64,000 nt of DNA, taken from the NCBI GenBank assembly GCA_963734535.1, contig CAVTHS010000007.1, positions 32,001-96,000 on the forward strand, in the 5' to 3' direction. The stretch is from an uncultured Chloroflexia bacterium (lineage in GTDB: Bacteria > Chloroflexota > Limnocylindria > Limnocylindrales > CSP1-4). Of this stretch, positions 1 through 64,000 are shown one piece after another (position 1 is the first letter of the stretch; each line of letters starts with the position of its first letter). The position numbers and the translations under genes are program-made. The notes under the pieces were generated by a model. The model did not search any database and was not told the origin of the DNA. It saw only the letters and a program-made list of their open reading frames with translations.

Positions 1-289
1 GTTCACGTTCCGCTCGAACGGCGGCAGGTTCGCGACCTCCTGGCCGTGCAGCTCGATGCGGCCGCCGGACGGCCGCTCGAACCCGGCGATCATGCGCAGC
101 GTGGTGGTCTTCCCGGAGCCGGATGGGCCGAGCATCGAGAAGAACTCGCCCTCGGCCACGTCCAGATCGATCCCGGCCACGGCAACGACGTCGCCGAACC
201 GCTTCTGGAGCCCGACGAGCCGGATTGCCGGGATCGAGTCCGGGAGTGGAGCGACGAGCCTCGGGGCGGGGCGCGATGCGGGTCGCCAA
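1..289 (-). CDS. ABC transporter ATP-binding protein, PotA/polyamine-type (5' part; runs off the window)
   Basis: Manual reverse-strand translation gives [75 protein letters not shown], with Walker A GPSGSGKT. The start is uncertain: a TTG at 289 follows a GAGGAG but is one base out of frame. Confidence 0.85.
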
Positions 290-593
290 GTATCTCCTCG
301 AGCGAGCTGGCCGAACGCGACCGCCCCGCGTTGATCCCGGGCGGAGCGCCGTCCCGGCCGCGAATCTTCCGGCGATCCTCGTCGCGACCGCCCGATCGGG
401 GCCGTACTGTGCGCTGGCCGTTCGCGGAGTGTCAACGATTCGGACCCCGTGCAGGCGGAGCGTCCCGGGCGCCGGCACGGGTAGACTCGCCGACGTGCCG
501 CAACCCGCCCATCGCCCAGCATCCGGGCTCGCCCCAGCGGGGATTCCCCGATCACCTCGGGCGATTCGCGCGTTGCCGACGGCGATTCGCGCC

Positions 594-1139
594 GTGCCCG
601 CCGCGGCGCGCGGCCTGGCGCTGGGGCTCCTGCTCGTGCTCGCCGGATGCGACGCGGGCGCGGTCCCGGCCACGCCGCCGATCACGCCCGGGGTCCCGGG
701 CGTGCCGCGCCAGGTGAACGTGATCCTCAAGGACTACCTCTTCGAGCCCGCGGTCGTGGATCTCGTGCCCGGCGAGACGATCCGCCTCAACGTCGTCAAC
801 GGGGGTCTCGACACCCACGAGCTCATCATCGGGACACGCCAGGTCCAGGATGCGTGGGCGGCCGCGGAGCGGCCCGCGGCGAACCCGCCGCCGGGCGCCA
901 CGCCGCTCGTTGCCGTGGCACCCGGCCTGGAAGGGACCCGGATCGTGGTCGGCTCCGGTCAGATCCGCTCGATCACCTGGACGGTGCCCGCAGACGCCGG
1001 CAGCCTCCTCCTCGGCTGCCACATCTCCGATCACTACGAGCGAGGGATGGCGGGCCTCGTCCGGGCGGTCGGCCCCGGCGGGATCCTGCTGGCGCCGGCG
1101 TCGGGTCCGTCCGGCCCGATCGCGTCCGCGGCGCCCTGA
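594..1139 (+). CDS. Cupredoxin (blue-copper) lipoprotein
   Basis: Lipobox LAGC, HELIIG and C-terminal [11 protein letters not shown] (C-x4-H-x4-M type-1 Cu motif). Start is GTG 594 or TTG 573 within ORF 123..1139. Confidence 0.8.
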
Positions 1140-1263
1140 CGCACCGGGCCGGGCGGTCGCATGGCAGTCCGAGGTGATACGCTCGCCATGCGCGAGTTCA
1201 CCGGCGCCGTGGCGCCGTCGGCCGGCATGAACGCAGACACGACAAGCGGAGGAGCAGCCTCAG

Positions 1264-1551
<288 letters not shown>

Positions 1552-1622
1552 CACTGCCGGCCGGCGCGTCCGCGACGAACCGGCGACTGACCGGCGGCGA
1601 GCGCGCCGCCCCTGCAGACTCG

Positions 1623-1654
1623 ACGACCGGCCCCCCGCCCGGGTGGCCGGTCGT
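1623..1654 (+). terminator. GC-rich stem-loop downstream of the ferredoxin
   Basis: Inverted repeat acgaccggcc / ggccggtcgt; no U-tract. Confidence 0.4.
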
Positions 1655-1671
1655 GTCGTTCCTGGAGCGCC

Positions 1672-2559
1672 ATGCGCATCGTCTCCCTCCTCCCTGCCGC
1701 AACGGAGATCGTCGTCGCGCTCGGGCTCGCCGACGAGCTCGTCGGCGTCACCGATGCGTGCGCCGGCGTGCCCGAGTCGTCCGCGGTTCGCGTGGTCGCC
1801 CGGCGCGTGGCGCGGGGTCCTGCGACCGGTCCTGCCGCGCCGCCGTTCGACGTGGACGACGCGGGGGTCGTGGATCTGCGTCCGGACCTCGTGCTCGCAC
1901 CGGGCTGGTGGCGACCCGAACGGGCCGGGATCGAACGTCCGGCCGAGGCGATGGATCGCCGTGGCGACGGGCCCACGGTCGTGATCCTGGCGCCGTCGAG
2001 CATCGAAGGCATCCTCCACGCCATCTCCACCGTCGGGGCGATGACCTCGTCGGAGGACGCGGCGCTGGACCTCGTCGAGGATCTTCGGGAGCGCCTGGCC
2101 GGCGTCGAGGAATCGGTCGAGCGGCGGCGCACGGCCGGCCACGCGCCGCCCCGGGTGATCGCGCTGGACTGGCTCGACCCGCTGCTCGCGGCCGGGCGCT
2201 GGGTCCCCGAGCAGATCCGCCGCGCCGGGGGGTGGGACCTGCTGGGCCGTGACGGCGAGGACCCGGCGCCCACGAGCTGGGAGGCCGTGGAGGACCTCGA
2301 TCCCGAGATGCTGCTCCTTATGCCGCGCGACGCCGACCTCGCGGGCACGCTCGCAGCCTGGGCGGGCGTGTCGCGTCCCGCGGGCTGGGGCGAGATCCAC
2401 GCGGTCCGCCGGGGCCAGGTCTTCGCGCTCGACGCGGCTGCCTGCTTCGGAAACCCCGGGCCCGGCGTGATCGACGGAATCGAGCTGCTCGCGGAGCTCT
2501 TCGACCCGGTCGGAATCGTCGACGTCGCGCCGCCATGCGGCTGGGTGCCGGTCGATTGA
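1672..2559 (+). CDS. Cobalamin/Fe-siderophore-type ABC substrate-binding protein (BtuF-like, no signal peptide)
   Basis: MRIVSLLPAATEIV..LG...LVGVT start, WLDP...GRWVPEQI..AGG, AVRRGQVF..D...PGP..DGIE. Confidence 0.8.
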   Translation: MRIVSLLPAATEIVVALGLADELVGVTDACAGVPESSAVRVVARRVARGPATGPAAPPFDVDDAGVVDLRPDLVLAPGWWRPERAGIERPAEAMDRRGDGPTVVILAPSSIEGILHAISTVGAMTSSEDAALDLVEDLRERLAGVEESVERRRTAGHAPPRVIALDWLDPLLAAGRWVPEQIRRAGGWDLLGRDGEDPAPTSWEAVEDLDPEMLLLMPRDADLAGTLAAWAGVSRPAGWGEIHAVRRGQVFALDAAACFGNPGPGVIDGIELLAELFDPVGIVDVAPPCGWVPVD

Positions 2560-3602
2560 GCGCGGGTGGGCCGACGGCACGGGACGGCACGCCCGCCGGG
2601 CTGCTGCCCTTCGACTGCCTCTGGTGCGGGCAGGCCTGGCGTCCGCGGGACGCGACCGACCTGGAGGCGCTCGCCCGCCTCTGTCCGGACTGCCTTGGAC
2701 GCGCGGGCTCGAACGAGTTCCTCCGGTTCCGGCTTCGCGCCGCGCTCGATGCCAGGGCCGGGGCGGTGGCGGCCGCGCCGGCCGAGGCCCCTGCGTCCCC
2801 TGTCGCGCCGACGGCGGCCTCTGCGCCACCCGACGAGCGTGCCGCGTACCTCGAATCCGTCCCGCCGGCCGACTCAGCCCTGCCGGCCGATCGCGTCGAC
2901 CATGCGGTGCCCGGCATGTCCACCCACGAGGACGAGCTGCTCCCGTATTACGAGGCGCGGGCAGCCGAATACGACGACTGGTACCTGCGTCGTGGCCGCT
3001 ATTCGCACGGCCTCGTCTCGGACATGGCGTGGGAGATGGAGCTGGGGGTGGCCTCGACCTGGCTGGACGGGCTCCCGCTCGGCGGAGAGATCGTGGAGCT
3101 CGCCGCCGGCACGGGCTGGTGGACCGCGCTCCTGGCCGCGAAGGGCGACCTCCACGCCTACGATGTGGCCGGCGCGCCGCTCGATCGGGCGCGTGCCCGA
3201 CTCGTTGCCCACGGGCTCCGGGCGCACCTCCACGTTCGGGATGCCTGGGCCGCGCCGGACCGGGCCGTGGACGCGCTCTTCAGCGGCTTCTGGCTCAGCC
3301 ACGTGCCGCGCCCGCGGCTCGCGGACTTCCTGGGGATCGCCCGCGCCTGGCTTCGGCCCGGGGGGATCTACGCGGCGATCGACTCGCAGCCGGACGCAGC
3401 GTCGGGGACAGTCGACCGGCTGCCGGCTCCCGCGCCGGACCTCGCGCGGCGCCGTCTCGCCGACGGCCGCGAGTTCACGATCCCGAAGGTGCACTACCGG
3501 GGCGATGAGCTGGCCGAGGCGCTGCGCTCTGCCGGGTTCGTCGACGTGGAGGTCGGTTCGAGCGGGCGCTTCTTCCTGCTCGTGCGCGCGATCGCCGCCT
3601 GA
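2556..3602 (+). CDS. Class I SAM-dependent methyltransferase with an N-terminal CxxC...CxxC extension
   Basis: YYEARAAEYDDWY, VELAAGTGWWT (SAM motif I), FSGFWLSHVP, LRPGG; N-terminal CLWC and CPDC. A TTG start overlaps the upstream stop. Confidence 0.8.
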   Translation: MSAGGPTARDGTPAGLLPFDCLWCGQAWRPRDATDLEALARLCPDCLGRAGSNEFLRFRLRAALDARAGAVAAAPAEAPASPVAPTAASAPPDERAAYLESVPPADSALPADRVDHAVPGMSTHEDELLPYYEARAAEYDDWYLRRGRYSHGLVSDMAWEMELGVASTWLDGLPLGGEIVELAAGTGWWTALLAAKGDLHAYDVAGAPLDRARARLVAHGLRAHLHVRDAWAAPDRAVDALFSGFWLSHVPRPRLADFLGIARAWLRPGGIYAAIDSQPDAASGTVDRLPAPAPDLARRRLADGREFTIPKVHYRGDELAEALRSAGFVDVEVGSSGRFFLLVRAIAA

Positions 3603-3628
3603 CCGGCGGGCCGGGTACACTCGCGCGG

Positions 3629-4492
3629 ATGTCGCCGCTCGAAGGACGCACGCTCGCCACCGTCGGCACCGGGGTGATGGCGGAATCCATGATCGCCGGG
3701 CTGATCCGCGGCCGGCTGGTGGAGCCCGCGAACCTGGTCGCGAGCCATCCCCGCGCCGATCGCCGCGATGAGCTCGCCGCTGCCCACGGCATTCGCGTGA
3801 CGGCGAGCAACGTGGATGCCGTCGATGGAGCGGACGTGATCGTGCTGGCCGTGAAGCCGCAGATGCTCGCCCGCGTTGGTCGCGAGATCGGACCGCATCT
3901 CCGCCCGGGCCAGCTGGTGCTGAGCATCATCGCGGGCGCAACCACCACGGCGCTTGCCGGTCTCCTGGGCCATCGCGAGCTTGTCCGGAGCATGCCCAAC
4001 ACCCCGGCTCAGCTGGGCCATGGGATGACCGTCTGGTACGCGACGCCGGAGACGACGCCCGAGCAGCGCGCCCAGGCGAAGGCGCTCCTCTCCGCGCTCG
4101 GCGTCGAGATCGAGGTCGACGACGAGAAGTTCGTGGCGATGGCCACGGCCGTCTCCGGCACCGGCCCGACGTACGTCTTCCTCGTCATGGAGGCGCTCGT
4201 GGACGCCGCCGTCCACCTGGGCTTCCCGCGCCACGTGGCCCACGACCTGGTGGTCGAGACGCTCGAGGGGAGCGCCCTCTTCGCCAAGGCGTCCGGGACC
4301 CATCCGGCCGTGCTTCGGAACATGGTCACCTCGCCGGGCGGGACGAGCGCCGCCGCCCTCCACGAGCTCGAGTCGGGCCGCCTCCGGACGGTCCTCTCCG
4401 AGGCCGTCTGGGCCGCCTACCGGCGCACCGTGGAGCTGGGGGAGCAGCTCGAGGCCTCGGTCGAGTCGGCGGACCGCCGGTCCACGCGATGA
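3629..4492 (+). CDS. proC: Pyrroline-5-carboxylate reductase
   Basis: GTGVMA nucleotide-binding motif, LAVKPQ, RSMPNTP, SGTGP, VTSPGGTS. Confidence 0.95.
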   Translation: MSPLEGRTLATVGTGVMAESMIAGLIRGRLVEPANLVASHPRADRRDELAAAHGIRVTASNVDAVDGADVIVLAVKPQMLARVGREIGPHLRPGQLVLSIIAGATTTALAGLLGHRELVRSMPNTPAQLGHGMTVWYATPETTPEQRAQAKALLSALGVEIEVDDEKFVAMATAVSGTGPTYVFLVMEALVDAAVHLGFPRHVAHDLVVETLEGSALFAKASGTHPAVLRNMVTSPGGTSAAALHELESGRLRTVLSEAVWAAYRRTVELGEQLEASVESADRRSTR

Positions 4493-4704
4493 CGGTCGGT
4501 CTTCGCACGGCCCCGGTGGCCGACGTGCGCGCCGTCGACCTGCGTGCCGCCGACCGCGACCTGTGGGCCGACGAAGCGGCGATCCGGGCACGCCTGCCGG
4601 TCGACCTCGACCGGATCCCGGCCCCGGCCTTCATGGTCCTCCACGGGCACGCGCTCGAGCTCCCGGACATCCTCGAGCGGGCCACGCGTTCCGCGACCGC
4701 GTGA
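4489..4704 (+). CDS. Small hypothetical protein (71 aa)
   Basis: ATGA overlap with the proC stop and GTGA overlap with the next start, suggesting translational coupling at both ends. Confidence 0.5.
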   Translation: MTVGLRTAPVADVRAVDLRAADRDLWADEAAIRARLPVDLDRIPAPAFMVLHGHALELPDILERATRSATA

Positions 4705-5546
4705 GCGACGTGCACGTCCCGCCTCCGCGGGGCCTCCTCGCGATCTTCGCGCACCCGGACGACGAGTCGTTCGGCGTGGGCGGCGTGCTCGCGCTCGCGG
4801 CGGCCCGCGGCGTGCCGACGAACCTGGTCTGCGCGACCGACGGGGACCTGGGCGGGGAGGCGGGCGCGCGCGAGCTCGACCGTGAGCTGCGCCGCGCCGA
4901 GCTGCGAGAGGCGATGGCCGCCCTCGGCGTCCCCGAGCCGATCTTCCTCGGCTACCGCGACAGCGGGATGGAGAGCTGGCCGCGCCCGGCCGAGTGCTTC
5001 GCGAACGCGGACGCGGAGGAGGTCGTGGGCCGCCTCGAGGCGATCCTCGCCGATCTGCGCCCCGAGGTCGTCCTGACGTTCGATCCGGGCGGGATCTACG
5101 GCCATCCCGACCACGTGACGGCCTCCGCCCGGGCGACCGAGGCGTATCGGCGGGCGGCACGCCGGCCGGGCGGTCCTCGCGTGCTGTATCACCAGGCGAT
5201 CCCGCGCAGCGGTCTCGCGGAGATGGGGCGCATCCAGGAGGCGTTCGCTGCGATGCGCGGTGGTACGGCCGCCCCGCCCCCGAGCGAGGACGACCTCCTC
5301 CAGCAGCGGCGCTTCGCGGAGCTGGCCCGACCAGACGAGGAGATCACCACGATCGTCGACGTCCGCAGCGTGCTCGACCGAAAGCTCGCCGCGCTGTCTG
5401 CGCACGCGAGCCAGATGCGCGACGGGAGCTGGGCCGACGCGCCGCGCGAGATGGTCGAGCAGTTCCTGGGCTGGGAGACGTTCGTGCGGGTGGACCCACC
5501 GCCCATGCACGGAGAGCGGGAGACGGACCTCCGCGGCGTGGTATAA
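4701..5546 (+). CDS. PIG-L family deacetylase (MshB/Mca-like)
   Basis: FAHPDDE, ATDG, RRAEL, LGYRDSGM, YGHPDH and HASQ motifs. Confidence 0.9.
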   Translation: MSDVHVPPPRGLLAIFAHPDDESFGVGGVLALAAARGVPTNLVCATDGDLGGEAGARELDRELRRAELREAMAALGVPEPIFLGYRDSGMESWPRPAECFANADAEEVVGRLEAILADLRPEVVLTFDPGGIYGHPDHVTASARATEAYRRAARRPGGPRVLYHQAIPRSGLAEMGRIQEAFAAMRGGTAAPPPSEDDLLQQRRFAELARPDEEITTIVDVRSVLDRKLAALSAHASQMRDGSWADAPREMVEQFLGWETFVRVDPPPMHGERETDLRGVV

Positions 5547-5554
5547 CGCCGCCG

Positions 5555-7816
5555 ATGCCTCCCGGACGCGTGATCGAGCCCTCCGACGACGACCTCCTCC
5601 CGAACGCCGAGACCGCGCTCGAAGCAGTGAGCGCCGATGCACCGGTGCCGGTCCCGATCGTTGCCCCGCCCCGCCGCCGCGGGCGGCCACCCGGCTCGAA
5701 GAACCGTCCGAAGCCCGCGCCGGATCCCGCGCCTGCGAGCGAGCCGCTCTCCGAGTTCGATCCGTCGACGCCGCAGGAGGCGACGCCTGGGGCGACGCCT
5801 GCCGCCACGGGTGCCGGGACCCGCCGCCGTGCTTCCCGGCCGCCCGGCGCCGCGTCCGCCTCCATCCCCCTCCGCGACCGGTTGACGATCGAGCAGCTCG
5901 TCGCGTGCGACTCCCCGCGCGAGCCGCGCCTTTCGCCCGACGGGCGACGCGTCGCCTACACCGCCGAGGCCGGCGGGGCGCGCCAGGTCTTCATCTTCGA
6001 CCTGCGGAGCGGCGCGACACGCCAGCTCACCGCCTCCGAGAAGGCCGTCTCGGATCCGCAGTGGGCGCCCGACGGCGCGCACCTCGCGTACGTTCGCGAC
6101 GACGCGATCTGGGTGATCGGGACCAACGGCAGCCGGGCCACCATCGTCACCGACCACCCCGCGGGCAGCCGGGCGCCGCGCTGGGCGCCCGACGGTCGTC
6201 GGATCGCGTTCGTCTCTCGCCGCCGCGGCTGGAGCCAGGCCTGGGTCCAGGATGCGCCGCTGCCGCACCGCGGCCGTCCGGCCGCCCGCCCGGTCGCGCC
6301 CGAGCCGCGCGCGCTCACGCCGGCCGGGGTGGACGTCGACGGGCTGGCCTGGTCGCCGGACGGGACCCGCCTCGCCATCACGGCGCAGCGCCAGCCCGAC
6401 CTCCTCACCAACCAGGTCACGATCCTCGATCTCGCCTCGGGCGAGGAGCGCCTCGTCGCCGGCGCCGCGGAGTGGGCAACCGGGGCACGCTGGCTCCCCG
6501 ACGGGCGCGGCGTCATCTTCGTGGGTGATGCCGACGGCTGGTTCCAGGTCGTGCGCGTCGATGCCGACGGCACGGGACGGAGCGTTCTCACGTCGGGAGC
6601 CGTCGAGCATGGCGCACCGGGAGCCCTCTTCGGGGTTGCCCCCATCCCGTCGCCGGACGGGACCCGCTTCGTCCACGCGACCATCCGCGACGCGCTCCAG
6701 CAGCTCTACGTGGCCCCGATGGCGGCCGCGACCCCCGTGAAGCGCAGGCCCGGCCGGCCGCCGAAGCATCCCGCCGTCGAACCCCCGCCCGGTGCCGGCG
6801 CGCCGGTCCGGATCGACCCGTTCGACGGCGTCTGGCTGGCCGTCGACTGGCTGCCGGACGGCAGCGGGATTCTCGCGGTGGGGGAGTCGTGCCGCGAGCC
6901 GGAGGACCTCTGGATCCTGCCGGTTCCCGGCGTCGATGGGTCGCTCGGACGACGTCCCCGGCGTCTTACCCAGAGCCGCCCGGCCGCCCTCCCGATCGGC
7001 GGATTCGTGGACCCGGAGCATCGCCGGATCCGCGCTCGCGATGGGCTGCAGGTCCCTGTGACGCTGTGGCGGCCGGCGGCCGCCACGGGGCGACGGGGCG
7101 GGCTCACCGTCCCCACGATCGTCCACGTTCACGGTGGGCCCACCTGGCAGGCGTTCCGGGGGTGGGTCCCGCTCCGCGAGCTGCTGGTCCAGGAAGGCTT
7201 CGCCTACCTGTCGGTCGACTTCCGCGGCTCCACCGGGTACGGCCGCGACTTCCGGCACGCCAACCGGGGGGAATGGGGTCACGCCGACGTCCACGACGTC
7301 ATCGACGCGGCGCGCTGGGCCAGTGCCCAGCCCTGGTCGAACGGCAGGCTCGCGATGTACGGCGGGTCCTACGGCGGCTACCTGACGCTGTGCGCCCTGG
7401 TGGAGGAGCCGTCGATGTGGGCAGCCGGTGTCGACCTGTTCGGCGACTCGGAGATCGCGGAGAGCTATCGACACGGCGATCGCGTGGGCCGGATCGACCT
7501 GGAGCGGATGATGGGAAGCCCGGACGACCCTGCGGCGGTGGAGCACTACCGGCGCGGCTCGCCGCTCTATCGCGCGGAGCGGATCGAGGCGCCGCTCCTC
7601 CTGCTCCACGGGCGGAAGGACCGCCGCGTCGTGCCGCTGATGACCGAGAAGATGGTCGAGGCGCTCGAGATCGAGGGCAAGTACCACGAGGTGCACTGGT
7701 ACGCCGACGAGGGTCACGGCTGGGAACGGCGCGAGAACCGTCGCGACGCCTTCGGCCGCATCCTCGCCTGGCTGAAGCGGCACGTCGCCGGGGAGCTGCC
7801 GCCACCACCCGGCTGA
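5555..7816 (+). CDS. S9 (prolyl oligopeptidase/acylaminoacyl peptidase) with a PD40-type propeller and AT-hook-like motifs
   Basis: WAPDG/WSPDG repeats, HGGP, GSTGYG, GGSYGG nucleophile, HGRKD.RV, DEGHG. Confidence 0.9.
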   Translation: MPPGRVIEPSDDDLLPNAETALEAVSADAPVPVPIVAPPRRRGRPPGSKNRPKPAPDPAPASEPLSEFDPSTPQEATPGATPAATGAGTRRRASRPPGAASASIPLRDRLTIEQLVACDSPREPRLSPDGRRVAYTAEAGGARQVFIFDLRSGATRQLTASEKAVSDPQWAPDGAHLAYVRDDAIWVIGTNGSRATIVTDHPAGSRAPRWAPDGRRIAFVSRRRGWSQAWVQDAPLPHRGRPAARPVAPEPRALTPAGVDVDGLAWSPDGTRLAITAQRQPDLLTNQVTILDLASGEERLVAGAAEWATGARWLPDGRGVIFVGDADGWFQVVRVDADGTGRSVLTSGAVEHGAPGALFGVAPIPSPDGTRFVHATIRDALQQLYVAPMAAATPVKRRPGRPPKHPAVEPPPGAGAPVRIDPFDGVWLAVDWLPDGSGILAVGESCREPEDLWILPVPGVDGSLGRRPRRLTQSRPAALPIGGFVDPEHRRIRARDGLQVPVTLWRPAAATGRRGGLTVPTIVHVHGGPTWQAFRGWVPLRELLVQEGFAYLSVDFRGSTGYGRDFRHANRGEWGHADVHDVIDAARWASAQPWSNGRLAMYGGSYGGYLTLCALVEEPSMWAAGVDLFGDSEIAESYRHGDRVGRIDLERMMGSPDDPAAVEHYRRGSPLYRAERIEAPLLLLHGRKDRRVVPLMTEKMVEALEIEGKYHEVHWYADEGHGWERRENRRDAFGRILAWLKRHVAGELPPPPG

Positions 7817-7821
7817 TCGGC

Positions 7822-8262
7822 ATGGAGACAGTCGCCCGCCTCGCGGTCCTGCTCTCCTGCGCGGCGGCCGCCGGGGGGCTTCTCGTGAGCCTGGCCCGAC
7901 CGCATCCTGCGGGCATCCGCGTCCGCCCGGAAGGGCCGGGCAGCCTCCCCGGCGTGGTGCCGGCCGCGCTGGCCGGGTACGTGCTGCTCGCCGGCGGGGC
8001 CGCTCTCACCGGGGCCGGGACGCTCGAGGCGGGCATGCTCGCCACGGGGCTTCGGGCCGGCGGCGTCGGGCTGCTGGTCGCCACGGGGCTCCTTGCCGGC
8101 CTGGCCGTCGCGCCGACCGGCCAGCGCGTCCCGATGACGCTGGGAGGGTTGCTCATCCTCCTGTGGGCGGGCGGGGCACTCGCGCTCGTCAGCTGGCTGC
8201 TGGCGATCGGCGCCGTGCTGGTCGCGCTCGCCGGCAGCGTGCGGATGGACCCGGATCGCTGA
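7822..8262 (+). CDS. Hypothetical membrane protein
   Basis: About 4 hydrophobic segments; fills the gap between the S9 peptidase and the proline dehydrogenase. Confidence 0.6.
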   Translation: METVARLAVLLSCAAAAGGLLVSLARPHPAGIRVRPEGPGSLPGVVPAALAGYVLLAGGAALTGAGTLEAGMLATGLRAGGVGLLVATGLLAGLAVAPTGQRVPMTLGGLLILLWAGGALALVSWLLAIGAVLVALAGSVRMDPDR

Positions 8263-8397
8263 GGCCCCCCGCGGTAGCCTTGCGTCGCGACGGCGGCGAT
8301 GCCGCCGGCCCAGGAGGCGCCCCCCGATGTCGCTGCCGATCCGGCCTGCTGCCGGCACCGTCCCCGAGCTCGACGTTCGGGCGCCCGGGGTGGCCGG

Positions 8398-9366
8398 ATG
8401 ACGGCGACCGGTGCTCTCCGCGACGCGCCCGAGCGGGCGCTGCGGTCGCTCTTCATGGGGCTCTCGCACCGCCGGTCGCTTGGCCGGCTCGCGACCCGTG
8501 TCCCGATCACGCGCCCGATGGTCGGCCGGTTCGTGGCGGGCGAGAGCCTGCCCGAGGTGCTCGACGCGCTCGGGCGGCTCCGCGAGGGCGGGTACGGGAC
8601 GACCGTCGACGTCCTCGGCGAGTCTGTCTCTTCGGCGGAGGCCTGTGCTGCCGCCGCCGGTCGCTACGAGGAGACGCTCGCGGCGCTCGCCGGGCGCGGG
8701 CTGGAGCGGAACGTGAGCCTCAAGCTCACCCAGATGGGTCTCGACATCTCCGAGGAGATCTGTCGCGAGACGGTCGCCCGGGTCATGCGGGCGGCCGTGG
8801 AGGTCGGGGCATTCGTCCGGATCGACATGGAGGACCACACGAAGACCGATCGAACGCTCCGTCTCTGGCGCGAGCTGCGGTCGGTCAACCCGGAGACCGG
8901 GGTGGTGATCCAGGCCGCGCTGCGCCGGAGCGCGGCCGACGTCGAGGGCCTGATCGCCGAGGGGGCGCGGGTTCGCCTCTGCAAGGGCGCCTACAACGAG
9001 CCGGCGTCGGTCGCGTTCCGCGAGCGCGATGCCGTCGACGAGGCATACGAATCGCTTGCCCGCAGCCTGATGCGCGAAGGAGTCAACCCGGCCCTCGCGA
9101 CCCACGACGGACGGCTGATCGGGCGCCTTCTCCGCTTCGCCAGCGCGGAGGGGATCGCGCCGGATCGCTACGAGTTCCAGATGCTCTACGGCGTCCGGCG
9201 GGATCTCCAGGCGGAGCTGATCCGGCGCGGCCAGCGTGTCCGCGTCTACGTGCCGTACGGGACGGAGTGGTACCCATACTTCATGCGGCGCCTTGCAGAG
9301 AAGCCCGCCAACGTGGCATTCCTTCTGCGAAGCCTGCTCAAGGAGGGTCGCCGCCCGGCGGCCTGA
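8398..9366 (+). CDS. Monofunctional proline dehydrogenase
   Basis: RFVAGE, DVLGE, SLKLTQMG, RIDMED, RLCKGAY, ATHD, EFQMLYG, YFMRRLAE. Confidence 0.93.
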   Translation: MTATGALRDAPERALRSLFMGLSHRRSLGRLATRVPITRPMVGRFVAGESLPEVLDALGRLREGGYGTTVDVLGESVSSAEACAAAAGRYEETLAALAGRGLERNVSLKLTQMGLDISEEICRETVARVMRAAVEVGAFVRIDMEDHTKTDRTLRLWRELRSVNPETGVVIQAALRRSAADVEGLIAEGARVRLCKGAYNEPASVAFRERDAVDEAYESLARSLMREGVNPALATHDGRLIGRLLRFASAEGIAPDRYEFQMLYGVRRDLQAELIRRGQRVRVYVPYGTEWYPYFMRRLAEKPANVAFLLRSLLKEGRRPAA

Positions 9367-9406
9367 CACGCCCGATACCGGCCCGGCCGTGGCGCGGCGC
9401 CGCGCT

Positions 9407-10234
9407 TCAGCCCGGCAGGCGCTCCCGGAGCCAGCCGATCATCTCGTCGACGATCCGCGCCCCGGCGATCGGGTCGTGGTGCGGCTCGTGGCGTACCTCC
9501 GGGTAGACCCGGCGCTCGACCGACGGGTACGCGCCCGCGAACGCGCTCGACGCGGTCGGGACCAGCGGGTCCGCGCCGCCATGGACGAGCAGGACCGGGA
9601 GCGGGAAGCCGCCGTGCTCGGCCAGCCGGGCCCGCACGCGGTCCATCGCCCGGAAGATGCCGTTCCCCAGCCGAAACGTCGTTCGCGACTCGCACAGCGG
9701 GTCGACGGCGACCGCCTCACCGATCGCAGGGTCGCGCGAGAGCGCCGACCCCTTCCACGGGTTGTCGATCGCGGCACGCGGGATGACAACGGCCAGGACC
9801 GGAGCGGCGAGCCGAAGGGCCGGGTTGATCTTCGAGCCGAGCGCCGGCGCCGAGAGGATCGCGACGTCCGGGAGCGGGCGACCGTCGAGCAGGTAGTCGG
9901 CGAGGATCAGGCCGCCCAGCGAGTGACCGTAGATGGCGGCCGGAAGGCCCGGCCGCCGCGACGCGGCGAGCCGGTCCTCGATGTCGTCCAGGTAGCTGGC
10001 CCACCGCTCGGCATCGGCTCGTGGCCCGGCGGATGCCCCGAACCCGCGATGATCGTAGGACGCCGCCGCGATCCCGGCCGCGGCGAAACGTCCGGCAGTC
10101 GCCTCGTGGCGTCCCGAGTGCTCTCCGAGGCCGTGGACCACCAGGATCGTGGCCCACGGCTCGCCGGCGGGCGCCCACTGCCGGGTGAGGAGCGGCGTGC
10201 CGTCGCGCGCGGGAAGCGTCTCCAGCTCGGCCAT
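9407..10234 (-). CDS. Alpha/beta hydrolase (lysophospholipase/monoglyceride lipase family)
   Basis: HGLGEHSGR, DHRGFG, GHSLGG, HGGAD.LV, RHEPH. Confidence 0.9.
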   Translation of the reverse strand: MAELETLPARDGTPLLTRQWAPAGEPWATILVVHGLGEHSGRHEATAGRFAAAGIAAASYDHRGFGASAGPRADAERWASYLDDIEDRLAASRRPGLPAAIYGHSLGGLILADYLLDGRPLPDVAILSAPALGSKINPALRLAAPVLAVVIPRAAIDNPWKGSALSRDPAIGEAVAVDPLCESRTTFRLGNGIFRAMDRVRARLAEHGGFPLPVLLVHGGADPLVPTASSAFAGAYPSVERRVYPEVRHEPHHDPIAGARIVDEMIGWLRERLPG

Positions 10235-10254
10235 GTGGCCAAGGGTACGCTCGC

Positions 10255-11217
10255 TCAGGCCTCCTCGACGACCGTCGACGGCGTGGTACCGGGTGTCGTC
10301 TGGGCCACGATGACGCCGAGGATCACGAGGAAGCCTCCGAGCAGCTGCACCGACGACAGGCGCTCGCCGAAGAGGAGCGTCGCAAGGGTGATCGTCCAGA
10401 CCGGCTCCACGGTCGAGACGAGCGCGGCCTGGGCGGCCCCGATCCGCGCCGTGCCCGCGTAGAACGCCGAGATCGCGACGGCTGTCGAGAAGACGGCGAT
10501 CCCCGCCAGCCCGAACCACGCGCCGCCGGGAACGAGCCACGGCACGGTTGGCTCGCCGGCCGCGGCGGCCATCAGCGCCACCACGGCGAACGTCGCGGTC
10601 AGCATCACGGCGGCTGCCACGGCCGGGCGCGTCTCCGCACCGTCGCCGCCGGTCCGGTCGTTGGCCGTCTCGCCGCGCCGCTCGCCGGCGAGGTGGGCCG
10701 CGAGGACGATGTAGACCGCGTAGATGCAGGGAGAGGCGATGATGAGGGCGAGCCCGACCGGATCGGCGCGCGTCTCGATCCCACCCAGCGTGAGGGCCAC
10801 CCCGAGGCTCACGATCCCGAGCGCGGCCCAGGGCCGGCGACCGTGCAGCCCGTGCCCGAACCGGATCGAGATCACCGCAACGAGGGCCGGGTAGATGTAC
10901 ACGATCAGCGACGCGAGCGACGCCGAGATGTACTGCAGCGCGGCGTAGTACGTGCCCGCGTTGGCCACGAAGAAGGCCCCGAGCCCGATGAGCGCGACGA
11001 CGCGGCGCCGTGGCAGCGCTCGCAGGCCGGCGCGGTTCGCGGGCACGAGGAGCGCCCACGCCCACACGAGCAGCCCGCCGAGGAGGAACCGCCAGTAGAG
11101 GAGGGCGAGCCAGTCGAGGCCGGCACCGTACACGCTCTTCGCGAAGAGGGGACCCGACCCATAGCCGCAGGCGGAGATGGCCGCCAGGGCAATCCCCAGC
11201 AGGCGGCGACGGTCCAT
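10255..11217 (-). CDS. DMT/EamA family transporter
   Basis: About 10 TM segments with YWRF, YIYP, STVEPV and LFGERL motifs. Confidence 0.9.
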   Translation of the reverse strand: MDRRRLLGIALAAISACGYGSGPLFAKSVYGAGLDWLALLYWRFLLGGLLVWAWALLVPANRAGLRALPRRRVVALIGLGAFFVANAGTYYAALQYISASLASLIVYIYPALVAVISIRFGHGLHGRRPWAALGIVSLGVALTLGGIETRADPVGLALIIASPCIYAVYIVLAAHLAGERRGETANDRTGGDGAETRPAVAAAVMLTATFAVVALMAAAAGEPTVPWLVPGGAWFGLAGIAVFSTAVAISAFYAGTARIGAAQAALVSTVEPVWTITLATLLFGERLSSVQLLGGFLVILGVIVAQTTPGTTPSTVVEEA

Positions 11218-11363
11218 CTGTCCGAGCGTAGCAAAGCGCGCGACCGCTCGAGAGGTCCCGGGAGCGGGGATCGCCGGGCCGCCGATGACCGTCGGGTGGT
11301 CCTGGTGCCGGAGCCGGGCCGCCGGAACCGCGCCGGGGCGCTGGACCACCGGGGCCGAGAGGG

Positions 11364-14300
11364 TCAGGCTGCGGGCGAGCTCCCGGAGCCGGCTGCGCCG
11401 TCGGCCGACGCGATGAGCTCCGAGATGCGCGCGAGGAGGACGCGTGGCCCGACCGGCTTCGAGAGAAAGTCGTTGCAGCCGGCAGCCCTCACCCGCTTCG
11501 CATCCTCGGGCGTGGCGTCGGCGCTCAGGACCAGGATCGGCAGGTGCTGGCGTGTCGTGTCGGCGCGGATGTCCTCGGCGAGCTCGACGCCGTTTCCATC
11601 GCCCAGGCGCAGGTCCAGGAGGACGAGCGCCGGCGTTCCCTGGCTGAGCCGGTTCCGCGCCTCCGCGAGGGAGCGCGCCTTCCAGACCTCGTAGTCCGCC
11701 ATCTCGAGGATGTCGGTGGCAAGGCTGAGCGCGGTGAGGTCGTCCTCCACGACGAGAACCGGGCGACCGCCGCCCAGGCCAGCCATCGGGAGTCTCTCCG
11801 GCTCCTGGCTGGCATGGTCGACGCCCGCCTCCGCTTGCCGTGGAAGCGTCAGGGTGAACGAGCTGCCCAAGCCGAGCGTGCTCGAGACCACCAGCCTGCC
11901 GCCGTGCAGCTCGGCCAGGCTTCGGGCGATGGCCAGCCCGAGGCCGGCGCCGGGCGTGCTCGTGCGGGAGACCTGCTCGAACGGCAGGAACGCGCGGTCG
12001 ACATCCTCGGGGCCGATCCCGATCCCGGTGTCGCGGACGGTGACGGCGATCTCCGTGCGCCCTGAGCTGATCTCGACCCAGATATGCCCGCCCCGCTCGG
12101 TGAACTTGAGGGCGTTGCCGATCAGGTTGGTCAGGATCTGGCGCAGCCGGATGGTATCAGCCGTGACGAGGGGGCCCGATCCCGCGGGGATCTCGAGCGC
12201 AATACCGCGTTCCTCTGCCACCGCTGTCAGGTCGGGCGCGATCTCGGCGAGCAGGTCGCCCAGCCGGAACCGCGTCGGCCGGAGATCGAGCCTGCCGGCC
12301 TCGATCCTCGAAAGGTCGACCAGGTCGTCGATCAGGCGCACCATGAGGCGGCCGCTCGACTGGATCGTCGCTCCGAAGTCCCGGATCTTGGCGCCGGACA
12401 GCTTCCCGACGGGGGAGTCATGGACAAGCTCGCTCGAGATCAGGATCGCATGAAGGGGCGTGCGAAGCTCATGGGCGACGTTGGCCAGGAACTGCGTCTT
12501 CGCATCGTTCATCTTGACGAGCTCCGTGTTCGCCCTGTCAAGCTCGCCCACGAGCTCCCGTGCCTGGGCGTTGATCCGCGCGTTGTCCAGGCAGACCGCG
12601 GCGTGGTTGGCGAGGGCCACTGCGATGGCCTCGTCGCCCTCCGTGAACTCGCCGCCATCGAGCTTGTTGGCGACGTACAGGGTCGAGCGGGAGCCGGCCA
12701 CGTGGGGGATCGGGACGCCGAGGAACGATGTGATCGGTGGATGTCCCTCCGGGAGACCCTCGAACGCGGGGTGGGTCTGGACGTCGCGCAACCGGAGGGG
12801 ATGCCCGGACGTCGCTGAGACTGCGAGCACGCCGTGCCCGGTGGGCCAGCGGCCGATCCGCTCGAACGTCGCTCTCGCGTCCACCCCGTCGAACTCGGCC
12901 TCGACCAGCGTGCCGTCCGCGCCGTACGTGGCGATCGCCGCCGATTGGGCGCCCAACGTCTCGCGCGCCGAGCGGAGGACGGCCGGGATCACGGCAGCCG
13001 GGTCCTGGATCGCGCTGATCGCAAGCGTCGCATTGCGGAACCGCTCCTCCGTCATGCGCGCCCGCTCCTCGTTGTACCGGCGCTCCGTGATGTCCTCGAT
13101 CACGTACAGCGCCATCGGCTCGCGCGACGATGGCTCGTGGATCAACCTGGCCGTGACGGCCGTCCAGAGGATCGCGCCGTTCGCCGCGACGTAGCGTCGC
13201 TCGATGGCGCGGACCGCCCGCTCGCCGTCGAACAGGCGCTCTTCCAGCAGCCCGATCGTGGCCAGGTCGTCAGGGTGGATCATCTCGACGACCCGGCGGC
13301 CGAGCGTTTCGCTGGCCGGGAGCCCGAACATGGCGCAGAGCGCGGGGTTCGCCTGGGCCCAGCGGAGATCCTCCCCCGCGATCCCCATGCCGATGGGGCT
13401 CCCGTCGACCACCGCTCGGAGCTCGGCGGCGCTGGCCAGGGCGGCGGCCTCTGCGCGGGCGCGGTCGCTCTCGTCACGAACGATGGCGGAGACACCGGTT
13501 GTCTCTCCGGCGGCGCCGCGGACAGGTGAGACGGTGATCGAGACGGGAATCGTCACCGCGTCCCTCCGCCGCCACTCCCGTTGAAGGTTGTGGATGGTCG
13601 CGCCCGCGAGGACCGCCCCGAATCGCTCCCACAGCTGCGGCCCGTCTCCTTCCGGCAGCGCATCCGAGGCGTTCCGGCCGATCATCTCGGTCGCCTCGTA
13701 CCCGAACAGCCGCGTGGCGGCCGGGTTCCACGAGGTGATGGAGCCATCCGCGGCGACCGCGACGATGGCATCCTCGGAAGACTCGACGATCGCCGCAAGC
13801 TGGCTCACCTCCGCGAGCGACGCCGCCAGTCGCTCCACGAGCCCGGAGTTCTCGGCAACCAGGCTGAGCCTCGCTCCGAGGGTCTCGAGAGCCCGGACGT
13901 CCTCGCTGCCAAACGTGACGAGGTCATCGAGGCGTCCGGCGACCATCAGGAAGCCTTCGACCCCGCGCGGGCTCCGCAGCGGGACGATCATCCCACCGCC
14001 AGCGGTCCCGGAAGCTTGACCCCTGGAATCCAGGAGTCGGCTTCCGCCTCCCGGTGCGAGCAGCGCTCGGCGGGCAGCGACGAGGTCGGGGTCCGCGACC
14101 TCGATGTGGGGCGCGCCGCTCGACTCGAGCGTGACCCGGGTGGCGGGGCGGCTGACGGCCGGGTCGTCGAGGATCACCTCCACGGTTTCCCCGCGGAACA
14201 TCTCGCGCACGCGGACGAGCAGGCGGACGAGGACCGCCTCGTCCAGGAGCGGTCCCCGGAGGATCTCGGTGCAGTCGTACAGGAACTCCAGGCGAGCCTG

Positions 14301-15071
14301 CCGGACGCGCTGGGCGCTGAACGCGCGATAGCCGAGCAGCCCCACGCCGGCCGGCACGGTCAGGAGCCAGAGCCCGTTCGGCTCGGTGTTGATGAAGCTG
14401 ACGGCAAGCATCGCGATCGACGTGTTGACGAAGGCCGTCGCGAGCCCGAAGGCCAGCCCCTGTCGGAGGGCGGTCCACGCCATGCTTCGCACGCTCATCG
14501 AGATGACCAGGGAGATGGCCGGGGCGCTCACGGCAACGACGGTCGCCGCGCCCACGAACGAAGCACCCCACCAGAGGATCAGGTTCGTCGGGGCAGGCGG
14601 CACGATTGCCCGGAAGACCACCAACCCCAGCGAGGAACCCAGGCTGAAGATCCCGAGGTTGAATGCGAGCTTCAGGGGCGGCTGGCGCCGATGCACCACG
14701 AGCGCCGCAGCCGCACCCACGAACTGGGCGACGACCAGGTAGGCCGGGGCCACGAAGTAGAAGCCGACAACGAGCGGGATCTCGCTGAGCGAGACGGTGA
14801 CCGCCTGGTTCCGGAGCCTGAGATGGACCACGGCCACCTCCGCCAGGGCGAAACCCACGGCAAACGCCGGCCACGGGAGCGGGTCTTCCGGGTCATAGGC
14901 GGTGAGGGGCACGATGAGGATGAGGAACACGGCCACTGCAGCCGCCCAGACGACGCCCGTGAAGATCCAGGCGGCCCTCCGGCCCGTCAGCAGCGCCCGG
15001 GCCGAACCCGGCAGGCGACCGCGCGACGCACCTTCGACCCGCTTGTTCCCCGGCGCGACTGCGCTCGTCAC
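11364..15071 (-). CDS. Hybrid sensor histidine kinase: multi-TM input, GAF, 2 PAS, GAF, HisKA/HATPase, REC
   Basis: About 7 N-terminal TM helices; PAS motifs (SSEDAI..WNPAA..LFGY; IHPDD); AHELRTPL H-box; NLIGNALKFT; DTGIG; GAGLGL; C-terminal VLVVEDD...LLDL...KP. Confidence 0.92.
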   Translation of the reverse strand: MTSAVAPGNKRVEGASRGRLPGSARALLTGRRAAWIFTGVVWAAAVAVFLILIVPLTAYDPEDPLPWPAFAVGFALAEVAVVHLRLRNQAVTVSLSEIPLVVGFYFVAPAYLVVAQFVGAAAALVVHRRQPPLKLAFNLGIFSLGSSLGLVVFRAIVPPAPTNLILWWGASFVGAATVVAVSAPAISLVISMSVRSMAWTALRQGLAFGLATAFVNTSIAMLAVSFINTEPNGLWLLTVPAGVGLLGYRAFSAQRVRQARLEFLYDCTEILRGPLLDEAVLVRLLVRVREMFRGETVEVILDDPAVSRPATRVTLESSGAPHIEVADPDLVAARRALLAPGGGSRLLDSRGQASGTAGGGMIVPLRSPRGVEGFLMVAGRLDDLVTFGSEDVRALETLGARLSLVAENSGLVERLAASLAEVSQLAAIVESSEDAIVAVAADGSITSWNPAATRLFGYEATEMIGRNASDALPEGDGPQLWERFGAVLAGATIHNLQREWRRRDAVTIPVSITVSPVRGAAGETTGVSAIVRDESDRARAEAAALASAAELRAVVDGSPIGMGIAGEDLRWAQANPALCAMFGLPASETLGRRVVEMIHPDDLATIGLLEERLFDGERAVRAIERRYVAANGAILWTAVTARLIHEPSSREPMALYVIEDITERRYNEERARMTEERFRNATLAISAIQDPAAVIPAVLRSARETLGAQSAAIATYGADGTLVEAEFDGVDARATFERIGRWPTGHGVLAVSATSGHPLRLRDVQTHPAFEGLPEGHPPITSFLGVPIPHVAGSRSTLYVANKLDGGEFTEGDEAIAVALANHAAVCLDNARINAQARELVGELDRANTELVKMNDAKTQFLANVAHELRTPLHAILISSELVHDSPVGKLSGAKIRDFGATIQSSGRLMVRLIDDLVDLSRIEAGRLDLRPTRFRLGDLLAEIAPDLTAVAEERGIALEIPAGSGPLVTADTIRLRQILTNLIGNALKFTERGGHIWVEISSGRTEIAVTVRDTGIGIGPEDVDRAFLPFEQVSRTSTPGAGLGLAIARSLAELHGGRLVVSSTLGLGSSFTLTLPRQAEAGVDHASQEPERLPMAGLGGGRPVLVVEDDLTALSLATDILEMADYEVWKARSLAEARNRLSQGTPALVLLDLRLGDGNGVELAEDIRADTTRQHLPILVLSADATPEDAKRVRAAGCNDFLSKPVGPRVLLARISELIASADGAAGSGSSPAA

Positions 15072-15102
15072 GGCTGCCCCCGTCCCGGTGAGCGCCGTGC
15101 GC

Positions 15103-16962
15103 TCACTCGCTGCTCCATTTGACGGTCGACCATCCGAGGCCCGACCAGCTCAGGCCGGACCACGATAGTCCGGACCAGCCCAAGGCGGACCACGATAGAC
15201 CAGACCAGCTCAGGCCGGACCAGGACAGCCCGGACCAGCTCAGGCCGGACCAGGCCGGGCCACTCGATGAGGAGGCACACAGGCAGTCTCCCGTCCACGT
15301 GCGACCGTTCCACTTCCCGTGGTCCCAGCTGTGCCCCTCCGCCACCTCTTCGGCCCATTCTGCCGCGTTCCATGTCGTCCCGAAGATGTCGCGCTCACCC
15401 GCGAGCACTGACGTCCCCGCCTGGACGTGCGCGCCACCCCGTGCCGCCTCCAGCGACCCGGTCCCCGTCGCCCGGGGCCAGACCTGGACGGCGTCGGGGA
15501 CCGGAGCCCGCCCCGCACTCGCAACGTCGAGCAGACCAGCGCCCTGGGCGCCCGGGTCCCCCGACGTGATCGGGACCGCCGTGGACGTGAGGAGCGCCTT
15601 GACCTGGTCAGGCGTCAGTCCCGGTCGCTCGTCGAGCAGGAGTGCCACGGCCCCCGAAACAACGGCCGCCGCCTGGGATGTGCCGCTGCCCCGGAGCAGC
15701 CTGGAGCCGGTTGCGGAGGGAGCCGCGAGGTCCAGCGTCGAGCCCGGGTCGCGCAGCCCCGGGACGTCCACGCCCGGCGCCACGAGGTCCGGACGCCGGG
15801 CCGTGTCCCCGGGGCTGGACCACGAGGGGACGGTGTCGTCGGCCGGGTCGAGCGTGCCCTGGACGTCGGCGGCTCCCACGGCGATGACGTATGGGTCGGC
15901 CGCCGGGTTCGTAAGCGGGCGTCGGTACTCCCCGGCATTTCCGCCCGCTGTCACGACCACGATGCCCTTCCGCCACGCGGCTTCGACGGCGTAGGCCAAC
16001 GGGTCGACCGCATGGTCCTGCAATCCGTCCGTCCCGAATGAGAGATTGAGCAGGCGGATGTTCAGCCCGCCGCTGCGGCGGTGCTCGACCACCCAGTCGA
16101 TTGCCGCGATGACCTGGGACACGTCGGTGAGGCCATCCGCGCTCGCCACCTTCACGCTGACGATCCGCGCCCCGGGGGCGATCCCAGCAAACTCGCCGGC
16201 CTCCGGACGGTCGCCCGAGGCGAGCGCGTCGTCTCGGCCGGCGATGATGCTGGCAAGGTGCGTCCCGTGCCCGAACGTGTCCAGGTAGGGTGGCGCGCCT
16301 GCCTGCCGATCGAATGACAGGTCCGGTCCGTTTACCACCTTGCCGGTTGCCGTCAGGCCGTTGACCGGGACCACGCCAGAATCGATCAGGGCCACGTCCA
16401 CGCCAGCCCCCGTCACGTGGTCGTCCCAGAGCGTGGTGGCCCCGATCGCATCGGCGACGTCCGTGATCGAGCCTGTCGTCGATGCCCCGCCAAGATCGTT
16501 CAAGCTGCTCAGGCTGAGCGCCGCGTTCGGCGTCACCGACGAGACGCCTGGCGCACGCTGCAACGCTGACCTCGCCCAGGGCGAGACGCGGGCCTCGAAT
16601 CCATCGATCAGGGAGAGGCGCACCCCGGCTTCGCCGCCGACATCGCGGACAGCGCGAACCGCTTCGGCGTGGTGCCCGGGCACCTCCCGGACGATGACGC
16701 CGGCCAGGTTGACGGCACGCGCGGAAACACCAGCGCCTCCCGGTCCGGCCAGCAGGACCGCGGCGGCGGTGACGATTGGCACCACGAGGTGCACGCCTGC
16801 CCGGCCGCGAGGGTCCCGGCGGCGAGCGGGCCTGATGGCCTCGTAGCGGTGCGCCAATCCGGGCCTCCGTGGTCGTCGTGGTTGCTTCTGGCCGCGGGCG
16901 GCACCGGCGTGATCCGGCTCGCGTGCGTGTGAATCCGCACGCGTGTCAATCCGGCTGGACAC
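15103..16962 (-). CDS. Secreted S8 subtilase with a Trp-periodic C-terminal repeat tail
   Basis: Catalytic motifs LIDSG, GHGTH, AGGN, GSGTSQA; hydrophobic signal-like segment. The true start is probably downstream of 16962, near 16790. Confidence 0.9.
   Translation of the reverse strand: MSSRIDTRADSHAREPDHAGAARGQKQPRRPRRPGLAHRYEAIRPARRRDPRGRAGVHLVVPIVTAAAVLLAGPGGAGVSARAVNLAGVIVREVPGHHAEAVRAVRDVGGEAGVRLSLIDGFEARVSPWARSALQRAPGVSSVTPNAALSLSSLNDLGGASTTGSITDVADAIGATTLWDDHVTGAGVDVALIDSGVVPVNGLTATGKVVNGPDLSFDRQAGAPPYLDTFGHGTHLASIIAGRDDALASGDRPEAGEFAGIAPGARIVSVKVASADGLTDVSQVIAAIDWVVEHRRSGGLNIRLLNLSFGTDGLQDHAVDPLAYAVEAAWRKGIVVVTAGGNAGEYRRPLTNPAADPYVIAVGAADVQGTLDPADDTVPSWSSPGDTARRPDLVAPGVDVPGLRDPGSTLDLAAPSATGSRLLRGSGTSQAAAVVSGAVALLLDERPGLTPDQVKALLTSTAVPITSGDPGAQGAGLLDVASAGRAPVPDAVQVWPRATGTGSLEAARGGAHVQAGTSVLAGERDIFGTTWNAAEWAEEVAEGHSWDHGKWNGRTWTGDCLCASSSSGPAWSGLSWSGLSWSGLSWSGLSWSALGWSGLSWSGLSWSGLGWSTVKWSSE
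15115..15252 (-). repeat. Coding 15-bp tandem repeat: nine SGLSW-like pentapeptides
   Basis: W-SGLSW-SGLSW-SGLSW-SGLSW-SALGW-SGLSW-SGLSW-SGLGW-STVKW-SSE*. Synonymous variation between units indicates selection at the protein level. Confidence 0.92.
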
Positions 16963-17197
16963 AGTAGGTGGACTCTATTCTCCCCACGATCGCGGTCGCG
17001 GTCCATCCCGCAGGTGAGGGGATCGCACCCTGCGCGACAGCCCGGGTCCTGTTGACCCCGGCGATTGGGCGGTACCATGCCCCAGGATGGGGGATAATCC
17101 TCCGAAGGTGGAGAGCCCGGCGGGGTGCTCCCGGGTTACCGGTTTCGGCTCTGGCGTGCGAGAAATCAGGCGCCTGGCAGGGGGAGAGGGTTCGGTT

Positions 17198-18007
17198 ATG
17201 AGCAAGGCCGCGGTGACGGGTCGGATCGCCTCGGCTCCTGATCGGCCGTCCGGCCGACCAGGAGCGCGTGACGGCCGATCCCGGGTCGCGGTCAAGCCGG
17301 GCGACCTGGTCCCCGTGTCTGCCATCCCCGGGGCGACTCGCGTCCTGATCGTCGACGATCACCGGGCGTTCTCCGAGGCGCTCGCCGCCGCGATCGATGG
17401 CAACCTGGACCTCGTCTGTGTCGGCACCCCGACCACGATCGACGAATGCCTTGCCATGGTGGAGACGACCGCGCCGGACGTGGTCCTGCTGGACATCTAC
17501 CTGCCCGACGGCGATGGCATCGAGGCGATCCCGGCGATACGGGCTCGCCATGGCGACGCTCGCATTCTCGTCATGACCGGGTACACCGACGTCGAGGTCA
17601 TGGCGCGGGCGGCCTCGGCGGGAGCGAGCGGCTTCCTGCCAAAGGAGAATTCGATCAGCGCGGTCCTGGCTGCCATTCGGGCGGTTGGGGACGGTCAGAT
17701 GCTCGTCGACGGATCGACCCTCGCTGCGATCCTGGGCCGGGTGGGCCGCGCCGCCCCGGGGACCCGCGCGCTCGACTCCGGCGCCGCCAACCTGACCAGG
17801 CGCGAGCGGGATGTCCTGGACCTCATGGGCCAGGGCCTCGATCCACACGCCGTTGCCGGGAAGCTCGAGATCAGCCTCCACACCTGTCGGGGCTACCAGA
17901 AGAGCATCCTGGCCAAGCTCGACGCGCACAGCCAGCTGGAGGCCGTCGTCGTCGCGGCCCGGCGCGGCCTCATCGCGCGGCTCGGACAAGGACGGGGCCG
18001 CGCCTGA
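17198..18007 (+). CDS. NarL/LuxR-family response regulator
   Basis: VLIVDDH...VLLDIYLPDGDG...FLPK receiver plus LTRRERDVL...LEIS.HT HTH. Divergent from the peptidase-kinase pair. Start could be near 17315. Confidence 0.9.
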   Translation: MSKAAVTGRIASAPDRPSGRPGARDGRSRVAVKPGDLVPVSAIPGATRVLIVDDHRAFSEALAAAIDGNLDLVCVGTPTTIDECLAMVETTAPDVVLLDIYLPDGDGIEAIPAIRARHGDARILVMTGYTDVEVMARAASAGASGFLPKENSISAVLAAIRAVGDGQMLVDGSTLAAILGRVGRAAPGTRALDSGAANLTRRERDVLDLMGQGLDPHAVAGKLEISLHTCRGYQKSILAKLDAHSQLEAVVVAARRGLIARLGQGRGRA

Positions 18008-18826
18008 TCGCCCCCTGACCGGCCGCCCATCGGCCGCATCGGGCGCTGATCGGCCGATCAGACCCCTCATCTTCGGGAGGGAAGTCCACTCCATCTGAGG
18101 GCTGGCGGCCGGCAGGAATGGCGGCGCCTAATGCAGGACGCAAGGGCGCGCCCGCACCGCCGGGTTTTCGACGGTTCAGACGGCCCTGGCACGTTGACCC
18201 GCATCCTTGCTGCCCGAGCGCAAGCGGGCACGCAAGCCAGCGACCGACGGCCTCGGTGCCCGAGACGGGCCTCCTCCCCCTGACATCGCAAGGGTGCCGG
18301 GGCCGCCGGCTCAGCCTGGCCCGCGCGGGCGACCCGGCGGGCGGCCGTCTGCTGGACCCAGATCCATTCCGAACCTGCCGTCCCGCCAACGCGGGTCCCG
18401 GCTCCGGACGCGTCCCCGACCCCACCGGCTCTGACCGCAGCCGCCAGCCTCCCGCTGCGCCCGCGCGACCCGCTCACAGCCGGCCATGACCCTGGAGCGC
18501 TGCCGCCCGTCCTGACCAGTTGCCGTGGCTATAGCAGCCATCCATTGGCGTCCGGATGCGACCACGCGCGACCCCCCAACCTGCGGGGTCGGCAGCCTCC
18601 CACCTGCGGGCTAGGCCGCCCATGCGTCGGCGGTGCCCAATTACGGCGGCGACATGTGGCCTCTTGTGGGGATCAGATCGCACGCCTAATTGAGAGGGTG
18701 ACGTGGACACATTGATGCGGATCCCGTCCGCGACCGGGGTGCCTTGCGAGAGCGCCTCCCGTCCGTCGGCGGCTATCCCGAGTTCGTCGACGTCGGCGTC
18801 CGCGCCCACGTTCGGGGCTCTCGGCG

Positions 18827-19456
18827 TTGGGTGACGCCGTGGTCGCCCCAGCTGACGCCGCGGACGTCCGGTCGCCGGTCCGCCTGCGACGGCCGTCTGC
18901 CCCCGATCCCGTGCGCGTCGTGGCGTACAGCTGGCTGATGGCCCTCGCGGCCATCGGCCTGCTCAACCTGCTCCACGCGGACCTCCACGAGCATCACGAC
19001 CTCCCCCCGCTCGTTCACTGGCTGCGGGACGCGGCCCTCGCGGTACCCCTCGCCGCGATTGCCGTCCTGGGAGCGGCGTTCCTCGTCCGGGCGCGCACCT
19101 TTCGCCCGCGTGGCGGAGGCGTCTCGTCGATCCCCACGCGTCTCGCCTGGGCGGTCTTCGCCTCCACCTTCTTCGCGATCCTCAGCATCCCCGGGATCCA
19201 GCTCCATGGGCTGTTGTTCGGGGCCGAGGAGGAGTCCGTGGGCTGGCTCGCGGACGCGTTCAAGGACGGAGGCATCACGTTGGCGATCTCCCTCGTCGCG
19301 CTCGTGCCAGCCGCGTTGATCACGGGGCCGCCCTGGCGAGCTGTCCGTGCCGACTTTGGACCTGACCAGGCGCCCGGAGCGACGCTCGCAGCGTCGGCCG
19401 GGTCTTCCGCATTTCTCGCAACCGCGGGATCCACCTACGCCGGAGGCGATCGATGA
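18827..19456 (+). CDS. His-rich hypothetical membrane protein
   Basis: About 4 TM segments with LLHADLHEHHDLPPLVHW and QLHG. Its stop overlaps (ATGA) the next gene. Start uncertain (18827, 18911 or 18938). Confidence 0.65.
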   Translation: MGDAVVAPADAADVRSPVRLRRPSAPDPVRVVAYSWLMALAAIGLLNLLHADLHEHHDLPPLVHWLRDAALAVPLAAIAVLGAAFLVRARTFRPRGGGVSSIPTRLAWAVFASTFFAILSIPGIQLHGLLFGAEEESVGWLADAFKDGGITLAISLVALVPAALITGPPWRAVRADFGPDQAPGATLAASAGSSAFLATAGSTYAGGDR

Positions 19457-19524
19457 GCACCCAGGACAACCGCGCCTCCGTGGCAGGCCAGCAACGTTCC
19501 ACCAGCAGTGAGGAGAGCCAGGTA

Positions 19525-22500
19525 ATGGGTCATTCGCGATTCGGCCGCCCGCGGAGGGCGCTCCGCAGGCTGGGATCCCTGCTCGCGGCCGGCATGCTGG
19601 TCGGCTCGCAGCTCCTGGTGCCGGTGGCCCAGGCCGCCCCGATCAATGTCGCTCCTGCAGCGGCCGCGGTCCCGGCCGCCCCGACCAGCACGATCACGCT
19701 CGCTGTCAAGAGCGCGCGCACCGAGCCCCGGGCGTTCGGCGGGGCCGGCGTGACGGTTGGCACGCCCGTCACCTCGTACAAGTGGATGATCAACGAGGAC
19801 AACACGGGCGACACGACCACGCGCAACGCGAACCCCGGGTCGGCCTGTTCCGCGTGGGTCGACGCGCCCGGCGGGACGCCCAACAGCGCCTACCCGGATT
19901 CCTGCCACTGGACCTCGATCTCCGGCCTGCGGAGCTCCGCCCCGGTCGCGGCCCAGGGCGATGAGACGACCCTCAGCGGCACGATCGGCATCTCCAACCT
20001 GGCGCCCGGCCGCTATCTCATCTCGGTCCTGGCCGATGGCTACAAGCTCGACGGGACCCCGTTCACCGTCCCGATGGAAGCGCCCGGCCTCGTCGAGGTG
20101 CCGCTTCAGCCCGTCCCCCTGCCGACCGCCACGATCAAGGCGCAGATCTTCGCCGACGTGACGTCGACCAACGGACAGTACGACCCGGGCGAGGACGGCC
20201 TGCCCGGGTTCGCCGGCTTCATCACCGACTACATCGGCCAGGTCACGACCGACGTCTTCGGCAACCCGCTGTGCACCAAGTACCAGTTCAACGACCTGAA
20301 CAGCAACGGGGTACAGGACCCGGGCGAGGAAATCACCCTCACCGGTGCCCCCGACTACTCCCCGATCGTCACCCACCTCGGCGGCAAGTGCCTGTCGGGT
20401 GACATCAACATGGACGGCGTCGTCAACGGGACGGACGTCGGGCTCTACAGCGATCCCCAGCTCGATCCCGGCGTGCTGACGATCCCGAACCTCGGGCCCA
20501 ACCGCTACGCACTCTCCGCCGTTCCCCCGACCGGCGCCAGCTGGATCCAGACGACCACGCTCGAGGGCAACCACGACTGGGACGCCTGGGTGATGGAGGG
20601 CTCGACCGGCCTCGACACGGAGTTCGTGGTCGCCGGCGAGCCGTTCCCGGCCGAGATCTTCGGCTACGTGCCGGGCCCCACGATGAACAGGTTCGCGCCC
20701 GGCGGGCAGGGCACCATCAAGGGCGTCGTCGACGCCATGAAGGTCTTCGTCCCGACCACGGGCGGCGCCTGCCTCCCCGGCACCATCTGGGGCGGCCTCT
20801 GCGGCGGGAAGGTCGACAAGCCGATCGACCAGCCGTGGATCGCCCTCAGCGACCTCAACAACGGCGACGCCGCGGTGTGGCTGGGTCGTGGCAACGCCGA
20901 CGGCACGTTCACCATCCCGAACGTCCCCAACGGCAGCTACACGATCACCTACTGGGACGACCCCCAGAACTACATCCTGGACCTGCTCAACGTCAGCATC
21001 GTCAACGGCGAGACCGTCGATATGGGCGTCCTGCCGCTGACGGGCTGGTTCACCAAGTACGACGGCTTTGTCTTCGACGACGCGAACCGCAACGGCGTCC
21101 GCGACGCCGGCGAGCATGGCGTCCCGAACTTCACCCTGACGCTGCGCAAGCGTGAGAACTCGCTGATGGACCGGGGCGCGACCCTGGTCACCACCAACGC
21201 CAACGGCTACTACGTCATGGAGAACGCCTACCCGCTCACGGAGTGGCTGGTCCTCGAGGCGTACGACGACCGCTACTACACGACCGGCGTCACCTACCAG
21301 GCCGACAATCAGCCGGCGCCGACCACGGTCCTTGGCGCGGGCGTCGACGTCAGCGTCCTGCCGATCATCGGCCTCTCCGGCACGCTCGACTGGGGCGTCC
21401 ACGCCTACGACGCGACCGGGACCAACGGCGTCGACCCGCAGAACGGCGGCATCGTCGGCTCCGTCAGCTACGACACCACCCGCAACGAGGTGAATCCGCA
21501 GTACGCGGCCGCGGAGGACTGGCAGCCGGGCGTCTCCGGCCTGACCGTGAACCTCTACGCGCCGGTTGACTGCCCGGTCGACCCGACGACGGGCACGACC
21601 ACCGTGCCGTGCGATGCCAACGGCGACTATGCGCTGGCGGCGGATGGTTCGTATGCCCAGGGCAAGCTCCTGAACACGTATGTCACCGAGACGTGGGACC
21701 GGCCGACCGACTGCATCGCCCGCGGCGTCGATGGCGCGCCCCTCCAGAACCCGGCGGACCAGCAGGTCCTCCCGGTGGGCTCAGGCAAGGGTTGCCTCGA
21801 GGGCCCGCTGATGGGCGTCCAGTTCGGGCCATATCCCACGGACCAGGGCACCCCGGACGCCAACTTCGGCGCCGCGGTCGACGGCAACTACGGCTTCGGC
21901 GACGGCTGCTTCGACGGCGTCCTCGATGCCACCGACCCGTCCGCCCCGACCTGCAAGGACGCGACCACGGGCACCGACGTCCCGTTCACCGCGCTCCCCG
22001 CGGCCGACTACCTCGTCCACGTCGATCTTCCGAGCGTGCACGACAACAACGGCACCCCCGTCTACAAGGTCACCCGGGAAGAGGACATCAACATCGCGAC
22101 CGGCGACAGCTATGTGCCGCAGGTCCCGCCGCCCGCCTGCGTCGGCGCGCTCCACCAGGTGGATGTCGCCGGGGCCGGCACCGACAACTACCCGGCCACG
22201 ACCATTGTCGATCCGTCCGGCCTCGGCGCCGCCACGGTCAGCGTTGCGGCTTCGACTCCCGACCGACAACCCGACCTTCGTCGACATCGGCGGCACGCCC
22301 TATGAGGGCCAGGCCAAGCCGCTGTGCGACACGAAGCTCGTGACGCTCCAGAACGGCAAGTCGGTCGTGCCGATGTTCAACGTCTTCACGGACGTGCCGC
22401 TCCCGAGCCGGTTCTTCGCCCTCAACAACGACGACCTCACCTTCTCCACCGATCCGAAGTCGCTGCTCTACGGCGAGAAGGCCGGCATCCCGTTCAGCCC

Positions 22501-25500
22501 GGTCGGCATCTACGACTTCGCCAACCGCCTGGTTACCACCTCCGAGACCGACTACAACGGCCTCTTCGACGTGCTCCTGCCGTCGACGGACCGGATCAGC
22601 TGCCCGACGCCGTCGGGCGTGTGCGGGAACATCTACCGCTTCGTCGGCAACGACCCGGGCGTCCCGGGCCGCCTGAACCTCAACTACAACCCGCAGTACC
22701 GCACGATCGCGGCCGAGTTCGAGGCCTGGCCGGGCATCATCATCCCGGCCGACACGGCGCCGACGCAGGTCGGCGTGAATGTCCAGGTCCCCGGCTCGCA
22801 GACGTTCACGGCGGTCTCCTGCCCGGTCAATGACCCGGCGTCCGCAGCCACGACACCCGAGCTGTACGCGGTTTCGAAGCCGTACGCCAGCGTGACCGAT
22901 GGCGTCGCCGCGCGATCGATCACGATCGACGGACAGGGCTTCGGCGCAAGCCCCGGCCAGGTCACCCTCGGCGGCGACTCCGCTGGCCACCACCTCGTGG
23001 AGCCCCACCCAGATCGCCCTGACAATTCCCGACCACCGCGACCGGCGGGCCGCAGCAGCTCAAGGTCACCGCGGCCAACGGCCGGAGCACCGTCAACGGG
23101 CTCACGTTCCACGTCATCAAGACCAGCGGACGCGGCGGGCCAGTACAACCCGGCCATCTTCGAGGTGGGCCCCGGCAAGACGTATGCGCCCGCCGAGACC
23201 CTCCCCGCGACGGCCGACCACGCCATCCAGCGTGCGCTTGATGCAGCGGCCCTCTTCATCGGCCAGTCCAACCCCAACGCCAACAGGGGCGCCCTGGTGG
23301 TGGTCTACCCGAACAACCCCAGCGCCAATCCGCGCCAGAACCCGCGCGGCGCGTACTACGAGAACCTGATCATTGCGGGCAAGGTCAAGCTGCAGGGCGT
23401 CGGCCCGGGCAGCCCCACCGGCTCCGTGCGCGGCGCGATCATCGACGGCGGCGCGTTCGCCGGCGACAGCCCGGTGGCGACCGACTGGTACACGAAGATC
23501 ACCACCCTGGCCTGGGCCGGGAACCAGACGATCTATGACGGCGCGGTGATCTCGCTCTTCCTGCCGAGCACCGGACGCAACGCCTTCCCGACGTCGTACA
23601 GCGCCACCACGGCGCCGTCGATCGACGGCTTCGACCTCCGCGGCGGCGATCAGCAGGGCTTCCCCGGCAACATCAACGCCATCGGCGGCGGACCAACGGG
23701 GCTGCCCGGCGGCCTCATCACCCAGGGCGGCGCGGTCTTCGCCAACGCCTACGCCCGCAACCTGCAGATCACCAACAACGTGGTCCAGAACAACGGCGGC
23801 GCCTACGGCACCATCCGCATCGGGACGCCGGACCTGCCGGCCCCCGACACCAACAATCACAACGAGGGCGTCCGGATCCTCAACAACCGGGTCATCGCCA
23901 ACGCCGGGACGAACCTGGCGGGCGGGATCGGCATCTTCGCCGGCGCCGACAACTACGAGGTCGCAGCCAACAATATCTGCGGCAACTTCTCGGCCGAGTA
24001 CGGCGGCGGCCTGTCCGTCTACGGCCTCCAGCGCAACACGGGCACGGCGGTCGTCGCCGGCCGCAACTCCATCCACGACAACCGGATCTACTACAACCAG
24101 TCGTACGACGAGGCGGGCGGAATCATGATCGCCGGCCAGCTGCCGGCCGATCCCTCGATCCTTTCGCCGGGATCCGGCCCAGTCGACATCTACGCCAACC
24201 TGATCCAGTCCAACATGGCCAACGACGACGGCGGCGGGATCCGGTTCCTGATGGCCGGCAACTTCCCGATGAACGTCTACAACAACATGATCGTGAACAA
24301 CGTGTCGACCCACGAAGGCGGCGGGATCGCCATCGACGACGCGCCGAACGTTCGGGTCTACGACAACACGTTCATGAAGAACGTCACGACCGCCACGGCC
24401 GTGACCAGCGACGGCCTGCCGGCTCCCGCCGGGCTGTCCACCGGGCAGAACAGCGCCCTGCTCCAGGCAACGCTGCCGGCCGGCTCCCCGACCTTCAGCA
24501 AGCCGCTCCTGTTCAACAACATCTTCTGGGACAACCGGGCGGGCACGCGTTCCGGCGCCACCGTGACCGGCATCGGGGCGGCTGGCGACGCCACGCCAAT
24601 CAACACCTGGGACATGGGTGTCCCCGGCACCAGCAGCCTGCTCTCGCCCACCTACTCGATCCTCCAGGCGACGACCGGGACCGACGTGACCGGGACGAAC
24701 CTCCCGGCCGGCACGTTCAACAAGGTCGGCGTCGATCCGATCGTCGTCTCCGCCGGGAATACGGCGCTGACGTTCGCCCCGTGGCGGACGAACCCCAACT
24801 TCGTCGGCGCGATCCTCGTCGCGGCCGACCTCCCGCCGAACCTGCAGGGTGACTACCACCTGGCGGCCGGCTCGCCGGCCATCAATGCCGGTGCAGCCTC
24901 CAAGGCCGTGCCCGCCCACCAGCAGCCGCCAGCGACGCTTGCTGCACCCTCGACCGACATCGACGGCCAGGCCCGCCCGTCCGGGGGTGGCTTCGACATC
25001 GGCGCCGACGAGCTCGCGGCGGTCGCCGCCGCCAATGCCAGCGTGGCACCGACGTCACTCGCGTTCGGCAGCGTCACCGTCGGCGCGACCAGCGCGGCCC
25101 AGGCCCTGACCCTGAGCAACACGGGCAGCGCGACGCTGTCCGGCATCACCGTGGCCGTCACGGCTCCCTACTCGCGGCCGGCCGGAGCTCCGGGGGGTAC
25201 CTGCGGTACGACCCTGGCCGCCGGAGGCACCTGCACCATCAACGTGGTGTTCAGCCCGACGACCGCGGTCTCGACCCCCGGGACTGCGACCATCACTGCC
25301 AGCGTGCCGGTCACCGGCTCACCGGTGGCGTTGACGGGTACCGGCGTGGCGGCCCCCTCGCTGCCATCGCTGGGCATCCTCGACAACTTCAACCGCGGGA
25401 ACGCCAACACGCTCGGAGGCAGCTGGTACCAGGGGACGCTTTTCGGTGCGGCCTCGATCCGGGTAAACGCCAACCAGGCGTTCGCCATCCTGCCCGGCCA

Positions 25501-25942
25501 GGCGAACCGAACCACCACGTATGGCGCCAAGCAGGGGGCGGCGTTCACGTTCGCCACCGCGCCCGCGACCGGGGCGAGCCTGTTCCTGAAGGTGGCCAAC
25601 GGGGCCGGGTCGAACGCCAACCCGGCCAGCTACATCCGGGTCCAGTACCAGACCACCGGCGGCGGCCAGGTCCTGGTCCAGACCACCACCAACGGCAACA
25701 ACCTTCTCCCCACGTTCACCACGATCGGAACGCTCTCGTCGGGAGCGTTCGCAACGGGCGACCGACTGACCGCAGTGGCCAACGCCGACGGGTCCGTCGA
25801 CGTCTGGAAGACGACCGCGGCGAACGTGACCACCTACGTCGGCCACACGTCGACGTCGACCTTCACGGGTACGGGCCGGATCGGCATCCAGCTCCCGATG
25901 AACGCCCGGATCGACGACTTCCGCGGAGCGACGGTGCCATGA
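19525..25942 (+). CDS. Giant secreted protein, copy 1 (~2,140 aa): SdrD-B/Cna-like Ig repeats, IPT/TIG, right-handed beta-helix, choice-of-anchor-Q-like motif, ASH-like Ig and C-terminal domain; stitched across indels
   Basis: Signal peptide ending PVAQA; DxNxNG Ca-loop motifs; NN/GGGI beta-helix repeats; DYHL..SPAINAG..DIDGQARP..DIGADE; PTSLAFGSV...LSNTG. One frameshift near 22257 and three compensating ones at about 22975-23135. An in-frame upstream ATG exists at 19453. Confidence 0.82.
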
Positions 25943-25995
25943 GTCGCTGGCGTCACCAAACCACCCGCCCAATCCTCGCCCAGGGAGAGAACGTG

Positions 25996-27357
25996 ATGAG
26001 CGACCACAGTAGGTTGCTGCTCAGCCGGCGTCAGCTGCTGAAGTACGGCGGCGTCACCGCCGTCGCCGCCGGGGTCGCGGGCATCGGCCCGCGGCTGGTG
26101 GAAACCATCCTCAAGCCGGGCCGCGCCCTCGCGGCGGACCAGGAGCCCAACCTCAAGCTCGTCGGGACGGACGGCTGGATCTCCATGCCGCCCGGCCCCG
26201 ACATCAACTCCGCGGCGTACGGCAAGGTCCACCCGGACAGCTACGCACCCCCGAACCGCACCGACTACATATTCGGGTTCGCGAACGGGACCGGCATCTC
26301 CAACGCGGACCTGTACCAGCTCAAGAACAAGGCGCAGCATTCGGCCCCGCTCTTCTGGGCGAAGCAGGGCGACGACTTCCGCGTCCAGCTCACCAACGTC
26401 GGCCTGGCACAGCGCCCGGACCTCTTCGACGCCCACACGCTGCACTGGCACGGCTTCAAGAACGTCATCCCGTTCTTCGACGGCGAGCCAACCGGCTCGG
26501 TGTCGGTCCCGCAAGGCCAGACGTTCACGTACGTCTACAAGTCCCATGACCCCGGCACGTACATGTTCCACTGCCACGTGGAAGACGTGGAGCACGTGCA
26601 CATGGGGATGACAGGCCTCGTCTTCGTGCGGCCGGCCCTGGACGGCAACACGTCCTTCTACGCCAGCGGCAAGTACGCCTACAACGACGGCTCGACCGGC
26701 TTCGACCGCGAGTACGCCATGTTCCTCAGCGAGGTCTGGGCGGACGCCCACTGGGCGGATGCCCACATCCAGCTCCCCGAATGGAGCGACTATCACGCGG
26801 ACTTCAGCCTTCTCAACGGGCGGGCCTATCCGGACACCCTGGAGCCGAACGGCGCGATCTTCTCCGACTTGGGGCTGCCCAACGCGACCTATCCCTTCGA
26901 AGTCGCGCGAGATGCCAGCTACGACCTGACGCCTCCGAGCGGGCCGCGCGGCGCGGACCTGGGCAACCAGCCGATGTCGTCCCTGGTGACCTGCGTGGCG
27001 GGCGAGCGAGTCCTCCTGCGCTTCGCCAACCTCGGCTTCAAGGAAGCCGCGATGACGCTCACCGGCATCAAGCTGCACGTGGTGGGGCGCGACGCGACCC
27101 TCCTCCGCGGCTTCGATTCCACCGATTCGAGCTACGCGACGAACACCGTCGCCCTGGGCGCCGGCGAGAGCTTCGACGCGATCTTCACGGCGCCGGCTCA
27201 TTCCGGCGGATCCGGCCCCGACACGTACGTGCTCTACAACCGGACATACATCCGGGCCGACAACCTCGCCGGCGGCGGCGGCCAGCGCACCGAGGTGCGC
27301 GTCTATCCGTCGGGCGCCCTCCAGCCCCAGAAATACCCCAACGACTGGGGCATCTGA
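25996..27357 (+). CDS. Two-domain multicopper-oxidase-like subunit A1 (Tat-exported; T1 site plus half of the trinuclear ligands)
   Basis: SRRQLLK Tat motif; HTLHWHG and FHCHVEDVEHVHMGM in domain 1; domain 2 motifs are degenerate (AAMTLTG, YVLYNR). Confidence 0.88.
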   Translation: MSDHSRLLLSRRQLLKYGGVTAVAAGVAGIGPRLVETILKPGRALAADQEPNLKLVGTDGWISMPPGPDINSAAYGKVHPDSYAPPNRTDYIFGFANGTGISNADLYQLKNKAQHSAPLFWAKQGDDFRVQLTNVGLAQRPDLFDAHTLHWHGFKNVIPFFDGEPTGSVSVPQGQTFTYVYKSHDPGTYMFHCHVEDVEHVHMGMTGLVFVRPALDGNTSFYASGKYAYNDGSTGFDREYAMFLSEVWADAHWADAHIQLPEWSDYHADFSLLNGRAYPDTLEPNGAIFSDLGLPNATYPFEVARDASYDLTPPSGPRGADLGNQPMSSLVTCVAGERVLLRFANLGFKEAAMTLTGIKLHVVGRDATLLRGFDSTDSSYATNTVALGAGESFDAIFTAPAHSGGSGPDTYVLYNRTYIRADNLAGGGGQRTEVRVYPSGALQPQKYPNDWGI

Positions 27358-27389
27358 TGAGACCAGCAGTGATGAGTGGAGTGACCACG

Positions 27390-28796
27390 ATGCTTCGAAT
27401 CAGGACCCCGCGCGCCCGCCTCTGGCCGGCGCTCGCGGTCTCGTCGGTGCTGGTCTCCAGCGTGTTGCTGTCGTCGGCCGCCGTGCGGCCGACCGCGGCG
27501 GCGACGCAGGACCCGACCAGGAGCGGCGTCGCCTGCACGACCGACACCGGCCCGAACCCGACGTTCAACCTGACAACCCGGGCCGGCTACATCAACCTGC
27601 CGGACGGGACCACTGCCTACATGTGGGGCTTCTCCGAGGGCAGCCGCCCGTTCCAGCACCCGGGGCCCGTGCTCTGCGTCAACGAGGGTGACACCGTCAC
27701 GATCATCCTGAACAACTCGTTCACGCCGACCTCGCCCAAGAGCGCACCGGCCGTCTCGATCGTGTTTCCCGGCCTGGTGGGCGTCACGGCCGACGGCGCG
27801 CCGTCTCAGCCCCAGTTCGACGGCACCGGGGCATTGACCTCCCTTGCGCAGGCGGCGCAGCCCGGTGGCGGCTCGGTCACGTATAGCTTCGTCGCCTCGA
27901 AGCCCGGCACGTTCCTGTACGAGAGCGGCGGCGGGCAGACGACCACCGGCACCCCGAGCTTCTTCTCCAGCCCGCAGGTCCAGGTCCGCATGGGGCTCTT
28001 CGGCGCCCTCGTCGTGCGACCCACCATGGGCGCCGGATACGCCTACGACCTTGCCGACACCCAGTTCAACCCGGCAACGGAGTTCCTGGCCCTGCTCTCC
28101 GAGGTCGACCCGTACCTGAACGCGGCGGTCCTGAAGGGCACCAGGGCCTTCAACATGAACAACTACCACCCGCGCTACTGGCTGATCAACGGCCGCGGGT
28201 TCCCCGACAGCATCGCCGACAACTTCGCGACCTGGCTGCCCAGCCAGCCCTACGGCTCGCTGGCCACGATCCATCCCAACGACAAGTACCTGGCGGACGG
28301 GGTCACCCTCAACCCGAGCCCGATCAACCCCCTGCCCAGCATCACCCGTTACCTGTCCGTGGGCACCGAGGACTACCCGTTCCATCCCCACGGCAACAAC
28401 GGGAAGGTGATCGGACGCGATGGCGCTCCGCTCGCGGGGCCCGCGGGACAGGACATGTCGTTCGACAAGTTCTCCGTGAACATCGGTCCCGGCCAGACCT
28501 GGGACGTGCTCTTCAGCTGGAGGGACAACGAGAACTACTCGCCGTCCAACCCGGTCCCGGCCAGCGAGCCGAACCTCCAGAACCTCACCGTTGGCATGTT
28601 CTACGGCGGCGGCCCCTACCTCGGCGTCCAGGAGCCGATGCCGCCCGGCATCTCCACGCTCAACGAGTGCGGCGAGTTCTACATCATCGCCCACAACCAC
28701 GCGCTCTACCAGATCACGTCATGGGGCGTGAACATGACCGGGCCGATCACCTACACGCGGGTCGATCCGCCCCTGCCGAACAGCTGCCCGTCGTGA
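27390..28796 (+). CDS. Two-domain multicopper-oxidase-like subunit B1 (HxH pairs only in domain 2)
   Basis: PGPVLCVNEGD, PGTFLYES and QVRMGLFG in domain 1 (no ligands); YPFHPHG and AHNH in domain 2. Alternative start at 27357. Confidence 0.85.
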   Translation: MLRIRTPRARLWPALAVSSVLVSSVLLSSAAVRPTAAATQDPTRSGVACTTDTGPNPTFNLTTRAGYINLPDGTTAYMWGFSEGSRPFQHPGPVLCVNEGDTVTIILNNSFTPTSPKSAPAVSIVFPGLVGVTADGAPSQPQFDGTGALTSLAQAAQPGGGSVTYSFVASKPGTFLYESGGGQTTTGTPSFFSSPQVQVRMGLFGALVVRPTMGAGYAYDLADTQFNPATEFLALLSEVDPYLNAAVLKGTRAFNMNNYHPRYWLINGRGFPDSIADNFATWLPSQPYGSLATIHPNDKYLADGVTLNPSPINPLPSITRYLSVGTEDYPFHPHGNNGKVIGRDGAPLAGPAGQDMSFDKFSVNIGPGQTWDVLFSWRDNENYSPSNPVPASEPNLQNLTVGMFYGGGPYLGVQEPMPPGISTLNECGEFYIIAHNHALYQITSWGVNMTGPITYTRVDPPLPNSCPS

Positions 28797-28807
28797 GAGG
28801 TAGGGGA

Positions 28808-31726
28808 ATGACCATGAGATCGGACCGAACCATGAAGCAAACCATTCTTTCCTCGCTGGTCCTGGGGCCGGCGCTGCTCCTCGCGGCGCTGCTGCTCCCC
28901 GGGGCGGCGGCGGCCGCCGGGCCGATCACCTCGACCGCATGCACGGCGGCCGGCACCGCCGTCACCTGCAACCTCTGGGCCGAGACTGGCAGCCTGCCGC
29001 TGCCGCTGCCGAGCACGTCCGTTACCGTCTGGGGCTTCGCCACTGCGTCGGGTGCGAGCCCGACGGTCCCGGGGCCAGTCCTCGTGGCAACCGCGGGTGA
29101 CACCGTCACGGTGAACCTCGTCAACCACCTGAGCCAGCCGACGTCCATCGTGTTCAACGGCCAGGCGATGGTCCCCGACCTGACCGGGGTCGTCTCGGGC
29201 GGATCCACGTCCTACACGTTCGTCGCCAGCGCCCCTGGGACCTACCTGTACGAGGCGGGTCTCATTCCCGGCTCGCAGTACCAGGTGGCGATGGGCATGT
29301 ACGGCGTGCTCGTCGTCCGCCCGGCTGGAGCCCCCTCACAGGCCTATCCGGACGCCTCCACCGCCTTCGACGGCGAGGCGCTCGTCGTCCTCGGCGAGGT
29401 CGACCCGGCCCTGAACAACAGCCCCACGCCGTGGACGGTCGACCTGCGGTACTTCGCCCCGAAGTACTCGCTGATCAACGGGGCCGCATACCCGGGCACG
29501 GCGTCGATCGACGCCTCGTCCGGCACCAGCCTCCTCCTGCGCTACGCCAACGCGGGCATCCAGCACCACTCGATCGGCGTGCTGGGGCTGCGGCAGTCCG
29601 CGCTTGCCGCGGACGGCAGCCCGACGACGTACCCGCGCGACATGGCCGCCGAGACGATTGCCCCAGGGCAGTCGGCCGACGTGCTGGTGACACTCCCCGC
29701 GACGACCGCCGCCTCCACCAAGTACGCGCTCTACGACGCGAGCTTCACCCTGAACAACAGCACCGCGTCCGGGATGGGCGGCATGCTCACATTCATCGAC
29801 GCGACGCCGAATGGAACGGCCACGGGTGACACCGTCGGCCCGATCACGACGGGCGTTGCAGTCAGCACCACGTCCGGCGCCCTGAGCGCCTCGGTCAGCG
29901 ACCTGACGACCGGCGGATCGAGCGTCGCAGGCGCCGAGTACTTCCTCGACGCGATCGGGCCGAGCGGCACCGGCACAGCGATGACGGGGACCTTCCCGTC
30001 CGATCCGGCAGCCGTCTCGGCGTCGCTCACGCTGCCGAGCGGAAGCCACACGATCTACGTCCATGGCCTCGACAACAGTGCCAATGCGAACTGGGGCGCC
30101 TTCAGCTCCACGACCTACACGATCGACAGCGTCGGGCCCACCACCAGCGCCCTGGTCCTGACTCCCAACCCCTCGAACGGAACCGTCGCTGTCGCCCTCA
30201 GCGGCACCGCCAGCGATGCGGCGACCGGCAACAGCAACGTCGTGGCCGCCGAGTACTTCATCGGGACGCCAGGCCCGGACGGTTCCGGCACGCCGATCAC
30301 CCCCAACACGACGGCGGTGATCGTGAGCCTGACAGCGACCATCTCGCCCCCGGTCTCGAGCGGAGTCGTCTCCGTCCACGCCAGGGACGCCGCCGGCTAC
30401 TGGGGCCCCTTCACGACGATCACCCTCACGGTGGAGGGCACCGGCCCGACGACCTCGGCTGTCGTGACCAACCCGCCCGCCGCCAACAATGGGCAGTACG
30501 GCCAGAGCATCGGCAACCCGTCGGTGCGAGTCAGCGCGACGTTCGTCGACGTCGATAGCACCGTTGCCGCGGGCGAGGGCTTCATCGACACCGTCGGCGC
30601 CAATGGAGCGGGCTTCCCGTTCGTCGCCACCGACGGCGTCTTCAATGCCGCGAGCGAGACCGGCTATGCCGACGTCCCGCTCACGACGATCAACCTGCTC
30701 TCCGCGGGCAACCACACGATCTATGTTCACGGCAAGGATGCGGTGGGTAACTGGGGCGCGACGGCCTCCGTCGTCCTCCTGATCGACAAGACCGCGCCCA
30801 CCTTCACGAGCATCACCCTGGCCGCGGTCAACCCGACGCTCGGGGGTGGCATCACCATGACGGTGAATGGCGCCGTCGATCCGTTGGTCTCGACCCTGGC
30901 CAGCGGCGTCGCCGGCGGCGAGTACTGGATCGACAGGGCCGCACCGACGCCGGGCGGCGGGACGCCCTTCACCGGGCTCACCCCCACCATCCCGGCGGGC
31001 TCGCTCACCACGGGCAGCCACACGGTGGGCGTCCGCGTCCGCGACGGCGCAGGCAACTGGAGCGCGGCCACCCACAGCGCCACCGTCTCCGTTGTCGCGG
31101 TATCCATCTTCTCGAACGGCTTCGACACCGGCTTCGGCCCGTGGGGCTGGACCAGCAGGTCCACCAACAGCACCGCGCGCCTCAATGCCACGACGACGGC
31201 CGCCCTGGTCGGCGCTCGCGGCCTGCAGGCCCAGGGCAACAACACCAACTACGTCCAGTACAACTTCGGGACCGCCGCCCAACCGGCGTGGCCGACCTAC
31301 GACGCACGGTTCTACTTCCGGCCGAACGGCAACACCTCGACCGGCAAGGACATCCTGTCCGCCGCCACGTCGAACTCCTTCGGCACGGTCGACTTCCGCG
31401 TCCGCTATCGGCTGAATGGCGCGACGCCGCAGGTGCAGATCCAGGTGGGGACAGCCAACACCAACGCGACCTGGACCAACATCCTCGGCGGCACATCCAG
31501 CAATGTCATCGAGGTGGTCTGGCAGGCCGCGGGCAGCGTCGGGCCGAACCCGGGCACCCTGACCCTCACGGTCAACGGTGTCCTGGCCCAGACGCTGACC
31601 ACCACGAGCACCAGCTCCGTCGGGGCCGTCCGCCTCGGCTCCGTGACCAATACCGGCAATGCCACCCTGATGTACTTCGATGCCTTCGCTTCCAAGCGTT
31701 CGGTGTCGCCGCTCTTCGGTCCGTAA
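28808..31726 (+). CDS. Multicopper-oxidase-like subunit C1 (no canonical ligands) fused to Ig-like repeats and a shared C-terminal domain
   Basis: PGPVLVATAGD, PGTYLYEAG, QVAMGMYG, LING; repeats of AEYF...HTIYVHG.D...NWG; ends YFDAFASKRSVSPLFGP. Confidence 0.85.
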   Translation: MTMRSDRTMKQTILSSLVLGPALLLAALLLPGAAAAAGPITSTACTAAGTAVTCNLWAETGSLPLPLPSTSVTVWGFATASGASPTVPGPVLVATAGDTVTVNLVNHLSQPTSIVFNGQAMVPDLTGVVSGGSTSYTFVASAPGTYLYEAGLIPGSQYQVAMGMYGVLVVRPAGAPSQAYPDASTAFDGEALVVLGEVDPALNNSPTPWTVDLRYFAPKYSLINGAAYPGTASIDASSGTSLLLRYANAGIQHHSIGVLGLRQSALAADGSPTTYPRDMAAETIAPGQSADVLVTLPATTAASTKYALYDASFTLNNSTASGMGGMLTFIDATPNGTATGDTVGPITTGVAVSTTSGALSASVSDLTTGGSSVAGAEYFLDAIGPSGTGTAMTGTFPSDPAAVSASLTLPSGSHTIYVHGLDNSANANWGAFSSTTYTIDSVGPTTSALVLTPNPSNGTVAVALSGTASDAATGNSNVVAAEYFIGTPGPDGSGTPITPNTTAVIVSLTATISPPVSSGVVSVHARDAAGYWGPFTTITLTVEGTGPTTSAVVTNPPAANNGQYGQSIGNPSVRVSATFVDVDSTVAAGEGFIDTVGANGAGFPFVATDGVFNAASETGYADVPLTTINLLSAGNHTIYVHGKDAVGNWGATASVVLLIDKTAPTFTSITLAAVNPTLGGGITMTVNGAVDPLVSTLASGVAGGEYWIDRAAPTPGGGTPFTGLTPTIPAGSLTTGSHTVGVRVRDGAGNWSAATHSATVSVVAVSIFSNGFDTGFGPWGWTSRSTNSTARLNATTTAALVGARGLQAQGNNTNYVQYNFGTAAQPAWPTYDARFYFRPNGNTSTGKDILSAATSNSFGTVDFRVRYRLNGATPQVQIQVGTANTNATWTNILGGTSSNVIEVVWQAAGSVGPNPGTLTLTVNGVLAQTLTTTSTSSVGAVRLGSVTNTGNATLMYFDAFASKRSVSPLFGP

Positions 31727-31730
31727 CCCG

Positions 31731-32312
31731 ATGACCACCATCGGACGTTCCGATGGGGACCGCAGCCTCGCGGCTGCGGTCCCCGAAACCCCGGATCCCG
31801 TGCCGGCTCCGCTGGAGCCGGCCGGGCTCACGCCCGCCCGCCGCCTGCGGCGACGCACCTGGCTTGCGGCAGCCGCCGGCGTCGTCCTCCTCCCCCTGGC
31901 CGTGGCCGCGACCCTCACGTACGCGACCTCGGGCGCCGGCGTCCCGTCGAACGCCGACGTCGCGGCCGCCCGCGTCGTGTCTGCAGCCGAGATGGAGCAG
32001 GACTACGGCATCAAGGTCAATCTCGTGGGTGTGACGGCCGCCGGCGGTCTCGTGGACCTCCGGTTCACGGTCGTCGACCAGGCGAAGGCGCTCCACATTC
32101 TCCACGACTCGACGGTCATGCCCGTGCTCCTTGTTGAGCCGAGCGGCGCCGTCATCCGCGCCCCGACGGGAATGCGCCACAAGGTGACGCTCCTCGACGG
32201 GGGCAACTACTTCATCCTCTATTCGAACCCCGGCGGTGCCGTCCAGGCCGGCACACGCGTGTCGGTCGTCATCGGCGACGTCCGGCTCGAGCCGCTCGAC
32301 GCGCAGAGCTGA
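31731..32312 (+). CDS. Single-TM anchored hypothetical protein D1
   Basis: One TM followed by YGIKVNLVGVTAAGGLVDLRF.V.D..KA...YFILYSNPGG; paralog at 50942. Confidence 0.8.
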   Translation: MTTIGRSDGDRSLAAAVPETPDPVPAPLEPAGLTPARRLRRRTWLAAAAGVVLLPLAVAATLTYATSGAGVPSNADVAAARVVSAAEMEQDYGIKVNLVGVTAAGGLVDLRFTVVDQAKALHILHDSTVMPVLLVEPSGAVIRAPTGMRHKVTLLDGGNYFILYSNPGGAVQAGTRVSVVIGDVRLEPLDAQS

Positions 32313-32325
32313 CAGGAGACCATCG

Positions 32326-35300
32326 ATGCGGCGGGTTATCGCCCTGGCCCTTGCGGCCACTCTCTCGGTCACGACCGTGCCTTTCGTGGCCGCGGGAACG
32401 CTTCCCATGGGTCAGGGCAACAGCCTCGCCGCATTCGTTTCCGATGCCGTGCCCGGCGCGCCGGTGCCGGCGGGGATGCAGACGGTCATCGTCACGCTGC
32501 GGACGAGGGCCGATCTGCGGGCCGTCCGAGGCGGCACTCGCGCCGCCCGGCAGGCAGCAATCATCGCGGCGCTCCGCGCCCACGCGTCGGCATCGCAGAC
32601 TCCGCTCGTCGCCTTCCTGGGTGGCCAGCGGGCGCTCGGCCGGGTCGCCCGGCTGACCTCGTTCTGGCTCTTCAACGGGGTGTCGATCACCGCGACCCCG
32701 GCCGTCATCGCCGCGATCGCGGCCCGGCCCGACGTCGCTAGCGTCACGCCCGACGAGATCGCGATCGTGCCCGCGGCGGTGCAGCCGACACGCCAGCCGG
32801 CATCGGCGTCGATGGGGTCGTCGGCCCCAACCGAGCCGAACATCGCGCTCGTGAACGCCCCGGCCCTGTGGTCGCTCGGCTATACAGGCCAGGGAGTGGT
32901 CGTCGCGAGCCTGGACTCGGGCGTGGACGTCACTCACCCGGACCTCGCGGCACGCTGGCGCGGGGGCTCGGACTCCTGGTTCGACCCGTATGGCCAGCAT
33001 CCCACGACGCCCACGGATCTGACCGGTCACGGGACGGCAACCATGGGAGTCATCGTCGGCGGTGACGCCGGCGGGACCTCCATCGGGATGGCGCCCGGGG
33101 CAACGTGGATCGCCGCCAAGATCTTCAACGACAGCGGCACTGCGACCGCCACGGCGATCCACGCCGCGTTCCAGTGGGTCCTCGACCCGGACGGCAACCC
33201 GGCCACGGCGGACGCGCCACAGGTCGTCAACAACTCGTGGGCCTTTGGCTTCCCGGGCTGCAACCTCGCCTTCCAGCCTGACCTCCAGGCGCTCCGTGCG
33301 GCCGAGATCGTGCCCGTCTTCGCCGCCGGCAACTACGGGCCTGGCGGCTCGACGAGCGTCAGCCCGGCGAACTACCCGGAAGCGCTCGCGGTTGGCGCGA
33401 CGAAAGCCACCGATGTGATCGACGCAACATCCGGCCGCGGCCCATCGGCCTGCGGCGAGGCATCGACCGCGTACCCCGAGGTCGTGGCCCCCGGCGTGGG
33501 CATCCGCACGGCGGACCTGTTCGGCTTGTACCAGTCGGCCACGGGGACGTCCCTTGCAGCCCCGCACGTCGCGGGAGCGTTGGCGCTGCTGCTGAGCGCC
33601 CACCCGGGCGTGAGCGCTGCGTCCCAGGTCTCCGCGCTCACGAGCTCCGCGCTGGACCTTGGGGCTCTCGGCCCGGACAACACCTACGGCTACGGCCGCC
33701 TCGATGCTCTCGGCGCCGACACGATGCTGGGTGGCGGCCCGTCGCCGAGCCCGAGCCCGTCGCAGAGCCCATCGCCGGATCCATCGCCGATCCCGAGCCC
33801 GATCCCGAGTCCATCGCCGGATCCATCGCCGATCCCGAGCCCGATCCCGAGTCCATCGCCGGATCCATCGCCGATCCCGAGCCCGTCGCAGAGCCCATCG
33901 CCGGATCCATCGCCGATCCCGAGCCCGTCCGAGCCCATCGCCGGATCCATCGCCGATCCCGAGCCCGTCCGAGCCCATCGCCGGATCCATCGCCGATCCG
34001 CCCGATCCCGAGTCCATCGCCGGATCCATCGCCGATCCCGAGCCCGATCCCGGCGCTTCCGCCGACCACCGGCGGGCTGGCCCTTGTCCCGAACCCCGCG
34101 AACGGATCGACGGCGGTCACCCTCGTGGGAAGCGTGACCTCGGCGGGGTCCACCGTGAGCGCGGCCGAGTACTTCCTTGACGGGATCGGCGCCGACGGGA
34201 GCGGGTGCACCCTCTCCGGCACGTTTGGCACGTCGGCCGCGAGCGTCGTGGCCACGCTCCCGATAGCGGGGGCGAGTGCCCCGTGCGTCGACCTCGCCAC
34301 GCTCGCCGAGGGCAGCCACACGGTCTCCGTCCACGGCCGGGATGCGTCCGGTGCCTGGGGCGCCACCGCAGCGGCGAGCCTCGTGCTCGACCGGACCGGG
34401 CCGGCGACGAGCGCCGTCACGCTCGCCCCGGGGGCGGCCAACACGCAGGCGGTGGAGATCAGCGCCACGGCCTCCGACACCGCCACGGGCAACAGCCCGG
34501 TCACCGGCGGCGAGTACTTCGTCGACAGCGCCGGCGCAGCCGGGACCGGCACCCCGATGACGGCGGGCGCAGCGCCCTCGACCACCCTCGCGGGCACGAT
34601 CGCCGCGGCCACCGTCGCCGCCCTCACTGCCGGCAACCACACGATCCGGGTCCACGCAAGAGATGCCGCGGGCAACTGGGGCGCGACCGCGACCGCGACG
34701 CTCCTCGTCGACCGTACGGCGCCCACGTTCAGCGCCATCACCCTGGCCCCGGGCTCGATCACGACCGGGACCGCGTCGGTGAGCCTGGCCGCCACCGGCG
34801 CGACCGACCGGCTCACAGGCGGCCTCGCGAGCGGTGTCGCCGGCGGCGAGTGGTGGATCGGGACGACCAACATCACGGCGGGCACCGGCACGGCCTTCAC
34901 CGGCCTCGCCGCGAGCGTGGCCACCGGCGCCCTCACCGCGGGCACGTACACCGTCCGCGCCCGGATCCGCGACGCGGCCGGAAACTGGAGCACCGCCCCG
35001 AGCGGCGGCGTCCGCACGGCGAAGCTGACGGTCACCGCACCGGTCCCCGATGCCATCTTCGCCGACGGCTTCGAGACCGGCACGCTGAGCCCGCTCACGG
35101 GCTGGACGAGCCGCTCGACGACCACGACGAGCCGCCTGGGCGTGACGGCCGGCGCGGCCCTCGCGGGGGCATACGGCCTGCAGGCCCAGGGCAACAACGT
35201 CAACTACGTGCAGAACTCGTTCGGGACGGCCGCCAATCCGGCGAGCCCGACCTACGATGCGCGCTTCCTGTTCAACCCCAACGGCGCCACCTCGTCGGGC

Positions 35301-35648
35301 AAGGACATCCTCGCCGCCGCGACGTCGAGCGGCTTCGGCACCGTGCTGTTCCACGTGCGTTACCGCCTCAATGCCGGCGTCCCGCAGGTCCAGATCGGGG
35401 TGGGCGCCACGGCCAACCCGGCGTGGATCACCCTTGCCGCCGGCAGCAACGCCATCGAGGTGGTCTGGCGGTCGGGGGTGAGCCTCGCGCTCTACGTGAA
35501 CGGGACGCTCGCGGGGAGCCTGGCCGCGGGCACGGGCTCGGTGGGCGCGGTCCGGCTGGGCTCGGTCACCTCGACCGGCAGCGCCACCGCCCTGTATTTC
35601 GACGCCTTCGCCTCCAAGCGCTCCGTGGCGCCGCTCCTGGGCCCGTAG
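32326..35648 (+). CDS. Secreted S8 peptidase 1 with Pro/Ser linker, Ig-like repeats and shared C-terminal domain; frameshifted in the linker
   Basis: SLDSG, GHGT, FAAGN, GTSLAAPHV; AGGAG RBS. The frame switches within 33930-34060 and continues as ORF 34125..35648. Confidence 0.85.
33738..34052 (+). repeat. Low-complexity tandem repeat encoding a PSPSPDPSPIPS linker
   Basis: Recurrent ccatcgccggatccatcgccgatcccgagcccg units. Confidence 0.85.
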
Positions 35649-35763
35649 CGCGCATCGCGCCCGAGCCCACTCCGCACGACGCGGCCGACCATGCCGGTTG
35701 GCCGCGTCGCCGCGTCCGCCTGGAGGCGGTGGCGCGGGCGGCCTGACGCCCCGGTGAGGACGC

Positions 35764-36492
35764 TCAGCCGCCCTCCCGGACGATCCCATGCTCCACGGCG
35801 TAGCGAGTGAGGCCGGCGCTGCCGCGCACGTTCAGCTTGCCGAGGAGGTTCGCGCGATGACGCCGGACCGTGTGCGGGCTGATGCCGAGGATCTCGCCGA
35901 TCTCGACGGCCGAACGCCCGGCGGCGATCAGGCGCAGGATCTCGCGCTCCCGCGCGCTCATGGCGCCGCCGCTCTGGAGCCAGTGCATCGAATCCTCGAC
36001 GATCGCTCCGGCGACGCTGCTGTGAACGTATTGTTCGCCGCGCGTCAGCGCCCGGATCGCCGCGACCAGCTCGTCGGAGTGGGCACCCTTGACCATGTAC
36101 CCGGAGGCGCCTGCGAAGAACGCCTGGCGCACGGTCTCGGCCTCGCGATGCATCGACAGGACCAGGATCCGCATCGCTGGATGGCGCTCGAGGAGGCTCC
36201 CGATCAGCCGGACGCCATCCGAGTCCGGGAGCGAGAGGTCGAGCAGCAGGACGTCCGGCGCCACCGTGTCGAGCATCCGGGATGCACCCGCGGCGTCTGC
36301 CGCCTCGCCGATGACCTCGAGATCGGGCTGGCGGCCGAGCACCATGCGGAGCCCCTCGCGGACGAGGTGGTGGTCCTCGACCAGGGCAACCGTGATCCGT
36401 CGGACCTCGCTGGCCTCGAGCTTGCCGTCGAGATCGGCGCCGCCGCTCGGCGACGCAACGGCGGAGGGCCTCCCGTTCGGGGGGAGCGTCAT
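35764..36492 (-). CDS. NarL-family response regulator
   Basis: LVEDHHLVREGL, LLLDLSLP, YMVK, SAREREIL...ISPHTV..HR.NL..KL. Confidence 0.93.
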   Translation of the reverse strand: MTLPPNGRPSAVASPSGGADLDGKLEASEVRRITVALVEDHHLVREGLRMVLGRQPDLEVIGEAADAAGASRMLDTVAPDVLLLDLSLPDSDGVRLIGSLLERHPAMRILVLSMHREAETVRQAFFAGASGYMVKGAHSDELVAAIRALTRGEQYVHSSVAGAIVEDSMHWLQSGGAMSAREREILRLIAAGRSAVEIGEILGISPHTVRRHRANLLGKLNVRGSAGLTRYAVEHGIVREGG

Positions 36493-37590
36493 GGCCGTGG
36501 CGCCATGTCCGACCGGCGCTCGGCGCGTGCTCGTGGACGACGCAGCTCGAGGCGAATCGTGCTTCCGCGTCCGGGCTGCGACACCATCTCCAGGCTCCCG
36601 TCGATCGATGCCGCCCGCTCCATCATCCCGTGCACCCCGAGTCCCGCACCACCAGTCTCCGCGACATCGAAGCCGATCCCGTCATCTTCGACGGCGAGAA
36701 CGATCCGGTCGCCGTCGGACGACGTCATTCTGATCCAGCGGTGCTCGGCGCGGGAGTGACGGATCGAGTTGCCGAGCGCCTCCTGGACGATCCGCAGCGC
36801 CTCGACCTCGGTCGCCGGCGGCAGCAGGCCCGGGTCGCGAAGGTTCGGATCGATCTCCACGTCGATGGGCACCATGGAATCCGCAACCAGCTCCTCGATC
36901 GTCGCGGCCAGGCCCGTTTCCGACGAGCCGCAGCGGCCTGAGGCGCATGGCGACTTCCCGCGTTTCCTCGAGGGCGAGGTTGGCGGTCCTGCGGGCCCGC
37001 GTGGCGATCTCGAGCGCATCGCCCCGGGCGTCAGGCTGCTCCGTCGAGCCAAGGGACGTCACGAGGGCGTCGAGCGTGTAGGTGAGGGCCGCGAGCGTCT
37101 GCCCGACTCCGTCGTGAAGGTCGAGGGCGATCCGCCGTCGTTCTTCCTGCTGGCCGTTGAGGAGGCGTCGGTTTGATCGCTCGCCGAGCGAGATGGTCCG
37201 GTCCGCCATCACGGCGACCACGACGGCGATGATCATCATGAGCGGCCATTCGGCCAGGTCCAGGTCGGCGATCGGGACGCCGAGCGGGCCGTCCAGGGTG
37301 GCGAGGAACGCGTAGGAGACGACGACGCAGAAGGCGATCCCGAGCCGAATGACCGCGCTCCGGAACCCGAACGCAAATGCCTCGATCACCAGGACGATCC
37401 ACAGGCAGTGGAGCAGCAGGTCGGGTTCGGCGAGCTGGACGTAGGTCGCGACCCCGAAGGCCAGCGCCGGCGAGGTCGAGGACGACCTGGAGCGGCCGCA
37501 ACCTGCACGAACGGCCACGGACGACGAGGCTGCCGAGGCCACCGCTCGCGGTGCGGCCGCCTTGTCGGTGATCAACGCATCGACCTCTGT
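36489..37590 (-). CDS. NarX/UhpB-type (HisKA_3) membrane sensor histidine kinase; frameshifted
   Basis: TM region, QEERRRIALDLHDGVGQTL H-box, then in a second frame RIVQEALGNSIRHS, EDDGIGF, GLGVHGMMERA. Indel near 36920; start approximate. Confidence 0.82.
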
Positions 37591-37779
37591 CTCACGGCGC
37601 CCGAGTATGGGAGCCCGATTCGGCTTCTGCAATGCCCCAGATGGCGCGTCCCAACGGTCGCCGCGCACGGCCCCGCTCCGGCCCGGGACACGATCCGCGC
37701 CGCCGCCGGCCGATGCCGCGCCACTCCGCGGATCACGCACCGACTGCTCCGGCGGACCCCCGGACTGCCCGTGACAAGC

Positions 37780-37818
37780 CGCCGGTCGTGGTCATGAGGG
37801 ATCGCCGGTCGTGGTCAT
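37780..37818. promoter_or_regulatory. Perfect 16-bp direct repeat, candidate regulator binding site
   Basis: cgccggtcgtggtcat at 37780 and 37803 (23-nt period), in the divergent intergenic region between the kinase and operon copy 2. Confidence 0.5.
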
Positions 37819-38159
37819 TTCTCAACCCTCCGGTAGAGGATGGCGGAGCCCCCGGTGCGCGGACATGCTGCGCCGACTGGCCGGAGTGGGCGCATAGGCG
37901 TTCGCCCAGGAAGCCAGCGGAGGTGGGTCAATGCGCATTCACGGTCCTGGAAGGTCCGGACGAGCCGAAGACGGGTCGAACCCCACGTCGCGGCCCCCGG
38001 CCTTGCTCACCGGTTTCGTCACCGCGTCGGCCCGGTCTTCCGCCTCTTCCGCGACGACTGGAATCCGCGCATCCCGGAGGCGACCGATGAGCACCCAGGA
38101 CAACCGCGCCTCCGCTGCAGGCAGTCAACGTTCCACGAGGAAAGAGGAGGGACCAGGGA

Positions 38160-41100
38160 ATGGGTCATTCGCGATTCGGCCGCCCGCGGAGGGCGCTCCG
38201 CAGGCTGGGGTCCCTGCTCGCGGCCGGCATGCTGGCTGGCTCGCAGCTCCTCGTGCCGGTGACGCAGGCCGCCGCGATCCCGACCGCCGCCCCGGCTGCG
38301 GCAACGGCTCCGGCAGCGCCCACGACGCCCGATCCTTCACCTGCGCGTGGAGAGCGCCCGCCAGTGGATCCCGTCCGGCCTCAACAAGGGCGACGCGATC
38401 CCGAAGTACCACTGGCTCGTGGTCCAGGACGACACCGGCGACCCGACGCACTACGGCACGCAAGCCTGGGCGCCGCCGACGATCACCAAGAACTCGAACT
38501 ACGCCTGGACGCCGCAGAGTCCCGGGCGGCGATCCGGCGTACCCGGCCAACTGCCAGTGGCCCGCGATCCACTCGGCCAAGGGCGGCACGAGCGCCGAGG
38601 TCGTCGCCCAGGGCGACGAGACCACGCTCAACGAGACGACCGGCATCGACACGACGAGCTGGCCGGCCAACGATCACAACCCGAACCGCAGCTACATGAT
38701 CTCGGTCATGGCCGACGGCTATGACGTGCCGGGCTGCACCGTCAGCTCCGACCGTCACCTGCCACGTCGACGGCTTCAAGATCGACGGCGCCTGGTTCAG
38801 CCTGCCCCGGTCGACAACGAACGGCACTCGGTGACCGTGGACATGCAGCCCTACCCGCTGCCGTTGACCACCGTGCGCATGCAGGTCTGGAACGACCTGC
38901 AGACGAACGGCGCCTACGACACCGGCGAGCCCGTCCTGCCGGGCTTCGAAGGCCACATCGACGACGTGCTCGCGCCGGTCACGACCGACTGGTACGGCAA
39001 CCCGATCTGCACCACCTACCAGCACGACGGCACCGGCCTGATGCTGTTTGGCACCGATGGCAAGCCGCTCATCCAGACCGGTCGGCGGCCACTGCCTGAG
39101 CGACGCCAACGGCGTGATCACGATCCCCTACCTCGGCCCCGACCGCTACGCGTCGACCGTCACCCCGCCGAACGGCCAGACCTGGTACCAGACCAGCACG
39201 CTCGAAGGCTGGCACGACTGGGACATCTGGTCGATCGAGGGCTGGAACGGCTACGACCCCGAGTTCGTCCAGGGCGCCGAGCCGTTCCCGTTCGCCGAGT
39301 TCGGCTTCGTCCAGACTCCAGACCGGCGCCAGCGCGACCGCCTGCTGCAACTACGCCTCGCCCGCGGCGACCGGCTCGATCAAGGGCACCGTGGTCGGCA
39401 TCGGCGAGTACGCGCCGCACGTCGGCGGGCTGACGCTTGGCGGCGGCCAGGGCAAGCACATCATCGAGAACATCAAGCAGCCGCTGATCTCGCTGATCGA
39501 CACCGGCCGCGACGACAACACGGTCTACGTGGGCCGCGGCAACGCCGACGGCACGTTCCAGATCACCAACATCCCCGACGGCGACTACGTCCTGACGTTC
39601 TGGGATGAGGACCAGGCGTACCTGCTCACCCAGGCGAACGTCAGCATCGTCAACGGCCAGGCGCTCGACATGGGCGTGCTCGACGTGGCCGCCTGGCACA
39701 GCCAGGTCTACGGCAAGGTCTGCAACGACACCAACCGCAACGGCAAGTGCGATCCGGGCGAGCCCGGCATCCCGGGCCTGCTCCTGAACCTGCTCGGCCG
39801 CGACAACTCCGTCGCAGTTCTACGGCGACAACACGGCCACCACCGACAGCAACGGCAACTACAGCTTCCCGCGCACCTACCCGCTCGGCCAGTGGGTGGT
39901 GACCCAGGGCTACTGGGAGCAGTTCTACACGGTCGGCGTCACCTACCAGACGGAGAACCAGCCGACCGAGACGACGGTCATGGCCAACGGCGGCTTCGTG
40001 GACGTCAGCTCCTACAACCTGATCGGGCACCAGACCCGCATGGACTGGGCGGTCCACACGTACGAGACCCCGGCGAACGCGAGCCTCGGCCCGACGAACG
40101 GCGGCATCGTGGGCGAGGTCGTGGCCACGACGACGCGCAACGAGCTCGACGCCCGCTTCCAGGCGATCGAGTCCTACGAGCCCGGCCTGCCCGGCGCCAC
40201 CGTGCACCTGTATGCGCCGGTCAAGTGCGTCCCGACCGACGCCGACGACGATCCCGGCCGGCACGAACTGCACGCAGGAGACGACGGCCTTCGGGTCGAC
40301 CTACTACCTGACCGACGCCGCCGACGGATCGATCAAGCGGCTGTCCGACGGCCCGGATAAGGTCAGCGGCAACCCGATCGACCTGTACGACGCCCTACAC
40401 CAGCGAGACCTGGCTGCGGCCGACCGACTGCGTCGCGCGCGGCGCCGATGGCACCCCGGTCGTCGAGCAGGTGCTGCCGCCCTCGACCGGCGGGCACGAC
40501 TGCCTCGAGGCGCCGCTCATGTCGAGCCAGGTGGGCGACAACAGCGTCGGCGACTTCATGCAGGTCAACGGCAACTACGGCTTCACCGCCATCGACCACG
40601 ACCCGACCACGGGCGCCGCTGATCGCCGAAGAGACGATCCCGCCGGGCGACTACCTGGTGCAGGTCGATGCGCCGGCCGATGCCAACGGCAGGCCGGCCT
40701 ACGAGGTGGTCGAAGGAAGAGGACATCAACATCTTCTCGGGCGACTCGTTCGTCGCCCCCGGCGAGACGCCGCTCAACCCGCCGCTGCCCAACCGCACGC
40801 CCGCCGGCGACGGTGGCTCCGGCGATCCCGCCCTTCCCGTGCGCGGGCCCGCTGCACACGGTCAACGTCGTCAACGACTGGTCGCTGGCGAACTTCAGCG
40901 CGCTGAATCCCGCGACCACGCAGGGCGTCTACAACCCGGACATGGTCGACGGCGGCGGCAGCCCGTACGAGGGCCATGAAGATGCCGCTGTGCGACACCC
41001 GGCTGGTGACCGTGCGCAACGGCCGCTCGGCCACGCCCAACTTCCACTTCAAGACCTTCAGCGGCTTCGACGCCGCGGGCAATGCGCTCCCGGCCGGCGC

Positions 41101-44100
41101 CGGCGTCCCGCTGCCGGGCCGCATCTTCGGCATCGCGGTCGACGACCTGAACCTGTCGATCAACCCGAAGGAGCTGTTCTACGGCGAGAAGTACGGCATC
41201 CCCAACCTGCCGATCGGCATCTACGACTTCTCGAACCGGCTGGTCAAGACCATCCAGACCGACCCGCAGGGCGCAGTACGAGGTCATCCTGCCCTCGACT
41301 TCCAGCTACAACTGCCCGCTGCCGGCCGGTCCGTGCCCGGGCATCTACCGCTTCCTGGCGAACGATCCCGGCCAGCCCGGGCATCTGAACCCGGGCTACA
41401 ACCCGGCCTACCGCACGATCGGCGGCTTCTTCGAGGTGTGGCCGGGCGTCAGCCTGCCCTCCGACCTGGCGCCGACGCCGGTCGCGTTCGGGATCGAGAA
41501 CCCGGCACGCAGCAGACGCATCCGGCGGCCTGCCTGCTGAACGATCCCGCGCAGCCGACGGCGCCCAAGGTGCCCGAGCTGTTCGCCATCAACAAGCCGT
41601 TCGTGCGCAACACGCGACACGGGCGCGGCGCGCAGCATCACCCTCAACGGCCAGTACTTCGGCGCCGCGCCGGGACGGTCACGCGTGACCAGCGTCGACG
41701 GCAGCCACGACACTGACCATCGCACTCGTGGAGCGACACGCCAGATCACGTTCACGGTGCCCCGACACGGTCCGGGAGCAGTCCCGGCCGGCCCGCACCA
41801 GCTGAAGATCACGGGCGGCCAACGGCCAGACCACCGTCAACGGCCTGACCTTCCACGTGCTGGGCGGCACGGCTCGAGCGCCTACAACCCGACCGTCTAC
41901 GAAGTCGGGCCCGGCCGACAGGACCTACGATCCAACTGCGGCCAACCGCAACACGCGGCGGCTACGAGCACGCCATCCAGGACGCGCTGGATGCCGCGGC
42001 GGCCAGCTCGACAGGCCCTGGTCGTCGTCTATCCGGGCCCGACCGACACCGTTCAACCCGTTCGGCTCGTACTTCGAGAACCTCGATCATCCACTCGCCG
42101 GTCAAGCTGCAGGGCGTGGGCCCGGGCGGCATCTACGCCGACGGCACGTACGTGCCCGGCACCGTGCTCGACGGCCTCGGCTACGGGACCGACGGCGCGC
42201 GCGAGACCGGCTGGCAGGCCACGCTGGCCTGCCAGTCGGGACGATCATCGGCCCGAACAACGCGCCCGCTCGATCCCGACGACGGTCGCGCCGCCCGAGG
42301 GCGAGGTCATCCTGGCCGTCGCCACCAGCACGACCCAGTATGGCGTCGTCCTACAAGGCCGCGATCGACGGCCTGCTGATCCAGAACGGCGACGTGATGG
42401 ACTTCGTGCCGAACGTCAACACCCTGGGCAACGGCGCGCAGGTCGGCGGCGGCAACAACACGCCGACCAACCCGAACCAGGGCGGCGGCATCGTGGCCTT
42501 CGCCTCGACGCGATACCTGCAGATCACCAACAACATCATCAAGAGCAACGCCGGCGCCTACGCCGGCGCCATCCGCCTGGGCACGCCGCTGGTGGGCGAC
42601 AACCACCTGGACGGCGCCCACATCGCCAACAACCGCATCCTCAACAACGGCGGCACCAACCTGGCCGGCGCGGTCGGGCATCTTCAACGGCGCCTACGGC
42701 TACGAGATCAACAACAACGACCTGTGCGGCAACTTCTCGTCCGAGTATGGCGGCGGCATCAGCCACTTCGGCCTGACCGGCAACCTGCGACTGCGAACGG
42801 CAACCGCTCGACGAGCGGCACGCCGTCCGAGCATCCACGACAACCGCATCTACTTCAACGGCTCGTACGACGAAGGCGGCGGCGTGATCATCGCCGGCGA
42901 ACCGCCGGCGACCTCGACCAGCCTTCGGCGCCGGCGCCGGCCCGGTCAACATCTACAACAACCTGATCGAGGCCAACCTGGCCAACGACGACGGCGGCGG
43001 CCTGCGCTTCCTGACGGCGGGCAACTTCCCGTACAACGTCTACAACAACATGATCGTGAACAACATCTCCACGCACGAAGGCGGCGGCGTGGCGATCGAC
43101 AACGCGCCCAACGTGCGCTTCTACAACAACACGGTCATGAAGAACCTGACCACGGCCACCGCGGCGACCAGCAACGGCCAGCCCGCGCCGGCCGGCCTGT
43201 CGACCGCGCGTCGAACAACGACTTCCTGCAGGCGACCCTGCCCGCCGGCTCGCCGCTCTACAGCAACCCGCTGATGTTCAACAACATCTTCTGGGACAAC
43301 CGGGCGGGCACCTGGGACGGCGCGCAACGTCGTCGGCATCGGCGGCCTGGTCTGGTCGAGCGGCGTGCAGGTCCCGACCCGACCCCGATCAATCACTGGG
43401 ACATGGGCGTGCCGGGCACGAGCTTCCAGCTCGCGCCGACCAACTCGATCCTGCAGACGCGAGACGACCAACCACAACGATGTCGTCGCCAGCCCGACCA
43501 ACAAGGTGCGATCAGGACCCGCTGATCAACGCGCCCTACGACACGTCGGTCACGGGCCTGCCCTGGCGCGGCAACCCGAACTTCGTGGCCAACGTGATCG
43601 TGGCGCAGGATGTGCCGGTGACGATCATGGGCGACTACCACCTGAGTGGCACGGGCTCGCCGGCCTTCAACGCTGGGCGCGGCTTCCAAGGCCGCGCCGC
43701 CTACCAGCAGCCGCCGCGACCATCGCCGCCCCGACGTTCGACATCGACAACCAGGCACGCCCGGCGCTCGGCGGCTTCGACAGCGGCGCGGACGAGTTCC
43801 CCGGCGCGCAGGCCGATCTCTCGATCACCAAGACCGATGGGCAGACCAGCGTCACGCCGGGCGCGGTCGTCAACTACACCATCGTCGTCGCCAATGCCGG
43901 CCCGAGCGCCGTCGCCCTGGCGCCCGTGACCGACAACGTTCCCGGCCGCGCTCACCGGCGTGACCTGGACCTGTACGGCCCCGGCCGGCTCGAGCTGCGG
44001 CGCAGCCAGCGGCACCGGCAACATCAACACGACGGTGACGCTGCCGGCCGGCGGCAGCGCCACCTTCACCGCTGAACGGCACGGTCGCCGCGAACGCGAG

Positions 44101-44784
44101 CGGCACGCTGGCCAACACGGCCACGGTGGCGGCACCGGCCGGCACGACCGACACGAACACGGCCAACAACAGCGCGACCGACACCGACCGATCGTCGCTC
44201 CCGCTGCCGGCGCTCGGCGGTGCTCGACAACTTCAACCGGGCCAACGCGAACACGCTCGGCGCAACTGGAGCCAGGGACGCTCCTCGGCTGGCGCGGCCG
44301 ATCCGGGTCAACAGCAACCAGGCCTTCGCACACGTTGCGTGCCGGCGGCCAGGCGATCTGGAACGTCCCGACCGGCGCGGCTTCGGCGCCCGGCAGGGCG
44401 CGGCCTTCACCTTCGCCAACACCGACCGGCTGAACGACGCCGGCCCTGATCCTGAAGGCGAGCGGCGGCTACGGCCACGACTCCGGCGAACTTCATCCGG
44501 GTGCGCTACAACGCGGGCCAGGTGACGGTCGCGACGACGACCAACAGCGGACTCACGCCTGACGACGCGGCGGCACGTTCGCGGCGACCTTCGCGTCCGG
44601 CGACACGTTGAGCGCGGTGGCGAACGCCGACGGGTCGGTGTCAGACGTCGCGGCAGAACGACCACCTATCGTCGGCCGGCGTCGACGCGGCACCGACGTT
44701 CTGGACCGGGCACGCGGCCGGATCGGCATGCAGCTCCCGACCGGCGCACGGGTCGACAACTTCAGCGGCGGGACGGTGCCCTGA
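38160..44784 (+). CDS. Giant secreted protein, copy 2 (paralog of 19525..25942, with a DUF11-like domain); many frameshifts
   Basis: Same signal peptide as copy 1 and colinear motifs across frames: [70 protein letters not shown], ending [11 protein letters not shown]. Confidence 0.75.
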
Positions 44785-44972
44785 TCGGTGCCGAGCCAAG
44801 CGGGGGCCGTCACGGCCCCCAGGCCGCTCCACCCGAGCCAGCGCAGGCGCCGGGAGCGTCGACGCGGCGCTCCCCGGGCAGGCCTGACCGCAGTGAGACC
44901 AGGCAGCGCGGCGCCAGGCGCGACCGGCCACCAGCCCGGCAGTCGTCGGCAGGCCCGCTTCAGGAGAACACG

Positions 44973-46404
44973 ATGAGCAAACCACCCTTCTCCCGGAAGG
45001 TCTCCCGGCGGCAGTTCCTCAAGGTCGGCGGCACTGCGCTCGCCGCCGCGGCGGCGCGAGCCTCGGCTCCGCACTGGGCCGGCAAGGTGCTGCCAGCCGT
45101 CCTCGGCCGCCGAGGCCGCCGGCGCCGACGTCGCCCGCGCCGACCATCTACAAGCACCTGATCGGGTCCGACGGCTGGATCTCCATCCCATGGGGACCAT
45201 CACGAACGAGCTGGGAGCTGTCGTCGCCCCCGATGCGCTCGCGCCCGCGGGGCGAACCACCTACGTGTTCGGCTTCCGCGACGTGACGGTGCTGGACGCC
45301 CCCGGCCCCACGCCGGGCACGACGACCGAGCCCCGGATCCTGGCGCAGAAGGGCCACGTCCAGCACTCGGCGCCGCTGATCTTCTTCGACGAGAACGACG
45401 CCATCCAGATCACGCTGAGCAACCTGGGCCTGGCCGTGCGGCCCGACCTGACCGACCCGCACACCATCCACTGGCACGGCTTCCGCAACGCCCTGCCGAT
45501 CTTCGACGGCGTGCCGGAGATGTCGATCTCGGTGGCGCCCGGGAGCGACTTCCCGTACTACTATCACCCGACCGATCCCGGCACCTACATGTACCACTGC
45601 CACAACGAGGACGTCGAGCACGTGCAGATGGGCATGGACGGCATCGTCTTCGTGCGGCCGGCGCAGAACAAGACCGGCAACGGCGCCGGGGCTCCGGTCG
45701 CCCGCTACAACGGCGGGGCCGCCGGCGCCGCTGGGCTACGTCTACAACGACGGCGTGGCGCTCGGCGACCCGCGCTCGACGGCCTACGACCGCGAGTTCG
45801 CCATCTTCCTCAACGAGTTCTGGGCGCAGTCGCACTACGACGACGCCCACATCCAGGTGAGCGACTGGAGCGACTTCCACGCCGACTTCTACCTGATGAA
45901 CGGCCGCTCCTATCCCGACACGCTCGCGCCCAACGGCGGCGGCACCGACCTGACGCACCGGCGACCTGATCGCGCCGGCCGGCCGCCCGGACCTGGAGTC
46001 CCAGCCGATCTCGTCGCTGATCCAGTGCAACGCCGGCGACCGGGTGCTGCTGCGCTTCGTCAACCTGGGCTACACCCAGCCGGCCATGAAGCTGACCGGC
46101 ATCCCCATGCACGTGGTCGGCAAGGATGCCACGCCGCTGCGCGGCATCGGCACCGGCGGGCTGCGCAACGGCGCCGACACGAGCTACATCACCGACACGA
46201 TCTACCTGGGCGCGGGCGAGAGCTACGACGCGATCTTCACCGCGCCGCCCAAGACCGGCGCCGGCTACGACACCTACCTGCTCTTCAACAACGCGCTCGG
46301 CGCGCTCAACACAGCCGGGCGGCGCCGGGCTGGGCGGGCAGATGACCGAAGTGCGCGTTTACGCCGCCGGCACCCTGCCGGCCCAGACGGCGCCCAACAC
46401 GTGA
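44973..46404 (+). CDS. Multicopper-oxidase-like subunit A2 (Tat); frameshifted
   Basis: SRRQFLK Tat motif, HTIHWHG, YHCHNEDVEHVQMGM; domain 2 degenerate (PAMKLTG, YLLFNN). Confidence 0.8.
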
Positions 46405-46417
46405 TCCATGAAAGGAG

Positions 46418-47779
46418 ATGACGGACATGCGCACCACTTCGTACGCAAGATGGGTTCGACTATCGGTCGGCGCTGGCGCGTGCTGCGCCATCCTGGTCGC
46501 TCGAGCTGCCGGCAGCGCGCCGCCAGTGGCCGCCGCGGCGACGGCCGTCTTCGGGCATCCTGTGCACCACCAGCAGCAGCCCGAACGCGAGCTTCTCGCT
46601 GACGGCGAGCGCCGACTACATCAGCATGCCGGACGGCAACTCGATCTACACCTGGAGCTACGGCCCCAGCGGCGGCGCTTTCCAGTTCCCCGGGCCGGTG
46701 CTGTGCGTCAACCAGGGCGACACGGTGACGGTGGTGCTGAACAACACGCCTGCCGGAAGCCACCTCGATCATGTTCCTGGGCATCGACAACGTCCAGGCC
46801 AACGGCGCCCCGGCCCAGCCGGAGTTCAGCGGCAGCGACGCCTGACCTCGCTGACCAACAGCGCCGCGGCGACCGGCGGCAGCGTCACCTACAGCTTCGT
46901 GGCCAGCAACCCGGGCACCTACCTGTACGAGAGCGGCACGGACGTCGGCAAGCAGGTGCAGATGGGCCTGTACGGCGCGCTGGTCGTGCGCCCGGCCGGC
47001 CACCCCGATTGGGCCTACAGCAACGACGGCCAGGCCTTCGGCCAGTTCGACCCGACCACCGAGTTCGTCATGCTGCTCTCCGAGATCGACCCGAACCTGC
47101 ACTCGGCGGTCGAGCTGGGGCAGCCCTACGACGTGACCACCCTGCACCCGCGCTACTGGCTGATCAACGGGCGCTCCTTCCCGGACACCATCGCGCCGAA
47201 CAACGCCGCCTGGCTGCCCAACCAGCCCTACAGCTCGCTGTTCCACATCAAGGTGACTGACCCGCCGGATCCGACCCACGGCGGCGTCCATGCACCCGGC
47301 GCTGATCCGCTACCTGGACGCCGGCTCGCGCAACCACCCGTTCCACCCGCACGGGCAGAACGGGCGGGTGATCGCGCGCGATGCCACCCCGCTGATCGAC
47401 GCGGCCGGCAACGACCTCTCCTACGAGACGTTCGCCTTCACCATCGGCTCGGGCCAGACCTGGGACCAGACCTACCACTACGACAACCAGGAGCACTTCG
47501 ACGCGACCACCAACCCGATCCCGGTGACGATGCCGCAACTGCAGAACCTGACCTTCAAGGACAACGCGACCTACTACAGCGGCAGCCCCTACCTGGGGCA
47601 GAAGGGCCAGCTGCCGGTCGGCACCACGTCGTACAACGAGTGCGGCGAGTACTACATGGTCATGCACAGCCACGCGCTGTACGAGGTGGCCAACTACGAC
47701 ACCGGCTTCGGCGGCATGTTGACCCTGGAACGGATCGACCCACTGACGCCGGCGCCCGGCACCACGTGCACGCCAGTAG
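46418..47779 (+). CDS. Multicopper-oxidase-like subunit B2; frameshifted
   Basis: PGPVLCVNQGD, YLYESG, QVQMGLYG; NHPFHPHG and MHSH in domain 2; AAGGAG RBS. End inferred from a TAG just before the next RBS. Confidence 0.78.
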
Positions 47780-47788
47780 GAGACGACG

Positions 47789-50700
47789 ATGAGAACGCCC
47801 ATCCGACTACCGGGCCGCACACGGCTCCTCTCGCCGGTCATGGCGGCGGCGCTGGTCGCCGCCTGCTCGGCCGCTGGCGCAGCCGCGCCGGTGGCCGCTA
47901 GCCCGGCCCGCCTGGCTGCGGCGCCGGCACCGGCGGCCGCCGCGCCGCGGTCCCGTCACCGGGACGACCTGCTCGCCGGCCTGCGACCTCTACGCCACGA
48001 CCGGCACCGCTCACGCCTGCCGGACGGCGACCACGGCGCCGATCTGGGGCTACTCGCTGCCAGCACGCCCGGGTCGGCCAGCCTTGCCCGGCCCGCTCCT
48101 GATTGTCAACCAGGGCGATCCGGTTGCGATCACCCTGCACAACGTCGACCTGCCGAGCGCGACGTCGTTGATGATCGCGGGCCAGCCGGGCGCGCCGGAC
48201 ACGACCGGCGTCACCGCCGGCAACAGCAAGACCTACACCTTCGCGGCGGGGGTCCTGCAAGCCCGGCACCTACCTCTACGAAGCCGGGCTGACCGCCGAC
48301 GGGCCGCGCCAGGTGGCAATGGGCCTCTACGGCGCCCTGATCGTGCGCCCGACCGGCGCACCGCTCCAGGCGTACGCCGATCCCGAACACGACCTTCGCC
48401 GACGAGGCGGTGCTGGTGCTCAGCGAGGTCGACCCGGCCTTCAACGCCGCCCCGGCCACGCTTCGACATGACCGCGTTCGCCCCGAAGTACTGGCTGATC
48501 AACGGCAAGGGCTACCCCAACACCGATTCGATCGCCACGGCGGCGGGCAACACGGTCCTGCTGCGCTACGTCAACGCCGGCCTCGCAGCACCACTCGATG
48601 GGCCTGCTTGGCCTGCACCAGACGATCATCGCGACCGATGGCACAGCCGGCCACCAACCAGTCCAGGGTGGTGGCCCAGACCGTCCCGACCGGCGGCACG
48701 CTGGATACCATCGTCACCATGCCGGCCAGCTGCCCCGACGGGCACGCAGTACGCGGTGTTCGAGGCCGCGATGCACATGGACAACAACGGCGCCGCGACC
48801 GGCGGCGTCGATCAACTTCGGCGGCATGCTGACGTTCCTGACGGTCTGCGCGGGGACCACGCTCCACCGGCCGGCCCGGTCACCAGCGCGGTCAGCCTCG
48901 TCGCCCAACCCGAGCAACGGCTCGGCGGCAGTCGCCCTCACGCGCCGACGCACCTCGACCGGCGCACCTGACCGCGGCCGAGTACTTCGTCGACACGCTC
49001 GGCACGAGCGGCAGCTGGCTGCGCCGATCACCGGCTCGCTGACCAGCGTCAGCGTCACGATCCCAGTGTCCGGCGCGACGCGCTCGCCGTGCGCGGATCT
49101 GACGACGCTTTCCAGCGGCAACCACACCTTCTACGTCCATGGCCAGGACGCGAATGGCTGGGGCGCCGTTGCCTCGGCCGTGCTCAACCTGGACAAGGCC
49201 GGCCCGGCGATCAGCAACATGAGCCTGACGCCGAGCGCCGACAACGGCACCGTCGATGTCGTGCTGCAGGCGACTGCGAGCGACGTCGCGACGCGGCAAC
49301 CAGAACGTGACGGCGGCCGAGTACATTCATCGACGGCGGCACGCCAGCACGTGCGACGCTTCACGGTGGCGCCCGGCGACGACCGTGAGCCTGAACGCCA
49401 CGATCCTCGCCGCAACGGTGAACGGCCCTGAGCCGAGGGCAACCACACGGTTGCCGTCCGCGCTCAGGATGCCCTGGGCAACTGGGGTGCGCTTTGGCAC
49501 CACCACCCTGAAGGTTGACAAGACCGGGCCGGGAACCAGCGCCGTCACCGCGACCCCCAACCCGAACAACGGCACGCTCGGCGTGCAGATCGGCACGCGG
49601 CGGCGCGTTCTACGTGCGCATCGACGCGACGGTCAGCCGACCCGGTCTCACCGGTCTCGGTGGCGTCAACTCGAACATCGCCGCGGCTGAGTACTTCTTC
49701 GATTGCCCTGGCGGGACGTGTCCCGCCAACGGCACCGGCGGGGCGATGATCCCCACCGACGGCTCGTACAACAGCCCCAGCGAGGCGGCCTACGCGGCCG
49801 TCGACATGATCCACATCGCCTCCCTGTCCGTCGGCACCCACACGATCTACGTCCACGGCAAGGACGCGGCCGGCAACTGGGGCGCGACCAGCGACCATCT
49901 CGTTCCTGATCGACAAGACCCCGCCGACCTTCACGGGCATCTCGCTCGCGCCGAACCCGACCCTGGGCGCGCCACGCGTCACGCTGACGGTGAACGGAGC
50001 GGTCGACACGGGCGGCGCCGGCGTTGGTGGCGGCGAGTACTGGATCAATCCACCGACGACCACGACCCCGGCTGCGGGCAGCGGCACGCAATTCAGCGGC
50101 CTGACGGCGAGCATCCCGGTGGGCTCGCTCGCGACCGGCACGTACACCGTCAGCGCCCGGATCCGCGACGCTGCCGGCAACTGGAGCACCGGCACGGGCG
50201 GCATCCGTACCGCGACGCTTACCGTCCTTCCCGACACGATCTTCTCGAACGGCTTCGACACCGGCTTCGCCCCGTGGGGCTGGACCAGCCGGTCGACGAC
50301 CACGACGGCACGCCTCAATGCCACGGCGGCGGCCGCCCTGGTCGGCGCTCGGGGCCTCCAGGCGCAGGGCAACAGCGGCAACTACGTCCAGTTCAACTTC
50401 GGGACCGTCGCCCAACCGACGACGGCGACCTACGACGCGCGCTTCTACTTCAACCCACACAACAACGCGTCGACCGGGCAGGACATCCTGGCGGCCGCGA
50501 CGTCGAACGCCTTCACCACCCAGCTGTTCCACGTGCGCTACCGGCGCAGCGGCACCCAGCCGCAGGTGCAGGTACAGGTGGGCGCCACCGCCAACGCTGC
50601 GTGGGTGAACATCACCAACAACGCCAGCAACCGCATCGAGGTCGTCTGGCAGTCCGGCGCGAGCCTCCAGCTGACCGTCAACGGCACGCTGTCCCAGACC

Positions 50701-50829
50701 CTGACCGCCGGCACGGGCTCCGTGTCCGCCGTTCGCCTGGGCTCTGTGACTTCCGGCGGCAGCAACACCCTCATGTACTTCGACGCCTTCGCCTCCAAGC
50801 GATCGGTGTCGCCGCTCATCGGGCCGTAG
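47789..50829 (+). CDS. Multicopper-oxidase-like subunit C2 with Ig-like repeats and shared C-terminal domain; frameshifted
   Basis: PGPLLIVNQGD, YLYEAG, QVAMGLYG, YWLING, HTIYVHGKDAAGNWG; ends YFDAFASKRSVSPLIGP. Confidence 0.78.
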
Positions 50830-50848
50830 TCCCAAGCACCTCGCACGC

Positions 50849-50884
50849 GGGGCCGGCCGGCCACCCGACACGCCGGCCGGCCCC
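50849..50884 (+). terminator. Stem-loop after C2
   Basis: 13-bp inverted repeat ggggccggccggc / gccggccggcccc; no U-tract. Confidence 0.45.
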
Positions 50885-50941
50885 GCCACCCCGTTCACTC
50901 AACGCAATCGCCTTCCACGGCACCAACCGGAGGAGCTTTCC

Positions 50942-51430
50942 ATGGCCGAGTCGGCCGTCCTTCCAGCACTGCGGGGGCGCTTCGGAAGCGTCCCGGGCGC
51001 GATCGTCCCCTTCGCCGGCGCGCTTGCGCTGCTCGCCGCGGTGATCGCCCTGGGCCTCACCCTGCGCGCTCCCGCCGCACCCGCCGGGACACCGATCCCG
51101 CCGAATCCCGCCGTCGAGACCAAGTGGGGGGTCAGGGTCAGCCAGGTGGCGGTAACCGCGGACGGTGGTCTCGTCGACTTCCGCTTCATCGTCCTCGACC
51201 CGGACAAGGCGTCCGAGATGCTCTCGAACGTCGACAACCTGCCCGTGCTCCGCGTGGACGGCTCGGGCGTCGTCGTCAACTCCACCGCACAGATGGGCGG
51301 CCACCCGACCCTCCGGCCCGGTCAGACCTACTTCCTCCTCTACCGCGACGCGGGTGGCGCGATCAAGAGCGGCACCTCCCTCAGCGTCCTGTTCGGCGAT
51401 CTCGCGATCGACCACGTGATCGCCCGCTGA
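50942..51430 (+). CDS. Single-TM anchored hypothetical protein D2
   Basis: WGVRVSQVAVTADGGLVDFRFIVLDPDKA...YFLLYRDAGG; paralog of 31731..32312; GGAGGAG RBS. Confidence 0.8.
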   Translation: MAESAVLPALRGRFGSVPGAIVPFAGALALLAAVIALGLTLRAPAAPAGTPIPPNPAVETKWGVRVSQVAVTADGGLVDFRFIVLDPDKASEMLSNVDNLPVLRVDGSGVVVNSTAQMGGHPTLRPGQTYFLLYRDAGGAIKSGTSLSVLFGDLAIDHVIAR

Positions 51431-51442
51431 CGGTGTGATCCG

Positions 51443-53371
51443 ATGACGCAGCGGCCAGCCGCGAGCTCGATCCGGGTGCGCCGCGCCCTGGCGGCGCTCG
51501 TGGCGCTGCCGATCTTCCTGTGGCTCGCGGCCGGTACCGCATCCGCGCACGCGATCCTCGAGTCCGTCGACCCGGCCGATGGGTCGACCCTCTCGAGCGC
51601 CCCCCCGATCGTGCGGCTGGTGTTCTCCGAGCCCGTGGACCCGTCCCTCGCGACGATCGGGCTGCTGGACGCGGCCGGCCGCGCGGTCTCCGGGGTCGTG
51701 GTCGGCGCCGATCCGTCCGACCCGGCTGCGCTCGACGTCTCGCTGCCGGCCCTCTCGCCGAGCGCCTACAGGCTCGCCTGGCGGGTGGTCGACGAGCAGG
51801 ACTTCCATGTCACGACAGGAACGGTCGTCTTCGGCATCGGGGCGCCCGCGCCCGCGCCGGCCGCCGAGCAGGTCGCGGGCGCGAACCTCCCCGAGGTGGG
51901 CCTGCGCTGGCTGGCCCTCGCCCTGCTCGCGGCCGCCTGCGGCGGCCTCCTGCTGCTGGTCGTCGTCCTCCGGCTGCCAGCCCGCTTCGACGGACCGGCG
52001 CTCGCGCTCCGGCGGCGGCTCGTGCGGGTCGCGACCGGCGCGAGCGGCGCGGCGATCCTCGCCAACGGCAGCCTGTTCCTCCTCCAGGCGAACGGGGCGG
52101 GCGGAACGGGCATCGACCCGGCAGCACTCCTGGGGACCACGTTCGGGACGGCCTGGGCGATCGAGGAGGCCGTGCTCACGGTCCTCTGCGTCGTCCTGGT
52201 CCGTGCCATGCGCCGCAGTCCGGCCGGCGCGCCGAGCCTCCGCGTCGCCCTCGTCGGCGGCCTGCTGTTCGGTCTCGCCGGAGTCCAGGCCCTGACCGGC
52301 CACGTCACCACGGGCCCGGCCCAGGAGACGCCGATCCGCTGGATCGCGCTGACCGTCCACCTCGTCGCCATGCTGGCGTGGGTCGGCGGGCTCGCCGCCC
52401 TGGCGATCGGCGTCGGGCCGCTGCTCCGGGGACCACGCGCCAACGTCGGGCTCGCCCGGGCAGTGCTGGGACGATTCTGGCTGATTGCGGCGCCCGCCCT
52501 CGCCGCCCTCGCCGTCACGGGGCTGTACCTCGGGGGGCAGCTCGTCGCATCGGCGGACGCGCTCCTCCTCACGGCCTATGGCCAGGCGCTCCTCGTCAAG
52601 ACCGGCCTCGCGCTCGTTGCCGTGATGCTCGGTGCGCTCAATGCGGCGGCGCTGCATCCGGGCCTCTTCGCCCGGGTGCGCCGGGTCGCACCCTTCGCGC
52701 TCCGACTCGTCCCATCGCGGGCCCGGCTTCGCGCCGTCGTCGCCGTGGAGGCCAGCGCCGCGCTCGCGGTCGTCCTGGCGGCGGCGTTCATGAGCGCCAG
52801 CCCACCCGCCCGCGGGCCCCGGTTCGATCCGGTGCCGGCTGTCGTCACCCAGGCGCCGGTCGCAGCCCGGGCCGACGATCTCCTGGTGACCCTGGCGATC
52901 CGGCCCGATCGCCCCGGACCGAACTTCGCCGACATCGGCGTGCTCGACACCCGCCGGCCGGCCCCGGCGCCGATCGACACCGTCAGCGTACGCCTGATTC
53001 CACCGACCGGCACCGGCGTGACCGCGCTCCAGGCGCGCGCAACCGCGCCCGGCCGCTACGAGATCGACAACTTGCCCATCGACCAGGGCGGGGCGTGGCG
53101 CCTGGCGATCGAGATCGGCCGAGCAGGACTGCCGCCGGCCTCGGTCGTGCTTCCCTGGGCCGTCGCGCCGGCGCTCGCCGCGCCCCATCCGGTGCTCGTC
53201 TCCGACGCGCCGCTCGCGCCACTCGCGACCCCGCTGGCGATCGCGCTGGCGGCCCTCTTCGGTGCCCTTGCCATCGCCGTCGTCGCCCGGCGCCGAGGGG
53301 TCCGCCCGGGGCGGACCGTCGCCGCACTCACCGCCAGCCCGCCGGCAGCCCCTTCAGGAAGTGAGATATGA
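51443..53371 (+). CDS. CopC/CopD (YcnJ-like) copper uptake/resistance fusion protein
   Basis: Signal peptide then AHAIL..DP.DG (N-terminal His), FSEPV, WRVV...DFH; CopD region with TGH, HLVAMLAWVGG, YGQALLVK; C-terminal extracellular domain. Confidence 0.9.
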   Translation: MTQRPAASSIRVRRALAALVALPIFLWLAAGTASAHAILESVDPADGSTLSSAPPIVRLVFSEPVDPSLATIGLLDAAGRAVSGVVVGADPSDPAALDVSLPALSPSAYRLAWRVVDEQDFHVTTGTVVFGIGAPAPAPAAEQVAGANLPEVGLRWLALALLAAACGGLLLLVVVLRLPARFDGPALALRRRLVRVATGASGAAILANGSLFLLQANGAGGTGIDPAALLGTTFGTAWAIEEAVLTVLCVVLVRAMRRSPAGAPSLRVALVGGLLFGLAGVQALTGHVTTGPAQETPIRWIALTVHLVAMLAWVGGLAALAIGVGPLLRGPRANVGLARAVLGRFWLIAAPALAALAVTGLYLGGQLVASADALLLTAYGQALLVKTGLALVAVMLGALNAAALHPGLFARVRRVAPFALRLVPSRARLRAVVAVEASAALAVVLAAAFMSASPPARGPRFDPVPAVVTQAPVAARADDLLVTLAIRPDRPGPNFADIGVLDTRRPAPAPIDTVSVRLIPPTGTGVTALQARATAPGRYEIDNLPIDQGGAWRLAIEIGRAGLPPASVVLPWAVAPALAAPHPVLVSDAPLAPLATPLAIALAALFGALAIAVVARRRGVRPGRTVAALTASPPAAPSGSEI

Positions 53372-55671
53372 ACGCCCCGCGTCGCCACAGTCGCCTGCTT
53401 CTCGTGCTCGCCATCTCCGCGCTGCTCAACGGGGCCGTCGGCGCGCCCACGATCGCCGCAGCACCGACTGCCGCGATCGATGCGGCGCTCGCGGCAACGC
53501 TGCGGACCGCCGCTCCCGGCGCGCTGATCCCGGTCATCGTGCGGCTGCGCGACCAGGTCGACATCCGCGCGATCGGCGGCGCCGGCCGTTCCGCCCGCCT
53601 CGCGGCCGTGGTCACCGCCCTCCAGCAGCGGGCCGCAGCGACCCAGGCCGGGCTCCTGGCTCTCCTGGCCGCGCGGCGGGTCGGGGGGCTTGCGGCCTCG
53701 GTGACGCCCCTGTGGATCATCAACGGCGTCGCCGTGCACCTGCGCCCCTTGGCCATCGCGGAGATTGCCGCCCGGCCAGAGGTCGCTTCGATCGCCCTCG
53801 ACCAGGTGGTCACCGCGCCGGCTGCCCCGAGCGCAGCCTCCTCGACCCCGGTCGAACCGAACGTGAGCCTGATCAACGCGCCGTCCGTGTGGAGCCTCGG
53901 GTTCGGCGGCCAGGGCGTGGTCATCGCCAGCATGGACACGGGTGTCGACGCGACCCATCCGGATCTCGCCGCCGAGTACCGCGGCGGGACCGACAGCTGG
54001 TACGACCCGTACGGCCAGCACCCGACCACCCCGATTGACTTCTCGGGCCACGGGACGTGGACGATGGGGCTGATGGTGGGGGGCACCGGCGGGGGAAGCG
54101 CCATCGGCGTCGCCCCCGGCGCGAAGTGGATCGCCGCCAAGATCTTCAACGACGCCGGCAGCGGGACGACCAGCGCGATCCACCTCGCCTACCAGTGGCT
54201 TCTCGACCCGGACCACAACCCGGCGACAGCTGATGCCCCGAACATCGTCAACAACTCGTGGACGCTCTCCAACCCGGGATGCTCGCTCGAGTTCGAGCCC
54301 GACCTCGCGGCGCTCGTGGCCGCCGACATCACGCCGGTGTTCGCGGCCGGCAACTTCGGCCCGACCGCCCCGTCTGATGCGAGCCCGGCCAACAACCCCG
54401 ATGCATTCGCGGTCGGGGCGACGGACAACTCCGACGCGATCGCCAGCTTCAGCAGCCGTGGCCCCACGAGCTGCGGGCGATCGGCGCCGGCCACCTTCCC
54501 GGACGTCGTCGCCCCTGGCGTGGGCGTGCTGACCACGGACCTCTTCGGCCTGTACACCAATGTGGCCGGGACCTCGTTCTCGGCGCCGGCCGTCTCGGGC
54601 GCCATGGCCCTCCTCCTGAGCGCCTTCCCCGCCGCCACGGTGGCCCAGCTCCGCGCCGCGCTCGCCGGCACGGCGGTCGACCTCGGCCCGGCCGGGCCGG
54701 ACGCTACCTTCGGCTCCGGCAGGATCGACGTCCTCGCCGCCTACAACGCCCTCGCGGGCGGGCCCTCGCCCTCCCCGAGCCCGTCGCCGAGCCCGAGCCC
54801 GAGTCGCCGAGCCCCGCCGCCCGTCGCCGAGCCCCAGCCCCTCGCCGTCGCCGAGCCCCGAGCCCGTCGCCGTCGCCGAGCCCCAGCCCGTCGCCGTCGC
54901 CGAGCCCCAGCCCGTCGCCGTCGCCGAGCCCCAGCCCGTCGCCGTCGCCGAGCCCCAGCCCCTCGCCGAGCCCGCCCGAGCCCCAGCCCGTCCCGTCGCC
55001 GAGCCCCAGCCCGCGACCCGTCGCCGAGCCCCAGCCCCTCGCCGAGCCCGAGCCCGTCGCCGACCCCAGCGCCCGCGGTGACCTCGCTCTCGCCGAGCTC
55101 GGGCCCGACCGCGGGCGGCACGACGGTCACGATCAGCGGCAGCGGCTTCAGCACCGCGGCCGGGGCGACCGCGGTCTCGTTCGGCGCGAGCCCCGCCGCG
55201 AGCGTCAGCTGCGGGAGCGTGACGAGCTGCCTCGCCGTCAGCCCGGCCGGCGTCGCCGGGGCGGTCGACGTCCGGGTGACGGTCGGCGGGCAGACGAGCC
55301 CGGTCACCCCGGGCGACCGGTTCAGCTATGTCGCGGCCGCGACCACCGTTCCCGTCGCGGTTCCCGCCCTCACGAGCGGGTACGGCTACTGGGTCACCGT
55401 CACGAGCGCAACGAGCGGGCCGATCAGCGCCGCCTGGACGACCCCCACGTCGGTTCAGGGCACCCTCGCGGTCTACGCCGGCAACCCGTTCGCCGGCCTG
55501 TCGGATCCCGCGCGGCGCAGCCCGCCATCGGGCGCGCTCGCGACGACGTCAGGCAGGCGGCGCTCCTTCAGCGTCACGACGGCCTCCCGGCCGGCCGGCG
55601 TCTACACCCTCTACTTCTACGCCGGCGGCAGCCTGAAGGCGAGCAGCGGCACGGTCACCTACTGGAGGTAG
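53368..55671 (+). CDS. Secreted S8 peptidase 2 with Pro/Ser linker and IPT/TIG domain
   Basis: MDTG, GHGT, FAAGN, GTSFSAP; PAVTSLSPSSGPTAGGTTVTISGSGF (IPT/TIG); paralog of peptidase 1. Confidence 0.88.
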   Translation: MNAPRRHSRLLLVLAISALLNGAVGAPTIAAAPTAAIDAALAATLRTAAPGALIPVIVRLRDQVDIRAIGGAGRSARLAAVVTALQQRAAATQAGLLALLAARRVGGLAASVTPLWIINGVAVHLRPLAIAEIAARPEVASIALDQVVTAPAAPSAASSTPVEPNVSLINAPSVWSLGFGGQGVVIASMDTGVDATHPDLAAEYRGGTDSWYDPYGQHPTTPIDFSGHGTWTMGLMVGGTGGGSAIGVAPGAKWIAAKIFNDAGSGTTSAIHLAYQWLLDPDHNPATADAPNIVNNSWTLSNPGCSLEFEPDLAALVAADITPVFAAGNFGPTAPSDASPANNPDAFAVGATDNSDAIASFSSRGPTSCGRSAPATFPDVVAPGVGVLTTDLFGLYTNVAGTSFSAPAVSGAMALLLSAFPAATVAQLRAALAGTAVDLGPAGPDATFGSGRIDVLAAYNALAGGPSPSPSPSPSPSPSRRAPPPVAEPQPLAVAEPRARRRRRAPARRRRRAPARRRRRAPARRRRRAPAPRRARPSPSPSRRRAPARDPSPSPSPSPSPSPSPTPAPAVTSLSPSSGPTAGGTTVTISGSGFSTAAGATAVSFGASPAASVSCGSVTSCLAVSPAGVAGAVDVRVTVGGQTSPVTPGDRFSYVAAATTVPVAVPALTSGYGYWVTVTSATSGPISAAWTTPTSVQGTLAVYAGNPFAGLSDPARRSPPSGALATTSGRRRSFSVTTASRPAGVYTLYFYAGGSLKASSGTVTYWR
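54763..55068 (+). repeat. Low-complexity repeat encoding a (PS)n linker
   Basis: Recurrent ccgtcgccgagccccagc units; compensating indels make the middle read as Arg-rich. Confidence 0.85.
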
Positions 55672-55774
55672 CAGCCGGCCGGTTCCGCGCCGCGGGACCT
55701 GCCATCCATCCGGGGTAACGAGGCCGCTGCCCGGCGGCCTGGACTCATCGTTCGTCATCGAGGGGGGAAGGACC

Positions 55775-56209
55775 ATGTCCCATCGAAGGGGGCTCGCGGC
55801 GCTGTGCGCCGCCACCATCGTGCTCGCCGCCTGCGGAGGCGGGACGACGGCGCCCTCGCCGCACACCGCCACCGCCACGGTCGGGGAGTTCAAGATCGCG
55901 CTCGACACCGCCAAGCTCTCGGCCGGCCAGGACACCCTGACCGTCAAGAACGACGGCAAGATCACCCACGAGTTCGTGGTCGTGCGCACGGACCTCGCCC
56001 CCGATGCCCTGCCGACCGGCTCGGACGGCGGGGTCGACGAGGAGGCGACCGACGTGGCGCACGTCGACGAGGTCGAGGACATCGCCGCGGGCTCGAGCGG
56101 CTCGCTGACCGTCTCTCTGCCGGCCGGCAAGTACGTCGTCTTCTGCAACCTGCCCGGCCACTACAAGGGCGGCATGCACGCCGCGATCGAGGTCACCGCG
56201 GGCGCCTGA
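55775..56209 (+). CDS. Blue-copper cupredoxin lipoprotein (auracyanin/sulfocyanin-like)
   Basis: LAAC lipobox, HEFVV and FCNLPGHYKGGM type-1 Cu motif. Confidence 0.88.
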   Translation: MSHRRGLAALCAATIVLAACGGGTTAPSPHTATATVGEFKIALDTAKLSAGQDTLTVKNDGKITHEFVVVRTDLAPDALPTGSDGGVDEEATDVAHVDEVEDIAAGSSGSLTVSLPAGKYVVFCNLPGHYKGGMHAAIEVTAGA

Positions 56210-56239
56210 GGCCCACCCCATCGAAGATCCCCGGGGGAC

Positions 56240-56273
56240 GAGACGCGGCCGATCGCGAGGTCGGCCGCGTCTC
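56240..56273 (+). terminator. Stem-loop with GNRA tetraloop
   Basis: gagacgcggccgatc-GCGA-ggtcggccgcgtctc directly after the cupredoxin gene. Confidence 0.6.
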
Positions 56274-56440
56274 CGCGTCCGCGTCCGGGCGTGGGCGGGG
56301 GCGAAGGAGCGGGGCGCTCGCTTCCGCCCGGCACCCCGCCAGACGCTCGATGTCCCGTACGGTACCCTTGCCGGACCGGCCTGCGTCCTGCCGATCACGC
56401 GGGCGCGCCGGCGTTGACAGGCAGGAGGACACGAGGTCCC

Positions 56441-58310
56441 GTGACGATCACGAAGGGCCACGAGGTGCCGGTCCAGGAGCTGGACCGCGTCACCATCCGG
56501 TTCGCCGGCGATTCCGGCGACGGGATGCAGCTGACCGGCACCCAGTTCTCCCGGACGGCGGCCGTGTTCGGCAACGACATCAGCACGCTGCCGGACTACC
56601 CGGCCGAGATCCGGGCCCCGGCCGGGTCGATCCCCGGCGTCTCGGGCTTCCAGATCTCGTTCAGCTCCAGCGAGATCCACACGCCGGGCGACGCCCCGGA
56701 CGTGCTCGTGGCCATGAACCCGGCCGCCCTCCGCGCCAACGTCCGCGACCTCGCGCCCGGCGGCGCGATCATCGTCAACAGCGACGCGTTCACGCCCCCG
56801 AACCTGGCCAAGGCGGGCTACGCGATGAACCCGCTCACCGACGATTCGCTGCGCTCCTACACGGTCTTCGACATCCCGGTCTCGACCCTCAACGCGCGGG
56901 CGCTCGATGGGCTCGACATGACCTCGAAGCAGATGGACCTGACGCAAGAACTTCTTCGCCCTCGGGATCATGTTCTGGCTCTACGGGCGGAGCATGGAGA
57001 CCACCCAGGCCTGGATCGAGGAGAAGTTCGGGGGCCGGCCGATCGTCGCGGAGGCCAATCGGCGGGCGCTCAACGCCGGCTATGCCTTCGGCGAGACCAC
57101 CGAGATCTTCCACACGACCTATCGCGTGGCGCCCGCGCACCTTGCGCCGGGCACCTACCGCAACATCACCGGCAACGAGGCGACCGCGCTCGGCCAGCTG
57201 ACGGCCTCGAAGCTCGCCGACCGCCAGCTCGTCTACGCCTCGTACCCGATCACGCCGGCCTCGGAGATCCTGCACCAGCTCTCCGGGTGGAAGAACTTCG
57301 GCCTCAAGACGTTCCAGGCGGAGGACGAGATCGCGGCGATCGGTGCTGCCCTCGGCGCCAGCTACGGCGGCGCCATGGGGCTCACCGGGACTTCGGGGCC
57401 AGGGATGGCCCTCAAGGCGGAGATGCTCGGTCTCGCCGTGATGGTGGAGCTGCCGCTCGTCGTGATCGACGTCCAGCGCGCCGGCCCGTCGACCGGGATG
57501 CCCACCAAGACGGAGCAGAGCGACCTGCTGCAGGCGCTCTTCGGCCGCAACGGCGACTCGCCGATCCCGGTGGTCGCGCCGGCGACGCCCGCCGAGTGCT
57601 TCGACTACGCCATCGAGGCGTGGCGGATCGCGCTCCGCCACATGACGCCGGTCGTCTATCTCTCCGATGCGTTCCTGGCCACCGGCTCGGAGCCGTGGCG
57701 GATCCCGGAGCTCGACGCGCTGCCCGACCTGCGCGTGCCCAACCGGACGGATCGCGCGGGCTTCTACCCGTACGAGCGGGACCCGGAGACGCTCGCCCGG
57801 CCGTGGGCGGTGCCGGGCACCCCGGGCCTGGAGCACCGGATCGGCGGCCTCGAGAAGCTCGACGTCCTGGGCACCATCAGCTACGACCCGGACAATCACC
57901 ATCGAATGCAGCAGCTGCGCGCGGAGAAGGTCGCCAGGATCGCTCGCGACATCCCGCCGCTGGACGTCTTCGGACCGCTCGAGGGCGAGCTCCTGATCCT
58001 GGGCTGGGGCAGCACCTACGGCGCCATCCGGAGCGCCGTCGAGCGACTCCAGGACACGGGCCGGAAGGTCGCTCATGCGCACCTGCGCCACCTGAACCCG
58101 TTCCCCACCAACACGGGCGACGTGGTCCGCGCGTACGACCGGGTCCTGATCCCCGAGATCAACATGGGCCAGCTCCGGATGCTGATCCGCTCGATGTTCC
58201 TGGTGGACGCGGAGGGCTTCAACCTCGTCCGGGGCAAGCCATTCACGATCAGCGAGATCCTGGCGAAGGCCGAGCAGGTGCTCGGAGACCCGGTGAGGCC
58301 CACGAGATGA
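56441..58310 (+). CDS. korA: 2-oxoacid:ferredoxin oxidoreductase alpha subunit; single indel near 56945
   Basis: IRFAGDSGDGMQLTG, YPAEIRAP, then after the shift KNFFALG, YPITPASEI, QAEDE, TSGPG, QRAGPSTG.PTK.EQ.D. Confidence 0.92.
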
Positions 58311-59353
58311 CCGACCAGCGCACGCCGTCCGCACCGGACGCGGCTCCCATCAAGCTCTCCCGCAAGGACTTCGCCAGCGACCAGGAGGTCCGCTGGTGCC
58401 CGGGCTGCGGCGACTACTCGATCCTTGCCCAGACCCAGAAGGTGATGCCCGACTTCGGCGTGCCGAAGGAGAACATCGTCTTCATCTCGGGGATCGGCTG
58501 CTCCGGGCGCCTGCCGTACTACATGAACACGTATGGCTTCCACTCGATCCACGGTCGCGCTCCGACGATCGCGACAGGGCTCAAGGAGGCTCGCCCCGAG
58601 CTGATGGTGTGGGTGGTCACCGGGGACGGGGATGCGCTCTCGATCGGCGGCAACCACATCCTCCACTCCATGCGCCGAAACGTCGACATCCGGGTCGTGA
58701 TGTTCAACAACCGCATCTACGGCCTCACGAAGGGCCAGGCGTCGCCGACCTCCGAGTTCGGGCAGAAGACGAAGTCGACCCCGTCCGGCTCGGCCGACTA
58801 CCCGATCCACCCGCTGGTCGTCGCCCTCGCGGCGGAGGCGAGCTTCGTCGCCCGGGCGGTCGATACGCAGACGGAGCATCTCCAGGGAGTCCTGGAGCGG
58901 GCCGGCTTCCATCGTGGGTCCGCCTTCGTCGAGGTCCTCCAGAACTGCAACATCTTCAACGACGGGGCGCACCGCGCATTCACCGAACGGGACGTCCGGG
59001 AGGACCGCCAGCTGGTGCTGGAGCACGGCAAGCCGATGCTCTTCGGCAAGAAGCACGACCTGGGTCTCCGGCTCAACGGCGTGCGCCCGGAGATCGTGCG
59101 GGTCGGCGAGGACGGGATCACCGAGGCGGACATCCTCGTTCACGACGAGACGAGCGAGGACCCGACGATCCACAACATGCTCGCCCGGATCTACTGGCCC
59201 GAGTTTCCCGTGCCGATCGGCGTCATCCGGAACGTGCCTCGTCCAACCCACGACGAGCTGGTGAGTGCGCAGGTCCGGGACGCGATCGCCCGGCAGGGGC
59301 CCGGCGACCTCGCCAAGGTCCTCCGCTCCGGCGAGACCTGGACGGTCCAGTGA
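58307..59353 (+). CDS. korB: 2-oxoacid:ferredoxin oxidoreductase beta subunit
   Basis: WCPGCGD, SGIGCS, IHGRA, GDGD...IGGNH (TPP motif), YGLTKGQ.SPT. Confidence 0.95.
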   Translation: MTDQRTPSAPDAAPIKLSRKDFASDQEVRWCPGCGDYSILAQTQKVMPDFGVPKENIVFISGIGCSGRLPYYMNTYGFHSIHGRAPTIATGLKEARPELMVWVVTGDGDALSIGGNHILHSMRRNVDIRVVMFNNRIYGLTKGQASPTSEFGQKTKSTPSGSADYPIHPLVVALAAEASFVARAVDTQTEHLQGVLERAGFHRGSAFVEVLQNCNIFNDGAHRAFTERDVREDRQLVLEHGKPMLFGKKHDLGLRLNGVRPEIVRVGEDGITEADILVHDETSEDPTIHNMLARIYWPEFPVPIGVIRNVPRPTHDELVSAQVRDAIARQGPGDLAKVLRSGETWTVQ

Positions 59354-59814
59354 CCCCTGCGGAGGGCAGGCCGGGAGCCGGCGTCCTTCGCGTGATCGTC
59401 CTCGCCGACGACCTGATCTGGGCCACCCGGCTGGTCGGCCAGCTCCGGACCGTGGGGGCTCATCCGGTCCGCGCCGGGTCTGCCGACGCGTTCGCGGTTG
59501 CGCTCGCCGACCGGCCAGCTGACGCGGCCGCCGGTCGACCCGGCCACGCCGTGGTGGACCTGACCGCCCGCTCCTACGACGGGCTGGCGGCGGTGCGCTC
59601 CGCCGTCGCAGCCGGCGTCCACGTCCTGTGCGTCGGGCAGCACGACGACCACGAAGTGCGCCGCGCCGCGCGCGCAGCAGGCGCGGACCAGGTGCTCGCC
59701 TACAGGAAGCTCTTCGAGAACGGCCACGCGGTCCTGGCCGCGTGGCTCGGCGTGCCGGCGCCAGCGGCCGGCTCTCTCAACATGCCAGCCAGTCCCGAGG
59801 TTGGGGCCAGGTGA
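59350..59814 (+). CDS. Hypothetical protein, degenerate receiver-like fold
   Basis: VIVLADDLIW...AVVDL...GQH.D...A..AGADQV; GTGA overlaps at both ends. Confidence 0.65.
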   Translation: MTPAEGRPGAGVLRVIVLADDLIWATRLVGQLRTVGAHPVRAGSADAFAVALADRPADAAAGRPGHAVVDLTARSYDGLAAVRSAVAAGVHVLCVGQHDDHEVRRAARAAGADQVLAYRKLFENGHAVLAAWLGVPAPAAGSLNMPASPEVGAR

Positions 59815-61019
59815 CGGGGCCCGTCGCGCCGGTCTCGGTCGCGCCCGCCGTCCGCCCGAGCATTCCGGCCGCGCGCTTCGGCGCGCGGCTCGCAAGGGCG
59901 CAGGCCGGCGTGGCCGAACGCGGCCTGCGGGCGATGCTCGTGAGCGTCGGCCCGGACCTCGTCTATCTCGCCGGCTACGAGGCGATGCCGCTGGAACGGC
60001 TGACGATGCTCGTGGTCCCGGCATCCGGCCGCTCGACGCTGCTCGTCCCCCGCCTGGAGACCGCACCCGCCCGGGCATGCCCGGGCGTGGCCGGAGGCCA
60101 TCTCGACCTCGAGACGTGGGAGGAGACCGAGGACCCGGTCGATCGGGTCGCGCATCTCGTCGGCGGGTTCGGTTCGGCCTTCGCTGGCCGCGCCACGCCG
60201 GATCGGGTCGCAGTCTCGGATCGACTCTGGGCGTTCCACCTCCTGCGCCTCCAGGCCGTGCTGCCGGGCGCCGTCTTCGTGTCGGCGTCGCTCGTGCTGC
60301 GCGACCTGCGGATCGTCAAGGACGCCGACGAGATCGCACTGCTGCGCCTCGCGGCGGAGGCCGCCGACCGCGTCGTCTGGGAGATCGCGCACGGGCGCCT
60401 GGTCGGGCGAAGCGAGGCCGATGTCGCGCGGGAGGTCCGCGACCGGCTCCTCGCCGAGGGCCACGATCGGGCGGACTTCGCGATCGTGGGCTCGGGCCCG
60501 AACTCGGCGTCGCCTCACCACGAGGCGTCGGACCGGATCATCGGGGCAGGCGAGCCGATCGTGCTCGACATCGGCGGGCCGTACGGCGGGTACGGGAGCG
60601 ACACGACGCGAACCATCTGGGTCACCGGGGGCGACGCGACGCGCGGGCCGGACGACGAGTTCCTGCGCCTCTACTCGGTGCTGCGGGCCGCGCAGGCCGA
60701 GGCCACCCACGCAGTCCGTCCTGGCGTCGCCTGCGAGCGGATCGACCTCGTCGCCCGGGAGCTGATCTCGGCATCGGGCCACGGCTCCCATTTCTTCCAC
60801 CGGACGGGCCACGGCATCGGCCTCGAGGGTCACGAGGACCCGTACCTCGTCGCGGGCAATGCCGAGGAGCTCCGACCGGGGATGGCCTTCTCGGTAGAGC
60901 CGGGGATCTACCTCGCGGGCCGGTATGGGGCCCGGATCGAGGACATCGTGATCTGCGGCGAGGACGGCCCGATCGTCCTGAACCAGCTGGACCGTGACCT
61001 CCTCGTCGTCACCGGATAG
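59811..61019 (+). CDS. Xaa-Pro (M24B) peptidase
   Basis: R.VKD..EI, NSASPHH, DIGG...YGSD.TRT, HRTGHGIG...HE, FSVEPGIY, RIED. Confidence 0.93.
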   Translation: MTGPVAPVSVAPAVRPSIPAARFGARLARAQAGVAERGLRAMLVSVGPDLVYLAGYEAMPLERLTMLVVPASGRSTLLVPRLETAPARACPGVAGGHLDLETWEETEDPVDRVAHLVGGFGSAFAGRATPDRVAVSDRLWAFHLLRLQAVLPGAVFVSASLVLRDLRIVKDADEIALLRLAAEAADRVVWEIAHGRLVGRSEADVAREVRDRLLAEGHDRADFAIVGSGPNSASPHHEASDRIIGAGEPIVLDIGGPYGGYGSDTTRTIWVTGGDATRGPDDEFLRLYSVLRAAQAEATHAVRPGVACERIDLVARELISASGHGSHFFHRTGHGIGLEGHEDPYLVAGNAEELRPGMAFSVEPGIYLAGRYGARIEDIVICGEDGPIVLNQLDRDLLVVTG

Positions 61020-61109
61020 CGCGACGGGCGGCCGGTCGCCGTCGCGTGGTCGCGGGACGCGGGCGGGGTCCCGTCCGCGTCGCATCGGGACCGGCGCTAT
61101 GATCCGGCC

Positions 61110-61499
61110 ATGATCGAGCCCACGCTCGGCGCGCCCGAGACGACCGCCGAACCCGTCGTGGTGGATGCCTTGGACGCGGCTGTGGCTGCGGCCGTGGATG
61201 TGGCTGCGGATGCGGCAATTGCCGTCTGCACCCAGGCCCAGCTCCGGCGCTTCATCAAGAGCCGTTCGTACGTGCCCATCCACGAGCTCCGGCGCCGGTT
61301 TGCGCTCCTCGGGGAGGACGACGACGTCACCGGTTTCACCGTCTCGGGTCGACGCGTCTTCGTGGGCCTCCCGGCCCGCGAGGCTCGCATGCTCGGCGAG
61401 CTTGTCTTCCAGGGCGACGTCGGGTACGAGCTCCTCCTCGATCCGACCTCTCCGCTCATCGTCGGCGTCTTCCCCGTCCGGCCGGTCCAGCGCTCCTGA
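61110..61499 (+). CDS. Hypothetical protein
   Basis: Coherent GC3-rich ORF with QLRRFIKSRSYVPIHELRRRF, possibly a winged-helix-like segment. Confidence 0.6.
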   Translation: MIEPTLGAPETTAEPVVVDALDAAVAAAVDVAADAAIAVCTQAQLRRFIKSRSYVPIHELRRRFALLGEDDDVTGFTVSGRRVFVGLPAREARMLGELVFQGDVGYELLLDPTSPLIVGVFPVRPVQRS

Positions 61500-61638
61500 C
61501 GCACGGCAGCCTCCTGGGCTGTCATCGAGACGACACCGCGGCGGTCACAACGACCCTTTACCCGGTTCCCGAGCGGGTGCATCCTGCATGCCACAGGCAG
61601 CGGGCGACGACGCACACCCGGGCCAAGAGGGGACTCGA

Positions 61639-62162
61639 ATGAGCACCAAACGCAAGGCAATCGAGGGCGACGGCTTCATCGCCCGTCGAGCCACCGAGGC
61701 GACGACGTCGAGGGCCACGGCGTCTCGGCGCGCAAGGCTGTCGAGAGCGATGGCGCCATCCTCCGCAAGGCCACCGACGACGACGTCGAGGGCCACGGCG
61801 TCTCGGCGCGCAAGGCTGTCGAGAGCGATGGCGCCATCCTCCGCAAGGCCACCGACGACGACGTCGAGGGCCACGGCGTCTCGGCGCGCAAGGCTGTCGA
61901 GAGCGATGGCGCCATCCTCCGCAAGGCCACCGACGACGACGTCGAGGGCCACGGCGTCTCGGCGCGCAAGGCTGTCGAGAGCGATGGCGCCATCCTCCGC
62001 AAGGCCACCGACGACGACGATGTCGAGGGCCACAACATCGGGGTCATGAACCCGATCCTCGCGCGTGAGCTCTCCCGGGCCCGCGAGCGCGATGTCCAGC
62101 GGGAAGCCTCCCGCAACACGCTCATCGGCGAGGCCAAGCGGGCACTCGGGCGCAAGCGCTGA
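61639..62162 (+). CDS. DDVEGH tandem-repeat protein (~175 aa); one-base deletion near 61700
   Basis: MSTKRKAIEGDGFIARRATE-[shift]-DDVEGH(GVSARKAVESDGAILRKATDDDVEGH)x4-NIGVMNPILARELSRARERDVQREASRNTLIGEAKRALGRKR*; AGAGGGG RBS-like site upstream. Not present in the ORF track in this frame. Confidence 0.75.
61701..62033 (+). repeat. 78-bp tandem repeat, four near-perfect copies plus a fifth DVEGH motif
   Basis: gtcgagggccac recurs at 61707, 61785, 61863, 61941 and 62022 (periods 78, 78, 78, 81). Confidence 0.95.
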
Positions 62163-62188
62163 TCTGCTTCCAGGGTTCGTCGCCCCTG

Positions 62189-62222
62189 GACGGGCGGGGT
62201 CGCAGGACCCCGCCCGTCTTCC
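62189..62222 (+). terminator. Intrinsic terminator-like hairpin
   Basis: 13-bp stem gacgggcggggtc-GCAG-gaccccgcccgtc followed by ttcct, 27 nt after the repeat-protein stop. Confidence 0.65.
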
Positions 62223-62383
62223 TGTCTGCCGCGGCCGCGACCTCCGACGGCCGACCCACCTGCCGCACCCGGCGCACGATCCCGGCACCAGCCAGACCGC
62301 ACGGGCCACATTGCGCTCGTGGTGGCGCGCCACTAGCATTCGGCGCGTCGACCGGGGAGCCGGGCGCAGGGAAGGGGCGGAGC

Positions 62384-63088
62384 GTGACAGGGACCGCACG
62401 GACGACCGCGGGTGATGCGCTCCGAAGCTGTGCGCTGTTCTCGCGCGTCGACGATGCCACGCTCGCGGTCTGCATCGACTCCCTGCGGACCCGCCGCTAC
62501 CGCAGAAACGAGACGATCTTCCACCAGGGCGACCCCGGCGACTCCCTGTACATCATCGAGTCGGGAGCCGTGAAGATCGTCCTGCCGTCGCCGGAGGGTG
62601 AGGACGAGGCGATCATCGCCACCCTGGGCCCGGGCGACTTCTTCGGCGAGCTCGCCCTGCTCGACGGCGCCGAGCGCTCGGCGACCGCGATCGCCCACGA
62701 GGCGACGACGTCCCTCGTGCTCCGCCGCGACGCGTTCGGCCACCTGATCGACACGGTGCCGGCGCTGCGCCACGAGCTCCTGGCGGGCCTCGTCGCCGAG
62801 CTGCGCCGCCTGACGCACCACGTGGAGGAGCTCCACTTCCTGGACCTGCCGGGCCGGCTGGCGCGCCGCATCGTGCGGCTTGCCCGCGATGTCGAGCCCG
62901 ACCCCAGCGGGGCAGTGACGCTCGACTGGAGCTTCTCCCAGTCGGAGCTGGCCGCGATGATCGGCGGAACGAGGCAGACGGTGAACCGGCTCCTCGGGGA
63001 CTTCACGGCGGAGGGCCTGATACGGATCGATCGCGACAGGCTGGTCGTGCCCGACCTGGAGCGCCTCGAGCGGGCGGCTTCGCGCTGA
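62384..63088 (+). CDS. Crp/Fnr-family transcriptional regulator
   Basis: IFHQGDPG.SLYII.SG.VKI, FFGELALLDG..RSA (cNMP pocket), SQSELAAMIGGTRQTVNR HTH. Confidence 0.93.
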   Translation: MTGTARTTAGDALRSCALFSRVDDATLAVCIDSLRTRRYRRNETIFHQGDPGDSLYIIESGAVKIVLPSPEGEDEAIIATLGPGDFFGELALLDGAERSATAIAHEATTSLVLRRDAFGHLIDTVPALRHELLAGLVAELRRLTHHVEELHFLDLPGRLARRIVRLARDVEPDPSGAVTLDWSFSQSELAAMIGGTRQTVNRLLGDFTAEGLIRIDRDRLVVPDLERLERAASR

Positions 63089-63107
63089 GCCGCGCCGGCG
63101 GGACTCT

Positions 63108-63935
63108 ATGACCGATCCGGGGGAAGGCGCGCGCCGTCGCGGTCCAGGCTTCGATCGTGACGCGCGTGCCGCGCTCGCCGCAATCGGCCGCCGCGCCGAG
63201 ATTGCGCGGCGTCTCGAGCTCGGGAGCGCCGAGGCGGTTCTCCGCTCGATCGTCGAGGCGGCCGCGGCCCTGTTCGAGGCCGAGGCTGCATCCATCGCCC
63301 TGTACGAGCCGGCGCGCAACGTCCTCGTCTTCCGTGTCGCGGCCGGCGAGCACGGCCAGGGCGTGATCGGGCTCGAGATCCCGCCGGACCGCGGCCTCGT
63401 CGGCTACGTCTTCTCGAGCGGGCAGGCGCTCGCCATCGCCGACGTGCGGGCGGACCCGCGCTTCGGTCGGAGCTTCGCCGAGCAGACCCAGTACGTGCCG
63501 CGCAGCATCGTGGCCGTCCCCCTTCTGGACGAGCGCGGCACGCTCGGCGTCCTCGAGGTGCTCGACAAGCGAAGCGAGACCAGCTTCTCTCTCCGCGACA
63601 TCGAGCTGGCCGGCGTCTTTGCGCGGCAAGCCACCGTCGCGATCCGCGCCAGCCGGGTGGAGCGTGACGCCGCGACGCTCCTTCGCTCGGTGATCGGCGC
63701 GCTGGCTGGCGGGGATGCGCCCGGTGGCGGCGTCGATGCGCTCGTGGCCGCCGCGCTCGTCGACGTCGGCGACCCGGATGACCCCCTGTGGCCCCTCGTC
63801 GAGCAGATCGCCGCCCTTCGCCGGGTCGGGCCCGAGCAGCGCGAGCTGCTGGGCGCCCTGCTCGACGTCCTCGTACGCCAGGCCGAGCGCGGCCGGAGTC
63901 GGCGCGCCGGTCGCCTCCGCGCGCCGGGCGGATGA
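63108..63935 (+). CDS. Stand-alone GAF-domain protein
   Basis: EAASIALY, GLVGYVF.SGQ, DPRF, PRSIVAVPL, GVLEVLDK, FS..DIEL. Confidence 0.88.
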   Translation: MTDPGEGARRRGPGFDRDARAALAAIGRRAEIARRLELGSAEAVLRSIVEAAAALFEAEAASIALYEPARNVLVFRVAAGEHGQGVIGLEIPPDRGLVGYVFSSGQALAIADVRADPRFGRSFAEQTQYVPRSIVAVPLLDERGTLGVLEVLDKRSETSFSLRDIELAGVFARQATVAIRASRVERDAATLLRSVIGALAGGDAPGGGVDALVAAALVDVGDPDDPLWPLVEQIAALRRVGPEQRELLGALLDVLVRQAERGRSRRAGRLRAPGG

Positions 63936-64000
63936 CCGATCCGCTCCTCCCGGCGTGGAGCGAGCCGTTCAGCGGCGCGCGGCGGGACGCGCTGCGCCAC
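63932..64000 (+). CDS. 5' end of a coupled gene running off the window
   Basis: ATGA overlap with the GAF gene stop; MTDPLLPAWSEPFSGARRDALRH. Confidence 0.5.
   Translation, partial: MTDPLLPAWSEPFSGARRDALRH

Follow-up and report, generated by a model that had tools for sequence, protein, structure and literature searches.

What is the extracellular copper-enzyme module that lies twice in a row in the genome of an uncultured Chloroflexia bacterium, and can both copies encode it? The window analysed here is a 64,000-nucleotide stretch of that genome (GenBank assembly GCA_963734535.1, contig CAVTHS010000007.1, positions 32,001 to 96,000 of the forward strand); all positions below are counted from its first letter, and all features lie on the plus strand unless stated otherwise. 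A preliminary description, made from the sequence alone, had reported two diverged tandem copies of a complete copper-oxidase module and recognised no characterised system in them; literature searches likewise turned up no published description of the operon. We consider it likely that the window holds two complete head-to-tail operons of a widespread, undescribed system, that these represent two ancient operon types, that subunits A and B would form a composite copper site, and that the frame breaks in operon 2 are errors of the assembly consensus.

Operon 1 is preceded by a NarL-type response regulator (17087–18007; Response_reg and GerE domains), a homologue of which lies upstream of the giant gene, on the plus strand, in many related loci. 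The operon begins with a single gene for a giant secreted protein, giant 1 (19453–25942), in which Pfam, NCBIfam, a structural model and Foldseek indicate SdrD-B/CNA-like sandwiches, a right-handed beta-helix, an Ig-like domain and a lectin-like end. It is followed by A1 (25939–27357), a Tat-exported two-domain cupredoxin subunit assigned from sequence, ligand alignment and a model; B1 (27354–28796), a two-domain subunit with copper ligands in domain 2 only; and C1 (28793–31726), a two-domain subunit without copper ligands that continues into Big_13-like Ig repeats and ends in a module of ~220 residues. D1 (31680–32312; D profile score 118.5 bits) crosses the membrane once and carries a ~130-residue beta-rich domain, and S8-1 (32236–35648) is a subtilase followed by a Pro/Ser linker, Big_13 repeats and a C1-like C-terminal module.

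As the preliminary description had stated, a NarL-type pair separates the two copies: a response regulator (35764–36492, minus strand; Response_reg and GerE) and its partner histidine kinase (36489–37740, minus strand), which is split by a frameshift and transcribed away from operon 2. Operon 2 comprises giant 2 (38087–44784), a type-2 protein with many frame changes, traced by tblastn with copy-1 proteins and the copy-2 proteins of genome G004 and by a Viterbi path; A2 (44961–46404, four frame pieces) and B2 (46410–47800, in pieces, ends approximate), both located by matches to the G004 copy-2 proteins; C2 (47800–50829, start approximate), broken up to ~49.9 kb, its final 931 bases forming a single frame; D2 (50750–51430, a stop-to-stop frame), the top match of the D profile at 155.5 bits and 57% identical to the G004 D2; a CopC-CopD fusion (51443–53371; Pfam CopC and CopD), predicted to be a copper-handling membrane protein; and S8-2 (53368–55671), a subtilase with a TIG domain. 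A cupredoxin lipoprotein (55775–56209; SoxE/Cupredoxin_1) follows, with a LAAC lipobox and a type-1 copper motif, C-x4-H-x4-M, read by eye. Beside this layout we note that the C-terminal module of C2 is unlike that of the G004 C2 (32–33% identity) and that its start coincides with the end of the stretch of poor consensus described below, a coincidence for which we have no explanation.

When the products of copy 1 were searched by tblastn against 37.5–56.3 kb, the matches were collinear, confirming a repeated order of giant protein, A, B, C, D and S8 peptidase at 19.45–35.65 kb and 38.1–55.7 kb. The protein identities range from 28 to 64% (giant protein 33–59%, A 51–61%, B 42–49%, C 28–64%, D 34%, and S8 56% with E 1.8e-137). 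Within the window CopCD is restricted to copy 2, and inspection by eye shows a signal peptide or a membrane anchor in every intact product, both as previously proposed. The word "complete", in contrast, could not be read from the sequence for copy 2, where giant 2, A2, B2 and most of C2 (38.1–49.9 kb) have no open frame. The claim that the module is an exported copper-oxidase apparatus equipped with a peptidase holds in outline, except that A, B and C do not appear to be separate enzymes.

The gene order recurs far beyond the window. Scans of 185,579 species genomes with the two query sets gave 125 and 391 matching stretches; gene order was compared in 80 loci of type 1 (giant-A-B-C-D-S8) and 79 of type 2 (giant-A-B-C-D-CopCD). 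The gene order is consistent in 80/80 type-1 loci, with giant protein, A, B, C and S8 all present in order in 57 and D, detected with a profile built from type-2 D domains, in 70. Among the type-2 loci the order is consistent in 74/79, and 50 hold all six genes including CopCD. CopCD, which follows the D2 position in 55/79, is thus a regular type-2 member, and it lies within the flanks of 6/80 type-1 loci. An S8 peptidase of the S8-2 kind occurs in 25 type-2 loci, while A adjoins B in all 159 loci of either type. A small membrane protein with a His-rich stretch, g0 (18827–19456), for which profile searches gave no family match, is found 5′ of the giant gene in seven type-1 loci, all from close relatives. 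Type 1 is carried by Chloroflexota (45), Actinomycetota (23), Pseudomonadota (7), Myxococcota (2), Acidobacteriota (1) and unassigned genomes (2), and type 2 by Actinomycetota (45), Chloroflexota (33) and Pseudomonadota (1). In the tree of A, the two query sets fall on opposite sides of one branch (SH-aLRT 99), with window A1 inside type 1 and the pieces of window A2, 91% identical to locus L101, inside type 2. Judged from this tree, the window copies belong to two deep operon types living together in one genome, and the idea of a local tandem duplication is not upheld.

The stretch from 36.5 to 49.9 kb (36500–49900) is a region of poor consensus without a long open frame, in which frame changes, mostly by one extra base, are dense. 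A Viterbi path on GC3 places 62 frame changes in 37.9–51.5 kb, 45 by +1 and 17 by +2, of which ~5 are true gene borders. Across the 3.2-Mb genome there are 871 stop-free frame junctions, 35 of them within the 13 kb of the poor stretch; the 836 in the remaining 3.19 Mb comprise 590 by +1 and 246 by +2. Other islands of such junctions split TatC, RapZ, CofD, a TrpB-type PALP protein and WhiA, and in each of these genes successive frame pieces correspond to successive profile positions (for CofD, 1–96, 98–159 and 163–227). Short-read contigs of ~90%-alike relatives, drawn from four metagenomes, run one base short at four of the positions where a +1 change is predicted (39814, 40976, 42679 and 46749); being contigs of relatives, they are uninformative on habitat or depth. 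A search of sequencing runs for words of 38–48 kb gave a best share of 0.09, and the indel check accordingly relied on relatives, no run with this strain having been found. In a DNA alignment to G004 and L101, which at ~75% identity are too distant to place every indel, single extra bases are in excess in the window, 67 versus 31. Copy 1 is affected too. Specifically, a single extra base that G004 does not have splits giant 1 at ~22260, the G004 homologue being one frame of 2446 codons, and giant 1 also carries a compensated pair of frameshifts at 23026/23128. S8-1 and the open reading frame at 34125–35648 form a single gene broken within the Pro/Ser linker (~33.7–34.1 kb), the order S8, repeats and module lying in one gene in relatives. 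The domains of the kinase likewise occupy two different frames (HisKA_3 in 36682–37740, HATPase_c in 36489–37052).

We read the frame breaks of operon 2 as probable consensus errors rather than decay: operon 2 would look broken because the assembly is full of one-base errors. Were it a genuine pseudogene cluster, in which a second oxidase was lost through many true frameshifts, the junction density of ~10 times the genome mean and the three stop codons in 2686 residues of the G004-guided matches, at least one of them upstream of the B2 start, would be explained, and the missing bases in relatives are also expected of strain-specific mutation. Such decay has, in our estimation, only a slim chance of being correct, given that equal islands break five genes that are unlikely to be dead, that the bias towards +1 is the same genome-wide, and that GC3 stays at or above 0.9 inside the frame pieces. 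In addition, all copper-ligand motifs are kept in the A2 and B2 pieces (HTIHWHG and HCHNEDVEHVQMGM in A2, FHPHG and MHSHA in B2, all unbroken), the A2 pieces are close to an intact relative (L101), and frame breaks affect copy 1 and the kinase too. The preliminary description had also worried that the second copy might be a chimera, with two strains' versions of one operon assembled side by side. The genome was binned from a metagenome and has 7.1% contamination, and sequence quality shifts abruptly at ~36.5 and ~49.9 kb, as such an artefact would predict; we nonetheless regard it as barely credible, since the copies are too divergent in protein, lie in two deep clades and differ in gene content (CopCD), and since both types co-occur elsewhere, on one contig in G004 (type 2 inverted), on one contig 105 kb apart in another MAG, and 1.49 Mb apart in genome G012. 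With consensus errors as the preferred reading, the window offers a lesson in how apparent gene decay can be an assembly artefact.

Of the three cupredoxin subunits, A and B between them carry the copper ligands of an oxidase. Domain 1 of A1 contains a type-1 (T1) site (H166, C212, H219, M222/M224) and four His of a trinuclear site (H169, H171, H211, H213). In 139 A sequences of both types, H166, H169, H171, M209, H211, C212, H213, H219, M222, M224 and H276 are invariant, and at the ligand positions of domain 2 A1 carries T373, T375, Y433 and R435 instead of His. B1 carries H344 and H346 (HPH) and H447 and H449 (HNH) in domain 2, and its domain 1 is without ligands; among 139 B sequences H346, H447 and H449 are invariant, and H344 is kept in at least 90%. 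Among 68 C sequences, conservation of at least 95% is limited to six residues, with no His, Cys or Met among them. Profile-profile alignment indicates that A, B and C are homologous across both domains (probability 100), and that each subunit's ligand columns are occupied by non-ligand residues in the other two. No polypeptide therefore holds all eight trinuclear His: A has two H-x-H motifs, B two and C none, and the T1 site is missing from B and C. The best reading of these alignments and of the models is a single exported two-domain multicopper oxidase with one composite active site, split into the complementary subunits A, B and C, rather than three oxidases.

To which known enzymes is this arrangement related? 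The best sequence and fold matches of A are type-C two-domain multicopper oxidases, the Nitrosomonas europaea blue copper oxidase (3G5W) and a metagenomic laccase (2ZWN). Domain 1 of A matches 3G5W in sequence with E 2.6e-15, its T1-site residues align to the 3G5W motifs, and the model of A (mean pLDDT 82) matches both structures over both domains, with a TM of 0.69 on the target. Like A, these enzymes consist of two cupredoxin domains and carry in domain 1 a T1 site and two H-x-H motifs (H-x-x-H-x-H and H-C-H). Known type-C enzymes have all four H-x-H motifs in each polypeptide and form homotrimers with three active sites. In the present system two genes share the motifs and the third paralogue carries none, which would limit an A-B-C unit to one site at most. 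In addition, each subunit is 100–150 residues longer (mature A has ~400 residues versus ~300 for a type-C chain), and C is ~600 residues longer. As stated for one two-domain oxidase (2dMCO; PMC11761707), the trinuclear site is located at a subunit interface, as it would be here.

We modelled A residues 70–472 with B residues 50–480. The A+B complex obtained a median score of 0.86, a mark reached by 58/80 solved complexes and 2/110 mismatched pairs, and the best of three controls scored 0.00; at least 97% of the contacts recur in all three runs, with a partner pLDDT of at least 91. The model puts the split ligand residues at one predicted interface, where A residues 169 and 171–181 contact B residues 344, 346–349 and 448–452; A H211, A H213 and B H447 are absent from the listed contact residues. 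The position of C in a ring would follow from homology and synteny.

Two other readings of the enzyme have to be weighed. A could act by itself or in a homotrimer, either as a blue copper protein or through an incomplete copper site, with B and C serving as non-catalytic binding proteins of cupredoxin fold. C is without any conserved ligand, as this would have it, the split-enzyme reading is drawn from sequence and model, and the pass of A+B may reflect likeness to solved structures because homotrimeric two-domain oxidases are among them. We hold this to be decidedly unlikely: B keeps exactly the four H-x-H His that A is without, conserved across several phyla, which is hard to explain without a partner supplying the other four, and the A and B genes are adjacent throughout. 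It is also unlikely, in our judgement, that the operon serves copper detoxification as copABCD/pcoABCD (whose CopA/PcoA oxidase typically has methionine-rich stretches) do, oxidizing envelope Cu(I) to Cu(II) with CopCD handling the metal. Type 2 does couple its oxidase genes to CopC and CopD, the CopA subfamily gives the best, though sub-threshold, NCBIfam matches of A and C, and the cupredoxin that follows operon 2 bears weak CopI and EfeO likeness in NCBIfam. The likeness to copABCD/pcoABCDE is, however, confined to type 2, as type 1 mostly lacks CopCD, and A and C score 40.4 and 42.1 bits against the CopA/PcoA family (TIGR01480), whose cut-off is 478.95. The cop oxidase is a single three-domain protein. 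Moreover, cop operons are not known to include a giant beta-helix/lectin-like protein, D or an S8 peptidase, and CopC and CopD are fused here. A copper nitrite reductase of the NirK family, which has a type-2 copper site of three His at the interface, was considered and rejected, A and B together giving eight His, not three; the TIGR02376 scores are 29.2 (A), 21.5 (B) and 36.3 bits (C) at a cut-off of 296.3.

Starting again from the split oxidase, we propose that the full eight-His trinuclear site would form only at the interface of A domain 1 and B domain 2, with the blue type-1 copper carried by A only. Electrons would enter at one site in A and O2 would be reduced at one composite site, with a reduced metal ion or a phenolic polymer as candidate electron donors. 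C would be the copper-free third of the ring, bearing in addition its Ig repeats and lectin-like module. The giant protein, which appears to be co-transcribed with the oxidase genes, together with membrane-anchored D and the S8 peptidase, would most likely be responsible for maturing the complex and for locating it on the cell surface or a polysaccharide. Type 2 adds CopCD, probably for copper supply. Our bolder proposal, to which we give slightly less than an even chance, is that A, B and C always assemble as a heterotrimer, a ring of six domains with one T1 copper and one trinuclear site to which two different gene products contribute, that this ring is mounted on the giant protein and represents a living intermediate, and that the two types are isoenzymes. 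If so, the ring would be an intermediate between homotrimeric two-domain and single-chain six-domain oxidases, mounted on a giant polysaccharide-binding beta-helix protein, and carriers of both types would use the CopCD type when copper is scarce or the substrate differs. In ceruloplasmin, six cupredoxin domains form a ring whose only trinuclear site lies where the first domain meets the last. The A-B-C ring would mimic this protein, a likeness of general architecture rather than of compared sequences, with the difference that ceruloplasmin is one eukaryotic chain and here there are three. The Mnx system of Bacillus, in which MnxG works only in a complex with MnxE and MnxF, is likewise a multi-protein oxidase from one operon, but MnxG has a full set of ligands and small, unrelated partners, whereas here the ligands are divided. 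To our knowledge, in every multicopper oxidase all ligands of the O2-reducing copper cluster lie in one polypeptide. Two genes that each supply half the ligands would be a new way to build such a site.

Cultured carriers exist in Methylobacter, Micromonospora, Cryobacterium and Kribbella, and with such a family the proposed route from a symmetric trimer to an asymmetric six-domain oxidase would become directly testable. Methylobacter tundripaludum SV96 has a clean six-gene operon; the flanks in Methylobacter and Micromonospora hold unrelated housekeeping genes and give no hint of the substrate. Lineages of soil, peat and sediment commonly carry the operon, and its substrate may therefore matter for metal or organic-matter turnover.

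In NCBIfam, the giant protein, A, B, C and D all score below the cut-off of every model. The window cupredoxin found no match in the 79 type-2 loci at a tblastn E of 1e-6, and no conserved His, Cys or Met that might serve as a copper-chaperone motif was seen in D. The giant protein spans 1,500 to 2,800 codons across loci (stop to stop); Foldseek matches to its C-terminal part are weak (TM 0.25–0.45 for the helix), and we therefore assign it to no enzyme class. As leads, an Atlas look-up pointed to beta-helix/NosD-like clusters (<0.9) for the giant protein and to unnamed clusters for D. Lastly, S8-1 and C1 end in the same C-terminal module.

The window (70% G+C) lies within contig C7 of G000, a 3.2-Mb metagenome bin of 14 contigs (90% complete, 7% contaminated). 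In operon 1 (19.45–35.65 kb, plus strand), the gene for a giant secreted protein comes first, followed by those for the cupredoxin-fold proteins A (472 aa), B (about 480 aa) and C (about 977 aa), then for D, which is a small membrane protein, and last for an S8 subtilase. A tblastn search of 37.5–56.3 kb with the operon-1 products recovers the second copy in the same gene order at 28–64% identity, with a CopC-CopD fusion (CopCD) ahead of the second subtilase. A NarL-type regulator and kinase lie on the minus strand between the copies, and a cupredoxin lipoprotein follows copy 2. The preliminary description had listed the repeated order together with CopCD and these intervening and flanking genes; all are seen, and its map is therefore right and the two-copy feature real. 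On the upstream side of the operon 1 regulator lie a third S8 subtilase (619 aa, 15103–16962) and, also nearby, a large PAS/GAF hybrid histidine kinase (11364–15071), both on the minus strand.

A scores above the cut-off for a Tat signal (TIGR01409, 19.5 versus 16.7 bits). Among solved structures, domain 1 of A is most closely related to the Nitrosomonas europaea two-domain oxidase 3G5W, and the model of A (mean pLDDT 82) matches 3G5W and 2ZWN. Profile-profile alignments identify the three subunits as paralogues across both of their domains. Across 139 sequences of both operon types, A retains H166-x-x-H169-x-H171, M209, H211-C212-H213, H219, M222 and M224, and B retains H344-P-H346 and H447-x-H449, while no conserved His, Cys or Met was found in the C sequences. 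The ligand columns of A read V, V, P, E, S, G, Q and L in B, and the four histidines of B align to T, T, Y and R in A and to G, L, N or a gap in C. Together, A domain 1 and B domain 2 therefore supply all eight trinuclear-site histidines and one type-1 site; no other pairing yields the full ligand set. In A1 (25939–27357), H271, H276, H134, H98 and C352 lie outside the canonical copper motifs and are invariant or nearly so (H276 invariant, H271 in at least 90% of the 139 sequences); these residues could form an additional metal or substrate site.

A two-subunit complex model of A residues 70–472 and B residues 50–480 scores 0.86 (median of three runs), whereas the best of its three controls scores 0.00; in the reference sets, 58 of 80 solved complexes and 2 of 110 mismatched pairs attained that mark. 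At least 97% of the contacts are common to all runs, with a partner pLDDT of at least 91, and the interface takes in A 169 and 171–181 and B 344, 346–349 and 448–452. Because homotrimers of the two-domain oxidase fold have already been solved, the pass may show likeness only.

From its ligands and fold, the system is predicted to work like a two-domain multicopper oxidase. That family is defined by four H-x-H motifs in a single chain, whereas the window system lacks this defining feature. NirK is ruled out by the eight histidines and by scores far below the family cut-off, and cop-type CopA likewise because its scores fall far below the cut-off. Full-text searches of the main text of non-subscription articles turned up no account of a multicopper oxidase that is heteromeric or split; the only ‘heterotrimer’ match, in PMC11761707, is a proteolytic α-α-α′ form of a single gene product.

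We searched 185,579 species genomes with A1 and with the intact A2 of a relative, G004, which gave 125 and 391 related stretches, and retained 80 and 79 loci, respectively (159 in total). The preliminary description had proposed such a search for synteny. In the A1 set, the order giant-A-B-C-S8 (type 1) is consistent in all 80 loci, with all five genes present in order in 57 and a D profile match in 70; in the A2 set, 74 of 79 loci agree with the order giant-A-B-C-D-CopCD (type 2) and 50 have it in full, with CopCD in 55 and S8 in 25. The small membrane protein g0 (18827–19456), which contains a HADLHEHHD stretch, precedes the giant gene in 7 of 80 type-1 loci, closest relatives only, and may be a lineage-specific metal-binding accessory.

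A tree of 140 A sequences comprises window A1, the window A2 pieces and 138 loci in which A and B are each covered to at least 80% by a single match without stops, after removal of duplicate A sequences (21 of 159 loci dropped). A single branch separates the two locus sets (SH-aLRT 99, from a quick search without bootstrap); A1 falls in the first set, nearest to G004 (84%), and A2 in the second, nearest to locus L101 (91%). Chloroflexota and Actinomycetota have both types, and type 1 also occurs in Pseudomonadota, Myxococcota and Acidobacteriota. Both types co-reside in G004 (adjacent, type 2 inverted), in an actinomycete MAG (one contig, 105 kb apart), in a Chloroflexota MAG (two contigs) and in genome G012 (1.49 Mb apart). 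Copy 2 thus does not duplicate the operon of another strain and did not arise by recent tandem copying, and the earlier worry that it is a chimera of two strains is countered by these genomes. Of the ‘tandem copies’ first described, the same order side by side stands, but local duplication does not, the copies belonging to separate tree sets. On gene order and phylogeny, the two copies would represent the co-residence of two ancient operon types, which, with the split oxidase itself, is the main interest of the locus.

The stretch from ~36.5 to 49.9 kb lacks any long open frame, and a three-frame GC3 Viterbi path makes 62 frame changes in 37.9–51.5 kb (45 by +1, 17 by +2). Copy 1 shows a few such breaks as well: at ~22260 the giant 1 gene is interrupted, having one base more than in G004, where the giant is one 2446-codon frame, and a break within the Pro/Ser linker of S8-1 separates the subtilase from the Ig repeats and end module at its C terminus. 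In addition, the kinase between the copies is broken between HisKA_3 and HATPase_c. A six-frame version of the path finds 871 junctions without a nearby stop across G000, 35 of them in 13 kb of operon 2 (~10 times the mean density), and the same bias holds outside that stretch (590 by +1, 246 by +2). In S8-2, odd Arg/Ala-rich RRRRRAPA repeats within the Pro/Ser linker (54900–55200), where GC3 favours another frame, probably result from two frame errors that compensate each other. At 56291–59814, 2-oxoacid:ferredoxin oxidoreductase domains (POR, POR_N, PFOR_II, TPP_enzyme_C) are scattered across overlapping frames, reflecting either several genes or further frame errors.

The breaks in operon 2 and elsewhere are very probably consensus errors of the assembly, and the apparent ‘decay’ of copy 2 is in all likelihood an artefact. 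In two other dense islands, successive pieces in different frames match successive parts of single Pfam profiles: CofD is covered by 1–96, 98–159 and 163–227, TatC by 1–41 and 104–165, the RapZ N and C domains lie in separate pieces, and WhiA and the PALP domain of a TrpB-like gene are likewise split. Since these genes are unlikely to be dead, their breaks favour errors over decay. Furthermore, four predicted +1 sites (39814, 40976, 42679 and 46749) have one base fewer in contigs of ~90%-alike relatives from four metagenomes, every ligand motif is retained in the A2 and B2 pieces, and GC3 stays high inside the frame pieces of the poor stretch. Counting against errors, operon 2 has three stops in 2686 guided residues, the poor stretch ends precisely where the final C2 module begins, and a search for a sequencing run containing the window strain found none. 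Islands of about 5–13 kb with dense, mostly +1 frame changes occur, for example, at 130–135 kb of contig C2, 105–110 kb of contig C10, 165–175 kb of contig C7, and 75–80 and 190–195 kb of contig C11; they hit the housekeeping genes of the IGPS/TrpB operon, WhiA, CofD-like, RapZ and TatC, and resemble regions of a long-read assembly that were insufficiently polished. Frameshift-aware handling is needed for gene calls from this genome.

The roles of the giant protein, D and a shared end module are ones that we infer. The giant is highly conserved (28–76% identity across its final 937 residues among 104 relatives), and its model (mean pLDDT 85) comprises a right-handed β-helix, an Ig-like domain and a lectin-type jelly roll, with weak fold matches to a GH136 glycosidase, to phage tailspikes and to legume-lectin/ERGIC-53/CBM66 domains. 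D is composed of a membrane anchor and a β domain, in which no conserved metal ligands were found. C1, S8-1 and C2 share a C-terminal module of about 220 residues (31064–31723, 34986–35645 and 50167–50826, respectively; 64–68% identical among the three), suggesting that they dock to a common target. The corresponding C2 module of G004 reaches only 32–33% identity with these, so window C2 seems to end in a module of the copy-1 type. The G004 subtilase end modules (L017:18665–19258 and L097:20585–21178, both loci of that genome) are 99% identical and face each other, adjoining the site at which the orientation of operon 2 flips with respect to the window.

Follow-up and report, generated by a model that had tools for sequence, protein, structure and literature searches.

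Copper ligands divided between paralogous multicopper oxidase genes point to a probable mixed A-B-C complex encoded in several bacterial phyla

Few metalloenzymes have been studied as closely as the multicopper oxidases, which include laccases, ceruloplasmin, CueO and the manganese oxidases, and to our knowledge every one described takes its cluster ligands from a single polypeptide or from identical chains that have them in common. A gene cluster from an uncultured Chloroflexia bacterium (assembly GCA_963734535.1, contig CAVTHS010000007.1) raises the question of whether one copper centre can be assembled from the products of different paralogous genes. Here we describe that cluster within a 64,000-nucleotide stretch of the contig, hereafter the window, together with its homologues.

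The three genes at issue lie on the plus strand. Gene A (25996-27357) encodes a 453-aa oxidase subunit of two domains that bears a twin-arginine (TAT) signal, gene B (27357-28796) a 479-aa two-domain subunit with a Sec-type signal, and gene C (28808-31726) a 972-aa product in which a ligand-free two-domain subunit (residues ~40-340) is followed by putative Ig-like repeats and then, at the C terminus, by a domain of ~215 aa. The ATG of B and the TGA of A have one base in common and the remaining intergenic gaps measure 4-53 nt; all three are separate genes, every one of which has a stop codon of its own and encodes its own signal peptide. Matches to multicopper oxidase cupredoxin domains in Pfam were obtained for A (Cu-oxidase_3, 8.4e-11; Cu-oxidase_2, 2.4e-10; Cu-oxidase, 3.9e-5), B (Cu-oxidase_3, 9.5e-6; Cu-oxidase_2, 1.6e-3, under its cut-off) and C (Cu-oxidase_3, 6.9e-14; Cu-oxidase, 7.4e-4, just under cut-off), placing each product in the superfamily by domain content. 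Together with an alignment of 30 sequences from each of the A, B and C families, these matches bear out the two cupredoxin domains originally proposed for every subunit. The basis for the putative Ig-like stalk of C is a set of Pfam matches, all under cut-off (Big_13, Y_Y_Y). Among the paralogues, B and C are most alike, at 32% identity, and A is 24% identical to B or C.

Within the three-family alignment, the copper ligands are partitioned between A and B. The first motif of domain 1 reads HTLHWHG in A, VSIVFPG in B and TSIVFNG in C, and the second reads FHCH..VEDVEHVHMGM, LYESG..QVRMGL and LYEAG..QVAMGM, respectively; the corresponding motifs of domain 2 read AAMTLTG, YPFHPHG and HSIGVLG, and then YVLYNR, IIAHNHAL and YALYDAS. 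Every motif quoted in the original prediction was reproduced, in homologous columns. Domain 1 of A carries a predicted type-1 site (H147, C193, H200 and M205) along with the cluster histidines H150, H152, H192 and H194, and its domain 2 is without ligands; domain 1 of B is without ligands, and its domain 2 carries cluster histidines H343, H345, H446 and H448. Among homologues from 80 genome loci (81 A, 73 B and 70 C sequences), each of the eight A residues is kept in 81/81 sequences, H343 of B in 72/73, and H345, H446 and H448 in 73/73. B also has four conserved cysteines (C60 in 71/73; C107, C438 and C477 in 73/73), and across the 70 C sequences no conserved His or Cys was found, the best being H254 (56/70). 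This complete or near-complete invariance of the ligands in the 81 A and 73 B sequences, across phyla, agrees with the earlier view that the pattern is not random decay.

As judged from these columns, A domain 1 and B domain 2 would jointly furnish eight histidines and one type-1 site, as had been proposed: the ligand columns agree, the split is conserved, and the ligand count permits exactly one trinuclear cluster. Since the copper-binding residues are divided between A and B, the three products probably function only as one mixed complex. Multicopper oxidases are recognised by the ligand signatures HXHG, HXH, HXXHXH and HCHXXXHXXXXM (PMC7036934). No polypeptide of this locus carries all four; A has HXXHXH and HCH..H....M only, B has two HXH pairs only and C has none, and the complete set is reached only by A and B jointly. 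The same motifs bear on a reading in which the complex is a copper enzyme other than an oxidase, of nitrite-reductase-like or another type, whose mononuclear site lies where A meets B. Copper nitrite reductases are indeed among the best solved relatives of B and C; however, the HCH and HxH of A and the two HxH pairs of B correspond to the eight-histidine trinuclear pattern (PMC7036934), and the NCBIfam model for copper nitrite reductase (NirK, TIGR02376) scored 29.3 for A, 21.5 for B and 36.3 for C against a cut-off of 296.3. NirK itself was rejected, and we consider this broader reading very improbable.

How, then, does a set of chains divided in this way compare with known oxidases? The best solved relatives of A are 3g5w (2.3e-15), 3gdc and 2zwn, with values ranging from 2.3e-15 to 5.2e-11. 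These are type C two-domain oxidases (Nitrosomonas europaea blue copper oxidase 3G5W; 3GDC; 2ZWN), homotrimers in which, as in A, domain 1 houses the type-1 site together with half of the ligands for the cluster. Only A combines two domains with a domain-1 type-1 site, and neither A nor B has cluster histidines in both domains of one chain (AAMTLTG and YVLYNR in domain 2 of A; VSIVFPG and LYESG in domain 1 of B). Type C enzymes have all four motifs in each of three identical chains and form three clusters, whereas here the motifs are split over two products, the third has none, and a ring would contain at most one cluster. Ceruloplasmin and MnxG, in turn, are single chains with six cupredoxin domains and a single trinuclear cluster, whereas the six domains considered here come from three paralogous genes. 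The idea of a gene-split equivalent of a six-domain oxidase thus stands as an analogy, with six domains and one possible cluster, and falls as a statement of membership because the genes are three separate ones.

Multi-subunit and mixed assemblies have precedents of other kinds. In the Bacillus Mnx complex, a multi-subunit oxidase, MnxE and MnxF are small, have no known homologues and supply no cluster ligands (PMC5622069); they are not oxidase paralogues, whereas the partners in A-B-C are. An Mnx-type complex (six-domain MnxG with an MnxE3F3 hexamer) was ruled out, as there is no six-domain chain and the partners are paralogues. Nmar_1354 of Nitrosopumilus maritimus (PDB 9CCK) forms an alpha-alpha-alpha' heterotrimer and resembles the proposed A-B-C complex as a two-domain oxidase trimer with non-identical chains; unlike A-B-C, it derives from one gene, its alpha' chain differs only by being without an extra cupredoxin domain, and every chain is fully liganded (PMC11761707). 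Our literature search found no description of a three-gene split copper oxidase.

In two-domain oxidase trimers the cluster lies at the interchain domain 1/domain 2 interface (PMC11761707), and an interface of this kind was recovered when we predicted the complex of A residues 50-453 with B residues 55-479 in three runs, alongside three controls. The A+B scores were 0.86, 0.88 and 0.86 (median 0.86) and that of the best control 0.00, a difference that may reflect likeness to the two-domain oxidase homotrimers already solved rather than binding specific to this pair. The mark for this score is reached by 58/80 solved complexes and 2/110 mismatched pairs, counts that are approximate, own alignments having been used. 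At least 96% of contacts agreed between the A+B runs, and partner pLDDT was at least 90. On the B side, the modelled interface involves domain 2 only (residues 234, 271-273 and 338-460, including H343, H345, H446 and H448); the A side includes residues 146, 150, 152-162 and 196-202, H150 and H152 among them. H192 and H194 of A are absent from the contacts listed for the model. The A domain 1/B domain 2 contact foreseen in the original prediction is, at the level of this model, recovered.

We found the gene order to be strongly conserved. B follows A in 78/78 genome loci, C follows B in 70/71 and U, a gene described below, lies upstream of A in 67/67; in a sample of 300 Chloroflexota genomes, ten contained B, with A directly adjoining in 10/10. 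The original prediction would have been undermined had A and B homologues commonly occurred apart, and no separation was seen wherever the DNA permitted the test; co-occurrence and ligand pattern in homologous loci both came out in its favour. The loci are distributed among Chloroflexota, Actinomycetota, Myxococcota, Pseudomonadota and Acidobacteriota, and cultured carriers include Methylobacter tundripaludum SV96, Intrasporangium flavum and species of Cryobacterium, Terrabacter and Phycicoccus.

A further link between B and C comes from proteins predicted to fuse the two, 866-1177 aa long, which fall into seven 90% clusters (P0126-P0132). In the six examined (P0126-P0129, P0131 and P0132), a B-like module is followed by a C-like module. 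The P0129-P0131 clusters have full-length members on several contigs, and the fused clusters also include proteins of 353 aa. At the DNA level, none of 56 metagenome loci with both modules contained an in-frame fusion without stops, four candidates being cross-matches, and the five Actinomycetota genomes with a match gave no single continuous B-C match. U-A fusions are predicted elsewhere as well: long U-like proteins of ~2,000-2,250 aa match A, and the two that were read (P0164 and P0170) have a C-terminal A-like module with domain-1 ligands only.

These data bear on the place of C. In one alternative, a single copper cluster is common to A and B in an assembly other than a 1:1:1 ring, with a second A or B or of larger size, and C is a separate surface stalk or adaptor; the complex model covers A and B only, the long Ig-like stalk of C and a tail that it has in common with the subtilase described below would suit anchoring, and this tail domain occurs in just 21/80 loci. 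Yet the cupredoxin domains of C are kept directly after B in all but one of the 71 loci, B-C fusion proteins are predicted, no other two of the paralogues are as alike as B and C, and all known two-domain oxidases are trimers (PMC13151041); we regard this arrangement as unlikely. Because of the synteny and the predicted fusions, we would place C in the ring with A and B, presumably at 1:1:1 stoichiometry.

The conserved operon is larger than A-B-C and also takes in U, D and a subtilase, which were absent from the initial description. U (19453-25942, plus strand) is a giant secreted stalk-like protein of ~2,150 aa, so assigned by Pfam, NCBIfam, a model and synteny. Here a +1 frame change near 22257 splits it into two overlapping frames (19453-22305 and 21926-25942); relatives, L025 and L001 among them, have it as a single frame. 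U matches SdrD_B, SpaA and CarboxypepD_reg in Pfam and choice-of-anchor D and Q in NCBIfam, and a model of residues 70-500 (pLDDT 82) resembles CnaB/SpaA pilin and SdrD stalk domains. D (31731-32312, plus strand; 70/80 loci) is a small protein that combines a single membrane helix with a beta-sandwich domain; it has no conserved His, Met or Cys, and its model (pLDDT 92.8) gave generic beta-sandwich matches only. The S8 subtilase (32326-35648, plus strand; matches in 66/80 loci) has its Peptidase_S8 part at 32326-34137 (Pfam, 8.6e-43) and a second frame at 34062-35648 with Ig-like repeats and a C-like tail, 34062-35645 being 51% similar to the tail of C. The two frames probably make up a single gene whose Pro/Ser-rich linker contains a frame change; in a congener, the subtilase of the second cluster is one open frame of 1015 aa. 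A CopC-CopD gene is present in the cluster at 18/80 loci, lying between D and the subtilase in Actinomycetota.

The window also contains a second, diverged copy, U'-A'-B'-C' (38087-50829, plus strand), ~30-60% identical to the first, with U' at 38087-44781, A' at ~44973-46401, B' at ~46356-47751 and C' at ~47955-50829, all on the plus strand. A and A' are 53% identical, and the same ligand split was found there as first quoted (HTIHWHG and HCHNEDVEHVQMGM; HPFHPHG and HSH). It is followed by an intact tail (50942-55671, plus strand) in which D' (50942-51430) precedes a CopC-CopD fusion for copper transport (51443-53371) and a TIG-domain subtilase (53368-55671). In this assembly the second copy has at least 18 frame changes (five in A', one in B', three in C' and nine in U'), which were missed in the initial description. 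Contigs of relatives have one base fewer at eight places in this region, and in the congener G004 the counterpart is intact, with the same ligand split. Given these changes and one each in U and the subtilase of the first copy, the state of the genes in the living organism is uncertain.

The resemblance of U to pilin and adhesin stalks, along with the ligand-free state of C and an oxidase activity predicted from genes, could favour a reading without any oxidase, in which A would transfer electrons through its type-1 copper, B and C would be its structural paralogues in a decayed state, and a surface fibre or adhesin would be what the operon makes. On this view the eight cluster histidines would have no function, yet 72-81 of 73-81 sequences retain them, both across phyla and in two old clusters of paralogues; six of them (H150 and H152 of A and all four of B) fall in the predicted interface, and a copper transporter is often found in the cluster. 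We judge this reading improbable.

The reading we favour, and consider reasonably likely, is that A, B and C assemble extracytoplasmically into one mixed six-domain ring with a single catalytic unit. In such a ring, the type-1 copper of A domain 1 (His147, Cys193, His200 and Met205) would accept electrons from the substrate, and the His192-Cys193-His194 triad would relay these to a trinuclear copper cluster that would reduce O2 to water. The cluster would sit at the A/B interface, held by His 150, 152, 192 and 194 of A domain 1 and His 343, 345, 446 and 448 of B domain 2, and C would fill the third position as a metal-free subunit that contributes an Ig-like stalk. The ring may in turn be part of a surface system encoded by one operon, comprising the CnaB-like/beta-helix stalk U, to which it would attach, A, B and C, the membrane-anchored beta-sandwich protein D, often CopCD, and the subtilase. 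As a guess, the substrate would be a metal ion or a phenolic group on the cell surface. The export signals tell against this reading: among the homologues, a TAT-like motif occurs in 73/81 A, 12/73 B and 3/70 C sequences, B and C being of Sec type; with A of TAT type, the copper cluster could form only after export, unlike that of the TAT-exported homotrimers.

An evolutionary extension of this reading is possible and on balance doubtful: a homotrimer with three clusters may, by gene duplication, have become an obligate A-B-C heterotrimer with one, in parallel to the ceruloplasmin-type step minus the gene fusion, and the ring, borne on a giant stalk and matured by its own protease, may, in many bacteria of soil and fresh water, act extracellularly to oxidise either a surface polymer or a metal ion (Mn, Fe or Cu). 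If the mixed ring is real, it would represent a new quaternary design for the family, in which two gene products are needed for the cluster and the third is a ligand-free paralogue, and would offer a tractable intermediate for the origin of single-cluster six-domain oxidases from trimers. It would also raise the question of how copper is loaded after export into one TAT- and two Sec-exported subunits. The presence of the locus in at least five phyla, cultured strains included, leaves the idea open to direct testing, and its association with a protease and a giant surface protein may indicate that soils and sediments harbour an extracellular oxidation system so far unrecognised.

The three consecutive genes of the proposed heterotrimeric oxidase lie on the forward strand in a region of 68-75% G+C. 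The first, A (25996-27357), encodes 453 aa; B (27357-28796) encodes 479 aa and its ATG has one base in common with the TGA of A; and C (28808-31726), which encodes 972 aa, starts 11 nt past the stop codon of B. Multicopper-oxidase cupredoxin domains were identified by Pfam in A, B and C alike, and no curated NCBIfam model came near its cut-off for any of them. B and C share 32% identity, and either one shares approximately 24% with A. In a sequence search of solved structures, the best relatives of A were type C two-domain oxidases (3g5w at 2.3e-15, 3gdc and 2zwn), those of C were copper nitrite reductases together with two-domain oxidases (2e-12 and weaker), and those of B were nitrite reductases only (~5e-3).

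A joint alignment of the three families, with 30 members each, recovered the ligand motifs of the original prediction and placed them in homologous columns. The first motif of domain 1 reads HTLHWHG in A, VSIVFPG in B and TSIVFNG in C, and the second reads FHCH..VEDVEHVHMGM, LYESG..QVRMGL and LYEAG..QVAMGM, respectively. The corresponding motifs of domain 2 are AAMTLTG, YPFHPHG and HSIGVLG, followed by YVLYNR, IIAHNHAL and YALYDAS. Four motifs are canonical for multicopper oxidases according to PMC7036934, namely HXHG, HXH, HXXHXH and HCHXXXHXXXXM. A possesses the latter two, which provide the type-1 site (H147, C193, H200 and M205) and four histidines of the copper cluster (H150, H152, H192 and H194), B possesses motifs of the HXHG and HXH kinds, which provide four cluster histidines (H343, H345, H446 and H448), and C possesses none of the four.

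Conservation of these residues was counted in proteins cut from 80 related loci (81 sequences of A, 73 of B and 70 of C). All eight ligands of A are kept in 81/81 sequences; in B, H345, H446 and H448 are each kept in 73/73 and H343 in 72/73; and C has no conserved histidine or cysteine among its 70 sequences. The division of ligands between A and B is thus invariant or nearly so, which bears out the earlier claim that it does not reflect random decay. B has four further conserved cysteines (C60 in 71/73 sequences; C107, C438 and C477 in 73/73) that probably form two disulfides, which fits with folding after Sec export. Outside the known ligand motifs, A also has invariant residues at H252, H257 and C333 (81/81), along with the nearly invariant H79 (76/81) and H115 (78/81); these may constitute an additional site for a metal or substrate.

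The window contains a second, diverged cluster that is about 30-60% identical to the first. It begins with U' (38087-44781), the counterpart of the giant stalk-like protein U encoded upstream of A, and continues with A' (about 44973-46401), B' (about 46356-47751) and C' (about 47955-50829). These are followed by three intact genes: D' (50942-51430), the counterpart of the small membrane protein D encoded downstream of C, a CopC-CopD fusion predicted to function in copper transport (51443-53371), and a subtilase (53368-55671). The motifs quoted in the original prediction for this copy are present in the window. Relative to its intact equivalent in a congener genome, the second cluster carries at least 18 frame changes (5 in A', 1 in B', 3 in C' and 9 in U'), which are either assembly errors or the result of recent decay. 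Only 5-7% of sampled words were present in each of eight sequencing runs, and the short contigs assembled from four of these runs were mostly 90-95% identical to the window; they therefore come from relatives and are uninformative on the strain, habitat or expression of the window itself. Over 44800-51000, these short-read contigs of relatives lack one base at eight places, three of which (45726, 45954 and 47292) adjoin frame changes of A' and B'. In the congener, each of A', B' and C' reads as one open frame, their ligands are divided as in the first copy, and C' has no HxH anywhere. Under either origin of the frame changes, the second cluster is an old paralogue of the first and functions in relatives, which strengthens the view that the ligand split is selected.

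With one genome searched per species, 80 loci encoding relatives of A (53-80% identity) were found. These span Chloroflexota, Acidobacteriota, Actinomycetota (Cryobacterium, Intrasporangium, Terrabacter and Phycicoccus), Anaeromyxobacteraceae, Methylobacter tundripaludum SV96, Burkholderiales and Chromatiaceae. Where the contig leaves enough DNA for synteny to be counted, the gene after A is B in 78/78 loci, C is next in order in 70/71, and U lies upstream of A in 67/67; the sole locus counted without C, L011, has a 34%-identical match. Among 300 evenly drawn Chloroflexota genomes, A was detected in 7 (E <= 1e-60) and B in 10 (E <= 1e-40). As A also directly adjoins B, as split matches, in the three further B-positive genomes, the two genes occur together and adjacent in 10/10 B-positive genomes. 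Homologues of A and B occurring without each other, which the original prediction had proposed to look for, were therefore found neither in the 78 loci nor in these genomes. The system is sparse, being present in approximately 3% of the 300 Chloroflexota genomes and, in a stricter first look with a related query, in 5/401 Actinomycetota genomes. A search of 1.84 billion representatives at E <= 1e-30 puts the B family at 182 clusters (50% identity).

Longer database proteins connect B to C, and U to A. Seven 90% clusters of B relatives (P0126-P0132) have lengths of 866-1177 aa, and in the six of these whose modules were read (P0130 was left out) a predicted fusion consists of a B-like module, 42-47% identical and with HPxHPHG and HSH, and, after it, a C-like module that is 39-46% identical. 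The P0129-P0131 clusters have full-length members of 873-1170 aa on several contigs, as well as 353-aa members that consist of the C part alone. At the DNA level, both modules were found in one open frame in 0/56 testable related metagenome loci, the other 24 of the 80 being too short, and no continuous B-C match was present in the 5 hit-bearing Actinomycetota genomes of the 401 searched (a 400-genome sample plus G031). Four apparent B-C fusions in metagenome loci were cross-matches, and P0133, P0155 and P0156 were set aside as apparent frame artefacts or read-through calls. Many longer relatives of A are ~2,000-2,250 aa, with a match to A at 31-40% identity, and most have precomputed Beta_helix or SdrD_B domains. 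The two that were read, P0164 and P0170 (~2,200 aa), have a U-like body with an A-like module at the end that carries domain-1 ligands only and no TAT signal. The source name of one of this pair assigns it to Candidatus Bathyarchaeia, an archaeal group, and approximately two dozen more long proteins in the same listing match A.

The interface between domain 1 of A and domain 2 of B anticipated by the original prediction was reproduced by complex prediction with A 50-453 and B 55-479, using a 55-row alignment for each. The pair scored 0.86, 0.88 and 0.86, versus 0.00 for the best of three controls; the score mark is reached by 58/80 solved complexes and 2/110 mismatched pairs, and holds only roughly here because self-made alignments were used. 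The runs share at least 96% of contacts, with a partner pLDDT of at least 90. In the models, B contacts A through domain 2 only (residues 234, 271-273 and 338-460, including all four of its cluster histidines), and the surface of A includes 146, 150, 152-162, 196-202 and part of domain 2, and thus takes in H150, H152 and the stretch beside the HCH triad. The predicted contact surface is the one required by a shared cluster. The high score may reflect likeness to two-domain oxidase homotrimers, as these have already been solved.

The export signals add a complication to this arrangement. A has a twin-arginine signal, with a TAT-like motif in 73/81 sequences, and B and C have Sec-type signals, with a TAT-like motif in only 12/73 and 3/70 sequences, respectively. 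Should the enzyme be heteromeric, its cluster would have to be finished once the subunits have been exported, which is a mechanistic puzzle and does not refute the heteromer.

The C-terminal 627 aa of C had no match in the sequence search of solved structures, and ESM Atlas gave only weak leads for the C tail (polysaccharide-lyase-like, and a sialidase-like carbohydrate-binding module). At the other end of the protein, an extra Ig-like domain precedes the cupredoxin pair in L012, L014, L017, L020, L022, L024 and L026, and leaves the C module ~1 kb away from B in those related loci. The C tail recurs in the subtilase gene downstream (32326-34137; hits in 66/80 loci). This ORF runs into Arg-rich nonsense past a Pro/Ser-rich linker (33900-34140), and another frame (34062-35648) goes on from it with Ig-like repeats, followed by a tail that shares 51% identity with its counterpart in C. 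The two frames are probably one gene of ~1,100 aa whose repetitive linker contains at least one frame change; in the congener, the second-cluster subtilase is a single open frame of 1015 aa. On the strength of the similar tails, C and the protease therefore have in common a probable targeting module.

Between C and the subtilase lies D (31731-32312), which has one membrane helix and a beta-sandwich and is found in 70/80 loci. A role as a copper chaperone was rejected, as none of the His, Met or Cys residues is conserved across the family. Its model (pLDDT 92.8) gave only generic beta-sandwich matches, with nothing at E <= 0.001 by Foldseek and a best Z of 5.9 by VIA-align, where a PCuAC domain scored 4.3 among many unrelated rows. 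Upstream of A, U (19453-25942) is a giant secreted protein with SdrD-B/CnaB-like and choice-of-anchor domains, and its fused relatives carry a beta-helix domain. Residues 70-500, modelled at pLDDT 82, match the stalk domains of pilins and adhesins, and residues 936 onward had no match by sequence search of solved structures. A frame change near 22257, apparently a surplus base following a stretch of CCC, interrupts this copy; judging from relatives, which read through in one frame, the ORFs at 19453-22305 and 21926-25942 are probably one gene of ~2,150 aa. A CopC-CopD copper-transport gene is part of the cluster in 18/80 loci, mostly from Actinomycetota, and is usually placed there between D and the subtilase. 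In 22/80 loci there is a gene for a LuxR-type response regulator, upstream of U in most. In the window, the clusters are flanked by a hybrid PAS/GAF histidine kinase (11364-15071, reverse strand), another subtilase (15103-16962, reverse), a LuxR-type response regulator (17087-18007, forward) and a second regulator/HisKA_3 kinase pair (35764-36492 and 36682-37740, reverse).

We found no oxidase with cluster ligands divided between different gene products in the full-text literature, a scope that leaves out most subscription journals and supplements. The Nmar_1354 "heterotrimer" differs in that its three chains derive from one gene, as described in PMC11761707, and the Mnx complex, according to PMC5622069, combines the six-domain MnxG with accessory E3F3 proteins for which no homologues are known. 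Collectively, the data presented here confirm the division of ligands among A, B and C and, as far as computation allows, support its interpretation as a heteromer. A copper cluster common to A and B is well supported, and we infer that C takes part in the ring, that the subunits assemble at 1:1:1, that the assembly is tied to U and that it acts as an oxidase.
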